A DNA stretch of 64,000 bases, taken from assembly GCA_010405405.1 (NCBI GenBank), contig MU004230.1, forward strand, positions 3,134,627 through 3,198,626, written 5' to 3'. A program made the position numbers and the translations under genes. Positions 1 through 64,000 of this stretch are shown piece by piece (within the stretch, counting starts at the first letter, position 1; every line of letters begins with the position of its first letter). This DNA is from Microthyrium microscopicum (lineage: Eukaryota). Under the pieces are notes generated by a model, which saw only the letters and a program-made list of their open reading frames with translations, did not search any database and was not told the origin of the DNA.

Positions 1-1087
1 TAACCTCCAATGATGATGTTGCTTTGAGCTTGCCACCGCCGAATACTCACACCACGGGGTTGTTTTTTGACATTTTATGCAGTGCTAGCTCATTGAGTGG
101 CCGCTATTTTGGAGATTGGCGAGATAGATTTCAGGGCGCTCCCCCACGAGGCCCACGAGGCCTCGCGCTTGTGTCGTGCCTTTCGTAGTATGCGGTGAGC
201 AACTATACCTCAGTGGTCTGTAGTGTGCGCCCCATTATCTCTGACCGCGTAATGATGCCATTATCGTGAGTTCTATGGTGATGTTGTAGCTAATCTCCTG
301 AGCATCTATGTCTATAAGAACTACTGCGGACTGCGCCATTGTTCTGTTCTTTCTGATACTCAACAACACTACCTACTACATCCCTTCTCCACCCTATCAA
401 TTAGTCTGCCTCCACTTCTCATTGAACACGTTTCTTCTAATACTCTACAAAACAATATGGACGCTCCTGCTGATACTTGGACTTGTTGCGAATGCGGCGG
501 GACAAACCTTCAGGAAAATGCCCCAGCCCAATGCCCAGTATGCAACCATGCGAGAAATGGTTGCTGTTAAAGGAACAGTCACATTGCTACTGGTCGTAAA
601 CTAGTCGGGCCAAGCTATTGATTAACACCAATTTGCTTCTTTTTCTCCTATGGCGTTTCGGCGTTCTGTTCTCATTCTTTTGACAGCGACATCTCTAAAC
701 GGACAACAACCCCAATCTTTCGAAACGCAGCTACTGAACGAATATACGGACGGGATAGCAAGGAGTTATGCGTGCATGGAACTGGAGGCGCTCTGATATC
801 AATACTCATACCTCAAGATACCCAATTTACATCTCTTCAGCTCGCGCTGATCCTTAGCGAAAACCAGCATGGAAAGGTGCAATTCGGCGTTTGAAGCGAT
901 GCGATTAAACTTTTTGTTTCTACTTTATCGGAGTCAACTGGTGCTTGGACATGATGGTACACTTATTTGAAATATTTCTTACATTGGGTCTGGTTTTGAT
1001 AAACATAAAATACAAAAAAAGCCTCTTCTTGGGCACCAAAACCCGCTGTCTTCATTTTTTTGTGACATCTCCTACGAAACAACTAGA

Positions 1088-2473
1088 TCAAGTGCCATAT
1101 TGCTCCTCCAACCTCGCTAGCCTACTAGCAAACACATCGCGATCCAAATAAGCTCCTTTAAGCCACCGCTCTCCCTTCGTAGGATCAAACTCCCTCCGCG
1201 CATGCAAAACCCGCCGATTATCAAAAAGTACGCACTCGCCCTCATTCATCCTTAGCTCAAAGACATTTTCTGGCGCACTAATCAGGTCCTCAAACTTCTG
1301 TGAGGCCTCATGGAACTCTCGCAAAGCTTTACCGCCATCTCTTGAGCCAATATCCAGCGCAAAAGGTCCTTGGAAGGGCGGGCTCCAATTTGTGTTCTTA
1401 ATCGGCGAATTCAAGTCATTTTTGTCTTCTAGCTCAACAGTACATCTGATCTGGCGGTACGATTGGCCAGCGTTGTAGTAATGAAAGGTAACGGGAAACC
1501 TGACCAAAGCTTCAAAGAGCTTAGGGTGCGTTTGACGTAGGGTCTCAGCAGCTTTGAAGGAGTCTGCGAACATGGATTCGCCGCCAGGAGCTTTGGCGCG
1601 CATGGAGTGCAGGATTTGATATTGGGGCGTCAAGTCGAGGTAGCAGAGATCTGTGTGTAGGCCCAGAAATTTGTTGGTGTATGCTACGTTGATAGCTTTG
1701 GGCACTGAGCGGACGTCCCAAGTCAGGCCGTAGAAGGTTGAGCGTAGTGGTCCTATGCGAGAAACAACGTCTGTTATTGAGGCGCCGGAGTCTGTGGATG
1801 TGCTGTCAGGCACGTTGCGGAGGAAGACCAGGCCGTGGGATTCGAGCATTTTGAGTGCTTGGTATACTGCCTTGTCTGTGTTTTTATATTCGGCAAAGTC
1901 TATGAAATTGTTGTTGGCTTCCATTGTTTTGCTGTCCCAGAATACGCGGTTTGATGGTTTGAAGTGGCTGATATGTGTTCTTTTATCTCCAGCGGCCAGC
2001 CTTTGTAAAGTATCAATGGGTATGGTTGTGACATGCTCCGAGCTCCATCCTTGAGCATCACGGTTCCAGTGTACGATTGCTGACTCCTGGCCATTGGTGG
2101 TAGAAATGCCACGAAATGAGCCCTCGATATCTGATGGGATATCGCTTGTTGCAAAGTTTTTGTTAGTGCTCGAGACGTCCACGCACTCTGGACATACACA
2201 TGCATCTCTCAGAAAGATGCTGTCAAACTCTACTGCTTCTCCATCTATTGGTATTTTTATCGTTGAGGAGTAGTTTATTGGCTGTGTGGTTTGGGAGTAC
2301 AATGGACCAGCATGTTGGACCCTCGGTGCAGTAGATTCCGCAGTAGCCGCAGATTGCCTTTGGGAAGCATGGCTAAATGAGCGACTCGCTGGATTTCTAA
2401 GATGAGAGACTGCAATACGGCCTATGGACTTCACTGTGGCCTGTGAACGGATCGTAAGCCGTAAGGTTGCCAT
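1088..2473 (-). CDS. Mitochondrial Fe(II)/2-oxoglutarate dioxygenase, TauD / gamma-butyrobetaine dioxygenase family (AIM17/BBOX-like)
   Basis: 461-aa intronless ORF. It has an Arg/Ser-rich presequence-like N-terminus, the BBOX-type N-terminal motif FLRDACVCPEC, the HTD iron-binding motif (LGLHTDLCY) and DNRRVLHAR...RWLKGAY at the C-terminus. Confidence 0.9.
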   Translation of the reverse strand: MATLRLTIRSQATVKSIGRIAVSHLRNPASRSFSHASQRQSAATAESTAPRVQHAGPLYSQTTQPINYSSTIKIPIDGEAVEFDSIFLRDACVCPECVDVSSTNKNFATSDIPSDIEGSFRGISTTNGQESAIVHWNRDAQGWSSEHVTTIPIDTLQRLAAGDKRTHISHFKPSNRVFWDSKTMEANNNFIDFAEYKNTDKAVYQALKMLESHGLVFLRNVPDSTSTDSGASITDVVSRIGPLRSTFYGLTWDVRSVPKAINVAYTNKFLGLHTDLCYLDLTPQYQILHSMRAKAPGGESMFADSFKAAETLRQTHPKLFEALVRFPVTFHYYNAGQSYRQIRCTVELEDKNDLNSPIKNTNWSPPFQGPFALDIGSRDGGKALREFHEASQKFEDLISAPENVFELRMNEGECVLFDNRRVLHARREFDPTKGERWLKGAYLDRDVFASRLARLEEQYGT

Positions 2474-3166
2474 GGTGGAAGTTGTGATAAATCCAGGAAA
2501 ACCTAGGTGCGATACAACGCTAAATGGGGATCTTCTTCTGTTACCTTCAAGTCTGTGAGCCTAATACGATGCTAAGAAAAGAATTAGATGTCGGATAGCA
2601 CACGCCGAAACACGGCCGAGTCGTCCATGGTATCGTTACGACGAATAGAGTGCATTAGCCGAATGTTCCCGAGCCTCGATCTTCCTCTGCTCCGAATCGA
2701 TATGTATGGTTGACCTATATAATGATACTGAATGCTGATGACGTTGAACTGTTTCCTTCGACATATCAAGTGATTAGCAGCTGATACTGTCGTCTACCGG
2801 CCTGATGGCTGGCACCTAGCTTCGAAGTTTGTGCCGAGGTCCGATTTTTCAGCCTTATGCCCAACTTCACACCATCAGGTTATCATACAATAACAAGATA
2901 GAATAAACATTGCCATTCTTCGAATCATACAATCTAGAGTCTGTCATTGTTGCCATTCCAAGCCGCTCTTTATTTCTACAAAACAAAGTGAAAGCAGAAC
3001 AAAAAGCAATTGCAATTAATGAAAGACTATAATACCGCATTCTAACTCTCGACCCCGACCCTCGTTATTACTTTGTTCTGTCTGTATCATCGCAATCACT
3101 GCCCAAGAACACTCGTACTCTCTCAAACCCGCAAAAACAAAACACCCCGCCCGGCCCCATGGCCCC

Positions 3167-6079
3167 TTACTGAGGACCTCCAGGTCCTCCTTCAGTGGGA
3201 GGCTCCTCCTCCCCACCGAACCGCAGGCCTGAAAACAGGCCTGGAAGGGCGGCATATGGTCCGCCGCTGTTGCCAGCAGCAGCAGGACCCACGGTGCCAG
3301 CCGCCGTGTTGGCCTCATAATGAGGCCGGGAGATAGTGACTGCCGCCACCGGCAGTTGGCTTCGCGGCACAAAGGACGAAGCCGACGGTCCCATATGACC
3401 ATGTTGGTTGGGTGCCCACCCCTCAAAACCGGGCTGCGCCGGAGCGCCACCACCAAAACCGCCATACTCGCCGCCGCCGCCGCCGTAGAAAGGGGCATAG
3501 CTCCCGCCTGGTTGGAACATCCAGGCTGGTGCGGCAGGCGCCATCTGCATGCCTGCGGTTAGGCCTGCGATGTATGCCTGGCTGAATTCCCCACCGTGGG
3601 AGTGGCGGGGAGCGGTACGCGCTTCCTGTTCGGCCACGCGGTTCTCGTAGACTGAGGTTGGCGTGGGAAGCGTGTTTGGGTTGACTGGAGATAGCCAGAT
3701 TCGGGTCTTCCAGACTTTGAAGAGGTCAGGTAGGATCTCGTTGAAGTTGATATAATCAGTGCTGTAGAAGTAGAACGTGAGCTTTCTATAGTCACTATAT
3801 AAAATTAGTAAATTGAGTAAATCTCAGATAGTATTAGTGACTTACAGTTGAAATTCGGCATCGAGGATCTCCATTTGAATGTTGTTTTCGTCGACTTTCT
3901 GCTGGCCGACTCGTTTGGCGCGGGCTTCGTTGCCCTCTTTCTCTCTCAAAAGCACAATTTCGCGTTCAGTCGCAATTCGTTTGATTAGGCGAGGTGAGAT
4001 ACCGCCCTTCTTCATGTTCTTGGACTGGTCTCCGAGGTTATAGCCAGAGTATGTCTCGTATTTGGGGTCTAGAGTGACATCTCTAATGGCATTGGGGAAT
4101 TTGCGAGCGAAACGAATCAGGGTGTCATAGTGCTTCTTGTTGTACTTCTCTTTCAGGTCTTGTGCCTGATCTGATGGGATTTTGGCATGGGCGACCATGC
4201 CAAGGTCTTCGCCGCGGTCACCTTCGACGATGACCATGTCACCGACGCCAGGTTCCGGGCCGAAGCCTTCTGGAATGAAATAGACCTCTGCGCGAGAGGC
4301 CTTGAAGGTGACGAGATAGTGCCACTGGCGACTACGTTGGTTGCGGAATAGGGGCATGGAGGGGAGGTTGGTGTCGATGAATTCTGGATTGGTAGGACCG
4401 CCCACGTAGTGGACTGCAAAGTCCCAAGAATTGTATAAGTCATCGGTTGTGACTTGGGGGAGGGCTTTCCACAGAGGAAATTGGTTCACCATAGGGTGCC
4501 AACGTTCAATGCGGAGGTTGGCAATGAGATGGTACTTACCGTCTGGTGGCAATCTTCCAGACGGCGTGGTTCCTGGGCGTCCATAGGGTCCTTGGTTGAC
4601 TTGACTTGGTTGGCCTTGGTTGGTTGGGTTTCCTGGTCGAGCCTGCTGATGGGCGAGCATGTTGACTGTTCCGGGTCCAATTAGGGGAACTCCGCGGCCC
4701 ATATCGCGAAGGTTAGAACGCAAATATGCGTCAAATGAGATACTGTCTTGGCCAGGCGGGAAGTGAGGTAGGTCGCGCTGGTCTCTGGCCATATGGCCGT
4801 TGCGGGAGTTGCCAGATCCATATCCGGCCGGGTGGGCAGCCCGGTTGTCAGCCAGCTCCGCTCTGGCCTCACGCAGGGATTCGGTAACAACGACTGTGTG
4901 AGAGTCGTTGTGTGCCTCCTCCACTGCGTAAATGTCTTGAGACGGAGCTTGGCTGTCCGTCTGAGCTGGGGACACTGGGAGGAATGATGGGGTGAACGGG
5001 GCAGCTTCCACCGCTCGAGAGAGCTGGGACGATGGTCCCGGCCGTCGTTGCTGCTGAGGACGAGCGGCGATCACCTCACCATCCGAATCCTCATCATCGT
5101 CGTCGTCAATTGGCGCTTGCTGGGCAGGGCGTGCGCGTTGCTGCTGAAATTGGGTTTGGTAGTAGTCTCCCAAGAAGACTCCACCGCCAGGCGCTCCACC
5201 GGAACGGACAGTCTCCTCTACCTCCTGGACGGAGGAGAGAGGGTCGTACTCGGGCTCAGAGTCCATAGTTGCCTTTGACTTACGGCGGAGAAGTGATGGT
5301 GGGTATGGGCGCTTAGCTGAGAGACGTGAGTAAACAGGTGAGGCTGAGTCTGGTGATTGGTGAAAGCTTGATTGTCCCGCTGAATAGCTTTGAGATCGCA
5401 CGGTCTTACGACTTGGCTCTAGAGGGATATCAAATGGTATTGAAGCAGAGAACTGGCTGTGTATGTCTTGTGTTGTTGAGCTTGTAGGTGAAGTGAGGTC
5501 GTCAACAGCAAGATAAGAGTTTGAGGTTGAAGAAGAGGTTGAAAGGAAATCACTACTCCATCGTGGGGCCTCTCTCTTTGGCCAGAGTTGAGCCGTGTGA
5601 CCCCAGGCGGCTGAAGGTTTCGCCGGGGCCGTCTCCCAATGCGACAACGACGGCGTAGGGAGGTGGCCCTGGCTGCCTATCGTGGACGCTCGGGCTACAG
5701 GCTGGGCTGGGAATCCTGTGTTATCCGCTCCAGACGCTCCAGACGCTACATAACCGCTCTCTGCAGACGGAGTTGGCGGTTGAGAACCACTGGTAGATGC
5801 CAGTGAAAGGCCTCCGAGCGAATACTTGCGCTGTGCTGTTCGCACTTCGCTGAGCCATGAGGCTCTACGCACTGGACGCTGCTGCGGCATGCTTTTGACT
5901 GAGTGCAGAGACATGGACATCGCCGGATTGGGGTCATGAGAATCATCATCAGACGAGAGCAGAGCCTCTGAATCGGGCGTAGAGCGTCGAGCTATTCCCA
6001 GCTTTTTGTTATCCAGAACCTGTGGCATCCTATGGAAGCCCTGCCCATTGTAGGCTGTCGGTGTCGCTGCCGTGGACAT
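3167..6079 (-). CDS. PSP1 C-terminal domain protein
   Basis: Exon 6079-3846, intron 3845-3795 (GTAAGT...TAG), exon 3794-3167. Splicing yields GDMVIVEGDRGEDLG...MEILDAEFQL|DYRKLTFYFYSTDYINFNEILPDLFKVWKTRIWLSPVNP, the fungal PSP1 domain. The long N-terminus is low complexity. Confidence 0.9.
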
Positions 6080-9000
6080 GATGGCAGTGTATATTACGGG
6101 CGTTCTATATAAGAAAAGATCTATCAGTATACAGCGCGAGATAGATAGCTTCTAAAAGACAATTCATAACAATTCAAGCAAGTCAAACCCAGAATAGGGG
6201 TCGTTGTGACTAAGAGATGTGCCTCAACAGACATGACCCAATGGAAGATACAGAAACAGACTCAAAATGCTAGGAAACCATCGTAAATAGCTCAGAGACA
6301 AAGTAAAAGTATATCGCAAGAGGCTCGATGTCTTGCAGCAATGAAAGTGTGAAAAAGGGAGCAGTCTGATGAAGCAGTAGCGGCATGATGAAGGAACATC
6401 ATCAACAACCAAAGGAAGAGCTTCAACGCAACGTCTGGCTTCATTGTTTGTGCAACTTGCTCGGGCATGAAGAGAAATACTGGGCTATAGTAGCGAGCTA
6501 TGGAGAAGCAGCTCAGCTTGGAGGTTAAGTGGACAATGCTTGGCGGCGCTGATGAAGCCGCATTTGGTGAGCCACGATGTTGGTTCGGCAAAAAGCTCTG
6601 GTGTTGGCTGGCCACTCACTGGAGGGAACATCCTACTCCTTACAACCGCGCCTAATGTCTACTCAAGCCAGATTTCCTTGCATTGAGCAAAAAAGATAAT
6701 GAAAGCATGTTTTGCTAGTATGTAACGATTCGACAACAGGAACGCGGCGACTTACCGAAAGAACCCTCTCAAATCCGTGTCGAAGCCGGACAACAAACAC
6801 TCAGCTCACGAGCCGAAACACTATCCTATTGCTTCATCAGTCATTGCCTTTCTCATCGAACACTTCCAGAGGACAATCAGACACCACCAAGCACGATTGC
6901 ATAGCCACAAGTTTGCATACATCCTCCTCATTAGCCCCACCCTACAAACGACGAAGAAAACATCATTCGAGGAGCAGAGGATAAGGAGAATGGTAGCCAA
7001 GCCAGTGAAGAACTCCCGATCATCGACAAGTAATAGAAAGAGGATAAAATGAAACTATCGCGTACCTAGAACCTTTGAAACACAGCTTGGTGTCCAAAAA
7101 AGAGCAGCCAGTCCACAAGAAAGAGCCAGAATCCAGATGAAGCCAAATCAAGTCAAGTCAAGCCAAGTCGCCGCAAAGGAAACGTCCGGAACCTACGCAC
7201 TATAATCTCTTGACGCTCGTGGACGAGCGCAAGATGGAAGATTGAAAGTCAAAAGCAAGATAACGCACCGTGATACTACCTAAGCTGCAGCCTTGAAAGG
7301 TTTGCGAGCAAAATAATTCGTCAATTCTTCTGGTCCTAGAAGCGCTGTGTCGTCGTAAGTCTGAGATGTAAAAGATTACTAACAGAGCGTTAGTCAGAAG
7401 CCTCCACGAACTCGAGACCCGAAGCGACAAGTCCCTCCTTGATACACCACGGTAGCGAGCGTCGAATCCCTTGACAAGCCTTCCACGGACCAGGAATCCA
7501 GTAGCATCATGTTGACGAAATCAAATGCGATCATCCATTGGCGATCCACCGCGTCAAAGAAGCCAGAAATCCTACGAGGCCCATGATCCAGTCCAAAGAA
7601 AAAAGATTGCACAGCGCACGCGTTTCGATAGAGTAGACCGCAACAGGAACAGCAGACGAAGCACAATGGCAATACTGGCTTGGCTGGAAGCTGAAATGGG
7701 CACCAAAACGGTTTGAAGTTCTAAAGAAAACGTGGCTCCGTGCCATCGCGGAACATTGGCAAGAACCCAGGTCCATACAGTCAATGGCAAGCCAGCCTCG
7801 TTGCGGGCACATGTATCAAGCCGAGGATTTTGCTGTTCAGGGGCAGGTGCATTCCATCATCCGGTGCAAGCGCGGGCAAGACAGAGGTGCACTTTCGAAA
7901 CACCTTCAATAAACGAAATAGCCGTGTTTGTCGCAGAGACGCTGTGCAAATTCGATTTGGCGTTCCCGGATTTCCCAAAATGCAGCTCTTCCTCCCTATG
8001 AACGTTGCACTTCTTACTCCTAGGTTGAGCTTTCTTCGGAGCTTCCAAGATACCGTGTGGTTGGCCACGACACAAGAACAAAGAAGCATATCGCGATTGC
8101 ATTCGAATCCAGAGCATGGGACTCCTTTCCAAAAAGAACGATCCAGAGAGCAAATTCCACAATGTTCGCAATCCGGGGCCTGGAAGGCAGACCCACTGGC
8201 AAGACACAAAAAGAGATCGCGACTTACCTGTATAAAGTCGTTGAATGCGTGGAAACGTATTCTCAAGGTCTGTCGTATCGTTCCTTTTGAAAAACTAGGT
8301 CTATATTTATGGGTCTGGAACTGGAGTGAAATGGTCAGCATACAAGTAACCGAAATGCTGAAAGAAACATCGTTGGTTGTATGCTAAGACAGTCTCCAAA
8401 GCATATCAGGAACACGCGAAAGAGTTCCGATTGCTGCCATCTCGACGAAGAAAGCTGTTCCTTCCTCGCATCAGAGCTACTTCGCAGGACAGTATGACTG
8501 ACGCAGCAAGCCATGGAACCGAAAACCACGAAGGCACTTTCAATACTCATGCATCGAAAATTCCGCGATTCAACTGAGTGCTGCCAACAAATATGCTGAG
8601 CAATTGTTCCTTCACACCTTACGGCCGGAACCTAGGAGATACACACAACGACATCTCTTTGAAACGGGCAATACAATCAGGCATGATCGTTGTTCAGATC
8701 ACAATGGTTTGTGGCGTGCCAAGACACAGGAAAGTCCAGTGAATAGTTTCAAAGTTCATTGAAGAAGCTTGCTCCGTCATTGAAGCCAGTTGCAAAATCA
8801 ATTCGTCCAACTTTGGTTCTGACGGAAGGTCGGCACCACAGGTCCCACAAACAGAGGGGGAAAGAAAACTCCGCTTACATGGACAGCTCTATAGCAATGG
8901 ATGTTGCACCAGTGAAAAGTCTAGTGCATCAAAGTCGAACTTTGTTCTTGTCAGCAGGAAGTTCAAATTGATGCAGAAGGCTTCAAACTCACAAAGCAAT

Positions 9001-12000
9001 ATGCGCCAGGAGCCAGTCCAAGTCTATCCCTAGTCTGAAGAACGAAAGCAAAGAAGGATACGAGAAACAGAAGTATTAAACGATGCTCATGAGTAATGAG
9101 TCGCTCTCAGACTTGGAGTGCGATACTAGAGGTTGAGGAGCAAAAGATTTCCGGGAAGGATTCAAAAGTCGATAGACCCCCGGTCCCAATGTCTAAGATG
9201 TTGCTGCAATCCAACGGAGGTTAGCTTTGCTATAGCTACCAAGCATACAGGGGGGATATGGCGAAGAGAACTCGCGCGTTGGAGTTGGAGAGAGACATGA
9301 GAGGAGAAAAGCAGAAGACCGCGACTAAGAGCAGTAGATCAGGTGGAGTCTGACAGTCCAAGAAGATGATGCAGGATGGTTCACGAGACGTGGTGCCTTG
9401 GGAACGTCGTTGAAGTGTGGTTCGACGCTACGCACATGGGTCTCGTGGCAAGCGACAAGCGCCTTGAACTGCCAAACTCTCTCTGGGACGCCTATTATTT
9501 CCAGCCGTGTTGAACTTTGAATTGATAGTCAACTCTGATTGTTGGAGTTGCGCGCAGCCTCATCAAACTCCCAGATCAGGCTGTCTGCTTGTGTTGCATA
9601 TTCACGCTCTTGAAGATGAAATGCGGGATGAAAGGGGGTAGGAATGAACATTGCACTACTTACCGAGCCAGCCGGATTGAATTGCATTGGCAAAAGAAGA
9701 TGTTAGAAAGCACGCTGGGAAAGAAGTTGATGAAGACGACAATAATTGAGAGGTTTAGACATTGCACGCGACAACCAAGAACCTCACAAAAACAACAGCC
9801 CGACCCAGCTTTCAAGATTCCGAAAAAGGTTCGTCGCGAGAAGGGGCAACGCAGCACTTGAGAGCAATTTGACGAGTCCGGGCGTGTGCAGAAACGGCGT
9901 CACAGCAGCGCATGCACACTGGTAGGACCACCAAACCACCAAATCACGTCTGCAGCCGCCAGAAGGCCCAAGCAGTTTGCACAGTTTGCACACACCAAAA
10001 ATCTACCCTTGCGGGGGCGAGAGACGGCTCCAGGTGGAGGGAAAGGCTACAAATGCTGCGATGGCAGCGATGGCACTGACAGGGGCGCCGGATAGAGCTG
10101 TGAAATGCGGAGAAGGGCGTCCGCTATGCCCTGCTGGGCTTGGTTTCTTTGGTCAAAAAGAGAATCTGAGAAAAGAACGGCTGGACGGCGCAATCTGGAT
10201 GGTCCAACTGCCTGTCTCTAAATGAGTCTAAAAGACCCCAGCGCGAACGTCTCCGCGCCTGTCACTGGCTAAAAGTGGCTACTTACTTCCCTATATTCGC
10301 ACAATCCTCGTCAACCGTTCAGACGTTCGTCAGACCCTGGTTGCACACCTTTGCGATCAAGTCCTTAGACGAGCAGATGTTGCAACTTGTGGTTGTTGCT
10401 GGAGAACTGATCGTCAAATGCGCCATTAGCCGTAAACCTTCCATGGAAGATATCGCATCTGGATACTGGATGTGCTGTATGGAATGCCATTCTACCAGTA
10501 TACTTTGTCAAAGCGCCACTTCATTCTTGGAGGTCCGATCGAATGAACGCGACTCAAGCTCCAACCACAATTCGAACCCTGAGCCCATCACAAAATCCAT
10601 GTTACCCTGCCTTCACCGACAAATCGATACTAATTTCTGCACGATCGATAGCACAGGAACCGTTACTCCGTGGTTGGCGACTTCTGAACTGCCATGTAGT
10701 GAACATGTACCATGGCTGTGGACTGCTCGTGCGTACATTTCATCTTCAGATGTCGTACAACGAAATCCTCAGCCAAGCAACAAGACCTTTGTGGGATTCT
10801 ATTACGACGACCATGAGCTAACTCCCTGCAACTGTCCGACTTGGTGAATTTACTGCGACTTGCATTGACAGTGACAAGTGTGGAGAAACAGACTCAACCC
10901 CTCCGGAATCCGTTCATCCATGCTATCAGCCCTGTTCATTACTCAAATTTTCAATGGAGTTGTAATATAGGCCAATATTTCGAGGCTCATACTGACCAAA
11001 CCAATGGAAAGTTTACGTTTGGTAGACCAATGGTACACGACAGCTAAGGCTACCACTAGAATTGGGTTACCCAACTCCACTTTCAGTCCTCGCAACTCCT
11101 CTGCTTTCAACAAGGCCTGGGCAATCTTCATCAAGAGATATTGCGTTGCCGAGGGCCGATCCGAACAAATACGTCAAAAGAACATGGATCATTTTCATCT
11201 CCGCTTCTGCTCTCGTGCATAACATATTTTGCCAAGTTACGCATGTGTTAACAAAACTTTGAAGAACGCGTCGAAATCGCCTTTAGAACTTGAATGAAAT
11301 GTGGTCAATTCATTGGGCACAAATCCTAGCCAGATCCGGCTCAACGGTTGCCGCCAAATGGCGTCAAGTGGGAAATGAAAAGCTGCAAAGCATCTCCAAA
11401 CTAATGATATAGTGAGCGTTAGACAACTTCTTGGATACATGTTGTAGCGGGAGCTTTGCCACTAGTGACGGTCAGGGTCAATTTTGTGCATGAAGATGCA
11501 GCTACCTGGCCGGCATCAGACTGAATGATCGGCTGACCTCGCAGACTGTTCTGTGAGAGGTCAATAACCTTCCGTTTCGAATACCAGTTGGTGGTACAAG
11601 CAAGGGACACGATGATCCAGACTTTCATTGAGCGAACTTAAGGCTGGACTACAGAGTTTGAATCTCAAGTTATCCTGTCATTATATCGGCACGGGTATGA
11701 AGAATCTAGCTGCTTTTCAATGCTCGTACTTCTTTTGCCCAATGATTCAACAGATTCCTTGCAATAATAGCTTAGTGTTTTTAAGTGGTCGCTGCGAGAG
11801 GTTCCTTTAGAAAAGACAAGCGTAAAACTTGTTCTGGAAAAAACACTAGTAGTTCCACGGCTCAGGCATGTCATGCATTTATGTACTATGGGTTTGGTCT
11901 TTGGGGTCGACCTTACTGTGTCAAAGATAGTTCTGCAAGGAATTGAGAGAAAAGGGGTATGTTTACAGGTTCAGGGGCTCCAACCTATGCAACTTCATTA

Positions 12001-12810
12001 TCATCTTGATGACCTCCAAGGACTAAAGACACTTTGATCTTTAATCTTAGATTGTAATTTTTTGAGTTTTTTTGTGCGGAGAACCGAGGAACAGTCTCCC
12101 TTGATTATACCTTTACTTGTTAGCAATAACTGTATAATATATCATTTTATGTTCGACAGTGTTGATGGTCAAGCCATCCTACGGTAAATTTATAACGACC
12201 AGAACATCTAAACATAATTGAGAAAGACAATCCCAGGATTAGAGTATCTTCCATTGTCTGTATTGCATTTGACTCCAAACAATTTAATCTATAGGTCAGT
12301 TTTTCTTGCAGATACATTCAGCCTTTGCCTTGATATCTACACCATCTCATACTGGAGGGTAAACATAACATGACCGCAAGGATGAGTTTGAGTTATCAGC
12401 ATACGATTATTTATATTTTGTTCTTTCTAGGAATGACTAGGCTACAAAGTTTTCAAAAGATTGGATGGCGCCTTTATGTTGCCTTGTCAGGCACAGCTAT
12501 TTCAGATGATTGATTCTTGATTGAGGAGATGATTTTACCAAAGCCGGTGGATGTGATTTGAAAAAAATCGAGTCTTTCCCAGAGCCAAGCTTGCAGTATA
12601 TATACACAAAATACCGAATCGATTTTTAAGATACAAAATAGCGTGCGAGTGAGGCCCTCGTTTGGATCAAATTTGTATGCTTGTTGGATGATACGGAACT
12701 AGCCCAAATGGGCATCGATATTACGACGATTCCGGCCTTTACAAGACGACGATTCAATTCCCTCAGGGAACACTTCGAACGAAACGACCCCCGATCCCCC
12801 GACCGAGAAT

Positions 12811-12888
12811 AAAAGCCACCGGGCTTTTCCTCATGATACAGCCCCTACCCACCGAGGGTAGGGAACTGTATCATGAGTTTTTGCTTTT
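12811..12888. other. Tandem DNA/RNA hairpin pair followed by a T-run
   Basis: AAAAGCC-accg-GGCTTTT (12811-12828), then CTCATGATACAG-c-CCCTACCC-accga-GGGTAGGG-aa-CTGTATCATGAG (12830-12877), then TTTTT. Confidence 0.75.
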
Positions 12889-13499
12889 TGGATCTATGTA
12901 GTGGAGCAAACAGAGGTATTTCATGTGGCGGTACTTTTAGGATTAGGATTGTATCCGATGTATTGACTTTACTGCTTGACTTTTTACGTAGCGACGTTTG
13001 TAACTATCAACACTCTTCGACCTATAACATTTTTTTGGAACAATCTCCAATACTAGAGTAACACAATCAATCTTAACTCAGAAATACGATTTTCATTTCT
13101 ATTTGACAGCATGATGGTCCAGTCACTGCAAAACATTGACAACAAGCTGCTCTTGCCATTTTTGTAGTTGCCAGAACAACCTCAAATTTTGTTGAAAGAG
13201 CGAATCTAATAAAAGCAATGCGTACCCAACGAACGCGACTGCCTTCGCATTTCCGATGACCAGTCAATTGCTTATTGTATGCCTAACAAATTGTATGATG
13301 CCTCTGTGAATGTTTTCTGGTCACCTCCATCCAGATTCACTTGCGCAACACACTCCATTGCTAAAAAAAAATCCTTCTTAGCTTACTCTATTCCAAGACA
13401 CCTCGAATACCAACTTGTGACTAAAGCCACTCCGCTCCACCACAAAACGCTGGTTTCCAAGGTTCACGCAGAGCTCCATCCATCACATCATCAATCATC

Positions 13500-14158
13500 A
13501 TGTCTGAAACCGACACACAACCTCAGAATCAACCCTCGTGCCACCGTTGTAAGAAAAACAAGCCAGAGAATGAGTTCTACCGCCTTCACACAGGTGATCT
13601 ACATAAGTGTTGCATGGAATGTAGCGTAAGCTGTTGTTATGCATATTATTGACAAAGCTAACTTCTTCAGGACTACATCAAATTTCACCAGAAGCGAAAA
13701 CGCGATGAAGCTAAAGCAACTAAAGCAGCCCAAGAGACTACTCGGGCCTTTGTGAAGGCGCAGCGACAACAAAAGCGCAGAAAAAAAGGTGGTGAAGTCG
13801 AAAGTGTATTCGCGAAGTCAAGTGATAGTGACACTACAATAACCCGACCTCCTAGCACTGTGGTACCTACCAGTGCTGTACGTTCTTTACCACAGCCGCG
13901 TACTATCACTGTCCTTGGATATTCTGTATGTTTCTTTAGCCCACTACGGCATTGAGAGTCTGCGACTAATTGGCCCAGGTACCAGCAACGCGCCCAGAGC
14001 CCGAAATCTTAATCAAGAAGCAGCGAGGCAAGCCTAGTGCCAAGGATAGAATAAAGTCAGCTGGAGAGAAGACAGGAGAACAGCTATATCCAGTCGAAAT
14101 ACTTCCAAAGAGCCGCTCTGGTCCACTCCAATACGCTGAGATAATACGGCGATGGTGA
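13500..14158 (+). CDS. Orphan N-terminal CxxC..CxxC zinc-finger protein (family member 1)
   Basis: ATG 13500. Exon 1 encodes MSETDTQPQNQPSCHRCKKNKPENEFYRLHTGDLHKCCMECS. Introns 13626-13670 and 13926-13978 (GT..CTAA..CAG, both phase 0) join to the basic NLS-like segments KRKR and KRRKK. Stop at 14158. Confidence 0.75.
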
Positions 14159-14749
14159 CAACCTTGAAGTTAGAGTTGACGAGCTGCACTACAGGAAGTC
14201 TTCCTGTGAAATTGAAGATCGACGCGGATGGCCATTTTTATGTTAGACTATTGCTATCATAATTTGATTAGTTGACTTGGCCCATGATTCAGCTGCTTTT
14301 CTTTCATTCTGGGTGAAGCCTAGCCATGAAAATATTGTCTGCGATGTGTGATGTAAACCTTGCGTTCCCGCTGTATCTCCTTGTAATTTTCATGGATGTT
14401 GTTCTTGACTATCTGCTCTACAAAGTCGGTAAGTCGCGACTTCCCGCAGCTCTTGAATGAAGACAGTTCCTTATCAACTGGAAGACGTGGTCACCAGAGC
14501 TGGTTGGTCGGCGCTGCAAACTATTTTTGACGATCAAAAACACAACTCAAAGTCTAGCCAGCTTCTCTGTTCTCTCTTTCTTTGCTTCATCAAACTTTTA
14601 CGCAACCATTGACTTCCATTGATTACTCCCATTGTTACCTTTTTTCCTAGCCAACCAGACATCAGCCATCAAGCAACCAAAGTCCCTTTCATATCAGATC
14701 ACGGCACATATCGAGGATCTCTTATTTATCACCAGGACCGCCGATTACG

Positions 14750-15435
14750 ATGGCACGAGGACGGGGGAAAGACGAAGGGAAACGTCAATCTCGGAAATCG
14801 AAAAGGCCACTTGCATCGCGAGTGAAAGCGACGAAGCCACCGGCACCAGCAAAAACCAAGAAGAAGCCTCGTCAAACGGGCGCCGAATTAGCTTTGTCTC
14901 GACTGCAAAAGCTCTGTGACAAGTGCAGAAAAGTCAGGTGTCCTCGCTGCCACAAGAAGAAGGCCCTCGGGACGGAAATCAAGATCAATCTTGTTTCATG
15001 CGAAATGTGTCTTGTGAGACTCTTGATACATTTTTGATTCCACGCTGACGCTCTCTTTAGGAAGAGAGGAGGCAAAAGGCACAGGAACGAACGGACAAAA
15101 TGAAAAAAGCTCTGGCCGCTGAAAGAGATCAACTTAAACTCACTTCTGAGGATCTCCAGGACGAAAAACCAATCGAGTCCGAGTCTAAAGAATCCAAGTC
15201 TGAGAAATCCGAGTCTGAAAAATCCGAGTCTGAAAAATCCGAGTCTGGAAATCCCGAATCTGAAGATGCTGAGCCAAAAGAAATCGAGCCAATCAATTCT
15301 GAACCTATTGAGTCTGAGGCTCAAGAATCTGACGCTGTTGAGCCGCAGTCCGAAGACTCCGAGCCTAAAGCATTAGAGCCTGCAAAGTCCAAGTCATCTA
15401 CCGAGTCCGAGGATGAATCACATTTTTGGGATTAA
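14750..15435 (+). CDS. Orphan zinc-finger protein with basic N-terminus and acidic SEKSE-repeat tail (family member 2, divergent)
   Basis: CDKCRKVRCPRCHKKKALGTEIKINLVSCEMCL, then phase-0 intron 15014-15060 (GTGAGA..CTGAC..TAG), in frame with ORF 15100-15435. The protein ends ESHFWD. Confidence 0.7.
15172..15262 (+). repeat. Coding 15-bp tandem repeat (GAGTCTGAAAAATCC-like) encoding ESEKS repeats
   Basis: About 5-6 imperfect copies visible in the sequence and in the translation IESESKESKSEKSESEKSESEKSESGNPESE. Confidence 0.8.
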
Positions 15436-16214
15436 CCCAGTCAAAGCTATTGGGTCATGCCTCACTGTCGTCTGCACACTCTTCAAACCATGTAGGCTTG
15501 TTGACTAGAACTGATACAATCTAAACGCTCATTCTTTTGTCTGCATCTTTGCCGCCATATTTTAGTGTGCGATTGTATCACCTCTAAATGCATATGATGC
15601 AAGAATTTGTTCAGTGCTTCAGGAGGTTGATATAGATAGGTAATTACATGATAGTTCCGTTGTAGTGCGCTAATGAAAGCAACATAGTGGCCGCAAGACT
15701 AAACACGAGGAGCATCTGTTTGATAGTGTCTCCCCCGTACCTGGAAAGTTCCTTACAGCCCAACTGAAAGGTACCCATCGGGTGCCTGTCAATGCTCTCA
15801 AGACCCTCTTCAGAAAACTGTCCGATAAGTCGAGAACGAAGCTAGACAGTGGTTGATATACATCAACGGACATGTGAGGACCCTCGCCGCTAGCTTCTGA
15901 GGCGGCCTCTTGAACTTGCTAGCAATGTGGATGCGTGCCTTCACGACCTCAGAAGTGCTGAGAATCTGTCTTTGAGCGGAGAGTGCAGTATGAATGAATG
16001 TTCCAAGATCTCCAGTCGGCTGCGTTTTCACTTGATGCAATTGAAGGCTTTCAGTGATGTCAAGATTGCTAGCGGAGGTAGAGACAAACACAAGTCTGGT
16101 CATGTTCAAAATCTAATTGTGCTACGACATTTCCCCATCGTTACTATTCAAACAACGCAACAATCTTCTCATCGCGCAGACTAGCTACGGCCAGCCATGG
16201 CCATTCCATACCGC

Positions 16215-17337
16215 TTAGCTGTCCTCACTTACGCGGTCCCACTCCTCGTTACGATCTTCCTCTGTCTTTCTCCACCGCCATTCCAAGTGAGTAAAGAACT
16301 TACACCGCTCAGGATAGTTTGGGTCTACCGAACCGTTAGTACGCATATCTCTAGCTTTTGGAAACGGTTGGCTTACCTAGGAAATGTAGTCCTTCGACAG
16401 GTGGATATCTTGAGCGAATCCAGTATAGAAAGCCAGTATAAGGTACACCATACTTGGTTGCGGCTTCTTTGATGAGTTCTTCGCGAGCGAGCTGGAATCT
16501 GCGCTGGATTTGTCTTCTAACTTCAGAACCACTGGGACGTGGAGGAGGACCCATGGATCCGTTGGCAGGAGGCTGTGGTGCTGGGCTCCGGTAGCCCGTG
16601 GCTGGGCGCTGAGTAGGTGCATTGAAGCTGGATGCTGGACGGGGAGGAGCCATGGAACTATTGGCAGGATGTTGTCGTGCTGGTGATTGATGACCCATGC
16701 TCGGTCGCTGAACATAGCCATTGATGACAGGTGCTGGGCGAGGATGAGAAGCCATAGATCCGGTGGCAGGAGATGATGGTGTTGGAGCTTGATGGCCCAT
16801 AGTCGGTCCTTGATAATGCGGATTGAAAGTAAATGCTGGACGTTGAACTGGAGCAGGCGCAGGATTCGTGGAAGCATACGAAGCATACCGCTTTCCGGGA
16901 TACGCTCGAAGATCAGGGTCTACTGGTATAGTCCCGCGGTTCATGATCGCGGTGGCAGGTTTTGTGGAATCGAAGGAAAGTGTAGAGAAAGACGAGGAAT
17001 GATATTCTGATATAGTGGAAGCAGCGGCGGTACCCACTCCCGCGAATGAGGTTACGAATGAGGTTACCGGTGATTTGGAGCATTGTATAATATCTGAGGT
17101 GACTTAGGGAATAACATTTGCCAATGAAGTCACTTCGGGTACTTTTCGGCTTGATTGATGCTTATTACAATGGGCCAAAAAAGTCACTCCATTCCTAGAT
17201 CTTGGAAAACTTTGATCTCTATTTATAACTTTACGACATTTGGAGCATCTCTTCTTCCAAATCCCGTCTTCAAACCATTCTGCGCAAGCGCTTTGTCCAA
17301 AAGGAACTTTTCGATCACGTTTCTTTGCACTTTCCAT
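16215..17337 (-). CDS. Orphan zinc-finger locus with Pro/Gln-rich repeat region (family member 3; 5' junction uncertain, possibly frameshifted)
   Basis: Exon from ATG 17337 encodes CSKCRKVINRDQSFPRSRNGVTFLAHCNKH. Downstream ORF 17037-16351 carries three QRPxMGHQxP..PA.GSMAP repeats. Intron 16376-16325 extends it to a stop at 16215. The candidate intron 17142-17094 (49 nt) does not join the two frames. Confidence 0.5.
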
Positions 17338-18041
17338 GTTATTTAATTTAAACATTTAAGTAGAGGAGATTTTGACATGAGAAGCGAAAATATGAAATTC
17401 TGTGATCAGACTTGATCAACGCATGGAGAAGAACTAGTCTAAAGATATTACAGTGTTGCCAGTCACATCATGGAAAGTTATGAATAAAGCCATTTTCCTT
17501 TGATTGCAAGTGGAGTGTTAGAAGTTATAACGCCTTGCTACATCACTGGATGTTCTTACCACCATAACACAATCCCAAGATTCTGAAATTATGGTCCATG
17601 TGGCTGAAATCTTATTGAATTGAATTTCCATGCTGAGAGCTCAGATGAGGTTTCCTTTTACTGTTTCTGAAGAAAGTTCTACAATGGGTCCGATTCGAAG
17701 GTCACCTGAGTCAGTAACATGTTAGAAAATAACGATTGAGGATGATGAGGCAGATCAAAATCTCTATGAGAGGGGATTCATTGAAGGTCTCCCAGATGTG
17801 ACTAGCTTACATTACTATTGATGCCATTGATGTCTCAACTCAACTTTCACCACATGCACGCCCACCACAAGGCTGAGCACAAGGCTGCCAAGCCCGAACA
17901 ACCCTAACCTCAGCACAGACACACCCAATCAACAAAACGCCTCAACGACTTTCTCCGAGAGATTCATACTCACTATCCCACGAGCTTAAATCAGCACCAA
18001 ACCACCTCAATCCCCGCTGTTTCCAGCTCAATCGACACATA

Positions 18042-18572
18042 ATGGGCTTCCTCGACACTCTCGCCAGCTTCGTGCCCTTCTCCGAGGCCGTGCACGCTGA
18101 CGCGCCGCCGAAGGACGAGCCGGAGGACGCTGCACCCGCTGACGACTCGGAAGATAAATCCAAGGACGAGGAGTCAGAGGAGGACGCACCCGCTGAGGAA
18201 GACGCTGCTGAGGAGCCGGCAGAAGAAGAAGAGGAAGAAGAAGAGGAGCCAGAGGATCCTAAGGAGAAACTTGAGACTGGTGAGTGTGGCGGAGAGATGG
18301 CGGAAAGATATATGATGGGGCTAATTGTGGTATAGAATGCAAGGAAAGTGCGCAGTGCAGCAAGTATAAGAGCCACTATGACCATTGTGCGAAGCGTGTG
18401 GACGAGCAGGTTGAGAAGAATGGAAAGCCGGAGGAGGACTGCGTTGAAGAGTGTAAGTTGAAATCTGTTATGATTCAATGGATGTGAAGCTAATCTTGTG
18501 ATTATAGTCTTCGAACTCGTTCACTGCGCGACGAATTGTGCTGCTCCTCAGCTATGGAAGCTCCTCAAGTAA
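18042..18572 (+). CDS. QCR6: Cytochrome b-c1 complex subunit 6 (hinge protein)
   Basis: Acidic N-terminus. Introns 18280-18335 and 18453-18507. Spliced hinge domain DPKEKLETECKESAQCSKYKSHYDHCAKRV...EDCVEEFFELVHCATNCAAPQLWKLLK. Confidence 0.93.
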
Positions 18573-19206
18573 ATCACGGATTTTATACATGGTGGAGGGG
18601 ACAAAATGGACGGAGCTGTGGTAATTCAGCGCTTGCACTTGTACAAAATATCGTGGTGCCGTTGGGCTCACTTGTGTATTAGCAGAGGTTGGAGACTTAG
18701 ATGCGCAATATGATAGACGATTGTTCACTTCGCAGTCTTGCAGGATGGTATAAAATGCGGATTCTGGCGTTGAAATCTTGGATACTAACTACTCCAGAGT
18801 AATTGCGCTCTGCCATTTGGCATTGAGCATACAGCCAGTTTGACTGTGTCATTCTCGAGCATGGAAACAGAAACCCGTAAAAATTGAGAATCCTTGCCCT
18901 ACCAATACCGCCATTTCAAAGTCTGCGTCTCGTCATTCAATGATATCTCAGCTAGTACACCATCCATAATACGCTACATATCGCGCGGTCAAGAGCCACT
19001 TCACCAAGGCTCAATTATTCATATATCAACGTCATTCAATTCCTATGTACACGAGCCATCAGACTTTCCAATCATGTACAAGCTCACATATATCTTGCTG
19101 TGAAAATTCATATCCAAATAAAGCATGACCACGGCATGCCAGCCAATGCGTCCAATGCAACGCAAATACAACAAAAAGAAATGAAATCCATCACAAGCCT
19201 GAAAGT

Positions 19207-21035
19207 TTATCGTAAAGCCAGCCGTCTCTGCTGCGCTCTCAGTGTATCCGGCTCAGGCACCGGATTCCCTTCATCCATTGCGAATCGTTTCCGCTCTTCA
19301 CCATCAAGGCCTAAGGCTTTGAGTCCCAGGCCCATGGGCACTACGGCCACGAGACAGCAGATGATGGCTTGAAATATGAGTGCCCGCTGCATATTGCCAG
19401 GCGGGTAATCTTTCGAGGGCGGTGTACCGTCTGGATCTTTCAACTCGCCCATAATAATCGTGAAAATGCCACCAAGCACCTGTCCGCACGCCCATAGCAC
19501 CACGGATGACCCTTCAGGACCGACAGGAAACGTCACTTCTACGGTATACTCCAGCGCCGTCGGCATCAGACTAAACGACGCAGCGCCTAATATCGCAAGT
19601 ATAGCGTATGGCGCAGCAATAGTACGTGTTGCTGGTGCAAATAGGAAGGCGAGGTATGAAACAGCCGTGATGGGCACGAGTACTTTGATAATTGGCACAT
19701 AGGCGTGTACCCTATCATTGACGATGGAGACTGCGATGGCGGCGAGGATGCCGACGATGATGAGAATGCCGCCTGCAATGCCAGCCTCGTCTTCGGTGAA
19801 GCCGTATGGGGAGAGTATTTGGTTGATGAGGGAGGAAGTGGCATTGAAGAAGCCGACGTAGGTGGCGAAGGGAATGAGGATGAGGTAGAAGGACTTGTTG
19901 TGGGATAGTTGGCGGATTGTGTCGGAGAGGGGCGCTTTGGGGACTGAGGAGGCGGGGGAGACGGGTGTTGGTGGGCGCGCGGGGATAAAGAGGGAGGGTA
20001 TTGTTGCGACGGAGGACTGTGAGCTGTTAGTTTTGTGAGGTGGAAAGTGGTGAGGAGTCAATTACTATTATGGCGACGTAGAGAACCATTGTTGGGATGG
20101 ACTTCGGGTCTTTGGACACCCATGATGGGGCTATCAGTTGGCCCAACTACGAGTTGTTAGCACATCTTCTGCCCTTCGCTCGAGGCTTCAACATACTGCT
20201 CCTCCTAGTGGGTTCGCCAGTGACGCAAAAGCAGTCGCTGTCGTCCGTCCCTTGTCTGTAAACCACAGATCGCTATATGTCGTGGGAGCCGAAAGCACAA
20301 ATGGCTGCGCCAACCCGATCAACACCTGTCCCACCATGACCAACGGGTACATCGCCTGTTTGGTACCCGCATATCGAAGCCAATTCCCAACCAATATCAA
20401 CGCGCTGGATACAAGAATCGCAAGTTTAGGACCTCGGTGGAGGGTGTAGACCGTGATACTGCGGCTGAAGTTAGCTTTCTGCGCTGAGACATGATAAATC
20501 GTGGCTGCGTTGAACTTACGGCGCACTGATCACAAAAGCAAAGAGAAACCCGGTACTCAGCCAATTCACCGCCGTCTCCGTAACATTTAAATATTGCGCC
20601 GTGGTGGATGAAACAGCCGCAAAGGTCAGCCACTATGTCGCAACGTCAGTATGCATCCGTCATGCAGCACGGGCAAGTTGAACGTACATCCCAACTGACG
20701 ACAATGTTCAGCAAGATCAATTGTATGAGGCCAAACCACCGGCGCTTGTATGTCCTAAATTCTGGTTCCATCACGTTGCGCGGCGCGCTGCCAGCCGATG
20801 GCGAGGATGATGCGACGGACATTTCGTGGGCGATGGCGCTCTTGTCGTCGCCGGGCATGACTCTATCGTTGCTGGGATCAATGTCGAGCCATTTGTAGGC
20901 CTTTTGTGAGGGGTGTCGTGGTTGGTGTCTAGGGCGGATCAGATAGTCTTGACTCACGCTGCTGTCGAGGCTGGTGTCTGTTCCTGGGCGTATAGAGTCA
21001 AAGTCTGGAGGACGAGGAGACTGAGTGGAATGCAT
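19207..21035 (-). CDS. MFS transporter (FLVCR/SLC49-like)
   Basis: FRTYKRRWFGLIQLILLNIVVSWD|WLTFA, GQVLIGLAQPFVLSAPTTYSDLWF, ASLANPLGGA and multiple TM segments. Several GT-AG introns (e.g. 20687-20633). The start could be a downstream Met. Confidence 0.88.
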
Positions 21036-22555
21036 GGCGGGTTGGCGGTTAGGTTGATGATCCTCACGAGATCAAGATGGGAGAGTCCAGCCCAGAGTGT
21101 AACGGCAGGCGTACCTGGGGCCTGGGGTATGTAGCGGCAATGCGCGATAGAGTGGAAGGAGTGGTACAGTATTCTGGTTTGCTGGGGATACGGCAGTAAT
21201 TTGCCTGCTCGGCGCTGCAGCGTACAGGTGCTGGGTGTAACAAGCGCGGTAGAAACGAATGTACTGTTTGATCAACCGCCGAAATCGATGGTGTAGAGAT
21301 ATGCGGGGACTACTACTGGTTACAACGACACAACCATCACCAACATCTTGATCTTGATATCTAGATCAATCCAGTTCTCCGCCCTGGATGTCGCAAAATG
21401 GATTAGACCGTCTAGCATAAGACAAAAGCGCAACTCAACAACGAGCAAAGTGGTCGAAATGAATTCATCCTGAAAGTGATCTACATGACCAAAAGTAAAC
21501 CAATGGAGAGCCGCAAGCACCATCTCGCGTTCCGACCGTCATATACATTAAATTCAACATCAAGAGGCCTTGCAATTCGCCGACGCTAAATGAATATTTA
21601 ATTCTTACAACCACCATCTGCAAGGTACTAGTCTCAACCAACCATAGTGTTCTTCTAAAAAGGTACCTGTATACTTCCGTGGTAGTCCCTCGGCCAGGAA
21701 TATCTACAAACTATACCACATAGCACCAGAATATACTCTGAGCCTTCTGAGCCTCTCAGCCCTTTCAATGTGACAGTCGGCCATAATTCACTGACCTAGC
21801 CAAAAAAGGCAGATCCTCACATGGGCCGTCAGATGCTGCCCCGGTCTCCACTATACTTTCTGTTCGTTTTCTCGAAGGATCAGAATTGTCCTTGCCCAAT
21901 GCTCGACCGTACCTTTTTCTCCATGCTCTCTAGAGAGCGTATAGTTTTAGTCAATATAGTTCCCATCCATCGGTCCACTGCCCTAACAAGGAAATCTGCT
22001 CCGCCGTACGAAAAAAGCGGCGGCCTACTTGGCACTCTGGCAGCATCTCTGATCTCTATCTTGACCGTCCATTATTGCCACGCGGCCATGTGCTTTCCCA
22101 CATGGAAAGTACAGAGTCGCGCCTAGGGGCCGGAGCGGCTCAGTAGAATAGTGGATTGATCAACCCTACGCTGCTTACATTTTCTTCCTCAGCTCTTCCG
22201 AATACCGTATTTGGCAAAACACTCTAGAAGCAATATCATCCTCGCCGCACATGGAAACGGTCCCATCGAAAAAACAGTCGTTGGCTAGTAAACACTTGCA
22301 TTGAACCTGCGTGAACAAAGTAGTGTTGATCGCTCGTTCGAAATAGTAGCCCCGGCCTTCCACCATGCATATCCAAACATTTTCCCAAGCTCTGCAATGG
22401 TACCTGTTCGACAAAAACGTGCAATCCTAGGCCGATTTCCATCATATAAATTAGCCAGGCTAGACAAAATGATAGTTTTTATTCTCATAAAGGGCTCAAA
22501 GAGCAGCAAGCCTTACCTTTTGAGAACAACCCAGCGGCCAAGCTTAGACAAGCTT

Positions 22556-24718
22556 TCAGCGGCTCTCTGCGCGTTCGAGAAGCGCATTTCCAACTTCGAT
22601 GGGTGTGTATGTTGTGCGTTCGCCCTTCTTTTGGGCCCATAGGATATCGCCTTTGAAGTACACGATGACCCCTCCTCGACCTGTGGCGGAGGCGGTGATG
22701 CGAAATAGGGGAAGGCCGGTTGCCTCGTGTGCTTCGCGGAGGGGCATCATTAGTAGACTTTCTTCCTCGCACCAGGTCTCGACGATGTCTTTGAATGTGG
22801 TTTCTTCGTTGGGTTGGGCGGAAGAGGTAGTCTCTGCTGGAGCTGGTATTGGTATAGGGTCGATGAGTGGTCGAGCTGGGCCAGCTGCTGGTTGGGGGAG
22901 TTGATCTTTGCCTTCTTCGCCAAGTTCTAAGGCGTGGTTGACCATGTTCCAGCCCTTCTCCCACATCTCAGCTACAGTCTTTTGCTCGTTGAGCTCTGCT
23001 GGTATTTGTTCTTTCCACCATTGAAACCACTGTCCAATCTCTTCGTAATTCGACGACTCGCTGGTAAGCCAAGTATGTAGTGTCATAAGCCACTTGGGGA
23101 AAAACTCTGTTACCAGTAGCTGTGCTGTCGCTCGGATTGGTAGCAGATCTTTCCAAGCCAGGACATTTTCCAGTGGGGTAAGATCTTGGTCCGGTGGATA
23201 AACCTCAAATTCAGCAGTCATGTAAGCCGCAAGTCGAGGCAAAAGATGCTTCACTATTGTGTGTTGTAAAGTCGTGCCGAGAAGAGGTGCCCATTTGTCG
23301 ATGCCAGGGAGTAAACCTTTGTTAACATCCCACGAGTCTAATGCAACTCGCAGCTTTCGATTGACATCTGATAGAAGGCCAGTTGCCGACTGGGGATCGA
23401 TATGATATTGAGGAAGGTATTCCAGCCACGGAAATATCCAGGTATGAGGAAGAGGATACTTGTGACTTTTCTTACTTGATGCACGAGGATTCCATGACTG
23501 CAGTTTTGATATCAATTTTTGAACAACCATGGTCATAATTGACTCGACCACAAAATCCGGAAGTAAAGGTTTCCAGGCCTGAAAAAGGGTGACTAGTTGA
23601 GACGGGTGATAGGCGTCCCACTCGTTTGTAACGACTGTCCGCAGCTTTGGTAGCCAATATGTATAGATGAGCGACTCGTAGGTTGTAGTTGCTCGTTTTC
23701 TGCCTAGGCCATTCTCTGGAAAATCGTCGGTGTCATCAGGCATAAGCATTGGCGCAAGACGAGTCAGATATGCGACAAGCCGCTTAGGTTCTTCGAGAGG
23801 ATGCCAGTCTGCTATTGCGTGCTTGAATAGAGGATGAATTGAAGCGACTGCAACTTCATCCAGGGATAGATGATGCAAGCTTCCCGCATACTTTCGCTGT
23901 AAGCTTTCGAGCTGTTCAGTCAATCTCTCCCACGATTCAGCCTCTGCAGAGATATCAAGGTTGAGCGTAGATAACGCCTCGACCGCATTCGTGAGCTCCT
24001 CGATACTCTCCGTTTGAACTTTCGCGTCTTGAGCTTCTCGTTTGGCCTGCTCTTCCTCAACATCAATCATCTTCTTGCGATCCTTTAACTCCGTCCAAGT
24101 ATCCGCAAACGCCTCCAGCTCTTTCCGTGCGCGCACCGCCAACTTCTCAGTTTCCACATCAACACCAGTCGTTATGGTAGCACTCGTAAAAATCCCCTGT
24201 CCAGATTCCAACAACTTCGTCTCCCTTCCCGTGGCATCAATGATATTGAGCAAAACATTCGGCACGTCCAATCCCTGCGTGGCCTCCTCAATATCTGCCG
24301 CAGTGCGATACTTGACTTTCTGTTTCGCCGGCGCGCGTGGCGTACTAGTACCACTTCCGCTCGTAAAACCTGGCTGTTTTGTCCGCTTCTTGCGAGATCT
24401 TCTCTCCTCTTCCGAGCTATCTTCATATTCCTCACCGCGTTGTTGTGCGCGCCGCTTTTCTTCTTCTTTGGCTTGTTTGGTCTTTTCGCGAACGGCTCCG
24501 AGACCGACGTTTTGCGGGCGCAGACTGACTTCGATTGGGGCCGTGATGCCGTCACCGGACTTGCCGAGTCCTTCGCCGGTCTTGTGACCCATTTTGGCCA
24601 TCATGCGCTCGGCGAAGGAGAGCTTTTTGCCTGCGGGCGCGGAATTGTTGCTGCGGGCCATTTTGCGGCTGGGATCGTCGGTGAAGTGCGCTTTGCGCTT
24701 TGCGGGTGGGTGGTCCAT
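22556..24718 (-). CDS. SPP382: G-patch / GCFC-domain spliceosome disassembly factor (TFIP11/Ntr1/Spp382-like)
   Basis: G-patch SFAERMMAKMGHKTGEGLGKSGDGITAPIEV..GLG, a Trp-rich GCFC region (W..WYxWW-like IGQWFQWWK) and C-terminal TFKDIVETWCEEESLLMMP. The likely ATG is 24718. Confidence 0.88.
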   Translation of the reverse strand: MDHPPAKRKAHFTDDPSRKMARSNNSAPAGKKLSFAERMMAKMGHKTGEGLGKSGDGITAPIEVSLRPQNVGLGAVREKTKQAKEEEKRRAQQRGEEYEDSSEEERRSRKKRTKQPGFTSGSGTSTPRAPAKQKVKYRTAADIEEATQGLDVPNVLLNIIDATGRETKLLESGQGIFTSATITTGVDVETEKLAVRARKELEAFADTWTELKDRKKMIDVEEEQAKREAQDAKVQTESIEELTNAVEALSTLNLDISAEAESWERLTEQLESLQRKYAGSLHHLSLDEVAVASIHPLFKHAIADWHPLEEPKRLVAYLTRLAPMLMPDDTDDFPENGLGRKRATTTYESLIYTYWLPKLRTVVTNEWDAYHPSQLVTLFQAWKPLLPDFVVESIMTMVVQKLISKLQSWNPRASSKKSHKYPLPHTWIFPWLEYLPQYHIDPQSATGLLSDVNRKLRVALDSWDVNKGLLPGIDKWAPLLGTTLQHTIVKHLLPRLAAYMTAEFEVYPPDQDLTPLENVLAWKDLLPIRATAQLLVTEFFPKWLMTLHTWLTSESSNYEEIGQWFQWWKEQIPAELNEQKTVAEMWEKGWNMVNHALELGEEGKDQLPQPAAGPARPLIDPIPIPAPAETTSSAQPNEETTFKDIVETWCEEESLLMMPLREAHEATGLPLFRITASATGRGGVIVYFKGDILWAQKKGERTTYTPIEVGNALLERAESR

Positions 24719-25362
24719 TGTGGACGGCAATGTGATCTTATTTCGGGGAGGTATGGAGGCTAGATCATGGGTGGGAGGAATGTGGTTGGTGTTGTCAAAT
24801 ATGTCGCAAAAAATGTTGTTGTTGGCAAGGCCGCACACGTCAAGAACAGGCAAGCATGGCACGTGTGACTAAGCGATCTCAATTGACTAACTACAGCCAA
24901 CTAGATAAATGCTACATACAGAAGTATTGATGAGCTGGAAATCATTCAGTGTATAGTAGCGTACTATTTCAATTTATTTTTCCAATAATGTTTCCAATAA
25001 AAAAGTCATTCCTATCTTTCGAATTCGTTGTAGGTGAGATCATACTTCTCAGCCAATGACCATCCAGAACTCCGTGACAGGTCCCCAGCCTCGTGGTCAG
25101 CCTTATGGTTTGCTCCAACTTCACCTCATACCCGATCAAGGTCTTTCACACCCTCCAACACCTCGTGAAACTTTCACCACCTCGGTTCACTGATGAGGTT
25201 CATCTATGGCAGGAGCATCGATGGATTTTCCTATAAAATATCGTGCACGGCCCTCTTCTCACCATCTCCTATCCACATCACAACCATCTCCCTACCCGTT
25301 AAAGCTGTGCACGGTCCCATCATACAATCAAAATCGCTCTTGCCTTCAACATCAACATCAAC

Positions 25363-25788
25363 ATGGACAACATGGCAGGATGCTCAAAAGAGCACGGCAA
25401 GTCTAGACCTCTTTATGAGTTTCCGTTGAAGGACAACAATAGAGGCCGATATGCCAGCTGCTACTGGTGTCTTAACCATCAAAATCCTTCCATTTTGAGC
25501 AAGCCGCCTGCGGCTCCACGACCTGCTAATCTTGGACCCCCTCCGGAGAGCTTCGATCCTCTGACCCCCCGACAATCTCTTTCAACCGCTACGCAAGCGA
25601 CTGTGCCCCAAGCTGCTGCCAATCCAGCCTCTACCAATCAGGCTACTACTGCCCAGACCAACACGACTCAATCTACTGTGGCCCAGCAAGCTGCTCCGCA
25701 GTTATCTGGAGCTCAAGCTACACGTGTCACTAGATCACAGGCAGCTGCGATGGAGACAGCATTAGGTCGCCGCCGCTCAGCACCCTAA
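25363..25788 (+). CDS. Orphan zinc-finger protein (family member 4; CxxxH..CxxC variant)
   Basis: MAGCSKEHGKSRPLYEFPLKDNNRGRYASCYWC followed by an Ala/Thr/Gln-rich tail. TATAAAA at about 25232. Intronless. Confidence 0.65.
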   Translation: MDNMAGCSKEHGKSRPLYEFPLKDNNRGRYASCYWCLNHQNPSILSKPPAAPRPANLGPPPESFDPLTPRQSLSTATQATVPQAAANPASTNQATTAQTNTTQSTVAQQAAPQLSGAQATRVTRSQAAAMETALGRRRSAP

Positions 25789-26539
25789 GCTGAACGCAAT
25801 GCCAAAGGCAAAGTAGCTAGCTCACTAAGTCTGAGCTCGGTCCAGACTAGCGGGTGGCATTCAAGTCGCTCAATTTGGCGTATGCGAATTCGAAATGATG
25901 TGTCGTGGATATGATGGTGTTGGGCAAGTCGCACCATGGGCCTTATGAATATAAGGTATGAGCCTCAGTGTTATCGCGATGACGGTAATGAGATGAGCAC
26001 ATCAAGTACAATCTTGTATTTTTTAACACGGACATAATTTTGTTTGATTGCGCGATATTGGTGTCGCGTTCGATAGCCTTTCATAGCTAGAATCAAGTAT
26101 AATTAAACCCATAACACGACCTCTAGCATGAAATAGTAGGATGAAAGAGTAGCACGGAATGTGTTCAAAGCCCCAGGTGCGACTGCGCAGTTTGTTAATT
26201 TGTTGAGGCAGGTCTGATGGAGCCCGCGTCGCAAAACACCCCATGACGATTGCAACACTCGCAAATAAGCAAACTCAGATCACTTGCTGGGAAGCTCATC
26301 GGCAGCCATTCTCTATAAAGCCTCTGTTATCCCTCGCGATTTATTCATTCTACAATTCTAAGTTTCAGGGGCCTTGAACAAGTCTTTGCAGGAGTCTGAC
26401 ATCAAATCAGTCAACTTAGATCTTTGGCATCCAAATCTCGCGGCGAACACAGGCAACGTAAGGTGTTCAAAACCTCCGTTTCTGAAATAGTGTTATCTCG
26501 TCTTTTCAAAATTCACCACAGTTCAGCCCAAACTCCAAC

Positions 26540-27481
26540 ATGGCTCCTCGTCCTCCTCCTGTTCCTCGAATCGTCGAAACCCGGGATAAGCCCGAGGAGC
26601 AGGATCAGTCCGGCCTCATTGGAGAAAAGATTACCCTGTTCTGGAGCAATAAGAAAGTCGATGCGTTAGTATGGCGCAAGTATTTGCTTGACACAGATGA
26701 CAACGCTGGTAAATGGGACTTGGGCCCAATCAGTGCTCCTATTTTACACGACGTTCCACCTCCCGAGGAGGACATATCTCAGAAATACCCAGAGAGAATC
26801 TTCAGTAGTTTCGCTCCAGCAGCGCCGTTGGAGATCGACAAAGAAGCTGGAACCCAGACTCTACCACCAGGCCTCCACCCGGAAGCCATGTGGCACATTG
26901 CCAACTGGCTTCTTGCGGTTTGTAAATCCGACGTCACTGAAGGGAAGGATCTTCCTAAGCTCTACGTCCGCGGGGACTATTTTCTCTCGTATTGGGACTT
27001 CTATCGCGCCTTTCATGCTCTGGAGTTGCAACGTTACATGAACATGTTCAAGGACAAGCTCATACGCTACGTCAACTTCAACGCTCTCTCAGGTTGGGAG
27101 CTAGGTGAGATCCTCAGAGACTTCAAAGATGCGCGTGATGATGAAGTGGTGAAAGCTATCGTAGAGGCTACAACCAAGGTTCTGGACGACCCAGAAACAC
27201 CGGAAAAGTGGGCCTGGCCTGTTGTCGATCGTCTTAAGAAAGTCAGCAAATATTTGATGTCAGAAGCCGTCGAAAGATACGAAGCCTCACACGAAAGACC
27301 ACCAGAGGAGGTAAAGAATAGACCTCAGGAGAGCTGGCATGGCAGCACGCAAGTCGACCCACAAGAGGCACAAGATATCCCGCAGGAGGAGGAGAGGGCG
27401 TACTGGACGCCAGACAAGATCCAGGACTGGGGTGCCAACACAGATGACAATACACAAGACGACCCTTCCCCGGCGTGGTAG
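26540..27481 (+). CDS. Hypothetical 313-aa protein, possibly divergent BTB/POZ-like fold
   Basis: Long intronless ORF with upstream TATAAA (about 26314). Segments ITLFW..ALVWRKYLL, TLPPGLHPEAMWHIANWL and YWDFYRAFHALEL resemble fungal BTB-like proteins. The domain call is by recall only. Confidence 0.6.
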   Translation: MAPRPPPVPRIVETRDKPEEQDQSGLIGEKITLFWSNKKVDALVWRKYLLDTDDNAGKWDLGPISAPILHDVPPPEEDISQKYPERIFSSFAPAAPLEIDKEAGTQTLPPGLHPEAMWHIANWLLAVCKSDVTEGKDLPKLYVRGDYFLSYWDFYRAFHALELQRYMNMFKDKLIRYVNFNALSGWELGEILRDFKDARDDEVVKAIVEATTKVLDDPETPEKWAWPVVDRLKKVSKYLMSEAVERYEASHERPPEEVKNRPQESWHGSTQVDPQEAQDIPQEEERAYWTPDKIQDWGANTDDNTQDDPSPAW

Positions 27482-28252
27482 CAGCCACCGGGCCAGAGTC
27501 TTGGACTTTCATAATGATGCGGAGTGTTTGCATATGTGGGTTGAATATGGCTCAACCTGGGAGAAACGGAGAGGACTTCAAGGACATGCAGGTGGTAAGA
27601 ACCTAGAAGATGGACTTTTGGGCCTTGGAATTGTTCAAGAGGTAGTTCTGTAGTCTCTCTTGTCTCTTGACCAAGATGAATCTTTAATCAGGAGTCTTAG
27701 TACCTTCTTTTCATTTCTCCTACATGTAATGATCAAGGCGTTCTCAACAGAGAGTTAGTCGTGACCCAAGACAGCAATGGTCACTTTGATATTCTCTCTC
27801 ACCACTTTTTTTTTGGCGAGGGAAACATCTTATAAGATGGAGAAACGCTTACTTGCACACGATTCCTACTTGATCTTCAGATTTGGTTTGATTACGTCGG
27901 CATTAGAGTAGATGGTAACATCATGTCTCTTTCGTGGGAAACTTCTACAACATGGGTCAGGACCTAGTCAATGGAGAGGGCTCCCAATATTCCAGGTGAC
28001 TCAAGCTACACGGTAAATATTGACTATTGTGTGGTCGGCTCCTTCCCAGCACTCGAGATTTATTTAAGGTGACTGGTGATACCCACCTTAGGATAGCCTC
28101 AGGATAGCTCTGCTTTTTATCCTCGTAGCCTTGAGTGAATTTTGTAAACAATGTCTACGTAATAAATAATTTCCCTCCCATTGAACACAACACTCGAAAT
28201 ACACACGGACTCTCTGCACGAAATTCAAAATTCTTCAAACCGACGCACTTAC

Positions 28253-28993
28253 ATGATGTCAAATCCAGCGAGCGCAATCAATACGACCGCCACCACGCCA
28301 TCCGCAACAACAAGTACAACAAAAAGATGTTCGCGCTGTCGCAAAACATACCTCCCCCTCAGCGCATATGACACCAATCCAAAAACCGGTCAGCTCTTCG
28401 CTTGCTGTCGCGTGTGCTACAACCCACCGAATGGACCCGCCGTGCCGCCTCAGGCTCAGACAGGAATATTGAGACCAGTCACACTCACGCGCCACAATAC
28501 CATGACTACTAGTACTCATAACCTTCGCTGCGCTCGCTGTAGACGCAAAGATTTACCAATAGAAGCATATGGGAGCAATCCAAAGAAAGGCAACCAGCCG
28601 TATGCTAGTTGTGTTCGCTGTCGAACCTACCAGGCCAATCAGTATAATAGATCACCTGCGGCAGTCCAAGCCGCTCGATCAGGCCAGACAAATCGGCCGA
28701 TTTCCAATACTCCTGCTCCAGCTCTTACACAAAACCAGCCACCTGCCAGCAAAACTAATCGTCCTTCGGCGTCAGTCTTCCCTCCTAGGTCGCCAGTCAG
28801 AGATCATCTATCTCCCAGCCGCTCTTTTTCCAACCGAGCCTTCGATAAGTCTTCCTCACAAGACACTGAAAGTAATGGGACTGAGCCTTCAAAGGAATTT
28901 GGTCTCGCCTTTCCGTCCATGAGTGACCTTTCCGAATGCTTTGAAGAGCCGGTCAGTGATCAATTTCTAGCCAGCTTGGCACACGGCACGTAA
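28253..28993 (+). CDS. Orphan protein with two tandem zinc fingers (family member 5)
   Basis: CSRCRKTYLPLSAYDTNPKTGQLFACCRVC and CARCRRKDLPIEAYGSNPKKGNQPYASCVRC, a Pro/Ser-rich linker and tail, and an acidic-hydrophobic C-terminus. Confidence 0.8.
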   Translation: MMSNPASAINTTATTPSATTSTTKRCSRCRKTYLPLSAYDTNPKTGQLFACCRVCYNPPNGPAVPPQAQTGILRPVTLTRHNTMTTSTHNLRCARCRRKDLPIEAYGSNPKKGNQPYASCVRCRTYQANQYNRSPAAVQAARSGQTNRPISNTPAPALTQNQPPASKTNRPSASVFPPRSPVRDHLSPSRSFSNRAFDKSSSQDTESNGTEPSKEFGLAFPSMSDLSECFEEPVSDQFLASLAHGT

Positions 28994-29592
28994 GCAGAAT
29001 GAATGGCAAGCTCAGATCAAGTGCGATGTCAAAGATTGCGACTGATGAGCGCTCGACAGTCAGAGTTTACATCGGTTGACGCAGCAAATTGCAAGAGCAA
29101 ACAGTACAAAGGTCAGTTGTTAGGTCTCGTAGTGTGATAGAGTTCGACGGTTATGGCTCCTCTTTCATTCCAAGCTCGTTTCCGTTGGAGACCCCACGTA
29201 CTTAGTCTTCTACCTGAGAAGCAAATAAATAATGAGAATATCTCCTACATCCAGGTCATATGCACGATCAATTAGCACCTTCAATACCGAAGCACGTTGG
29301 TCTCTACGTAGTATCAAGTCTGGTATGTGGTGAACTTGTCAGAAAATTAGTATTTGCTATGTCCTCATGAAGATGTTTTGCTCCTTTTCTAATTTAAGGT
29401 CTGTGGCAATCGATGATGATATTCGCAATAGATCCTCCGTATCTGAGAAGAAAACTCCGTGTCATAACCGACAGATAAGGTCCAACTTCTGCGTCTCTAA
29501 AGCTTGTCAGTATACCACTCTGCAATATTAGCATATCGCATCACAGTTGCAGAAATCTTTCAGCTGCGAGATATACTTACTCCGCACCAATC

Positions 29593-30156
29593 ATGCAAGC
29601 TTACTCAAAGAGATGTTCACCTGTATATTTACTGCGACCGGCAGATGACTTGTACCCAACAGAGAATGGCGAAAGGTTGTTCCTTCATTGCAAGAGGTGC
29701 CAGTGAAGTAGCTCTGTCAATGCCAACGGCATACCTCACGCCCTTTCTCGCTACATTAGAGTAAGTTTAGTAGGCACGACCATTCTTCAGCACCAAGAGT
29801 AGATTGCTTCACTTCGGGAGGTACCAGCTAGAGCTCTATATCACCAAAACCATCCCAATAATGGAGTAACACCTCCACCTGCCCCCAGATCTGGACCTGT
29901 ATCATCATCGGCACCGTCGATTAACACGGCAGCACCAGCAGCACCGGCAGTCGTGAGAGTGCCGCCAGCAACAGCAACACCCAGAGCTGCGAGAGCACAA
30001 ATAGCTTTTGTGGTTACTACAATCAACCCAGCAACCACTCAAAGCGCTGACTCGCCCACTTCCGTAGCAACAGGTTATGATCCGATGAGCGGTGCTCTCG
30101 GCGATGCTACTACATCTCTTGCTGTGGATGTTGATGGACCGGAGGAGAGAGGTTAG
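29593..30156 (+). pseudogene. Degenerate zinc-finger family member 6 (premature stop)
   Basis: MQAYSKRCSPVYLLRPADDLYPTENGERLFLHCKRCQ* has lost the second Cys and stops at TGA 29704-29706. The frame continues to a GTAAGT donor at 29761. A phase-0 acceptor at 29802 joins an Ala/Pro/Thr-rich frame ending at 30156. Confidence 0.55.
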
Positions 30157-30568
30157 AGAATTTCATGTAGACACGCTAAGTAGAACTAGTTGTTGGAGGC
30201 AATGAACTCGCCCCAAAGCTTTGGTGACGGCAAAACTGGACTTCTTATACTGGGGTGATATCAAGCAATGTTTTCCATCCGATACTGTAAGCTATCAGTG
30301 AGACCACTAATAAAAATTGACGTGGAATCATTCTAGGCTATTACAACTAAGAGCAGACTTTCCCGATATATTCCAGAACAGAATTGAATTCAGACATGAT
30401 ATTGAATGCTGAGAGTCAGAGAGTCAATCAGCCGATTGTATCATTGCTATAGTACCTAAGGGTATACAACGCGGACTTGACCAGTGATCTACGAAAGCAT
30501 ATCGTCCGCACAGTCTTGCTCATACTCAATCCGCAAATGCTCATCTTTCCAAGGTAAGCACAAGACAC

Positions 30569-31626
30569 TCACAAAAGTCCAGATTGCAGGTTTTCAGCCG
30601 GTAGAGGCTTGTCCCAAACAGTAAAATTCCCCGTCACCGATCCTCGGATCCATCCCAGGCTTGAATCCAAATAGATTGTGTAATTGAATCTTTCGGGTGC
30701 ATCGATCGATTTCCCAGGCTCAACAGGAGTGTCTTTGCCGATGATGGGAAGCGCATGAACTATGGCATCATATTCCACTAGGAACTGCTTGTTAGATGAC
30801 GTCCGAGAACGACATAGCTTATTGGAAACACTTACTACCATCTCGACGAGTGAGAACTTTCCAGCGAGCTTCAGGGAGAGCCTTCTTATCAGCCAACTGA
30901 TACGTCACGCTGAACTGGAAAATGTACATGTCAAACACGGTTTCATGGTCTGGTGTCTCAAAGTCGTGTTCACTGCTTGGGTTCTCGAAGGGTATTTTGA
31001 AGAGACGAGTAGCTGTAGCAGTCTCTGGAAGCTTTTGGAGCAGGATGCGAAACTTATTTTTGCGGGAGTCTAGAGGAATTGTATCTGCAGTGCCACATTA
31101 GCTTTGGAGCGTTGCTCAATACAATGCAGGATATACCAGAGGTTTCGTCGGCGCAGTGCCACGTCTCAACTGCATGCGTCAGGTCTGTCAAGCTACTCTT
31201 GAAGACGGGTTTGGTCTGCGAAAGCCAATTGGAAGAGTCATTATCCGATTCGTTGTCCTGTTCGCGTAGTTGTGAGTTTTCAACATCAAGCTCTCCATTC
31301 AGCCCCTCATTACTAAGGCCTTTCTCGTCATCAGCTTCCCCATAGATCTCGCCATCATCTTCTGGGCTCTCCCTAGATGCGGCAGATGCTTTTTTTCTCT
31401 CCATTTCTTTCAGGGCTTCTTCCTCAGCGCGAAAGACTCGCTGCAAGCGGTAGTTGTCGGAATCTCCTTCCTTTAGCGCTGTCTTTATGTACGCGGGAGC
31501 GTCGCACTTTTTGCAGGCGGCAAACCAGTCACTACCGTCGGCGAGTGGCCAGAACCAGCGTTCTATTTGTGGTAATTTCTTACCTTTGCCTGGGTTACGC
31601 TTACATCCTTTCGAGCAAATCGGCAT
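30569..31626 (-). CDS. Zinc-finger family member 7 with additional C-terminal globular region
   Basis: ATG 31626: MPICSKGCKRNPGKGKKLPQIERWFWPLADGSDWFAACKKC, then an acidic linker. Introns 31136-31085 and 30835-30778 give an open frame (DTIPLDSRKNKFRILLQK...MYIFQFSVTYQL...YDAIVHALPII...FNYTIYLDSSLGWIRG). The 3' end may extend further. Confidence 0.65.
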
Positions 31627-32379
31627 TTTGACGAAGTACTTCCGAGCGTTTGTATTTAAGTGACAGCCCAAGGGAACAGGAGATGACAGAGAATAACGAG
31701 GAAGTCGACCTATGGATAAATAACGATAACTGGTAGACGTTGTGTGAAATGATTCGTGTTTGGACTGCGAGGCGACAGGTAGCAAAGCTGCGTGACACTA
31801 CGAAGACAAAATCTGGAGTGTTCAAACGATTTCTACAAACATCATTGTGAGATGATGCTCACGAGTGTCGCGAACTTCATGGTGTAGTCTGAGAAATACC
31901 CAAGATCGATCTCGTGGTCAGCACCCCAAACACGAATGCTCAATGTTGGTAAAGAAGTTGTATATCAAAAGCAAATAATAGGAGCCGTCATAGATTGTTT
32001 TTGGATCTGTCATGTCACAAGTACAATATAAACAAAAATATCAAGAAGTTTCTCAAGAAGTTTTACATGGGAGAGAAAATACTGCAATTCAGGTCATAAT
32101 TGATATTTTCGCGTCCTAGTCTGCAAACATGTTAACTGTACAGAAGGAAAGCTTTTCCAATGTTAGCACACGATTGACATTTATGCCTGGAAGAACCTCT
32201 ATAGGTTCGGAAGGGATGGTATTAGTAAAAAAAGGAAAAAGGGAGGTTGGTGAGTTTTCCACCTGGAAATGAATTTGCCCTACGTCATACTTTAATTATT
32301 CTTTCGTCTCTCTGATTGGTTCCTGAAGTAAGACCTTTGATTGGTTTATTTGGGGACAGGTTTCCGTTATTCTAATTGG

Positions 32380-32504
32380 CTCTATCGTCCTCTATTGGCC
32401 TCTATCGGCCTCTATCGTCCTCTATCGTCCTCCATCGTCCTCTATTGGCCTCTACATAATCGTCCTCTATCGGCCTCTATCGTCCTCTATCGGCCTCTAT
32501 TATC
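32380..32504. repeat. 10-bp minisatellite (CTCTATCGTC / CTCTATCGGC / CTCTATTGGC)
   Basis: About 12 imperfect tandem copies seen directly. Confidence 0.9.
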
Positions 32505-33278
32505 CTTAATCTCTCCGCCAATGAGCTATTATATGAGCTTCTAATGTTTAGGTAGATAATCGCCCTTTCGCCACGGTTCTTCCAGGCCTTCACGGAGCAG
32601 AGATTTATCGTGCTCCTATCTATTTCTATTCCTACTCGAATTCCTTTCTTAAATTGCTTGATTGCTCAAGTCAGGTGTTTTGAACCCAACAATCAGTGCT
32701 GGTGAGAAGTTGGATTTAGCTCACAAGGTGCTTTGAATCTGAGCTCTGATTGGCTGATCAGCTCTATTGTGCGTACTAGCGTAGCCTTGTGGGTCAGTTC
32801 GATCAGTTTTGTCAGCAACAAAATAGCGCATTCCGGTTTGTAATTGATTTTGAACTTGAAGCTAATGGAAGGTAGGAAGCGACATGAATTGCCAGGTTCT
32901 GGATTCAAACGCGGGTTGTCCCCATTGTCGAGGTTGATAATCTGGCTACAAATATATGCTTAAGGTGGATCCTGTTTTATACTTGAAGGATATCAACCTC
33001 CGACCTATCGCTGGTGGTGACTGACTGGTGCTTTTGCTTTGAAGACCGCAAGAGCCTTGTGGAGCCGGCCACCTCCTCGATGGCGCGGCCATATCTATAA
33101 CCTCAATCCATTCACCAGATGCCACCTCCATGATAACGGGTGAAAGAGCAATGGAAGTCGCGATCTTCACCTTAGTCTCTGCCCTCTAGTGCGACGCGTA
33201 TATAAAAATATTCGAGAACCCAAACACCTCTTCCCCATCAACACCGCCATTTCTCTAGGACTTGAAACACTGCCCAAT

Positions 33279-34157
33279 ATGACCAACACCGTGCCGCCTC
33301 CGAAACCGTGGCCTTCAGGCCTACTATGGTGCAGCAAGTGTCGAGGGTTTCATCCAGCGGCTGAGTTTGGCATGAAGAAAGATAGTAGCAGTCCATATAA
33401 GACCTGTAACCACGCCCGCAGACTTTCGCAAGTATGTTACACCCAACTGGAAGTAGTGTCTTGCTAATAAACCGAACAGAGCACTCCTGTTGTTTCTACT
33501 GCAGCTACTTCGTCAATTCAGACCACATCGTTAATTCAAACTACCTCGTCGATCCATCCTACCTCAATATTCCATCCTGCCTCAGGCGATCCACCAGTTG
33601 GTGCGACTTCTGCTGATCTTATAACTGCGACCGCTCCAGTTAGCAGTACTGTTACTGTTCTCGTCCAAAACGCAATGCCACCGCAGCCACATACGGGGAC
33701 TGTCGATCTTGATGCCGATGGGGACACAAATATGGGGGATACGTCGTTTGCTGCTCAAGGTAAGTTGATGGCAATCAATGACTAGGAAACCCAGGTCTAA
33801 CAATGCATAGAAGGATTTCCAGAAGCAGAAGCAGAGGTAGGCGACGCAAAAGAAGGCAACCCAGCAGAAGACGAGGTAGTGATGGATGATACAATACAAG
33901 AAAACGGATCAAGTTATGCAGCGGCCCCAGAGAAAGACAGCCGGATGGATGAAACAAAGGGAGACGAACAGGCTACAGAACAAGACACGACGATCGATCC
34001 GACTGCCTCGTATAACACAGTCCCACGCGACTTCAGTGCTCTCTTCGGCTCTGAAAATTATGCCTTTCCGTATCCAGGGGATGACGAGATAGACGAGCTT
34101 GACTGGCAGGCGAAGATTGACGCTTTTGACTGGGGTAAACCGTCATCCGAGTCGTGA
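33279..34157 (+). CDS. Zinc-finger family member 8 (CxxC..CxH variant) with acidic C-terminus
   Basis: TATATAAAA at about 33199 and ATG 33279. Finger WCSKCRGFHPAAEFGMKKDSSSPYKTCNH. Introns 33432-33479 (phase 0) and 33760-33810 (phase 1) give a continuous frame ending DELDWQAKIDAFDWGKPSSES. Confidence 0.8.
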
Positions 34158-34464
34158 ATCTTGACTTGGAGTCGTTACTTCGAGCATGCGGGAATTGAAC
34201 AAAGCCTTTGTCGAAGACGGGGAGAACAGCGTATAGATCATCTCCTTCATATCGTGTCATGTGCCCATGCTTCACCTCATTTGATTCACCAAGTCCGATC
34301 TCAAGGTCAATAAGCGAAGTCTGGAATGGAGGTGCTACATTGGTCACAGAGCTCTTCGACATCTCCATATGGAAAGCTCAAATGATTCTAATCTTATTCT
34401 CGGTCCAACACCACTCCCAACCTTGCATCCATTAAGTTTTCCAGTACTGATAGAATTTTCCAAA

Positions 34465-35348
34465 ATGATGCACGCATGCCCTCCTGGCCACAGCCATTGC
34501 AATAAGTGCCGATCGTGCGTGCCTAATCGCGGATTCAATATCAGGAAAGATGGCAGCGGCCCTTACAAGCACTGTAATCGCTGCCGAAAAGAGCCAGATA
34601 ATCCAGTGGTATGTCATGACGAAACAAACAGAGATGATCTCGTGCTAATTGGCACAGTCAAATGCCGCTACAAAGCAAATACTGTTTCTGTTGCAGCAGA
34701 GTCCCTGTCTATATATGAACCATCATCGAGTGTAGCTGCATTCCCAGAGCATATCGTCACTGTTCTTGTCGAGAACGTACTTCTCACACAGGACTCTACA
34801 ACCACTGCCCCTTCTGACACTGACGGAGATATCGCCATGGCGGAGGCAACCCTTCCCACTCAAAGTAAGTTCACCTCAGCCCGCGAGATAAATAGTACGA
34901 CTAACGCCGCATAGGCCAAGCACCAGTTTCAGCAACAGAACCCGAAGAAGACATGTTAATGGACGACGCAAACATGGAAGGAGCAACTACTCCGCAAAAC
35001 GAGCCGGCTGAGGAAGCGACTATCGAACATGACCCTCCGATAGAAGTAGCCATGGCTGAGGAAGACAAGTTGATGCACGTCGCAGCAGAAGAAGACGACA
35101 TGACTGCAGAGCAAGATGCACCAGCCAATGCGAGCCGGTCAAAGGACCAATCGCAAGAGACCGAAGAGGTCGTCAAACCCGAACATGATTATTCGACTGC
35201 CTTAAATGATCCCTCGGAGCCAATTGAGCCATTTCCGCGTATTCCCACTGTTGAAGAACTCGACGCTGAGTTTGATGATATCGTTGACAATTTCGACTGG
35301 AGCGCGCCTCCCTCATGGCCAAGCCCACCCAAACGCAAGAAAGAATGA
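34465..35348 (+). CDS. Zinc-finger family member 9, tandem paralog of member 8
   Basis: HCNKCRSCVPNRGFNIRKDGSGPYKHCNRC. It shares VTVLV(E/Q)N...D.DGD..M and a phase-1 intron (34865-34914) with member 8 and ends EELDAEFDDIVDNFDWSAPPSW. The first intron-like segment (34609-34657) keeps the frame only if retained. Confidence 0.7.
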
Positions 35349-36072
35349 GCGAGCGACCCAGTGAAGATAGTGGTAGATCTTACCGCAGTAAAGGCTAACC
35401 GCGAATTGGGAGTTTTGGCTAAGCAGGGGCCGAAGTGCGTATTCGGATAATGACTGGGATATGGTTTACGCATTATATCCATATAGCTTTTGTTTCTTTA
35501 CAATTGCATGTCTTCAAGATCCTGTAATCTCTGTCAGATCACCTGTGAAATCCAAAAAGCCCAGTGATAAGCGGAACTTCCATATAGCTTGATACCAGTC
35601 ATGTTCCTCAGATGCTCCGCTGTTGCTCATAGTTGAAGCAAATACATTGACAGCAGGTAATGGAAGCTTCAGTTGCTAAGGGATCACAATTCACAAGGCG
35701 TATCGAACCACCGAACGACCAAGTTGAACATTAAAATGCCCATCCAAATAGTATTAAGCACAGCCAAGATCATAAAAAGACAGCTTCATCTCAAGCTAGG
35801 TTCACCATACACCAGACATATTCAGGAATGAACGTCCATTCTCATAGACCTGCTATCCCATCCCATCCCAACCACCTACACACTCCGGCATCCGTATCCA
35901 ACCATCCCAGCCATCGCAACCATCCCATCCCCCATTGACCAATCGTGCACGAACGATCCCATTCTCTCATGACTAATAACACCCATAAGTGATGTAAGGG
36001 GGGGCCTACTCCATCATCAAAAGGTGAATTCAATTGGGCAGCAGACTTGCAGGTCGAATGGGGTGGATGAAC

Positions 36073-36246
36073 CTAGTTCGGAACGCAGGTCTCCTCACCG
36101 CAAGCCGCCCAGCAATGCCATTTTTCATTCCATACCAGTTCATCTCCGGCACCCGCGAAGCATTTTGCGCTCTTTTCGGAAGGCTCGGTTGGTGTTGGCG
36201 CAGCGAATGCCAGGCTGATGAGGGTGATGATGGCGAGGTATTTCAT
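36073..36246 (-). CDS. Small secreted cysteine-containing peptide (effector-like)
   Basis: MKYLAIITLISLAFA|AP signal peptide, then a short mature region with 4 Cys (C..C..C..C). TATAAAAG on the minus strand at about 36351-36358. Confidence 0.65.
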   Translation of the reverse strand: MKYLAIITLISLAFAAPTPTEPSEKSAKCFAGAGDELVWNEKWHCWAACGEETCVPN

Positions 36247-37154
36247 TTTCGTGGAAGAGAGTGAGGGTTCTTGCAAAAAGATGTGAGGTAGTTTGTGAGA
36301 TACTTGAAGATTGTTTGCTTGGATAATCCAGATGAGCGTGTGCTGGCTCGCTTTTATACCAGTCGTCGGGCGTTCCGGCGTGCTGTCGTAATGCGTTTAT
36401 CTCGGTGGTGAGGTCAGTAGATCAAACTTGCATTGGACTGCAGGCGACTAGTAGATGCACTAGTTATTGTGAGATCTTGCTAAACTAGCCAGATTCCGCC
36501 CTGAAGATCAAATGAATCCAGAACATTGTCGGCGACTATATGCTGGAGAGCCTGCGGAGGAGGTCCATGTAGAGGTGAGGTTGAAGGTGAAGGGGAATAT
36601 AATTTGTGCATAGTTACCGTACCACCAAGACCATGCAGTACAACATGTGTAGCAAATAAGGATCTTTGAAGCATAGTCCCGATATGGAGATAGATCCTAC
36701 AAGAAACAAGGACTGTAAGAATACACGACTATCTGTATTCAGTTACCTCCGGGTGTTGATGACCGACTTGATGAGAACTGATAGGATACCAGTTGGGTGG
36801 TCAACTAGCCTCAAGTACTCGTCAAACGACTCAAGTAACATCCGAGGCTTTATATGTTCAAGGTGGTCAATACCAACCTTCTCAGGAAGGTGATACTTGC
36901 ACGATTGACATATCATGTGCTAGGGACGGGAAATAGGAAACAGGTATAGAGCAACAGTCAAATCATATAAGTGTAGCCAATCCGTAGGCAGCAGTGTAAT
37001 CGTGCACAGAACGAAACCCAGAACACCGTGCTAGTAAATACAAGTAAAGATCGCTCTATGCTGAACATGACATGATATGCAACAATAACTCAATAAAAGC
37101 ACAAAAAGGTAGTAATCCTACTCCAAACCTTGTGCCATCGGTCCTCACCGCTCA

Positions 37155-38135
37155 TTATCGACGAGCAAAGGATTGTTTGCGCTGAAGTTTCTCCCGCTTG
37201 AGTCTTTCCTCTTCTCTTAGCGCTGCAGCGTCTTCAGCTCGTGCAGCCCGGAGAGCTTCTTTTTCCTCTCGCTCAAGATCCCAAGCACCGGCTTCCATGT
37301 CCGACGAACCATCCGATTCGTAATCTTCTTCGTCTTCAGATTCGTATCGCTCGTAACGGGAAGGAAGTCGTTCAGGCCGACGGGCAGGAGCAGACTTGAG
37401 ATTGGCAGTTCCCTTGTATGAAGACTGGTGTGTGGATGGTTTCATGGTACCTTTATAGGCAACTTCGACAGGTTTGCGTTTTGGTTTCTCTTCCACTTTG
37501 CCCTTCTTGTTGGTGCGAACTTCCTCACTCCCAGAACGAGAAGCGATCCGGGCTTTCGACGGAGGAGCTGCTCCTTTTCTGCCCAAGACTTTGTTTCTCC
37601 GTAGCTCTTTGATAGTTTCCTTGGTCTTGTTTGGAGCACTCTTATTCGTTATCTTCGGTCCTTGTCCTAGTTTGGAATTCTGCAATGCTTTGGCACGTGC
37701 CATCTGTTCCGCAAATGAGCCTTTAGCTGGAGGGGCAGAGGGTGTGGTTGATGTGGTTGGCTTTGCCGATGCTGAAGCTTTCATGGTTGCAGCATGAGTT
37801 AAGGCTTTTTTCAAGGGCGCGTCTATCTTTGGAGGCGGTTTGGACGGGCCTGATGCCGGAAGGGGTGCAGATACTGGGCGCGATGGTGGTTTGAGTTGGT
37901 CAGAGGCTGGCATGCTTTCGGTTCGCGCAGACTTGTTGGCATTGTCCGGTAAATCATCTTCTGCTTTGCGTTTTGCTGAAGTTGATGCTGCGGGAATATT
38001 GTTGTCTGGTTGGTGGGTTACTGCACGCTTGGTCTCTCGTGCTGTTGGTCGTGGGAGGCGTGGCAAAGGAGCAGGGGGGACATCTCCGCCGGCCGAAGCT
38101 AGTAGAGAGTTGAAGAACTCGAACCTGTTAACCAT
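37155..38135 (-). CDS. SPT2: SPT2 chromatin protein
   Basis: Lys/Pro-rich body and the C-terminal SPT2 motif YESDGSSDMEAGAWDLEREEKEALRAARAEDAAALREEERLKREK. The true start may be a short upstream exon at about 38171. Confidence 0.8.
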   Translation of the reverse strand: MVNRFEFFNSLLASAGGDVPPAPLPRLPRPTARETKRAVTHQPDNNIPAASTSAKRKAEDDLPDNANKSARTESMPASDQLKPPSRPVSAPLPASGPSKPPPKIDAPLKKALTHAATMKASASAKPTTSTTPSAPPAKGSFAEQMARAKALQNSKLGQGPKITNKSAPNKTKETIKELRRNKVLGRKGAAPPSKARIASRSGSEEVRTNKKGKVEEKPKRKPVEVAYKGTMKPSTHQSSYKGTANLKSAPARRPERLPSRYERYESEDEEDYESDGSSDMEAGAWDLEREEKEALRAARAEDAAALREEERLKREKLQRKQSFARR

Positions 38136-38976
38136 CGCTATCTAGAACAAGGAGGACTTACTCACACTCATGATTATGGATAGGATTATTGTCGTCTTGA
38201 GTAGGACGTGGATGAGATCAGCTTCGAACTATTCGAATAATGGTTGTTGGGTCGATGATCATCCGGAGAGGCGACTGAGTAGTAGGCGTAGGGAAAGAGG
38301 GAGAGAGTTGCGCCTACTCAAGATGTAGAGGATACAGATATGGAGGAAAGATTAGTTCAACTGTGGTTAAGGATGGAGCGGAAGAGCCAGCGTGGATGGA
38401 GTGGTGGAGGCATCGGAATTAAGTCAAAGGATGTTGAGGTTGTGAGGTGACGCTGGATCTATCTGTCCGTGTCACGCTAGCCGGACTTGGTAAGAGCTAT
38501 CAAAGACTCAATCACGAATCTCAACTTTCTCAAGGACGAAAGAGTATGAAGTTTGGTGAAAAAATTAAAAGTGTCCAGAAGATTGATAGATGGCTGTGTA
38601 ACTTAACTTTTTAATCATTTCCTATTTTCTTGCCAAACAAAAATGGAGTTCAAAGAGCGATGTAATGCAGTCTGCAGATCCATCTGAGGCTGAGGGGCGG
38701 CCTCTCTGACTAAGGGAGGGCTTGCCGGAGCGGAAAAACTAGACTCCGCTGCTGCTTCTGACCACACTACATCCCACTTCGAACTTTCCCAGCAAAAGTT
38801 TCCGCAGAATCAAACACCAAATTACCATCTACACCGTTGGTCTTTTGAAGTCACAGTCCGCGATTAATCGCTTAAATTGATTGCGTCTCAAAGTCCCCTT
38901 ACAAAATCACTCACGTACGACTTCATTTCGACAGCATGTGCGCCGTTGCTAACAAAACCTAGCAAATACATTCACG

Positions 38977-39367
38977 ATGAAGCATCTCGCAGCTTACCTC
39001 CTTCTCGGACTCGCTGGCAACTCCAGCCCTTCCGCCAAAGACATCAAGGGACTTCTCGACTCCGTGGGAATCGAGGCCGATGATGACCGCCTAAAGACCC
39101 TCCTCGACGAGCTTAAGGACAAAGACATCAACGAGGTAAGATGAAACTTGAGAGGCGGTTTATAGATTTCTGGCTTATACATCATAGCTTATCGCTGCCG
39201 GAACCGAGAAGCTCGCTTCCGTTCCATCTGGAGGAGCCGGTGGTGCTGCGCCTGCTGGAGGTGCTGGCGCTGCTGGTGGCGCTGCCGCTGAGGAGACCAA
39301 AGAGGAGGAGAAGGAAGAAGAGAAGGAGGAGTCGGACGACGACATGGGATTCGGTCTCTTCGATTAA
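38977..39367 (+). CDS. RPP2: 60S acidic ribosomal protein P2
   Basis: [39 protein letters not shown]...; intron 39136-39187; ends [16 protein letters not shown]. Confidence 0.97.
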
Positions 39368-39748
39368 ACAACTACAATCATGGTGTAGGCATTTTGGCGG
39401 GTGGACTTCATGGGCAATGCTGTCCTGTTTTTCTCTCAATACCGGAGAGCTTAGAAGTGACTCCACACATGCTGGCCTTTGAAGCCCGGAAATACAAAAC
39501 CCTTTGTCAACCTTCATGATATATTGCTTGTTTACTGCTGATTTGTGCTGATTTCGAAATTCGCATGCCAAAATACAATGGTCTCGCTACCATCCAAAGT
39601 GAAATCGCGATCATTGTACCGAACGAAGTCCACAATACACTTCCAATTACCGACTCCAAATTTCCCAATTGTTCCAAAACATCTTGAATATTTAGAATTG
39701 TCGCTTCGTTAAAGAGGTCGAGGGGCTAAATCGTGTTTGGAGCTTAAA

Positions 39749-39757
39749 TCACGTGAC
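39749..39757. promoter_or_regulatory. TCACGTGAC E-box (Cbf1/bHLH-type) upstream of RPS15
   Basis: Exact TCACGTGAC about 140 bp upstream of the ATG. The motif is short, so function is not shown. Confidence 0.35.
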
Positions 39758-39897
39758 TTTTGCTTACTAAATTTGGCCCACCAACTGGCATTTGTGGGAG
39801 ACAACCACCGCAAGTCCAAGCATCACCACCACAGAACCTTCAACATCAACCCGATTTCATCACTCTTCCTTCACATACCGTAGGAAGTGTTGCAATC

Positions 39898-40620
<723 letters not shown>

Positions 40621-41289
40621 AGCAACGACAAAACGGATGGTTACGGTGCATGGTTTTGTTTTCATGGCTGCTCACTAGTTAGGCTTTCTAAACAATGAAG
40701 GCTTGTTCATAGCATCAAATGCATGTTTTGAGGCTATTCATTACCTGTTCTCGGGGGACTTGTAGTGACGTCCCTTGGATCAATATTGACAAGCAGTTTT
40801 TACCACATACCAAAATCAGCAATCATCGCCCCCATACCCCGTCGAAACCATCCAGCATGCCTTTCTGGGATTCTCCATGTCATGTTGACGTCGCAACGTT
40901 GTTTGAGGACGGAAGCCTTTCATACATCAGCTAAGGCGCCTTCTTGGGGCCCAGAATCAACCTCTTTACCTTCCCAATGGCTGGACAGATTCCTTCAACG
41001 CATATGAACCTGGCCAGGAATCTAGGATACTTCTTTACGGGCTGTTATCAGAACACTGATCGGCGAGCTTGAAATATTGGCAAGTGCTTCACAGGCTCTT
41101 TTGCACGGAGAAATTTCGTCGCCTACTACTTTCTATCCACGTTGAGAAGCGAAGTTACCACATAAACATCCCTTTGACAAGTGAGTGACTTTCATTTCCA
41201 GACAATCAATTATCTATCAATCCATACATAAGAAATATCAGCGCTTGATATGCAATGTACCTATTACTTCTCTCTACCCCTACACCAAT

Positions 41290-43619
41290 CTACGCAAAAT
41301 CATCACCCTTTTCTTTGACCGTGCCCACTAGCGAGAACGTATCGCTGTCCGGCCGCGTCGTAAAGCTGCTCTTGAACAGCTTATCCATGCTAAAGCTCTG
41401 GATGATAAAGCTCACCAGCAACGCCGAACCGGCGGCACACGCCATAAAGTACCAGATGCCCCTGAATCCATGCGCGTACGCTTCGAGTACGCCGATTTTC
41501 AAAGGGTCGGTATCGGCCATTGTGTGTAGTTTTTGCACGTAGCCTTCTGCTTGGTGGGCGATTATTGTTGGAAGGTGTAGATCGGTGAGCTTGGAACTCA
41601 TGCCGTTTGTGAATACCGTTCCGCCAACCTACGCGAAATTAGTACGTGGTGTGGATGATGGTGGGTGGTGGAACTTACTGCCACGCCAATAGGCATGCCT
41701 AAACTGCGAAAGAATCCATATACTGAAGCGGCCATGGCACTGTCTTCAGGCCGTGATATCGATTGGATGGCAAAGTTGACGCTGGTAAGCACCATGCCAG
41801 TACCTACGCCAAAGACTGCCAGGACGCCAGCAAAGACGGTCATGTTGGTGTCGAGCTTGAAGAAGGGGATAAGCATGCCGGCCCCGCCGGTGGTGATGGA
41901 CCAGCCGATCCAGATTGCCCAGCGGTAGCGGCCTAGTCTGGTCGTGAGGAGGGAGACGATGATGCTGCCGGGGACCAAGCAGGCGAGCGCGGGGAAGAGT
42001 TCGACGCCGGCGTGGGTGGGCATTGAGGCTTTGACGGACATTAGGTAGAAGGGGAAGTAGTAGAGTGCCGTGAAGAGCTAGGAAGTGTCAGTGATGGGAC
42101 AGGGTCTTCGGTTTGGGGTGCTTACTAGGAGTCCGTTGATCAGAGCGCAGTAGAATGCGGCAGCGGCTGACCAGCAGTAGAAGAGTGATAACGGTAGTAG
42201 TGAGTTTTCTCCAACGAAGTATTCCCATGCTACGAAGACGAAGAGTCCTCCGACACCGACTGAGATTGGTACCAGTGTTTGGAAGCTCTTCCATTCGTAC
42301 TGAACACCAGCCCATGATAGACCCATCAGGAAGCTGGTCATGCTGCCGACGAATATAAAGGCACCAATCCAGTCAATCTTACGAAGTTTCTCGCTGAAAG
42401 TCAACTTCGTGACCGCAGTGAGCTTGATGCAAAGTGGGACGAAAATGAAGCCTAGAGCACAGAATGGAAAGTTGATGTAGAATAGCCATCTCCAGGTGGT
42501 GTGTTCAATGATAACTCCACCAATAACAGGTCCAATGATTGATCCAATGGCCCAGGCGCCGAGGACAATGGCGAAATACTTTGGTCGGACTCGAAGTGGT
42601 ACAATGTCGCAAAAGATGACCTGGGACATGGTAACAATGCCACCACCCCCAATTCCTTGAATACTTCGACCAGCGAGAAGAATGGTAAAGTTGTGAGCGA
42701 CGGCGCAAAAGACAGTTCCAACTGTAAAGAACGTGAGAGAAATCAAAAGTAGTTGTTGTCGTCCAAATTGTGCAGATATAGATGCAATAACAGGCTGGAA
42801 CACTGCGCTCGACAGCAAATACGAGGCACCAGCCCAGAATGCTTCCACAGTAGTTCCATTAAGAGCTTCTGCTAGAACCTGATTTCGTCAGTTGTTGCTC
42901 GATGGCGGGAAGTTGAAGCAACTTACGGGCAATCCAGTGACGAGCACTGTAGCGTCCAGGGCGACCAGAAGAGAAAGAAGTGAGAGTGTCAACATGATAG
43001 CCCATTCTTGTTTTTTAGGTTTCCACTCTGGTATGACTTCATCCTCAACTTCGATGCCCTTCTCATCGCTCTTTGGGGCTGAGGCAAATGTTGCTTGTGG
43101 CTCAAGAGCCATCATCATACTGAACGACTTCCACTGACGTTCCGATTTCTGGTAGTTGTGTACTGAGAGATGAGAATCTCTCATAGAGTTCCGTAGACCG
43201 GATCCTGCGAAAACCGAGTTTCTCCAGATAGAATTCCTGAAGCCAGAGTTTCTCAATCCTGAAGGGCTAGTAGGTTGATACTTGTTGTACGAACTTGTTG
43301 CTGATTGACGGTTGTCAATGTGGGAGAAATAGACATGTTCAGGCTTCTTTTGTGGAGCGCTATAGCCAGTTCTTTTGTTGTTGCTTACCCCATAATCATG
43401 TTTGTCGTCTCTCTCAGCATCTCGTCTGTCATTTCTCGTAGGTTGGTTGGTGGGTCTTTGGTAGCCGTGGCCATTGCTTCTTTCGCCATAGTGGTCTTTA
43501 GTGCCCCGATAGTCTCTGTCGTCAGCATCTTGGTAATAGTCCCGGCCATGTCCGTCGTAGTGTGATTTGTCCTGGTAAGAACGGTCAGGATTGTACCAAT
43601 TCTGATCCATGGTTGACAT
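41290..43619 (-). CDS. MFS multidrug/toxin efflux transporter (14-TM DHA2-like)
   Basis: LLVALDATVLVTGLP, EAFWAGASYLLSSAVFQP, GRSIQGIGGGG, IGPVIGG..WRWLFYINFP, FFRSLGMPIGVA. Three GT-AG introns (about 42926-42879, 42125-42078, 41678-41629). Confidence 0.92.
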
Positions 43620-45806
43620 ATTTTGAAGCCCTCTGTCAAAGATGAGCTAATAAGTGTACGTAAAGACAGTAATGATCTGATCGACAGATATGTGAAGCAA
43701 CTGGTACAAAGGAAGGAACAAGTTAGGGTCAATGGACAACTGGCGAGAAGAAACAGATTCACAGCAAGCAAAGATTATGGAGGTGAGCTCCTTACCATTT
43801 GCATATGATGTGATTGTGAAGGAGCGGCGCGGGTGTCAGTAAGGCTTAGTTACAAAATATGCTTTCATACGCCTCTGTCAGTGAACAACATCCTGCCAAG
43901 GGAACCATGAAGCCAAAGGCTTCCATCTCGCCCAAGCACAGGCATCTTCCTTCTAGAAACCATATCCTGCCAGTCACCAAAAGATTTGGAAAATGAGTAC
44001 GGAGACTCCGTCCGCTTTGAAACGCCACTTCAGCATGCCGGCCGCCGGCGTAGGTTTCGAAGCTTCAAGAGAGACAAGAAGAGTTGCACGCCAATGCAAA
44101 AAGCCGCGATAGAGATTAGCTAGCGCCTTTGGCTCCACAGTGTGCAAGCGAAGGTCAAAGAGGCTCAATCGACTTCTCCTGAACGATGGGCCGTGCATTT
44201 GAGATGGGACGTTTGTGTAGATAAAAAGGATGCTGCCGGGACTGCGGCAACAATCGGGAGTCAGGCCTGGTGGATTTTTGTAACCGAAATAGGAAATTTT
44301 GAAGCCACGATATCACGCGGCAATTCCTGCCAGACGGGTCCGCGGTGTCAAAATGTGGAAGTAAAGGGACTTGGGTCCGACAAGCTTCGAGAACGCGCTT
44401 TTGTTTCAGGATTTCAAGGGAATTCAAGCTTTCTTGGGTTCTTGGGGGCCTCGTTGAGCCTTCAACTCCACTTGCGCCGCAATGGTGGGTCTTTGGCTGA
44501 AGCCTCATCAACGCTAACTGCGCGGCTTCTCCAAGCCAAAGCCGCCGAACATGCGTGATCCTGGCCTGGGGAAGGGTCGCTTATTCGACGATCTAAAATC
44601 AACTTCGTGCCTCGCAGTTGCGTGGGATATTCAAATATACCGGTAGAAGAGCTAGCATTCTCTGGCTCCTATAGTGTATGCATCTAGATAATCAGGAAAC
44701 TAATAGTGGTTCATAAGTTGCAATGCAGTGCCCCTGATTAAATCCACTCGAATTATATACATTTGACAAGTTGAGTATCCAAGATCGAGGAAGGCCCGAT
44801 TGTCGAGTTTTAAGCCTTGTGGACGTTTGCATAAGCGCAAGCCTTGTTGTTAGAGCCGCATCTTGGAAATTATTTGTAGCCCGAGGCTTGCTTAGGTAAA
44901 AAGGAGAGCGGTTCGTGGCTCAATAATTAGTGACTCGTCAAAAAGATACGGTATGATCTTGAACCTTTTGTTCTCTGTGTGGGTTCCATTATTTGTTACC
45001 GGAAGACATCTTGGTGCTCGGGAGATCGCTCTAAACCACGCGAAAGTCTTCCGTGATCTGCTTTCAGTACTGGTTTGAAAACATCCCACACCCAACAACC
45101 GCATGTCTTCAAACTGTACTACTCTAGCTGCGTTTAGCCATAACTTCAAGTCTGTACCTCCATGATTCAATCTGATCTGCCTGTGGTACAGGAAGAAAAT
45201 GGTATCTGTTAAGGCTTCAAACTTACAAGGTCAGAGTGCTGGAATCGCGCTCAAATTCAACATGACGCCTTGGGCTGTGATGTTTTAGCCACCATTTTTT
45301 AGTGTGCAAATTGACCATATCGAGGCGTTGGATCACAGTGGGTCGAAAGATTAAAAACTGACCAGAGCATTAAGAATCCACTGTGATTATTTATCTTATC
45401 TCATTTGAGGACTGACAATTCAAGCCTCTTGGTATCAGATTGTTCCTCATGGATCTGAGGCTTGTTCGACTTCTGTTCCGTTCAAATATTGCTGCTTCCT
45501 CAGTAAACCCACATTGAGTCAACAGATCGGGAATCTGCGACCTTCGCTTAGATCTCTTTCGATTGATCATACATTCTTTTTCTGCAATTTTCGATAACCA
45601 CGCTTTTGAACAAGCTGTGAACTCACTTTTTATCAAATAACAGTCTTTACATATCAACATTAACCGTCTCTACCAATATCAGCACACATATCAAAGCACA
45701 ATCTTTACAAATCGATTATCAACGGTCCCTACCAATTACAGTACACTCGTTATCAAACTAGAAAGAGAAACAGACTCTGGGAGCAAGTCTCCTCTTCTAT
45801 TTCACA

Positions 45807-46961
45807 ATGGCACCCGAAAGAACCACAAGACCATTCGTTCGAGGCTTTACAAAAATCTCCGAAGGCGTATGGGAATACTCTCCCGATCTCCTCTTCTTCG
45901 ACCCCAACGAGCAGGAGTACTACACGGATGCTCCTGATCTAATCCTTCTCTTCTCATGGACTGGAGCGCCAGGCCGGCCTGTCGCCAAGTACACTGAGCA
46001 ATACCAAAAGGTATTCCCAACATCCACCATCATAATCATAACAACGTCTCTCAAAGATCTTGCCTTCCGATCTAGCGAGCTCAAACAAGCCAACCTCCAG
46101 AAACTGATTGACCACGTCCTGAATAAACGCCTCGTCGACCGCATTCTCGTCCACGCTTTTTCAGAAGGCGGCTCCAACAAGGCTGTCGAATTCGCTGAAG
46201 CATATGGCAAGCGAACTGGAACTAAACTTCCCGTAAGCGCTATCGTGCTGGACAGCACACCTGGTCTCCCTCGCTTCGGTAAAACATGCGAAGCTTTCGT
46301 CAAGAGTCTACCCATGCACAACAGCTGGCCCGTCTGGCTAATCGGCTGGTTCCTCGCCGGCCTCATCCTCGGAATCATCTGGGGCCTATACTGCGGCATC
46401 AAAGGCTACCACAACAACGTCATCTCCAAAACCCGTCGACGGCTCAATGACCAACAATACTGGAATCTAGAGACTAGTCGCTGCTACCTATATTCCAAGT
46501 CTGACGAGCTCATCCACTGGGAAGACATCAAATCACACGCCGAAGACGCAAATGAACGCGGAATCCCAGTCTGGTCAGTCTGTTTCGATACAAGTTTGCA
46601 TTGCAGACATGAGCAAGAAGACCGGCCGGCGTACTGGGAAGCTGTGATGAGGACGTGGGAGCGTGGACTGAAGGTTACGAATACTACGTCGGAGACATGG
46701 TCGATTTATGGCAAGGAGTGTGCTATTTCGCTGCCGCCGGAGATGCCGAGTGATAGCGAGTATGAGGTGTATAAGAAGTATGCTCAAAGTGATTATGGGT
46801 CACGGAAGGAGATGAGTGAGTATGGCTCGCAAAGAACGCTGCCGTACAAGGAATATGGATCTGAGAAGCGTCATGTTAGGGAGGAATATGACTACAGTTC
46901 TGAAAAGCGATCTGTACGGAACGAATATATTCCACAGCGAGACATGTATAGAAAGATATAA
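45807..46961 (+). CDS. DUF829 / TMEM53 / PaxU-like alpha/beta-hydrolase-fold protein
   Basis: Family motifs LILLFSWTGA..VAKY, LVHAFSEGG, VLDSTPG, YLYSKSDELI.WED, FDTSLHCRH. Confidence 0.88.
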   Translation: MAPERTTRPFVRGFTKISEGVWEYSPDLLFFDPNEQEYYTDAPDLILLFSWTGAPGRPVAKYTEQYQKVFPTSTIIIITTSLKDLAFRSSELKQANLQKLIDHVLNKRLVDRILVHAFSEGGSNKAVEFAEAYGKRTGTKLPVSAIVLDSTPGLPRFGKTCEAFVKSLPMHNSWPVWLIGWFLAGLILGIIWGLYCGIKGYHNNVISKTRRRLNDQQYWNLETSRCYLYSKSDELIHWEDIKSHAEDANERGIPVWSVCFDTSLHCRHEQEDRPAYWEAVMRTWERGLKVTNTTSETWSIYGKECAISLPPEMPSDSEYEVYKKYAQSDYGSRKEMSEYGSQRTLPYKEYGSEKRHVREEYDYSSEKRSVRNEYIPQRDMYRKI

Positions 46962-48047
46962 GAATCTTGAGGCATTGGTTAGTGGTAGGTAGCGAAGGTC
47001 AATTTTTAATGAAATTTAATATTATGACAACTTACAATACTTTGAACTCCTCAGAGCAGATCACTGCGCCCCTTTCCACTCTGGAAATATTCCTGAGTGA
47101 GCAATCAAAAGCTAATATCTTAGATCTACGAAACATTCGACAACCAAGACAGTTGGTACTAGCCGTGACATCTCAACGGTTGTGTAGCCTTACACTAAAA
47201 TTCTATTTCCGATGAAACTCTGCCCAAGTGTCGATCTCCAAAGGCTTGATATGGGAAGACGCACCCAGCGATAACAGGAGCGATAACAGGCACTTTCCCT
47301 GCGCGACAAGTAAACATTGGCATCTGCGGAAAGAAGGACGTCAAGCCTTTTCTTTCGTACAAGCTCATGTCCTGCTCCACAGCCAAGAAGATAACCTCGG
47401 GAAATTACCGAGCATGGCTGCCTGTGAAGGCTGTGATGTTGGCCGGGGTTCTATGAGATCCAAAGTCAGGTCCTCTTGAGAGGCTCTTGGGGGCTGTTTC
47501 AGCCTAGTTCTTATTTGATGCGATTGATCATGAGCAGTTCCTTCCTTTTTGTTATGAATCCTTGCGGAATATTTACTGCATGTCTTGTAGCCACTCTGCC
47601 ACTATCACATCTATAAATTTCACATTCAGATCATCTGAGATGGGCGGATTTGGAATGTTCGATTGCCAGCTGTGCCGCTTCTGAAAAGAAAGGCGTAGGC
47701 GAGAAAACTCAGGGCGATTTGTTGAAGTTCTTTTCCTCCTCCGTTGATGGATGTTGCGCCTTGCGATGCCTTGATCCGCTTAATGTTTGCTGGACATGTA
47801 TTGTCTGGACGATATGTAGTAGCGAACGGAAGTCCGCAACAGGTTACCAGTCAAAGGTCAGCCCTATACGAGGTGATTGTCCAGTTCGTAACTGACTATC
47901 GCCGGCATCTACAAGTCATAACCTGAAGAGAAATCGACAAGGCTGGACGACTACGCTGAAAAGGCGAGACTGACAGGTGCCGGGGACATAACGAGCCAGA
48001 AAAATGGTGATGACGAAAATAGTAAAGGAGGTTGAGTTAGTCACATT

Positions 48048-48069
48048 TATGCTAGGGCATGGGTTAGGT
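48048..48069 (+). repeat. Left terminal inverted repeat TATGCTAGGGCATGGGTTAGGT
   Basis: Exact reverse complement of 57857-57878. Confidence 0.95.
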
Positions 48070-48999
48070 CGGGTTAGGTATAGGTTTCTCTAAATATTTT
48101 TATAACCCGCGTAGGTTAAGTTTTAGAAATATTACAACCTAACTTAAATAAGTTAAATTTTTATAAGTTTAGCCTATAAGTTATATTTATTAATAGATAA
48201 CTTAAATAAAGGATTAACGCTATATAATTTAGGTTAATCTAAAAAGTTTAGTATAGTATTTAATAATTATATTTTACTATTAATTTTTTAGTAAGTTATA
48301 AAAGTATTAATTAGGATTTAGAATTAGTTTATTAGTTTTATTATTTATAAATAATTATATAACTATAATTTCCTTCTTATTTCTTAAAGTTTACTAGTTT
48401 TAATTACCTTTCTATAATAAAGTTACTAGTTAATTTTAAATACTTATTTAATAGTCTATAACTTAGCTAGTATATAGAGCTTTTATTAAGTTTATATTTT
48501 TTTATTAAATTATTACTTTCTTTACGTAAATTATATAAAGGTTAGTATTTATAAAAATTAATAACTTATAATTTAGAAAATAGAGGTATAATTTACTTTT
48601 AAAGTATATAATAAGATAAGCTTTTATTAATTTTTATAGATATTAAATTATATTGCTTTACTAATACATATTTAGATTTATTAAACTATTACTATTATTA
48701 GAAGTTCTTTAGAACGTAATATAAATCTTATAAACTAATTTTATAAATAGTATTTTAGGAATTAGAAGATTATAAGCTTTTTAAATCTAATAGATTTTAT
48801 ATAGAGCTTTTACTAGTATTATAGTTAATATTTATAGAAAAAATAAAGTATATAAAATTTATTATTAAATTTAGTACGTTAAGGTACGTAATAATAAGTA
48901 TTCTACTAGTTATAATAGTTTTTATAAGTTAAAATTCTTTTATAATAATTTCTATAAGCTATAGTTAGGTTTTATTAGTATTAAGGAGTTAGTTATTAG

Positions 49000-49235
49000 T
49001 GCGAAGTAGTTTATTAAGATTACTATTAACGTATAGAAGTTTATAAAGGTTATAATTAAGTTAAAGTAGTTTATAAAGGTAGTATAAGAAGGTTTAAAGG
49101 CTATAAAAGTTACTATTAGATTAGAGTAATTTATAGAGGATTTATAAGGAGGTTTAAAGGCTATAAAAGTTATTATTAGGTTAGAGTAGTTTATAAAGAT
49201 TATATAAGAAGGTTTAGAGTATTATAAAGTTTATT
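49000..49235. repeat. 60-bp tandem repeat inside the transposon
   Basis: GTAGTTTATAAAG-like anchor recurs at 49006, 49066, 49126 and 49186. Confidence 0.75.
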
Positions 49236-52071
49236 AGGGTTTAAAAAAGTATAGAGAAAAGAGAATTAAAGTTATTTAGGTATATTATAGTAGTAATAAA
49301 GCTTTTTAAGGTAGTAAAGGTTTAAATAGTAAAGGTAAGAGAGACTTAGAGATCTTAAAGAAGTAAAAGGAGTTAAAGAAGGAAGAATAGATAAATCTTT
49401 TAAAGATATAAGAGGTAAGCTTATTACTTATTAAAAACTATTTTTTAATATTTCTTTATAGGAAGAGAATATTTAAAGTATTAAACTAGTATAATTTAAA
49501 ATTTTAAAAGCTTAACTAATTAAAAAAAATAAAGTAGTAAAGAAGAGTAAGTAATAGTAGAGCTAATTTAAAATAATAAGAGTATTATAATCTAGCGTTA
49601 GAATTAATATATTTTAAGAAGTATTACCTAAGAGACTATACGTATATACTACTTTATATTATTTATATACTTTAACTTTTTCTATATACTCTCTTTTAAT
49701 TAGTAATAATAAACTTTATACTTTTCTTATTAGTCTTAGTTTTAGTTTCTTAGCCTAATTAATACTTATTTAACTTTCTAAAACTTTATTTTCTTAATAT
49801 AGGTACTAAGAAGCTTATAAATTAATTATCTTAAAATCTTTATATAATTAAGAATTATATTTATTATATTAATTTTAATAGCTACGTTATAAAATATAAT
49901 TACTTTAAGAAGAATAATAATACTTATATTAATTATAAAAATAATAAAGAGCGTAAAACTATAGAATATTAAGAAGCTTCTAAAGACTAATATATTATTA
50001 TTTTTATTACTTATATAAGATTCTTTAGATAAAAATAGTATATACTTTTTTATTATTAGATTTTCTTTATTAATTTCTTTTAGTATTAATATTAGTAAAT
50101 TTATAGAATTACTTAGCTAGAAACTTAAGCATACTACTTATTAAATTAAACTATATCTTACTATTATTACTTTGTTAGCTTACTATTAAGAATTAATAAA
50201 AATAAAGTATAAGAAGTCTAAGTAGTATAATATATATATTAATATTAATAAAAGCGTTACTTATAATTATAATATTACTACTAGCTATATTATTTCTAAG
50301 GAGGCTTCTTAAATCGCCTTTAATCTAAAATTTTATTAACTTCTCTATAAGCATAGTTACTAAGAGTATAATTTATAAATTTTATTCTTCTTTTAGGTTA
50401 ACCTTATTTATAAATAGTAAGAAGCTATTTATAATATTTTCCTTATTAGTTACGTTATTAGAGATTTAGCTAATAAGGAAATTAGCTTTATTAAGGACTA
50501 TTACTATTTTTAGATTCTTATTTTTATAAAAACTCTTAATATAAGTTTTTTATGCTTAGTATATATAAATTTAACTAATACTATATAAGAAATACTTTTT
50601 AGATTTTACTAGATTACGTATTATAAAGAATTAGGAGAAGGATTAAGAATTAGTAGACTTTAACTATAGATATTAGCTATTAACTTATACTTAGAAGAAA
50701 CTTTTAAAATTATTTTATAAAGTAATTATAAGATATAATAAAGCTAATACTAAAATTAATACTAATAAATTTCTAGACTTATTATAAATATAATAGTTGC
50801 CTTCTTAATACTAGTCTTATTTTTATTAAGATAGAGTAAAGAGTAATTATAAATTTAATAATTTAGTACCCTAACTTCTAAGAAGAGATACTATTTAATA
50901 AAGCGATTTAAAAGATAAAGGATTAAGAAGTTTAAAAGACTAATAATTTATTTACTCTAAAGCTTTAAAAAAAGGCTTAGAAATTAGTATAAAAGATATT
51001 AGTAAAGTTTAAGAAATTAGTAGTAGAGATTTACTTATATTTAGCTTTAAGTATAAGATTCTTTCTAGTTCCTTTAGTAGATATAAGTTAGTTTATTATA
51101 ACTAATACTTAATTTAGATAGGATAAGAATACTTATTAATTAGTATTAGCTTTAGTTAGAGTTTTAAGAAATAATATTTTTTTAATAAAGTATAATTAAA
51201 TATTAATTAGAAAATAAGATTATAAATATAGTACTATTTAAAGTATTAGAATACTAAAATAAAACTATTTATTCTAATTTATATAAATCTAATTTACTAT
51301 TTTTAACTTTATAATCCTAATATAATAAGTAATTAGGCTCTAATATAAATAGTTATATTTTCTAATTATTTATTATTAGCTTTAATTAAAGATACTAGTT
51401 TTATTTTAAAAGCTAAAACCTTTAATTTATAAGCTATATTATAGATTTATACTACTTTTATTAGTTATAAGTTTTTAACTTATTATTATAAGTTTCTTTT
51501 ATATAGTTAGACTAATAAGATAGAAATATAATAATTTCTTTTATAACTTCTTAAGCTACCTTTCTATTTTGTAAACTCTTCTCTTATATCTTAAATATCT
51601 ATTTATTAAAAGATTACTTTAAGAACGTATTAATATAAATAGCTTAGTCTAAATTTAAGCTCCTAATTATTTAAGAAAAAGAGTATATATAAATAGTATT
51701 AATAGTAAGTAATAATTAAGCCTAAGAAGAATTATTTTATAGATATAATAAAACTTTTATTATAACTTAAATATAGTATTAATAATAAGCTAGTATTAAT
51801 AGAGTTAACTTAATAGCTTAAAAACTTCTAATATAATATAAATAAATATTTCTTTAGAATATAGAATATTAGTAGTTTATTAATTATATATTTTTTTCTT
51901 TATTACTAATATTATTATTTATAAAAAATATTAGTAAAAAAAATAACTTAAATAATAATACTTATTTAATAATACTAGAGATATATAAAGAATAAGAATA
52001 AAAAGTTATAAAATAGGTAGTAAGAGTTTTATAGCTTATTTTTATTAGTAGAAAAAAGNNNNNNNNNNNNN

Positions 52072-52370
52072 AGGAGTATAAGGTTATAAATAGATTAAAA
52101 GAAAAAAATAAAAGAGAGCGTAGTATATAAAAAAGAGTATAAGATTATAAATAAGTTAAAAGAGAAGGATAAAGAAGAGTATAATAAATAAAGAGGAGTA
52201 TAAGGTTATAAATAGATTAGAAGAAAATAATAAAGAAGAGTATAGTATATAAAGAAAAGTATAAAGTTATAAGTAGATTAAAAAAAAGTAATAAAAGAAA
52301 GCGTAATATATAAAAAAGAGTATAAGGTTATAAGTAAGTTAAAAGAAGAGAATAAAGTTATAGGTAAATA
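52072..52370. repeat. 61-bp purine-rich tandem repeat inside the transposon, next to the assembly gap
   Basis: AGGTTATAA-like anchor at 52081, 52142, 52203, 52264 and 52325. Confidence 0.8.
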
Positions 52371-55300
52371 AAAAGAAAGTAATAAAGATAAGTATAGAGA
52401 TTATAAAGGATTTAAAATTAGAAGAGAAATTCTAAGAAGTAAGTAAATAAAGTTAAGAAGAATATAATTACGTTAAAATAATAAGGTAAGCTAAAGTAAT
52501 ATAATAAAGGTTAAAAAGGTATAAATTATATAGTAATTAATTAAAAAGAGTAAATAACTTAATAGGGTAAGCTATAGAATAATTTATAGCTTATAGTAAA
52601 TAAAAATATTTAGAATATTAGTCTTTAACTTAATAGAACTTAGTTTAAACTAATAAGAAAAGGATACTATAATAAATAAACGTTTTAGAAGATAGAAGCT
52701 ATAATAAACTTCTTAGATTCTAATTAATATTTTTATAACTTTTTAAAACTTAGCCTTAATAATAGCTTAATACTAGTATAAAGTTTAGTATACTTTAATT
52801 ATAAAATACTAGTTTTAATAAGTTTTATTACTTCTAACTCTTTATAATAGATTATTTATATATTATTACTAAATATAGCTATATTTTAAGACTATAACTT
52901 TAAACTCTTTAAGTTTATATAACTTTTTAACCTTTATAAGTTTATTTAAGTTATAATACTAACTCTACTCTTTATTTTAAATTTTACTTATTATTATTTT
53001 TTTATCTTCTTTTTTTTACTAAATTTTTAATAGTATTTATATTTATCTTACTACTTTTTTAAGTAGTAAATCTTAAGAATAAATTATAGTAGAAGTTATT
53101 TTACTATATTAAGCAAATTCTTATTATTATAATTACGTACTCTTATATAATAAACTTTAAAGAATTTATTATAAATATTTTTAGTTAGCATAAATAGTAT
53201 AAACTTAAATTACTATAATAATAATAATGCTACTTATGCCTTCTACTATTAATATTTATACTTATTTATTCTTTAAAATTATAGTTCTAAAACTTTTTAT
53301 ATAAAAGCGTTATATAATCTATAAGTAGCTAATTATTATTTTTTAGTAGGTACTTTAGTAGTAATATTTTTTAAATAGCTACTAATAATAGTTATAATTT
53401 TTTTTAGTAGTATAACCTTTATAACTAAAGATAATTAAGATAAGGAGTACCTTAATTACTTATCCTTAGCTTTATAATTATTTTTAAACTAAAATATTCT
53501 TTATTATTTAATTATTATTTAGATATAAAGATATAAGTAGGTTAATTTAGATAGTATTTTTTATTATTATAATAAGGAAAATATAATAGAGATTAATTAG
53601 TATATTATCTTTTTAAATTAAGTATAGAAATTAATAGGCTATTAAGATATTCTTACTTTAAGGTTTAAATATTATATTAAGTAGTATAATAAAGTTAATT
53701 ATAGAAATAATTTTTAAATTTAGCGTATTTTATATAGTATATTATAATTACTTAGATAGAATTAGTATTACTTTTTAGTAAATATACTAGTTAAGAAAGA
53801 TAAGATAGCTAACTACTAGTAATAATTAGACTAAGTATAGATTATATAAAGGAATAACTTTATAGATCTCTAGTTTATAGAATTACTTTTAAAGAAAGAA
53901 GACTAGGCTAAGTAGTTTTAAGAAGGGCTAAAAAATATAATAGATTAAGAAAGAGTTTAATAGCGTAGTAATATAAGAGATTAAGAGGAGAAATATATTA
54001 CGTTAGTTACTTTCTAAATTATTAGATTAGTTAAATTAGCATAATTAAGAAGTAGATAATTAAAATATAAAATATAATTAATTAATATTAAAAGAGGAAG
54101 AAGAATAAATAAAAGTTTCTATAAATAGTATTATAAGATAATATAAATAGTACTAGATTTCTAATTAATATTTTTTTAACTTATTAATTTTATTCTTTTA
54201 GAACTTTAGGTTTTTTTAATAAAGTTAATGCTATTCTAAATTATATCTTCTTTTACTTCTACCTTTAATTTCTTTATATTTAGAGCTAGCTTAATAACTT
54301 CCTTCTTATTATTATAATCTATTATTTAAAATAGGGGCATTATTACTAATAGTACTATCTTAAACTCTCTTATTAGCATATTGCCTTTTAGTTTATTAGT
54401 ATTTACTCTTCTTATTTTTAGTATAATACTTAGGGTATTAAAGAAATCTAGTAATTAAGGAAAGAAGGCATATTTATAAAGTAAAAATATTAATAACTAT
54501 TTTTAGACTTAGTAGTAAATTATATCTTAGTTTATTATTAATTAAGAAAGGCTAATTCCTATATAAATAAATTTTTATTAATATAGTAGGAAAAAAAGCC
54601 CTATTTAGGATAGTATATAAGTAGGCGCTTTTAAGTCTATTAGCTAGCTTTATTATTATTATATTTATTATTATAAGTTTCTTAAATACTATTACCTTTA
54701 TAAAGACAATACTAGTATCTTCCTTATTAAATAAGGATTATTTAATAAGTATATTACTTTTTAGGATTATAATAATATTACTATAGTTAAAAGTAATAAA
54801 GATTAGATTATACTTAATTAAATAAAATTAATTATAACTTTAGTATATTTAATTCTTACTACGCTATATTATTATTAATTATAATATTTATAAATATATA
54901 ATATAAAGCTTAAGGCTACTTATAGTTTTAATAAATATAAGATTATACTATAAGATTTTTTTACTTTATAGGTATATTTAATTATAACTAAGAATCTTTT
55001 TTTTAGTATATTTAAATTATAATTTATATAGTAAGTTATTAACTATTATATACTACTAGGTATTTAATCTTAATTTACTTTATAGAAAACTATTACTTTA
55101 GAAGTTATAAAATAAATCGTAATTAATTTTGTAAAGTTAAGAGAGGAGTTTATTTAGTTAAGTAACGATATATATATTAATATTTAGCTAGATAAGTAGT
55201 CTTTAAATTTTATTTATAAAGGGTACTTAATTATTATTAAATAATAGATTACTTTATAGTAAGAATAAAAAGAGAGGCTTCTTAGCTTTCTTTTTATTAT

Positions 55301-57856
55301 TAGAAAGTTTATAGGTAAGGCTTACGTTAAACTTATAGGTAATATATTTAATTAATATAGTATTATTAAGAAGGTTTACTCTATTATAGTTAATAACGCT
55401 AGTAATAATAAGATAATAATACTTATATTAAATATATATTAATACTTTAAGCATATTATAAGTATTATTTAAGTTCTTTATATATCTTATATTATTTAAC
55501 TAGTATAAGACGCTTTATTTTCCTATCTTAGCTATAAGTCTATAAATAAAGAAATTAAATAAGTATTTATTAAAGAAGATATTTTAAAAGAAAGGAAACT
55601 TATTATAAAATATAGCTTAGTTACTCTTACTTTATATAAAGTAAGTTAGTTCTTATTTTTAGTAAGTTAAAAAAGTATTAATTAGAATAGCTAATATAGT
55701 CTAGGCTTATAGTATTATTAAGTATATTAGCTCTTCTAAATTATATCTTCTTAGATTCTTTACTTACTTAGCTAGTTTTTATTTTAATAAATCCTAAATA
55801 TCTAATTTATACTCTATTAATAAATATTAGAATAATCTTAATCTTTATAGTAATCTTTAGCTAATTTAAGATATTAAAATACGTTAGGACTTAATAATAA
55901 TAATAGGACTTTACTTTTAAATTATTAAGATACTCTTTATATACTTTTTTATTATTAAAGCTTATAAAGCTAAAAAAAAGAAGGATTAGTAATAGGTAAG
56001 AATTCTTATACTATTTAATATAAAATAAGCTAATATTAAGTATTTAGTTTAACTTACTACTTTATTTAATACTATAACCTAGATTCTTAGTAGATTTAAG
56101 GCTTTATCTATTTATAAAGTCTTCTTATATTTCTAAAAGCTCTTTTAATATATTAATAATAAGGAGGCTATTCTAAGTAAATATATACTAGTAGGTACTT
56201 AATTATATTAGTAAAGTAAACTTTAGTTTAGTCTAAAAGAAGTTTAAGGAAAACTATAAGTATACTTTAACCTAATATAAACTAATATCTAACTATAGCG
56301 TATTTATACTTTTAATTAATTATTATTACCTTATATAGCTAAGTTTGCCTTTACTAACCTTTAGTAAAAAAATTACCTTAATTTAAATAGTTTATCTTAG
56401 CGTAACGTAATAATTAAAGACTTTTACGAAGTTTAGCTTAAAAAGTATAGTAATTTAAATACTTAATTTAATAATATAGAACTAATTATAGATAATAATA
56501 ATATTATAGTAGATAATAGCCTAACTAGCTTATCTTTATTTAATAAGTTTATATAATACTTTAAAAGTAGTATATCTTTATTATTATATTATTTATAATT
56601 TACTAATATAATAATAGTATTTATAAAGAATAATAATTTTCTTTTTATATAGAAAGAAAATAATAATCTAGACCTCTATTTAATAATAGCTTATATAGTA
56701 CGTAATTATCTTTATATATTAGCTACTAAAGTTAAAGTAGAATATATTTTCTTTATTATTTATAACTAATCTAAATATAATTATTTTTACTTTCTTTAGA
56801 TATTTTGTAACCTTATATTATTATAAGATATATTTTACTAATATAATAATAATAAGTTTGTTAAATTAATAGCTAATATTTTAGACTATTAAGATAGTTC
56901 TAATAAGATTAAAGTAGAGGTTAGTATATATAAAAAATATATTAATATAATTATAAAATAACTTATAAATATTTTACTTAATTATATTCGTTTTAGTAAT
57001 TCTAATACTATATACTATTAAATATTTAATTATATAATTTATTATAAAGATTTAGATAGGTTGCTTATTATTTCTAATAGAGAAGATAATTTAAATAATT
57101 TAAGTAAGGATAATAATATTTTAGATAAGGATATAGATAAGGCTAGTAAAGATAGTTTTAATAATAAAAATAATACTAGTTTTGAATTTACTAAAAGAAA
57201 AGAAAACCTTAAGGATATTAGTGCTAGTAGATCTATAGGCTTAGAGACTTTTTTTAGATTCTATAGTATAGATTTAGATAGTAGTAAGAATAGTAATAAA
57301 GTAGAGGATAGTAATATTTAAGACTCTTTTTATAGATAATTACTAAAAAATATTAGTAGACTTCTACTTATAGTAGTTATTAGCAAAAGAATTCGTAAAC
57401 TAATATTTAAGTCTACCTTTTAGTAGGAATTAGAGAATAAGCAAAAGTAACTACTAATAAGTATAGTTTTTAATAAGATTAATAAGAAGAAGAAGGTTTA
57501 AACTAGTTATTAAGATTTTAGTAGTAGTAGTTAGTTAATACGTAGTTTAATTTATATACTATACTAAATATTTTAATTAATACTTTTCTAACTCTCTAAT
57601 TTATATACTAGATTATTTTTGCTTACTTAGCTTTTATTAACTATATTAGGTATAATAACCTTTCTTTTATAACCTAAATAGGTTATATACTAAATAAACC
57701 TTACTTAATAAGTCTCTAATTTAGGTCCTTTAGGTTCCTTAGGTCTAACTTATAATAATTTTATCTTACTTAGGTTAGGTATAGGTTTTATAAAATATTT
57801 TTAAAACCTAACCTAACGCTAAGAACTTATATATATTAGGTCAACCCTAATAGGTT

Positions 57857-57878
57857 ACCTAACCCATGCCCTAGCATA
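57857..57878 (-). repeat. Right terminal inverted repeat
   Basis: ACCTAACCCATGCCCTAGCATA followed by the TSD GTCACATT. Confidence 0.95.
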
Positions 57879-58099
57879 GTCACATTGTATGTTTTCATAA
57901 GCTTAGGAGTTAAGAAGAGGGCCGAACGATGACCGGTTATGCCGCTGACATATCCACAGCTTCCAGAAGTCGCCGCGCTTGCTTGGTACCTGCATATTGT
58001 CCGGGCATTGGAGCAATTATTATTGATCAATTGAATCTTCTGATGCGTCAATCATCTGAGGAGAGCATGTTGATTACATAGCTTGATCCATTGAGGTCG

Positions 58100-58109
58100 A
58101 TGGCGCCAT
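58100..58109. promoter_or_regulatory. CYS-3/MetR (sulfur regulon bZIP) binding site ATGGCGCCAT
   Basis: Perfect match to the ATGRYRYCAT consensus about 570 bp upstream of cystathionine gamma-lyase. A second near-match, ATTGCGCCAT, lies at 58443-58452. Confidence 0.65.
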
Positions 58110-58671
58110 TTCCAACCACACCGCAAGTCAACATATAAATTCAATATCAATTGACCGGCACTGCCTCTGAAAAACAATTTCATACATTCTCCCCAGATTC
58201 CAAATTCTCCTTGTCTAAACTCTCAATTGTTGAAATCTTAGCAAGTTGAACCCCGCAAACGCCACTTACAACGACAACTGATTGTGTACATTCCCCATTC
58301 CTAGAACCAAGCACTTTATCACATTGCTAGCAACCTTTGTGATAGCTCTGGAACTCTAGCTGGACCAGGCCCGTCAATAACAAATTTCCGACCATTCCGA
58401 TCCGCGCAAGTGGTTTGAAGCTCGCCCTAGAGTCCTAGACAAATTGCGCCATACTGGTGGATAACCGCGAAGCCATCAACACCATCTCCAGCCTTGTTCT
58501 GACTCCTACGATACTTCAACCCTTGAAATCTTCAATTTTGACCTCTCAATAAACATATCTTCGCCCACGGTCACAGCATTCCTATCTCTGTGTTATTTCT
58601 ATCAAGTCAGCGTCGACTGCAGCTGCAACTCACGAAAACAACGAGGGGCATATCCGGCCTTCTCCGCAAGC

Positions 58672-60025
58672 ATGACGCTCCCTATTACCGACCATCCAAT
58701 TGATACTCCTCCACGACCTGCTTCCCCGGTTCATCAGTTCGGCACTCTTGCTGTTCATGCCGGTTCTCCACATGATCCTGTTACTGGAGCTGTAATTGAA
58801 TCTGTGCGTTTTCTCCTTGTAACGAGAAAACTAAGCTAACAGCTACTAGATATCATTATCAACCACATATGCACAATCCGCCGTTGGAAAGCCCATAGGC
58901 GATTACGAATACACACGATCTGCAAACCCAAATCGGTTTGTCTTTCTCACCCCGTCACGATAGCCTCATACTAATTGAAATAGTGACAACTTTGAAAAGG
59001 CCATTGCCGCCCTCGAACATGGCCGCTACGCCCTTGCCTTCTCCTCCGGCTCCGCAACAACCGCCATAATCCTCCAATCCCTCGCCGCTGGCTCCCACGT
59101 CATCTCTATCAGCGATGTCTACGGAGGCACGCACCGCTACTTCACCCAAGTCGCCTCCGCGCACGGCGTCCAAGTAACATTCTCCCCCAACATTGAAGTC
59201 GAAGTCACCGAGCTTATCCGCCCGGAAACCCGCCTCATTTGGATCGAATCGCCCTCCAACCCCACCCTCTCCGTAACCGACATCCGCGCCGTCGTAACAG
59301 CCGCCCACACCCACGGCATCAAAGTCGTCGTCGACAACACCTTCCTATCCCCAGCGATCCAAAACCCCCTCGATCTCGGCGCAGATATTGTAGTCCACAG
59401 CGTGACGAAATACATCAATGGCCATTCTGACGTCCTCATGGGCGCAGCAGCCCTGAACTCCACCGAAATCTACGAACGTCTACGCTTCCTGCAAAATGCC
59501 ATTGGCGCCGTCCCCTCGCCCTTTGACTGCTGGCTAGCCCACCGTGGTCTCAAAACCCTGCACTTGCGCGCCCGCGAAGCCTCGTCCAACGCGCTACGTA
59601 TCGCAAACACCCTCGAAGCTTCCGACCTTGTCATATCCGTCAACTACCCCGGTCTCAAATCGCACCCGCAACACATGACCGCGCTCAAACAGCAGCGACC
59701 TAACAAGGACGGCGTGATGATGGGTGGCGGCATGCTGTCTTTCCGCATAAAAGGGGGTCAGCGCGCAGCCGAAGCCTTCTGTGCGCATACACGCATCTTC
59801 ACGCTGGCGGAGAGTTTGGGTGGTGTGGAGAGTCTCGTAGAGTTGCCGAGTGGGATGACGCACGCAGGTATCCCTAGAGACCAGCGGGAGGCGGCGGGCG
59901 TGTATGATGACTTGGTGCGTGTAAGCTGCGGAATTGAGGATGGTGTGGATCTGGAGCGAGACGTATTGCAGGCTTTGCGAAAGGCGGTAGTATCGGGCAA
60001 GTTGAACGGCAATGGCGCCGCCTAA
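58672..60025 (+). CDS. CYS3: Cystathionine gamma-lyase
   Basis: FGTLAVHAG..DPVTGAVI, YEYTRSANPNR, WIESPSNP, PLP-lysine motif HSVTKYINGHSDV, LAESLGGVESL. Introns 58804-58849 and 58936-58983. The symbol follows yeast nomenclature. Confidence 0.95.
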
Positions 60026-60478
60026 GGGACATGCATGTGTTGGTTACGACTCTTACGAATGACTTGCGATTTTGATGTGTTCGCATTTGATGGTGTTTGC
60101 TCGTCAGGCCGGGTAGGCAGGCAAATCTTTGGATATTTACAACTGCTAGATCCCAATGGCGCGAAAACCACACAGGTAGAAATAGCATGAATAGATTCTT
60201 TTCTAATGAATAGCATCTTTAACGATGACTTGTGATTGAAGCTTTTGTGCGATATTGGCGTTGCGCCGAAATGTCTATGTAATCTAGTAGTACTGGAACG
60301 AAGAATGCGAATGCTATTGGGAAACTCAACAGCTCCTGAGCTTTTTCAAATAGGTGTCAACGCCATCCATATCACTCCATGTCATGCCGTCTGCCCCTCT
60401 GGCCGCAAATTGTCCATGTACGAGTCGCCACTGCTCCAACGGCAGCAACGGATCTTCCCATTGTTCTGGACTTTTTCC

Positions 60479-61704
60479 TTAAGTGCCGAAACGCTTCTGG
60501 GCCGACGCATAGTTGTTGAGTGCTTGCGTAAAGACTGAATACGACACGCCTTCGGTATAATCAGGTAGATGGCTAATTCATTGAGTTAGCGCTTTCGCTC
60601 TGTTAACTTCGTTGAGTCAATTGCAACTTACAATATCTCTGTCAGCCGCACCTGCCATGGCGGATACCCATCCAACACCACTCTTGGTCCGAACAGAATT
60701 AGTAATTCTGGCTCATCCATGACCAGCTCCGTCAGCTCGGCGTCAATAAGATCAGCATTAATGTCGACTGGTGCTAGATTCCCCTTTTGCGCCATGCCGG
60801 CTAGAACTTTGGCTAGATCGACCATGCTTGAACGGCCATCGTCTGCACTGAGCAGCAACACTGTGATGGTGAAAGGGCTGTGGGCGTTGGGCTGGTTGGG
60901 CGGCGTGGTAGGCGGGGAATAGGCGGGCTCGCTGGAAACGCGGATGGAGAGATGGGGTGTGTTTTCACGGGCGAAGTAGCGGTGGAGAGTTTGGCTTATG
61001 GCGATGTGTAATTCGGGGACGGTGCGCTTGAGGACGCCTAGAAGAAAATGTTTAGCCTGCGTTCATACATGGAGGTTCAGAGAGGAGGAAATACCTGTCT
61101 TTTCGTATACGCTTAGAAATGAGATGCCGCTGGCTGCACACCACGATGTAAGATCCCCAACGTCGTTGACTAGAGTCGCCATTGCTGCTTGGCGGTCGTC
61201 TTGTGTATTAAGTTCGAGTGCGACGCTGAGATGTTGCGGCATTTTGCTGATGTTCTTCATGTCTTTGCGGATTAATTCTGGTGTACGATGGTGGTAGTTG
61301 AATACTGCGGACCAACGATGTTTGACAGCTCTGATGCTTTTCCTTATGCGAATGTGTATGCCAAAGAAGATGTGAATGATGGTGTGGAAGGCCATGTACA
61401 GCCAATGCCGCAGAGTCGTTCTTATGGGCTTCTTACGCTCCTTGCGTTTGCTCTCGGCCCTTTGATGTATCCTTTCTTGAAGCATGACTGTTGATTTACT
61501 GTTTTGATTCTGCGAAGGTGGCATTTGAGTTCGTCGACGCGATGCAGCGCGTGATGGATATGGCGAGGGAGTCTTTGACGAATCGTTGGAGGGTGGTTCG
61601 GGTAATAGGGGCTTCATGATGCTTTCGCGTTCGCGTGCGGAAAGTTCATGGCCCTCGAGACTGCTGTTGTCGTAGAAGGCGGCTGTTTGGCGAGCGGAAA
61701 GCAT
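60479..61704 (-). CDS. NUS1: Dehydrodolichyl diphosphate synthase complex subunit Nus1
   Basis: YHHRTPELIRKD..KMPQHLSV, WCAASGISFLSVYEKTG, LLSADDGR, EPELLILFGP..LDGYPPWQVRLTEIF, and the C-terminal RFGT (RxG motif). Introns 61094-61038 and 60631-60573. Confidence 0.93.
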
Positions 61705-62217
61705 GGCGGCGGTTTCTTTGCTTTTGTGGTACCTGCGTCTGTTTGGCTATAACGGCCTGTGGTACAGCGGGGAGAAAGGAGCACAAGAGCGATACGAAGG
61801 TGGTATCAATTTTGGAGGATAGCTGGCATGATCAAGATGAAGTTGCACGTAAACAAAGTGGATCTAGGATGATGTCGATAGACATGGAGCCCTGAAGAGA
61901 TGAATAGGTCGATGGCCATATGCAAAATACGAGTAATAGTTGGAGACGATTGGTCGGTTCAAGCCGGAGCCCAGCCTTATGGCTGACTAAGACCATTTTC
62001 CTACTTCACCCCTTTTCCTGCTCGGTTTTGGTACTTGTACACAACATAAAGCTACACAATGTTTAAATATTCTATTTACGTCTACCAACCATCCGAATCC
62101 ACAGGGCTCGATTCACCCGTGAGCATTTGGCTCTACTCGTACTGTACCACAGCACGTACCTGATCGAGTTTTGTAACCAACCGCCACAAGCTCTCGTCCG
62201 AAGCGTCTTTTCGCGCT

Positions 62218-63473
62218 TTATAGAGGATTCCGCGGATAGTATCTCTCTTCGTCGAAGGTTGTTTCCGTTTCCCATCCTAAAGCTCTTGCTTGTGCCAACA
62301 GATTGTCCCGCTTCTGGATGTGATGCCTGAAACTCCCAGGGAGCCAGAGCTGCGGCAAAAAGACAACACCGGCTAGGTGAGTAAGCTTGATTTGCATCGT
62401 ATGGCGAGTCTGATCTGACTGGTTCTTTATCTGGAGTCCATGTAATAGGCCCCAAATATCGGTATGATCAAGCCTATCCTTCAGCCAGTAGCTAACCTTG
62501 AGCTTCTGCGCTCGTCGAAATTTCCACATTTCGTTCTTCTTGATCACTAATTGCTTCATCAGTGGGTCATTGTTGTCGTAAACAAGCTCGAGGCTTGTCA
62601 GATTAACAAATCTGTTCAGCCAGATAGAGCACTCAAGAAAGGCACGCGGCTCAGAATCTAATTCAGGGTAGCTTGACAGGTGAACTAGATGTCCTTTGAG
62701 TCTCTGGTCCTGGCCCAACAGGTGCTTGTATCCCATATGCTGGTAAAGCTCGCCCACAGATATACGGCGCAAGCTTATTGGACCTTCTTTGACACTGAAA
62801 AGCACGCCGCGGACGATCCATGGTGCAGATACGACCAGTTTGCGAATATGTCGGTAGTTGGTAGGCCCAATCTTCGCGAGGAAACAATACAGCGCAATCC
62901 AGCCACAAGGTGTGACGAAGTTGAAGGTACTGTAACCATAAAACAATGGCACGGCTTCTTCATGGACAGTGCGGCAGGTGCGTAGAAAGCGTAAGATCGG
63001 AATGATTTGCTTCCTAAACTTGCTATGTGCCGTGTTTGTAGCCCACGGACGAACCTTACGACCATTGCCCAGATCGATTGAACCTAGCACGATGGGATCC
63101 GAGAAAACGAGAAGTTGCTCATAAATCAGCATTCTCACGTCGGAATTCAGATCCAGAAAAGCAATCTTGCCAGTGTGTTGAGGCTACAACGAGCTGATCA
63201 GCCTGATGTAGCTTGACGGAAAGACAACTGGCAGGGGCAGGAACTAACCATTCCGATAGTTGCAAGTTGCTCTTCAAAGAGTGCTGGCCATTTTGCATAG
63301 CGTCTTCGAATCGCTCGTTGCTGTGCTAGAAGTTCTGCACAAGGATCTTGTTTTATTGTCGTGGCGACCTGGCGCATCGGGGCGATTTTCTTTGGACTTG
63401 TTCTGTGTTCGAGATCGCCCGACTTCACTGGACTTGGGGGAATCCATGGGGGTCTGCTTCTCGTCTCAGACAT
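62218..63473 (-). CDS. Fungal F-box-like protein (FLDL..VR.LIY / LRTCR.VHEEA..LFY type)
   Basis: Intron 63248-63184 (phase 0) joins ORF 63473 to AFLDLNSDVRMLIYEQLLV...FLRTCRTVHEEAVPLFYGYSTFNF, the pattern of an expanded Pezizomycotina F-box-like family. Confidence 0.7.
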
Positions 63474-64000
63474 GATGAAGAGCCAAGTGTTTGGTTGCGT
63501 GGTAGAGAAGCTCAGCTAACAGTTACTGAGCTCATCTTTTACTACAAACATTTAAATTCATCAGAGATTTAGTCTCAAAGTGTGCCAAGCCCTAGCAACG
63601 CTTTCGTAAAGAACAATAGTGGTGAAGGCAGTCACGACTGTAACCGCTGAGCAACCTGGGTAAGCACCAACGACCGGGTAGGCACCCTTTGGTCATCATG
63701 ATAACGTCGTTTCTCTTTTTACTCGTGAAACGTTCAACACCAGAGTAGGCTACATTATCATCGCTTTAGGGGCCAAGAAATCTCCTAAATCCAAAAAGGT
63801 TGAAATCCCACCATAAGGCTGAAATAGGGCTGGCGACTTTGGCTTGAGGGGAGGGGCAACAGTAAACTTCGGATAAGTTTAGTTAAATGCTACGTCAATA
63901 CATCAGATGGTATGCGCTTTCCATCTTTACCATAGATCTTCATGACATAGGCTTACAAGACAATTACTAATACATAGCCCCCCAAATCCCATGACGATTG

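Follow-up and report, generated by a model that had tools for sequence, protein, structure and literature searches.

The defining feature of fission-yeast Stc1, as its original description gives it, is that the fingers bind Argonaute and the tail binds the H3K9 methyltransferase complex; the same source describes the protein as LIM-like, states that association with Ago1 needs the tandem finger, and records the family from fungi and algae (PMC2875855). Knock-outs of the stc1 homologs of Fusarium graminearum and Neurospora crassa are reported to arrest before asci form (PMC5509106).

In the leaf-litter fungus Microthyrium microscopicum, seven to nine small, rapidly diverging genes with a related finger lie in a 22-kb stretch of the window (the whole 64,000 nucleotides of DNA that were analysed). 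These genes are probably a species-restricted family that arose by local duplication, the sole common part being a Stc1-type Cys4 finger. Sequence comparison places this finger in the module listed by Pfam as Stc1 (PF12898/IPR024630), and because that module is already catalogued, the cluster represents a known domain that has expanded in one species rather than a new kind of system. The original prediction of an undescribed gene family or system is therefore not upheld, one of the genes (P0001, locus 5) even being named "Stc1 domain-containing protein" in UniRef, and nothing among the finger loci points to a multi-component system.

Membership and composition of the finger family

The finger is about 35 residues long and follows the pattern of a basic residue followed by C-x2-C-[KR]-x3-P-x3-[FY]-x6-9-G-x2-[YF]-x2-C-x2-C, with basic residues flanking the first knuckle in most copies. 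Six-frame translation recovered, at the positions given for them, all ten peptides from which a CxxC..CxxC consensus had been drawn, but no more than half (13539, 14939, 28328, 28529 and 34498) satisfy the strict form C-x2-C-x12-30-C-x2-C. The other five have variant ligands: 17247(-) reads C-x2-C...C-x2-H, 25381 has its second Cys substituted (C-S-K-E-H), 29614 is without the second Cys, 33330 has a C-N-H end, and 31617(-) starts with C-x3-C (CSKGC) and, in alignment, has an insertion of about 8 extra residues in its first half. The non-ligand positions P, F/Y, G and Y/F are conserved both in the window and in the outside family. The fingers are, as had been stated, not of the Zn2Cys6, C2H2 or GATA types. 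Outside the finger, the proteins are of low complexity and probably disordered, being basic, Ser/Thr/Pro-rich, or acidic with aromatic residues.

Table 1. Loci in the finger-gene stretch, with their fingers and profile scores in bits (external profile; leave-one-out window profile).
Locus	Span	Strand	Finger	External	Leave-one-out	Description
1	13501..14158	+	13539-13622	30.6		annotated 186-aa basic protein P0012
2	14750..15435	+	six-Cys stretch 14915-15010	4.4 (noise)		basic N-terminus; membership unsupported
3	16351..17355	-	17247-17158	16.5	16.0	83-aa finger ORF
4	25363..25788	+	25381-25470	14.5 (partial, second half of profile only)	4.8	annotated 141-aa protein P0002; degenerate first knuckle; Ser/Thr/Pro/Gln-rich tail
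5	28253..28993	+	28328-28417; 28529-28621	36.8; 37.0		two fingers; Ser/Pro-rich tail
6	29593..29706	+	29614-29700	13.6 (partial)	11.2	finger remnant
7	30569..31626	-	31617-31504	4.7 (noise)	9.4	annotated 315-aa acidic protein P0006; divergent N-terminal finger
8	33279..34157	+	33330-33413	32.3	19.9	annotated 259-aa acidic protein P0004
9	34369..35348	+	34498-34584	28.0	20.4	tandem paralog of locus 8

Membership was assessed with an external profile of 73 finger segments from 36 non-window proteins, run on 1548 six-frame pieces of the window, and with leave-one-out profiles of the window fingers (Table 1). The fingers stood apart from random pieces, as predicted: eight of them scored 13.6-37 bits externally, and the best unrelated piece among the 1540 others reached 5.6 bits, in a test that is not fully independent because its fingers had been chosen using the window profile. 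Leave-one-out scores (a value of 9.9 bits in addition to those tabulated) are to be read against noise of 6-9.7 bits. These comparisons show the fingers to be true paralogs, locally duplicated, with support for seven loci (eight fingers). Locus 7 is probably a divergent member: its leave-one-out score lies above the noise in that search (up to 7.8 bits), its external score is not separable from noise, and within its first seven residues it has six (MPICSK) in common with the external member P0024 (BLASTP E 7e-4). It has no Pfam match, and its C-terminal 150 or so amino acids are unlike any known family. Neither the window-finger nor the external profile found an additional member in the remaining 42 kb of the window.

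The proposed count of nine related loci is too high: locus 2, at 14750(+), fails both profile tests and lacks support as a member, its external score lying within noise and the nine-finger window profile giving no match to it even at E<100. Its only feature in common with locus 1 is the position of an intron (phase 0, a single codon beyond the last CxxC; sequence-predicted at 15014-15060, GTGAGA...TAG, with the frame kept), and its tail is Ser/Glu-rich and acidic with 15-nt repeats.

Expression and turnover

Transcription and splicing, which had been predicted, are borne out at loci 7, 8 and 9 by splice joints in RNA-derived contigs (GT..AG or CT..AC ends), and locus 4 is covered by an unspliced RNA contig (25138-26108), which brings the loci with RNA-contig support to four. 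The joints agree with the annotated models of locus 7 (introns 31085-31136 and 30778-30835, CT..AC) and locus 8 (33432-33479 and 33758-33808, GT..AG). Locus 1, with a phase-0 intron from 13627, one codon past its final CxxC, is outside the stretch covered by RNA contigs. At locus 9 the joints are 34607/34657 and 34864/34915, and its ORF ends about 25 codons on because the spliced first intron of 49 nt (34609-34657) throws the finger exon off the frame of exons 2-3; a 309-aa protein with an acidic F-D-W tail results only from the intron-retained frame.

The public model of locus 5 (P0001) is a 373-aa protein that reaches 30153 by way of an "intron" of about 700 nt, within which locus 6 sits; locus 6 may instead be a gene of its own, provided that a 129-nt GT..AG intron (29703-29831) connects it with the open frame extending to 30153. 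Locus 3 has an in-frame TAA at 17106-17104, followed in the same frame of the translation by 250 further open Pro-rich codons. Either the locus became a pseudogene recently or it contains an unrecognised intron; no well-formed in-frame intron spanning the stop was found, and its exact ORFs are absent from the protein collection searched.

Two or three copies look decayed from their sequences, namely 17355(-) with its in-frame stop, 34369(+) with its post-splicing frameshift, and possibly 29593(+) with its missing Cys. Full-length alignment of loci 8 and 9 gives 25.7% identity over 272 aa (E 3e-15). The birth-and-death history originally suggested fits this recent tandem pair (33279/34369), the finger duplication in 28253 and the decayed copies.

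Outside relatives and competing explanations

The window profile, built from nine fingers with the one at 14750 excluded, matched 43 proteins at E<=1e-3 among 1.84 billion (1.84e9) searched; five were the window's own and two were cytochrome c false positives, and the remaining 36 carry the same motif. Of these, 13 match PF12898 at E<=0.1 and three are above the cut-off (P0009, 51 bits; P0035, 48; P0010, 27.2; gathering score 24.8), with window-profile E values in the same 1.84e9 proteins of 9.9e-9 (P0009), 5.2e-8 (P0010) and 4.3e-4 (P0035); in these three proteins the two profiles cover overlapping residues (78-112 in P0009). Seven of the 36 are above the cut-off for an HNH, endonuclease VII, GIY-YIG, T5orf172, Bro-N or AntA domain, and phage and giant-virus proteins of these kinds bear the same finger module, often in tandem. 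The proposed kinship to the half-domain of Stc1 and to the Cys4 fingers of mobile-element nucleases is supported, but the window proteins themselves miss PF12898: hmmscan gave no match at E<=10 for the window ORFs or for P0001, P0002, P0004, P0006 and P0012. Homology of the window fingers to Pfam-accepted Stc1 sequences is thus present by a transitive link, through metagenomic and viral proteins and a UniRef name. Orthologs of the finger genes were not found, word-indexed searches giving back only the window's own proteins.

If the genes are a locally duplicated family as favoured here, their products may be small nuclear adaptors or regulators, in which the basic finger would serve as a docking module for nucleic acid or a partner protein and the variable tail would recruit or activate something else. 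A more specific version, that the single-finger genes are fast-evolving Stc1-derived adaptors that diversify the recruits of small-RNA or chromatin silencing and are born and lost in an arms race, is improbable; were it true, one docking finger (for Argonaute or nucleic acid) would be paired with a different effector tail in each gene, and the opponents would be transposons or viruses whose own nucleases bear this finger too. Rather unlikely, too, is that the proteins are sequence-specific or structure-specific DNA-binding regulators, transcription factor-like and with no link to RNAi, whose basic finger binds DNA, as presumably on the viral nucleases, and whose acidic and aromatic tails (loci 7-9, and locus 2 if it is a member) are activation domains. 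The closest profile relatives include HNH, endonuclease VII, GIY-YIG, Bro-N and AntA fusions, the best VIA match is the zinc-finger region of the restriction enzyme Hpy99I, and the basic residues about the first knuckle fit such a role, as do the acidic D-x-F-D-W motif that ends loci 8 and 9 and the pI of 4.2-4.9 of four predicted products (including intron-retained locus 9 and the fingerless neighbouring orphan at 26540). Against this, the tails of loci 1, 4 and 5 are basic or neutral with no acidic domain, and a single 35-residue finger seldom confers specificity.

Descent from mobile elements or viruses, by horizontal gain of finger modules of a homing-endonuclease or giant-virus type that lost their nuclease parts and are now decaying, would agree with the broken appearance of several copies and with the records of 20 external relatives, none from a named fungus and only two with an organism label, one a viral-metagenome record, the other an uncultured virus (650-kb contig); the nearest Atlas clusters are mostly phage, at scores below 0.9 that make them leads only. 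Such an origin is nevertheless very improbable. The introns of these genes are short, spliceosomal and of the kind usual in this genome, with RNA confirmation at loci 7-9, and the G+C of the genes (0.46-0.51) is in line with that of their neighbours; nuclease domains, terminal repeats and shared DNA repeats were all absent from the finger loci, and no nuclease or phage DNA-binding domain is fused to a finger in the window ORFs of the region. The loci are interleaved on both strands, as the original prediction had it, with conserved housekeeping genes (UCR_hinge/QCR6, MFS_1, a TFIP11-like G-patch and GCFC gene, and also SPT2), and the Stc1 family is described as native to fungi (PMC2875855). 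Chance likeness among unrelated short Cys-rich ORFs or orphans that happen to lie near each other is hardly credible. In its favour are the brevity of the motif, the deviation of half of the fingers from C4, leave-one-out scores near noise at four loci (11.2, 9.9, 9.4 and 4.8 bits), and the failure of locus 2 in all tests; but external scores reach 28-37 bits for five fingers and 13.6-16.5 bits for three more, far from the other pieces, the P, F/Y, G and Y/F positions recur in the outside family, and the homology of loci 8 and 9 spans their whole length. For the seven supported loci, chance is largely refuted by these comparisons, remaining only for locus 2 and possibly locus 7.

Comparison with known finger proteins

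Like the genes of the window, S. pombe Stc1 (2LUY) has Cys4-type fingers at the N-terminus and a long, apparently disordered tail. Its Pfam domain of about 84 positions is a tandem pair, whereas most of the window loci have one finger; locus 5 alone is two-fingered. In the AlphaFold model of locus 5 the pLDDT exceeds 90 for both fingers (P0001 residues 24-54 and 92-122) and is below 50 for the linker; a single finger was predicted with a mean pLDDT of 78.5. Fission-yeast Stc1 was the top Foldseek match of the locus 5 model (rank 1 of 220), but weakly (E 0.026, probability 0.51, TM 0.24/0.29), and 2LUY was unlisted among the VIA-align representatives for that model. Every structural match is below significance (Foldseek E>0.001, Z<5).

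LIM domains, those of MICAL1, EPLIN, CRP2 and LMO4, are among the weak matches to the window fingers, although no window ORF or annotated finger protein matches a Pfam LIM family. In a LIM domain two fingers always occur together, two residues apart, and their ligands are a mixture of Cys, His and Asp, whereas the window fingers are single and separate; even the pair in locus 5 is not a compact LIM-like unit, because a predicted disordered linker of about 37 residues parts its fingers. The best PDB sequence-profile match, itself weak (E 0.09), is the finger of human IQUB (8J07 chain c2, about residues 590-650), which has the same layout (C-x2-C...P-x2-E-F...C-x2-C) in a large axonemal protein and is also a top fold match; its Foldseek TM of 0.57 by query and VIA Z of 4.2-4.3 are below significance and make it a lead only. 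The best VIA match was to residues 55-110 of the beta-beta-alpha-Me nuclease Hpy99I (3FC3; Z 4.4-4.7, rmsd 2.8-4.4 over 46-47 residues). The accessory Cys4 fingers of viral nucleases share with those of the window the motif and the conserved P, F, G and Y, and are often in tandem; unlike the viral nuclease proteins, the fungal genes have no enzymatic domain, and have spliceosomal introns and housekeeping neighbours.

Membership of the finger family

The original prediction described nine dispersed orphan zinc-finger genes, and each of the ten finger peptides that it quoted is present at its position, with the strict C-x2-C...C-x2-C arrangement in five of the ten and with a histidine, an absent cysteine or an insertion in the remainder. 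The aligned fingers have in common a basic residue before the first cysteine, the motif C-S/A-K/R-C-R/K, a proline followed four positions later by an aromatic residue, then a glycine, a second aromatic residue and a final C-x2-C. In a leave-one-out test with window-finger profiles, loci 9, 8, 3, 6, 1, 7 and 4 scored 20.4, 19.9, 16.0, 11.2, 9.9, 9.4 and 4.8 bits, respectively, with the top unrelated six-frame piece of the window at 6-9.7 bits; the two fingers of locus 5 share one six-frame piece, which precludes a proper leave-one-out. A stronger test is the profile of 73 finger segments from 36 non-window proteins, which is not fully independent because its fingers were gathered with the window profile. 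This outside profile gave 37.0 and 36.8 bits for the fingers of locus 5, 32.3 for locus 8, 30.6 for locus 1, 28.0 for locus 9 and 16.5 for locus 3, together with 14.5 and 13.6 bits for loci 4 and 6, both of which cover its second half only; the top remaining piece of the window scored 5.6 bits.

Loci 7 and 2, at 4.7 and 4.4 bits with the outside profile, fall within this noise. The finger of locus 7 has C-x3-C and an insertion in its first half, and the outside member P0024 shares six of the first seven residues (MPICSK) with it; locus 7 is probably a divergent family member. Locus 2 has six cysteines in a different arrangement, is not matched in the window by the nine-finger profile (which excludes it) or above noise by the outside profile, and resembles locus 1 solely in a phase-0 intron one codon past the last C-x2-C. 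Profile searches of the rest of the window returned no additional members. Sequence comparison sustains the predicted nine loci in part: seven (eight fingers) are supported, locus 7 is probable, and locus 2, which fails both profile tests, is unsupported.

Features of the finger region and its surroundings (window-relative positions)
Feature	Position	Strand	Remark
Locus 1 (P0012)	13501	+	
Locus 2	14750	+	
Locus 3	17355	-	
Locus 3 in-frame TAA	17104-17106	-	
Acidic gene	18.0-18.8 kb		UCR_hinge exon
RNA-derived contig, 6289 nt	18105-24769		
MFS transporter	19.2-21.1 kb	-	Pfam scan of larger ORFs
G-patch+GCFC protein, TFIP11-like	22.6-24.9 kb	-	Pfam scan of larger ORFs
Locus 4 (P0002)	25363	+	
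Acidic orphan (P0003)	26540-27481		313 aa
Gap in RNA contigs	26739-30073		
Locus 5 (P0001)	28253	+	two fingers
Public gene model of locus 5	28253-30153	+	
Tail assigned to locus 5	~29785-30153	+	
Locus 6	29593	+	
C-terminal part of locus 7	30569-31084	-	~150 residues
Locus 7 introns	31085-31136, 30778-30835	-	RNA joints agree with public model
Locus 7 (P0006)	31626	-	
10-bp tandem array	32364-32521		~15 copies
GT..AG joint, 83 nt	32792-32874		RNA contigs
Locus 8 (P0004)	33279	+	
Locus 8 introns	33432-33479, 33758-33808	+	RNA joints agree with public model
Locus 9	34369	+	
RNA/DNA mismatch	34440		T>A
Locus 9 intron, 49 nt	34609-34657	+	RNA-supported
Low-G+C block	48000-58500		G+C 17-21%
Run of 13 N	52059-52071		

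Genomic setting, gene structure and decay

The finger loci lie in sequence with a G+C content of 0.46-0.51, among ordinary genes that, in the Pfam scan of larger ORFs, also include TauD, PSP1, SPT2, ribosomal S19, a second MFS transporter, DUF829 and an enzyme of Cys/Met metabolism. The acidic gene at 18.0-18.8 kb is identified as QCR6 because it contains a UCR_hinge exon. An annotated orphan in the middle of the cluster (P0003) is acidic (pI 4.7) and has neither a finger nor a Pfam match. Further downstream, a block of very low G+C is set between normal sequence of 47-52% and contains a run of undetermined bases; its appearance is that of a repeat island degraded by RIP, and profile searching found no finger remnants in it.

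Transcripts were taken from one public run that contains this DNA and is labelled only as guessed RNA; short GT..AG and CT..AC joints indicate that its contigs derive from spliced RNA. The contigs, which cannot rank expression, were compared over 20 kb, with loci 1 and 2 outside, locus 3 thinly covered, and loci 5 and 6 and the acidic orphan in a coverage gap that is uninformative either way. Four loci are transcribed and spliced. Besides the joints at loci 7 and 8, the contigs contain two introns at locus 9, and an unspliced 971-nt contig spans locus 4; introns are 48-83 nt long where RNA contigs show them. One 6289-nt contig (depth 659), which spans QCR6, the MFS transporter and the TFIP11-like gene and has seven joints from splicing, distributed over both strands, is an assembly merge of adjacent transcripts rather than one RNA. 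Upstream of locus 8, the contigs cover an array of an ATCGKCCTCT-like 10-bp unit and also contain an 83-nt joint that is probably a 5'-UTR intron.

The public annotation calls for correction at loci 5, 9 and 3. The model of P0001 (373 aa) connects the two-finger ORF of locus 5 to its tail through a tiny exon and an intron of ~700 nt that encloses the finger of locus 6; an alternative 129-nt GT..AG intron could join locus 6 to that same tail, and therefore the model probably combines two genes in one. At locus 9, excision of the 49-nt intron shifts the finger exon out of frame, the finger ORF stops ~25 codons on, and the full 309-residue paralog is obtained from the intron-retained frame only; an RNA contig differs from the DNA at one position in this region. 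Locus 3 is an unannotated finger ORF of 83 codons closed by an in-frame TAA, after which 250 codons are open in the same frame; an intron search for removal of the stop found only poor donor sites and nothing convincing.

Loci 8 and 9 are full-length tandem paralogs (25.7% identity over 272 residues, E 3e-15), both ending in an acidic stretch with D-x-F-D-W. Judged by nucleotide sequence the duplications are old, since no DNA-level repeats are common to the loci. Locus 6 has lost its second cysteine. Copies stand at different stages of decay, and both duplication and decay are shown here. The products of loci 1, 3, 4 and 5 are basic (pI 9.7-10.2) and those of loci 7, 8 and 9 acidic (pI 4.2-4.9). 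The C-terminal part of the locus 7 protein has a globular-looking composition; Pfam gave no match for it and the Atlas no usable cluster.

Relatives and predicted fold of the finger

A Pfam search of the window ORFs and annotated proteins gave no convincing match, Stc1 being absent even at E<=10. The nine-finger profile matched 43 of 1.84 billion representative proteins at E<=0.001, of which five are the window's own (P0001, P0002, P0004, P0006 and P0012) and two are multi-haem cytochromes, false positives due to CxxCH. The remaining 36 carry the full motif, often in two to six copies per protein. Thirteen of these match Pfam Stc1 (PF12898) at E<=0.1, and three exceed its gathering score of 24.8 bits (P0009, 51; P0035, 48; P0010, 27.2 bits). 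Sub-threshold matches to DUF6510 occur in many of the 36, and GIY-YIG, endonuclease VII, HNH, T5orf172, Bro-N or AntA domains above cut-offs in seven. Metagenome or run assemblies are the source of all 20 outside proteins whose records were consulted; organism labels exist for only two, one being a viral-metagenome record and the other an uncultured virus whose contig spans 650 kb.

The predicted structure of a single finger (mean pLDDT 78.5) shows a zinc-knuckle hairpin together with another hairpin and a short helix. In the model of the two-finger region of locus 5, each finger exceeds pLDDT 90 and the linker falls below 50, suggesting that the fingers are two independent beads. Every Foldseek and VIA-align match to the finger models missed the thresholds of E<=0.001 and Z>=5. 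The tandem finger of fission-yeast Stc1 (2LUY) ranked first of 220 Foldseek matches to the locus 5 tandem model, at a sub-significant E of 0.026; the ranking across the fold searches is consistent, although nothing is significant. Sequence-profile comparison with solved structures gave nothing significant, and 2LUY was absent from its matches. A match at 0.0026 to the designed C2H2 protein Aart was rejected as an artefact of linker and cysteines, and an hhalign comparison of two finger alignments was set aside as circular, since one begins with a window finger. The likeness to fingers of mobile-element nucleases and to the Stc1 half-domain, suggested when the loci were first noticed, is borne out by the domains of the outside relatives and by the fold-search ranking.

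Possible function and comparison with known systems

The loci share a finger of Stc1 type, probably zinc-binding, followed by variable, low-complexity tails. They do not constitute an undescribed family or system, as had been proposed: the domain is catalogued (PF12898/IPR024630), P0001, which is 100% identical to the hypothetical protein BT63DRAFT_450121 of Microthyrium microscopicum, is already named 'Stc1 domain-containing protein' in UniRef (other annotated loci being 'uncharacterized'), and there is no evidence of the genes working together. What is new is local: a swarm, restricted to this species, of derivatives that mostly carry a single finger and lie next to an Stc1-like gene with two. 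The collections searched yielded no orthologue: word-indexed searches with P0001 or, at longer lengths, with the nine-finger alignment recovered nothing beyond the proteins of the window, and Atlas searches gave no usable match for P0006 and, for P0001, leads only, with scores below 0.9. In open-access full text, no paper was found that describes Stc1-domain genes as having expanded in fungi. The original observation is partly confirmed and its interpretation partly supported.

We infer that the finger would act as a docking module and the tail as an effector, so that the window proteins may be small adaptors or regulators. In fission yeast, the fingers of Stc1 are required for Argonaute association, and finger mutants still recruit the H3K9 methyltransferase complex (PMC2875855). 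Knock-outs of the stc1 homolog in F. graminearum and N. crassa halt development before asci form (PMC5509106; review, PMC6562746); beyond these knock-outs, the literature searched yielded nothing on the role of Stc1-type fingers in filamentous fungi. The precedent of the viral nucleases points in a different direction from that of Stc1, for there, judging from the accompanying domains in the outside relatives, the finger most likely holds DNA. A plain DNA-binding activator is ranked less likely than an adaptor. The boldest reading, that these are silencing adaptors which derive from Stc1 and are diversifying as a set, is improbable. If the docking-finger reading is right, the region offers a compact natural series in which one docking finger is combined with many different tails, and which could help to find the binding targets of Stc1-type fingers in organisms other than fission yeast.

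The leading VIA-align matches, sub-significant at Z 4.2-4.7 against 2.4-2.8 in the next row, extend the comparison to two further proteins. The zinc-finger part of Hpy99I, a beta-beta-alpha-Me restriction enzyme, resembles the window finger by VIA-align and by a weak sequence-profile match. Human IQUB, an axonemal protein (PDB 8J07 chain c2, ~590-650), has a finger with the same C-x2-C...P-x2-E-F...C-x2-C layout as the window fingers; among PDB entries it is the top sequence match to the finger profile, weak at E 0.09, with a fold match of Z 4.2-4.3, and it may represent an animal relative of the Stc1-type finger that has gone unrecognised.
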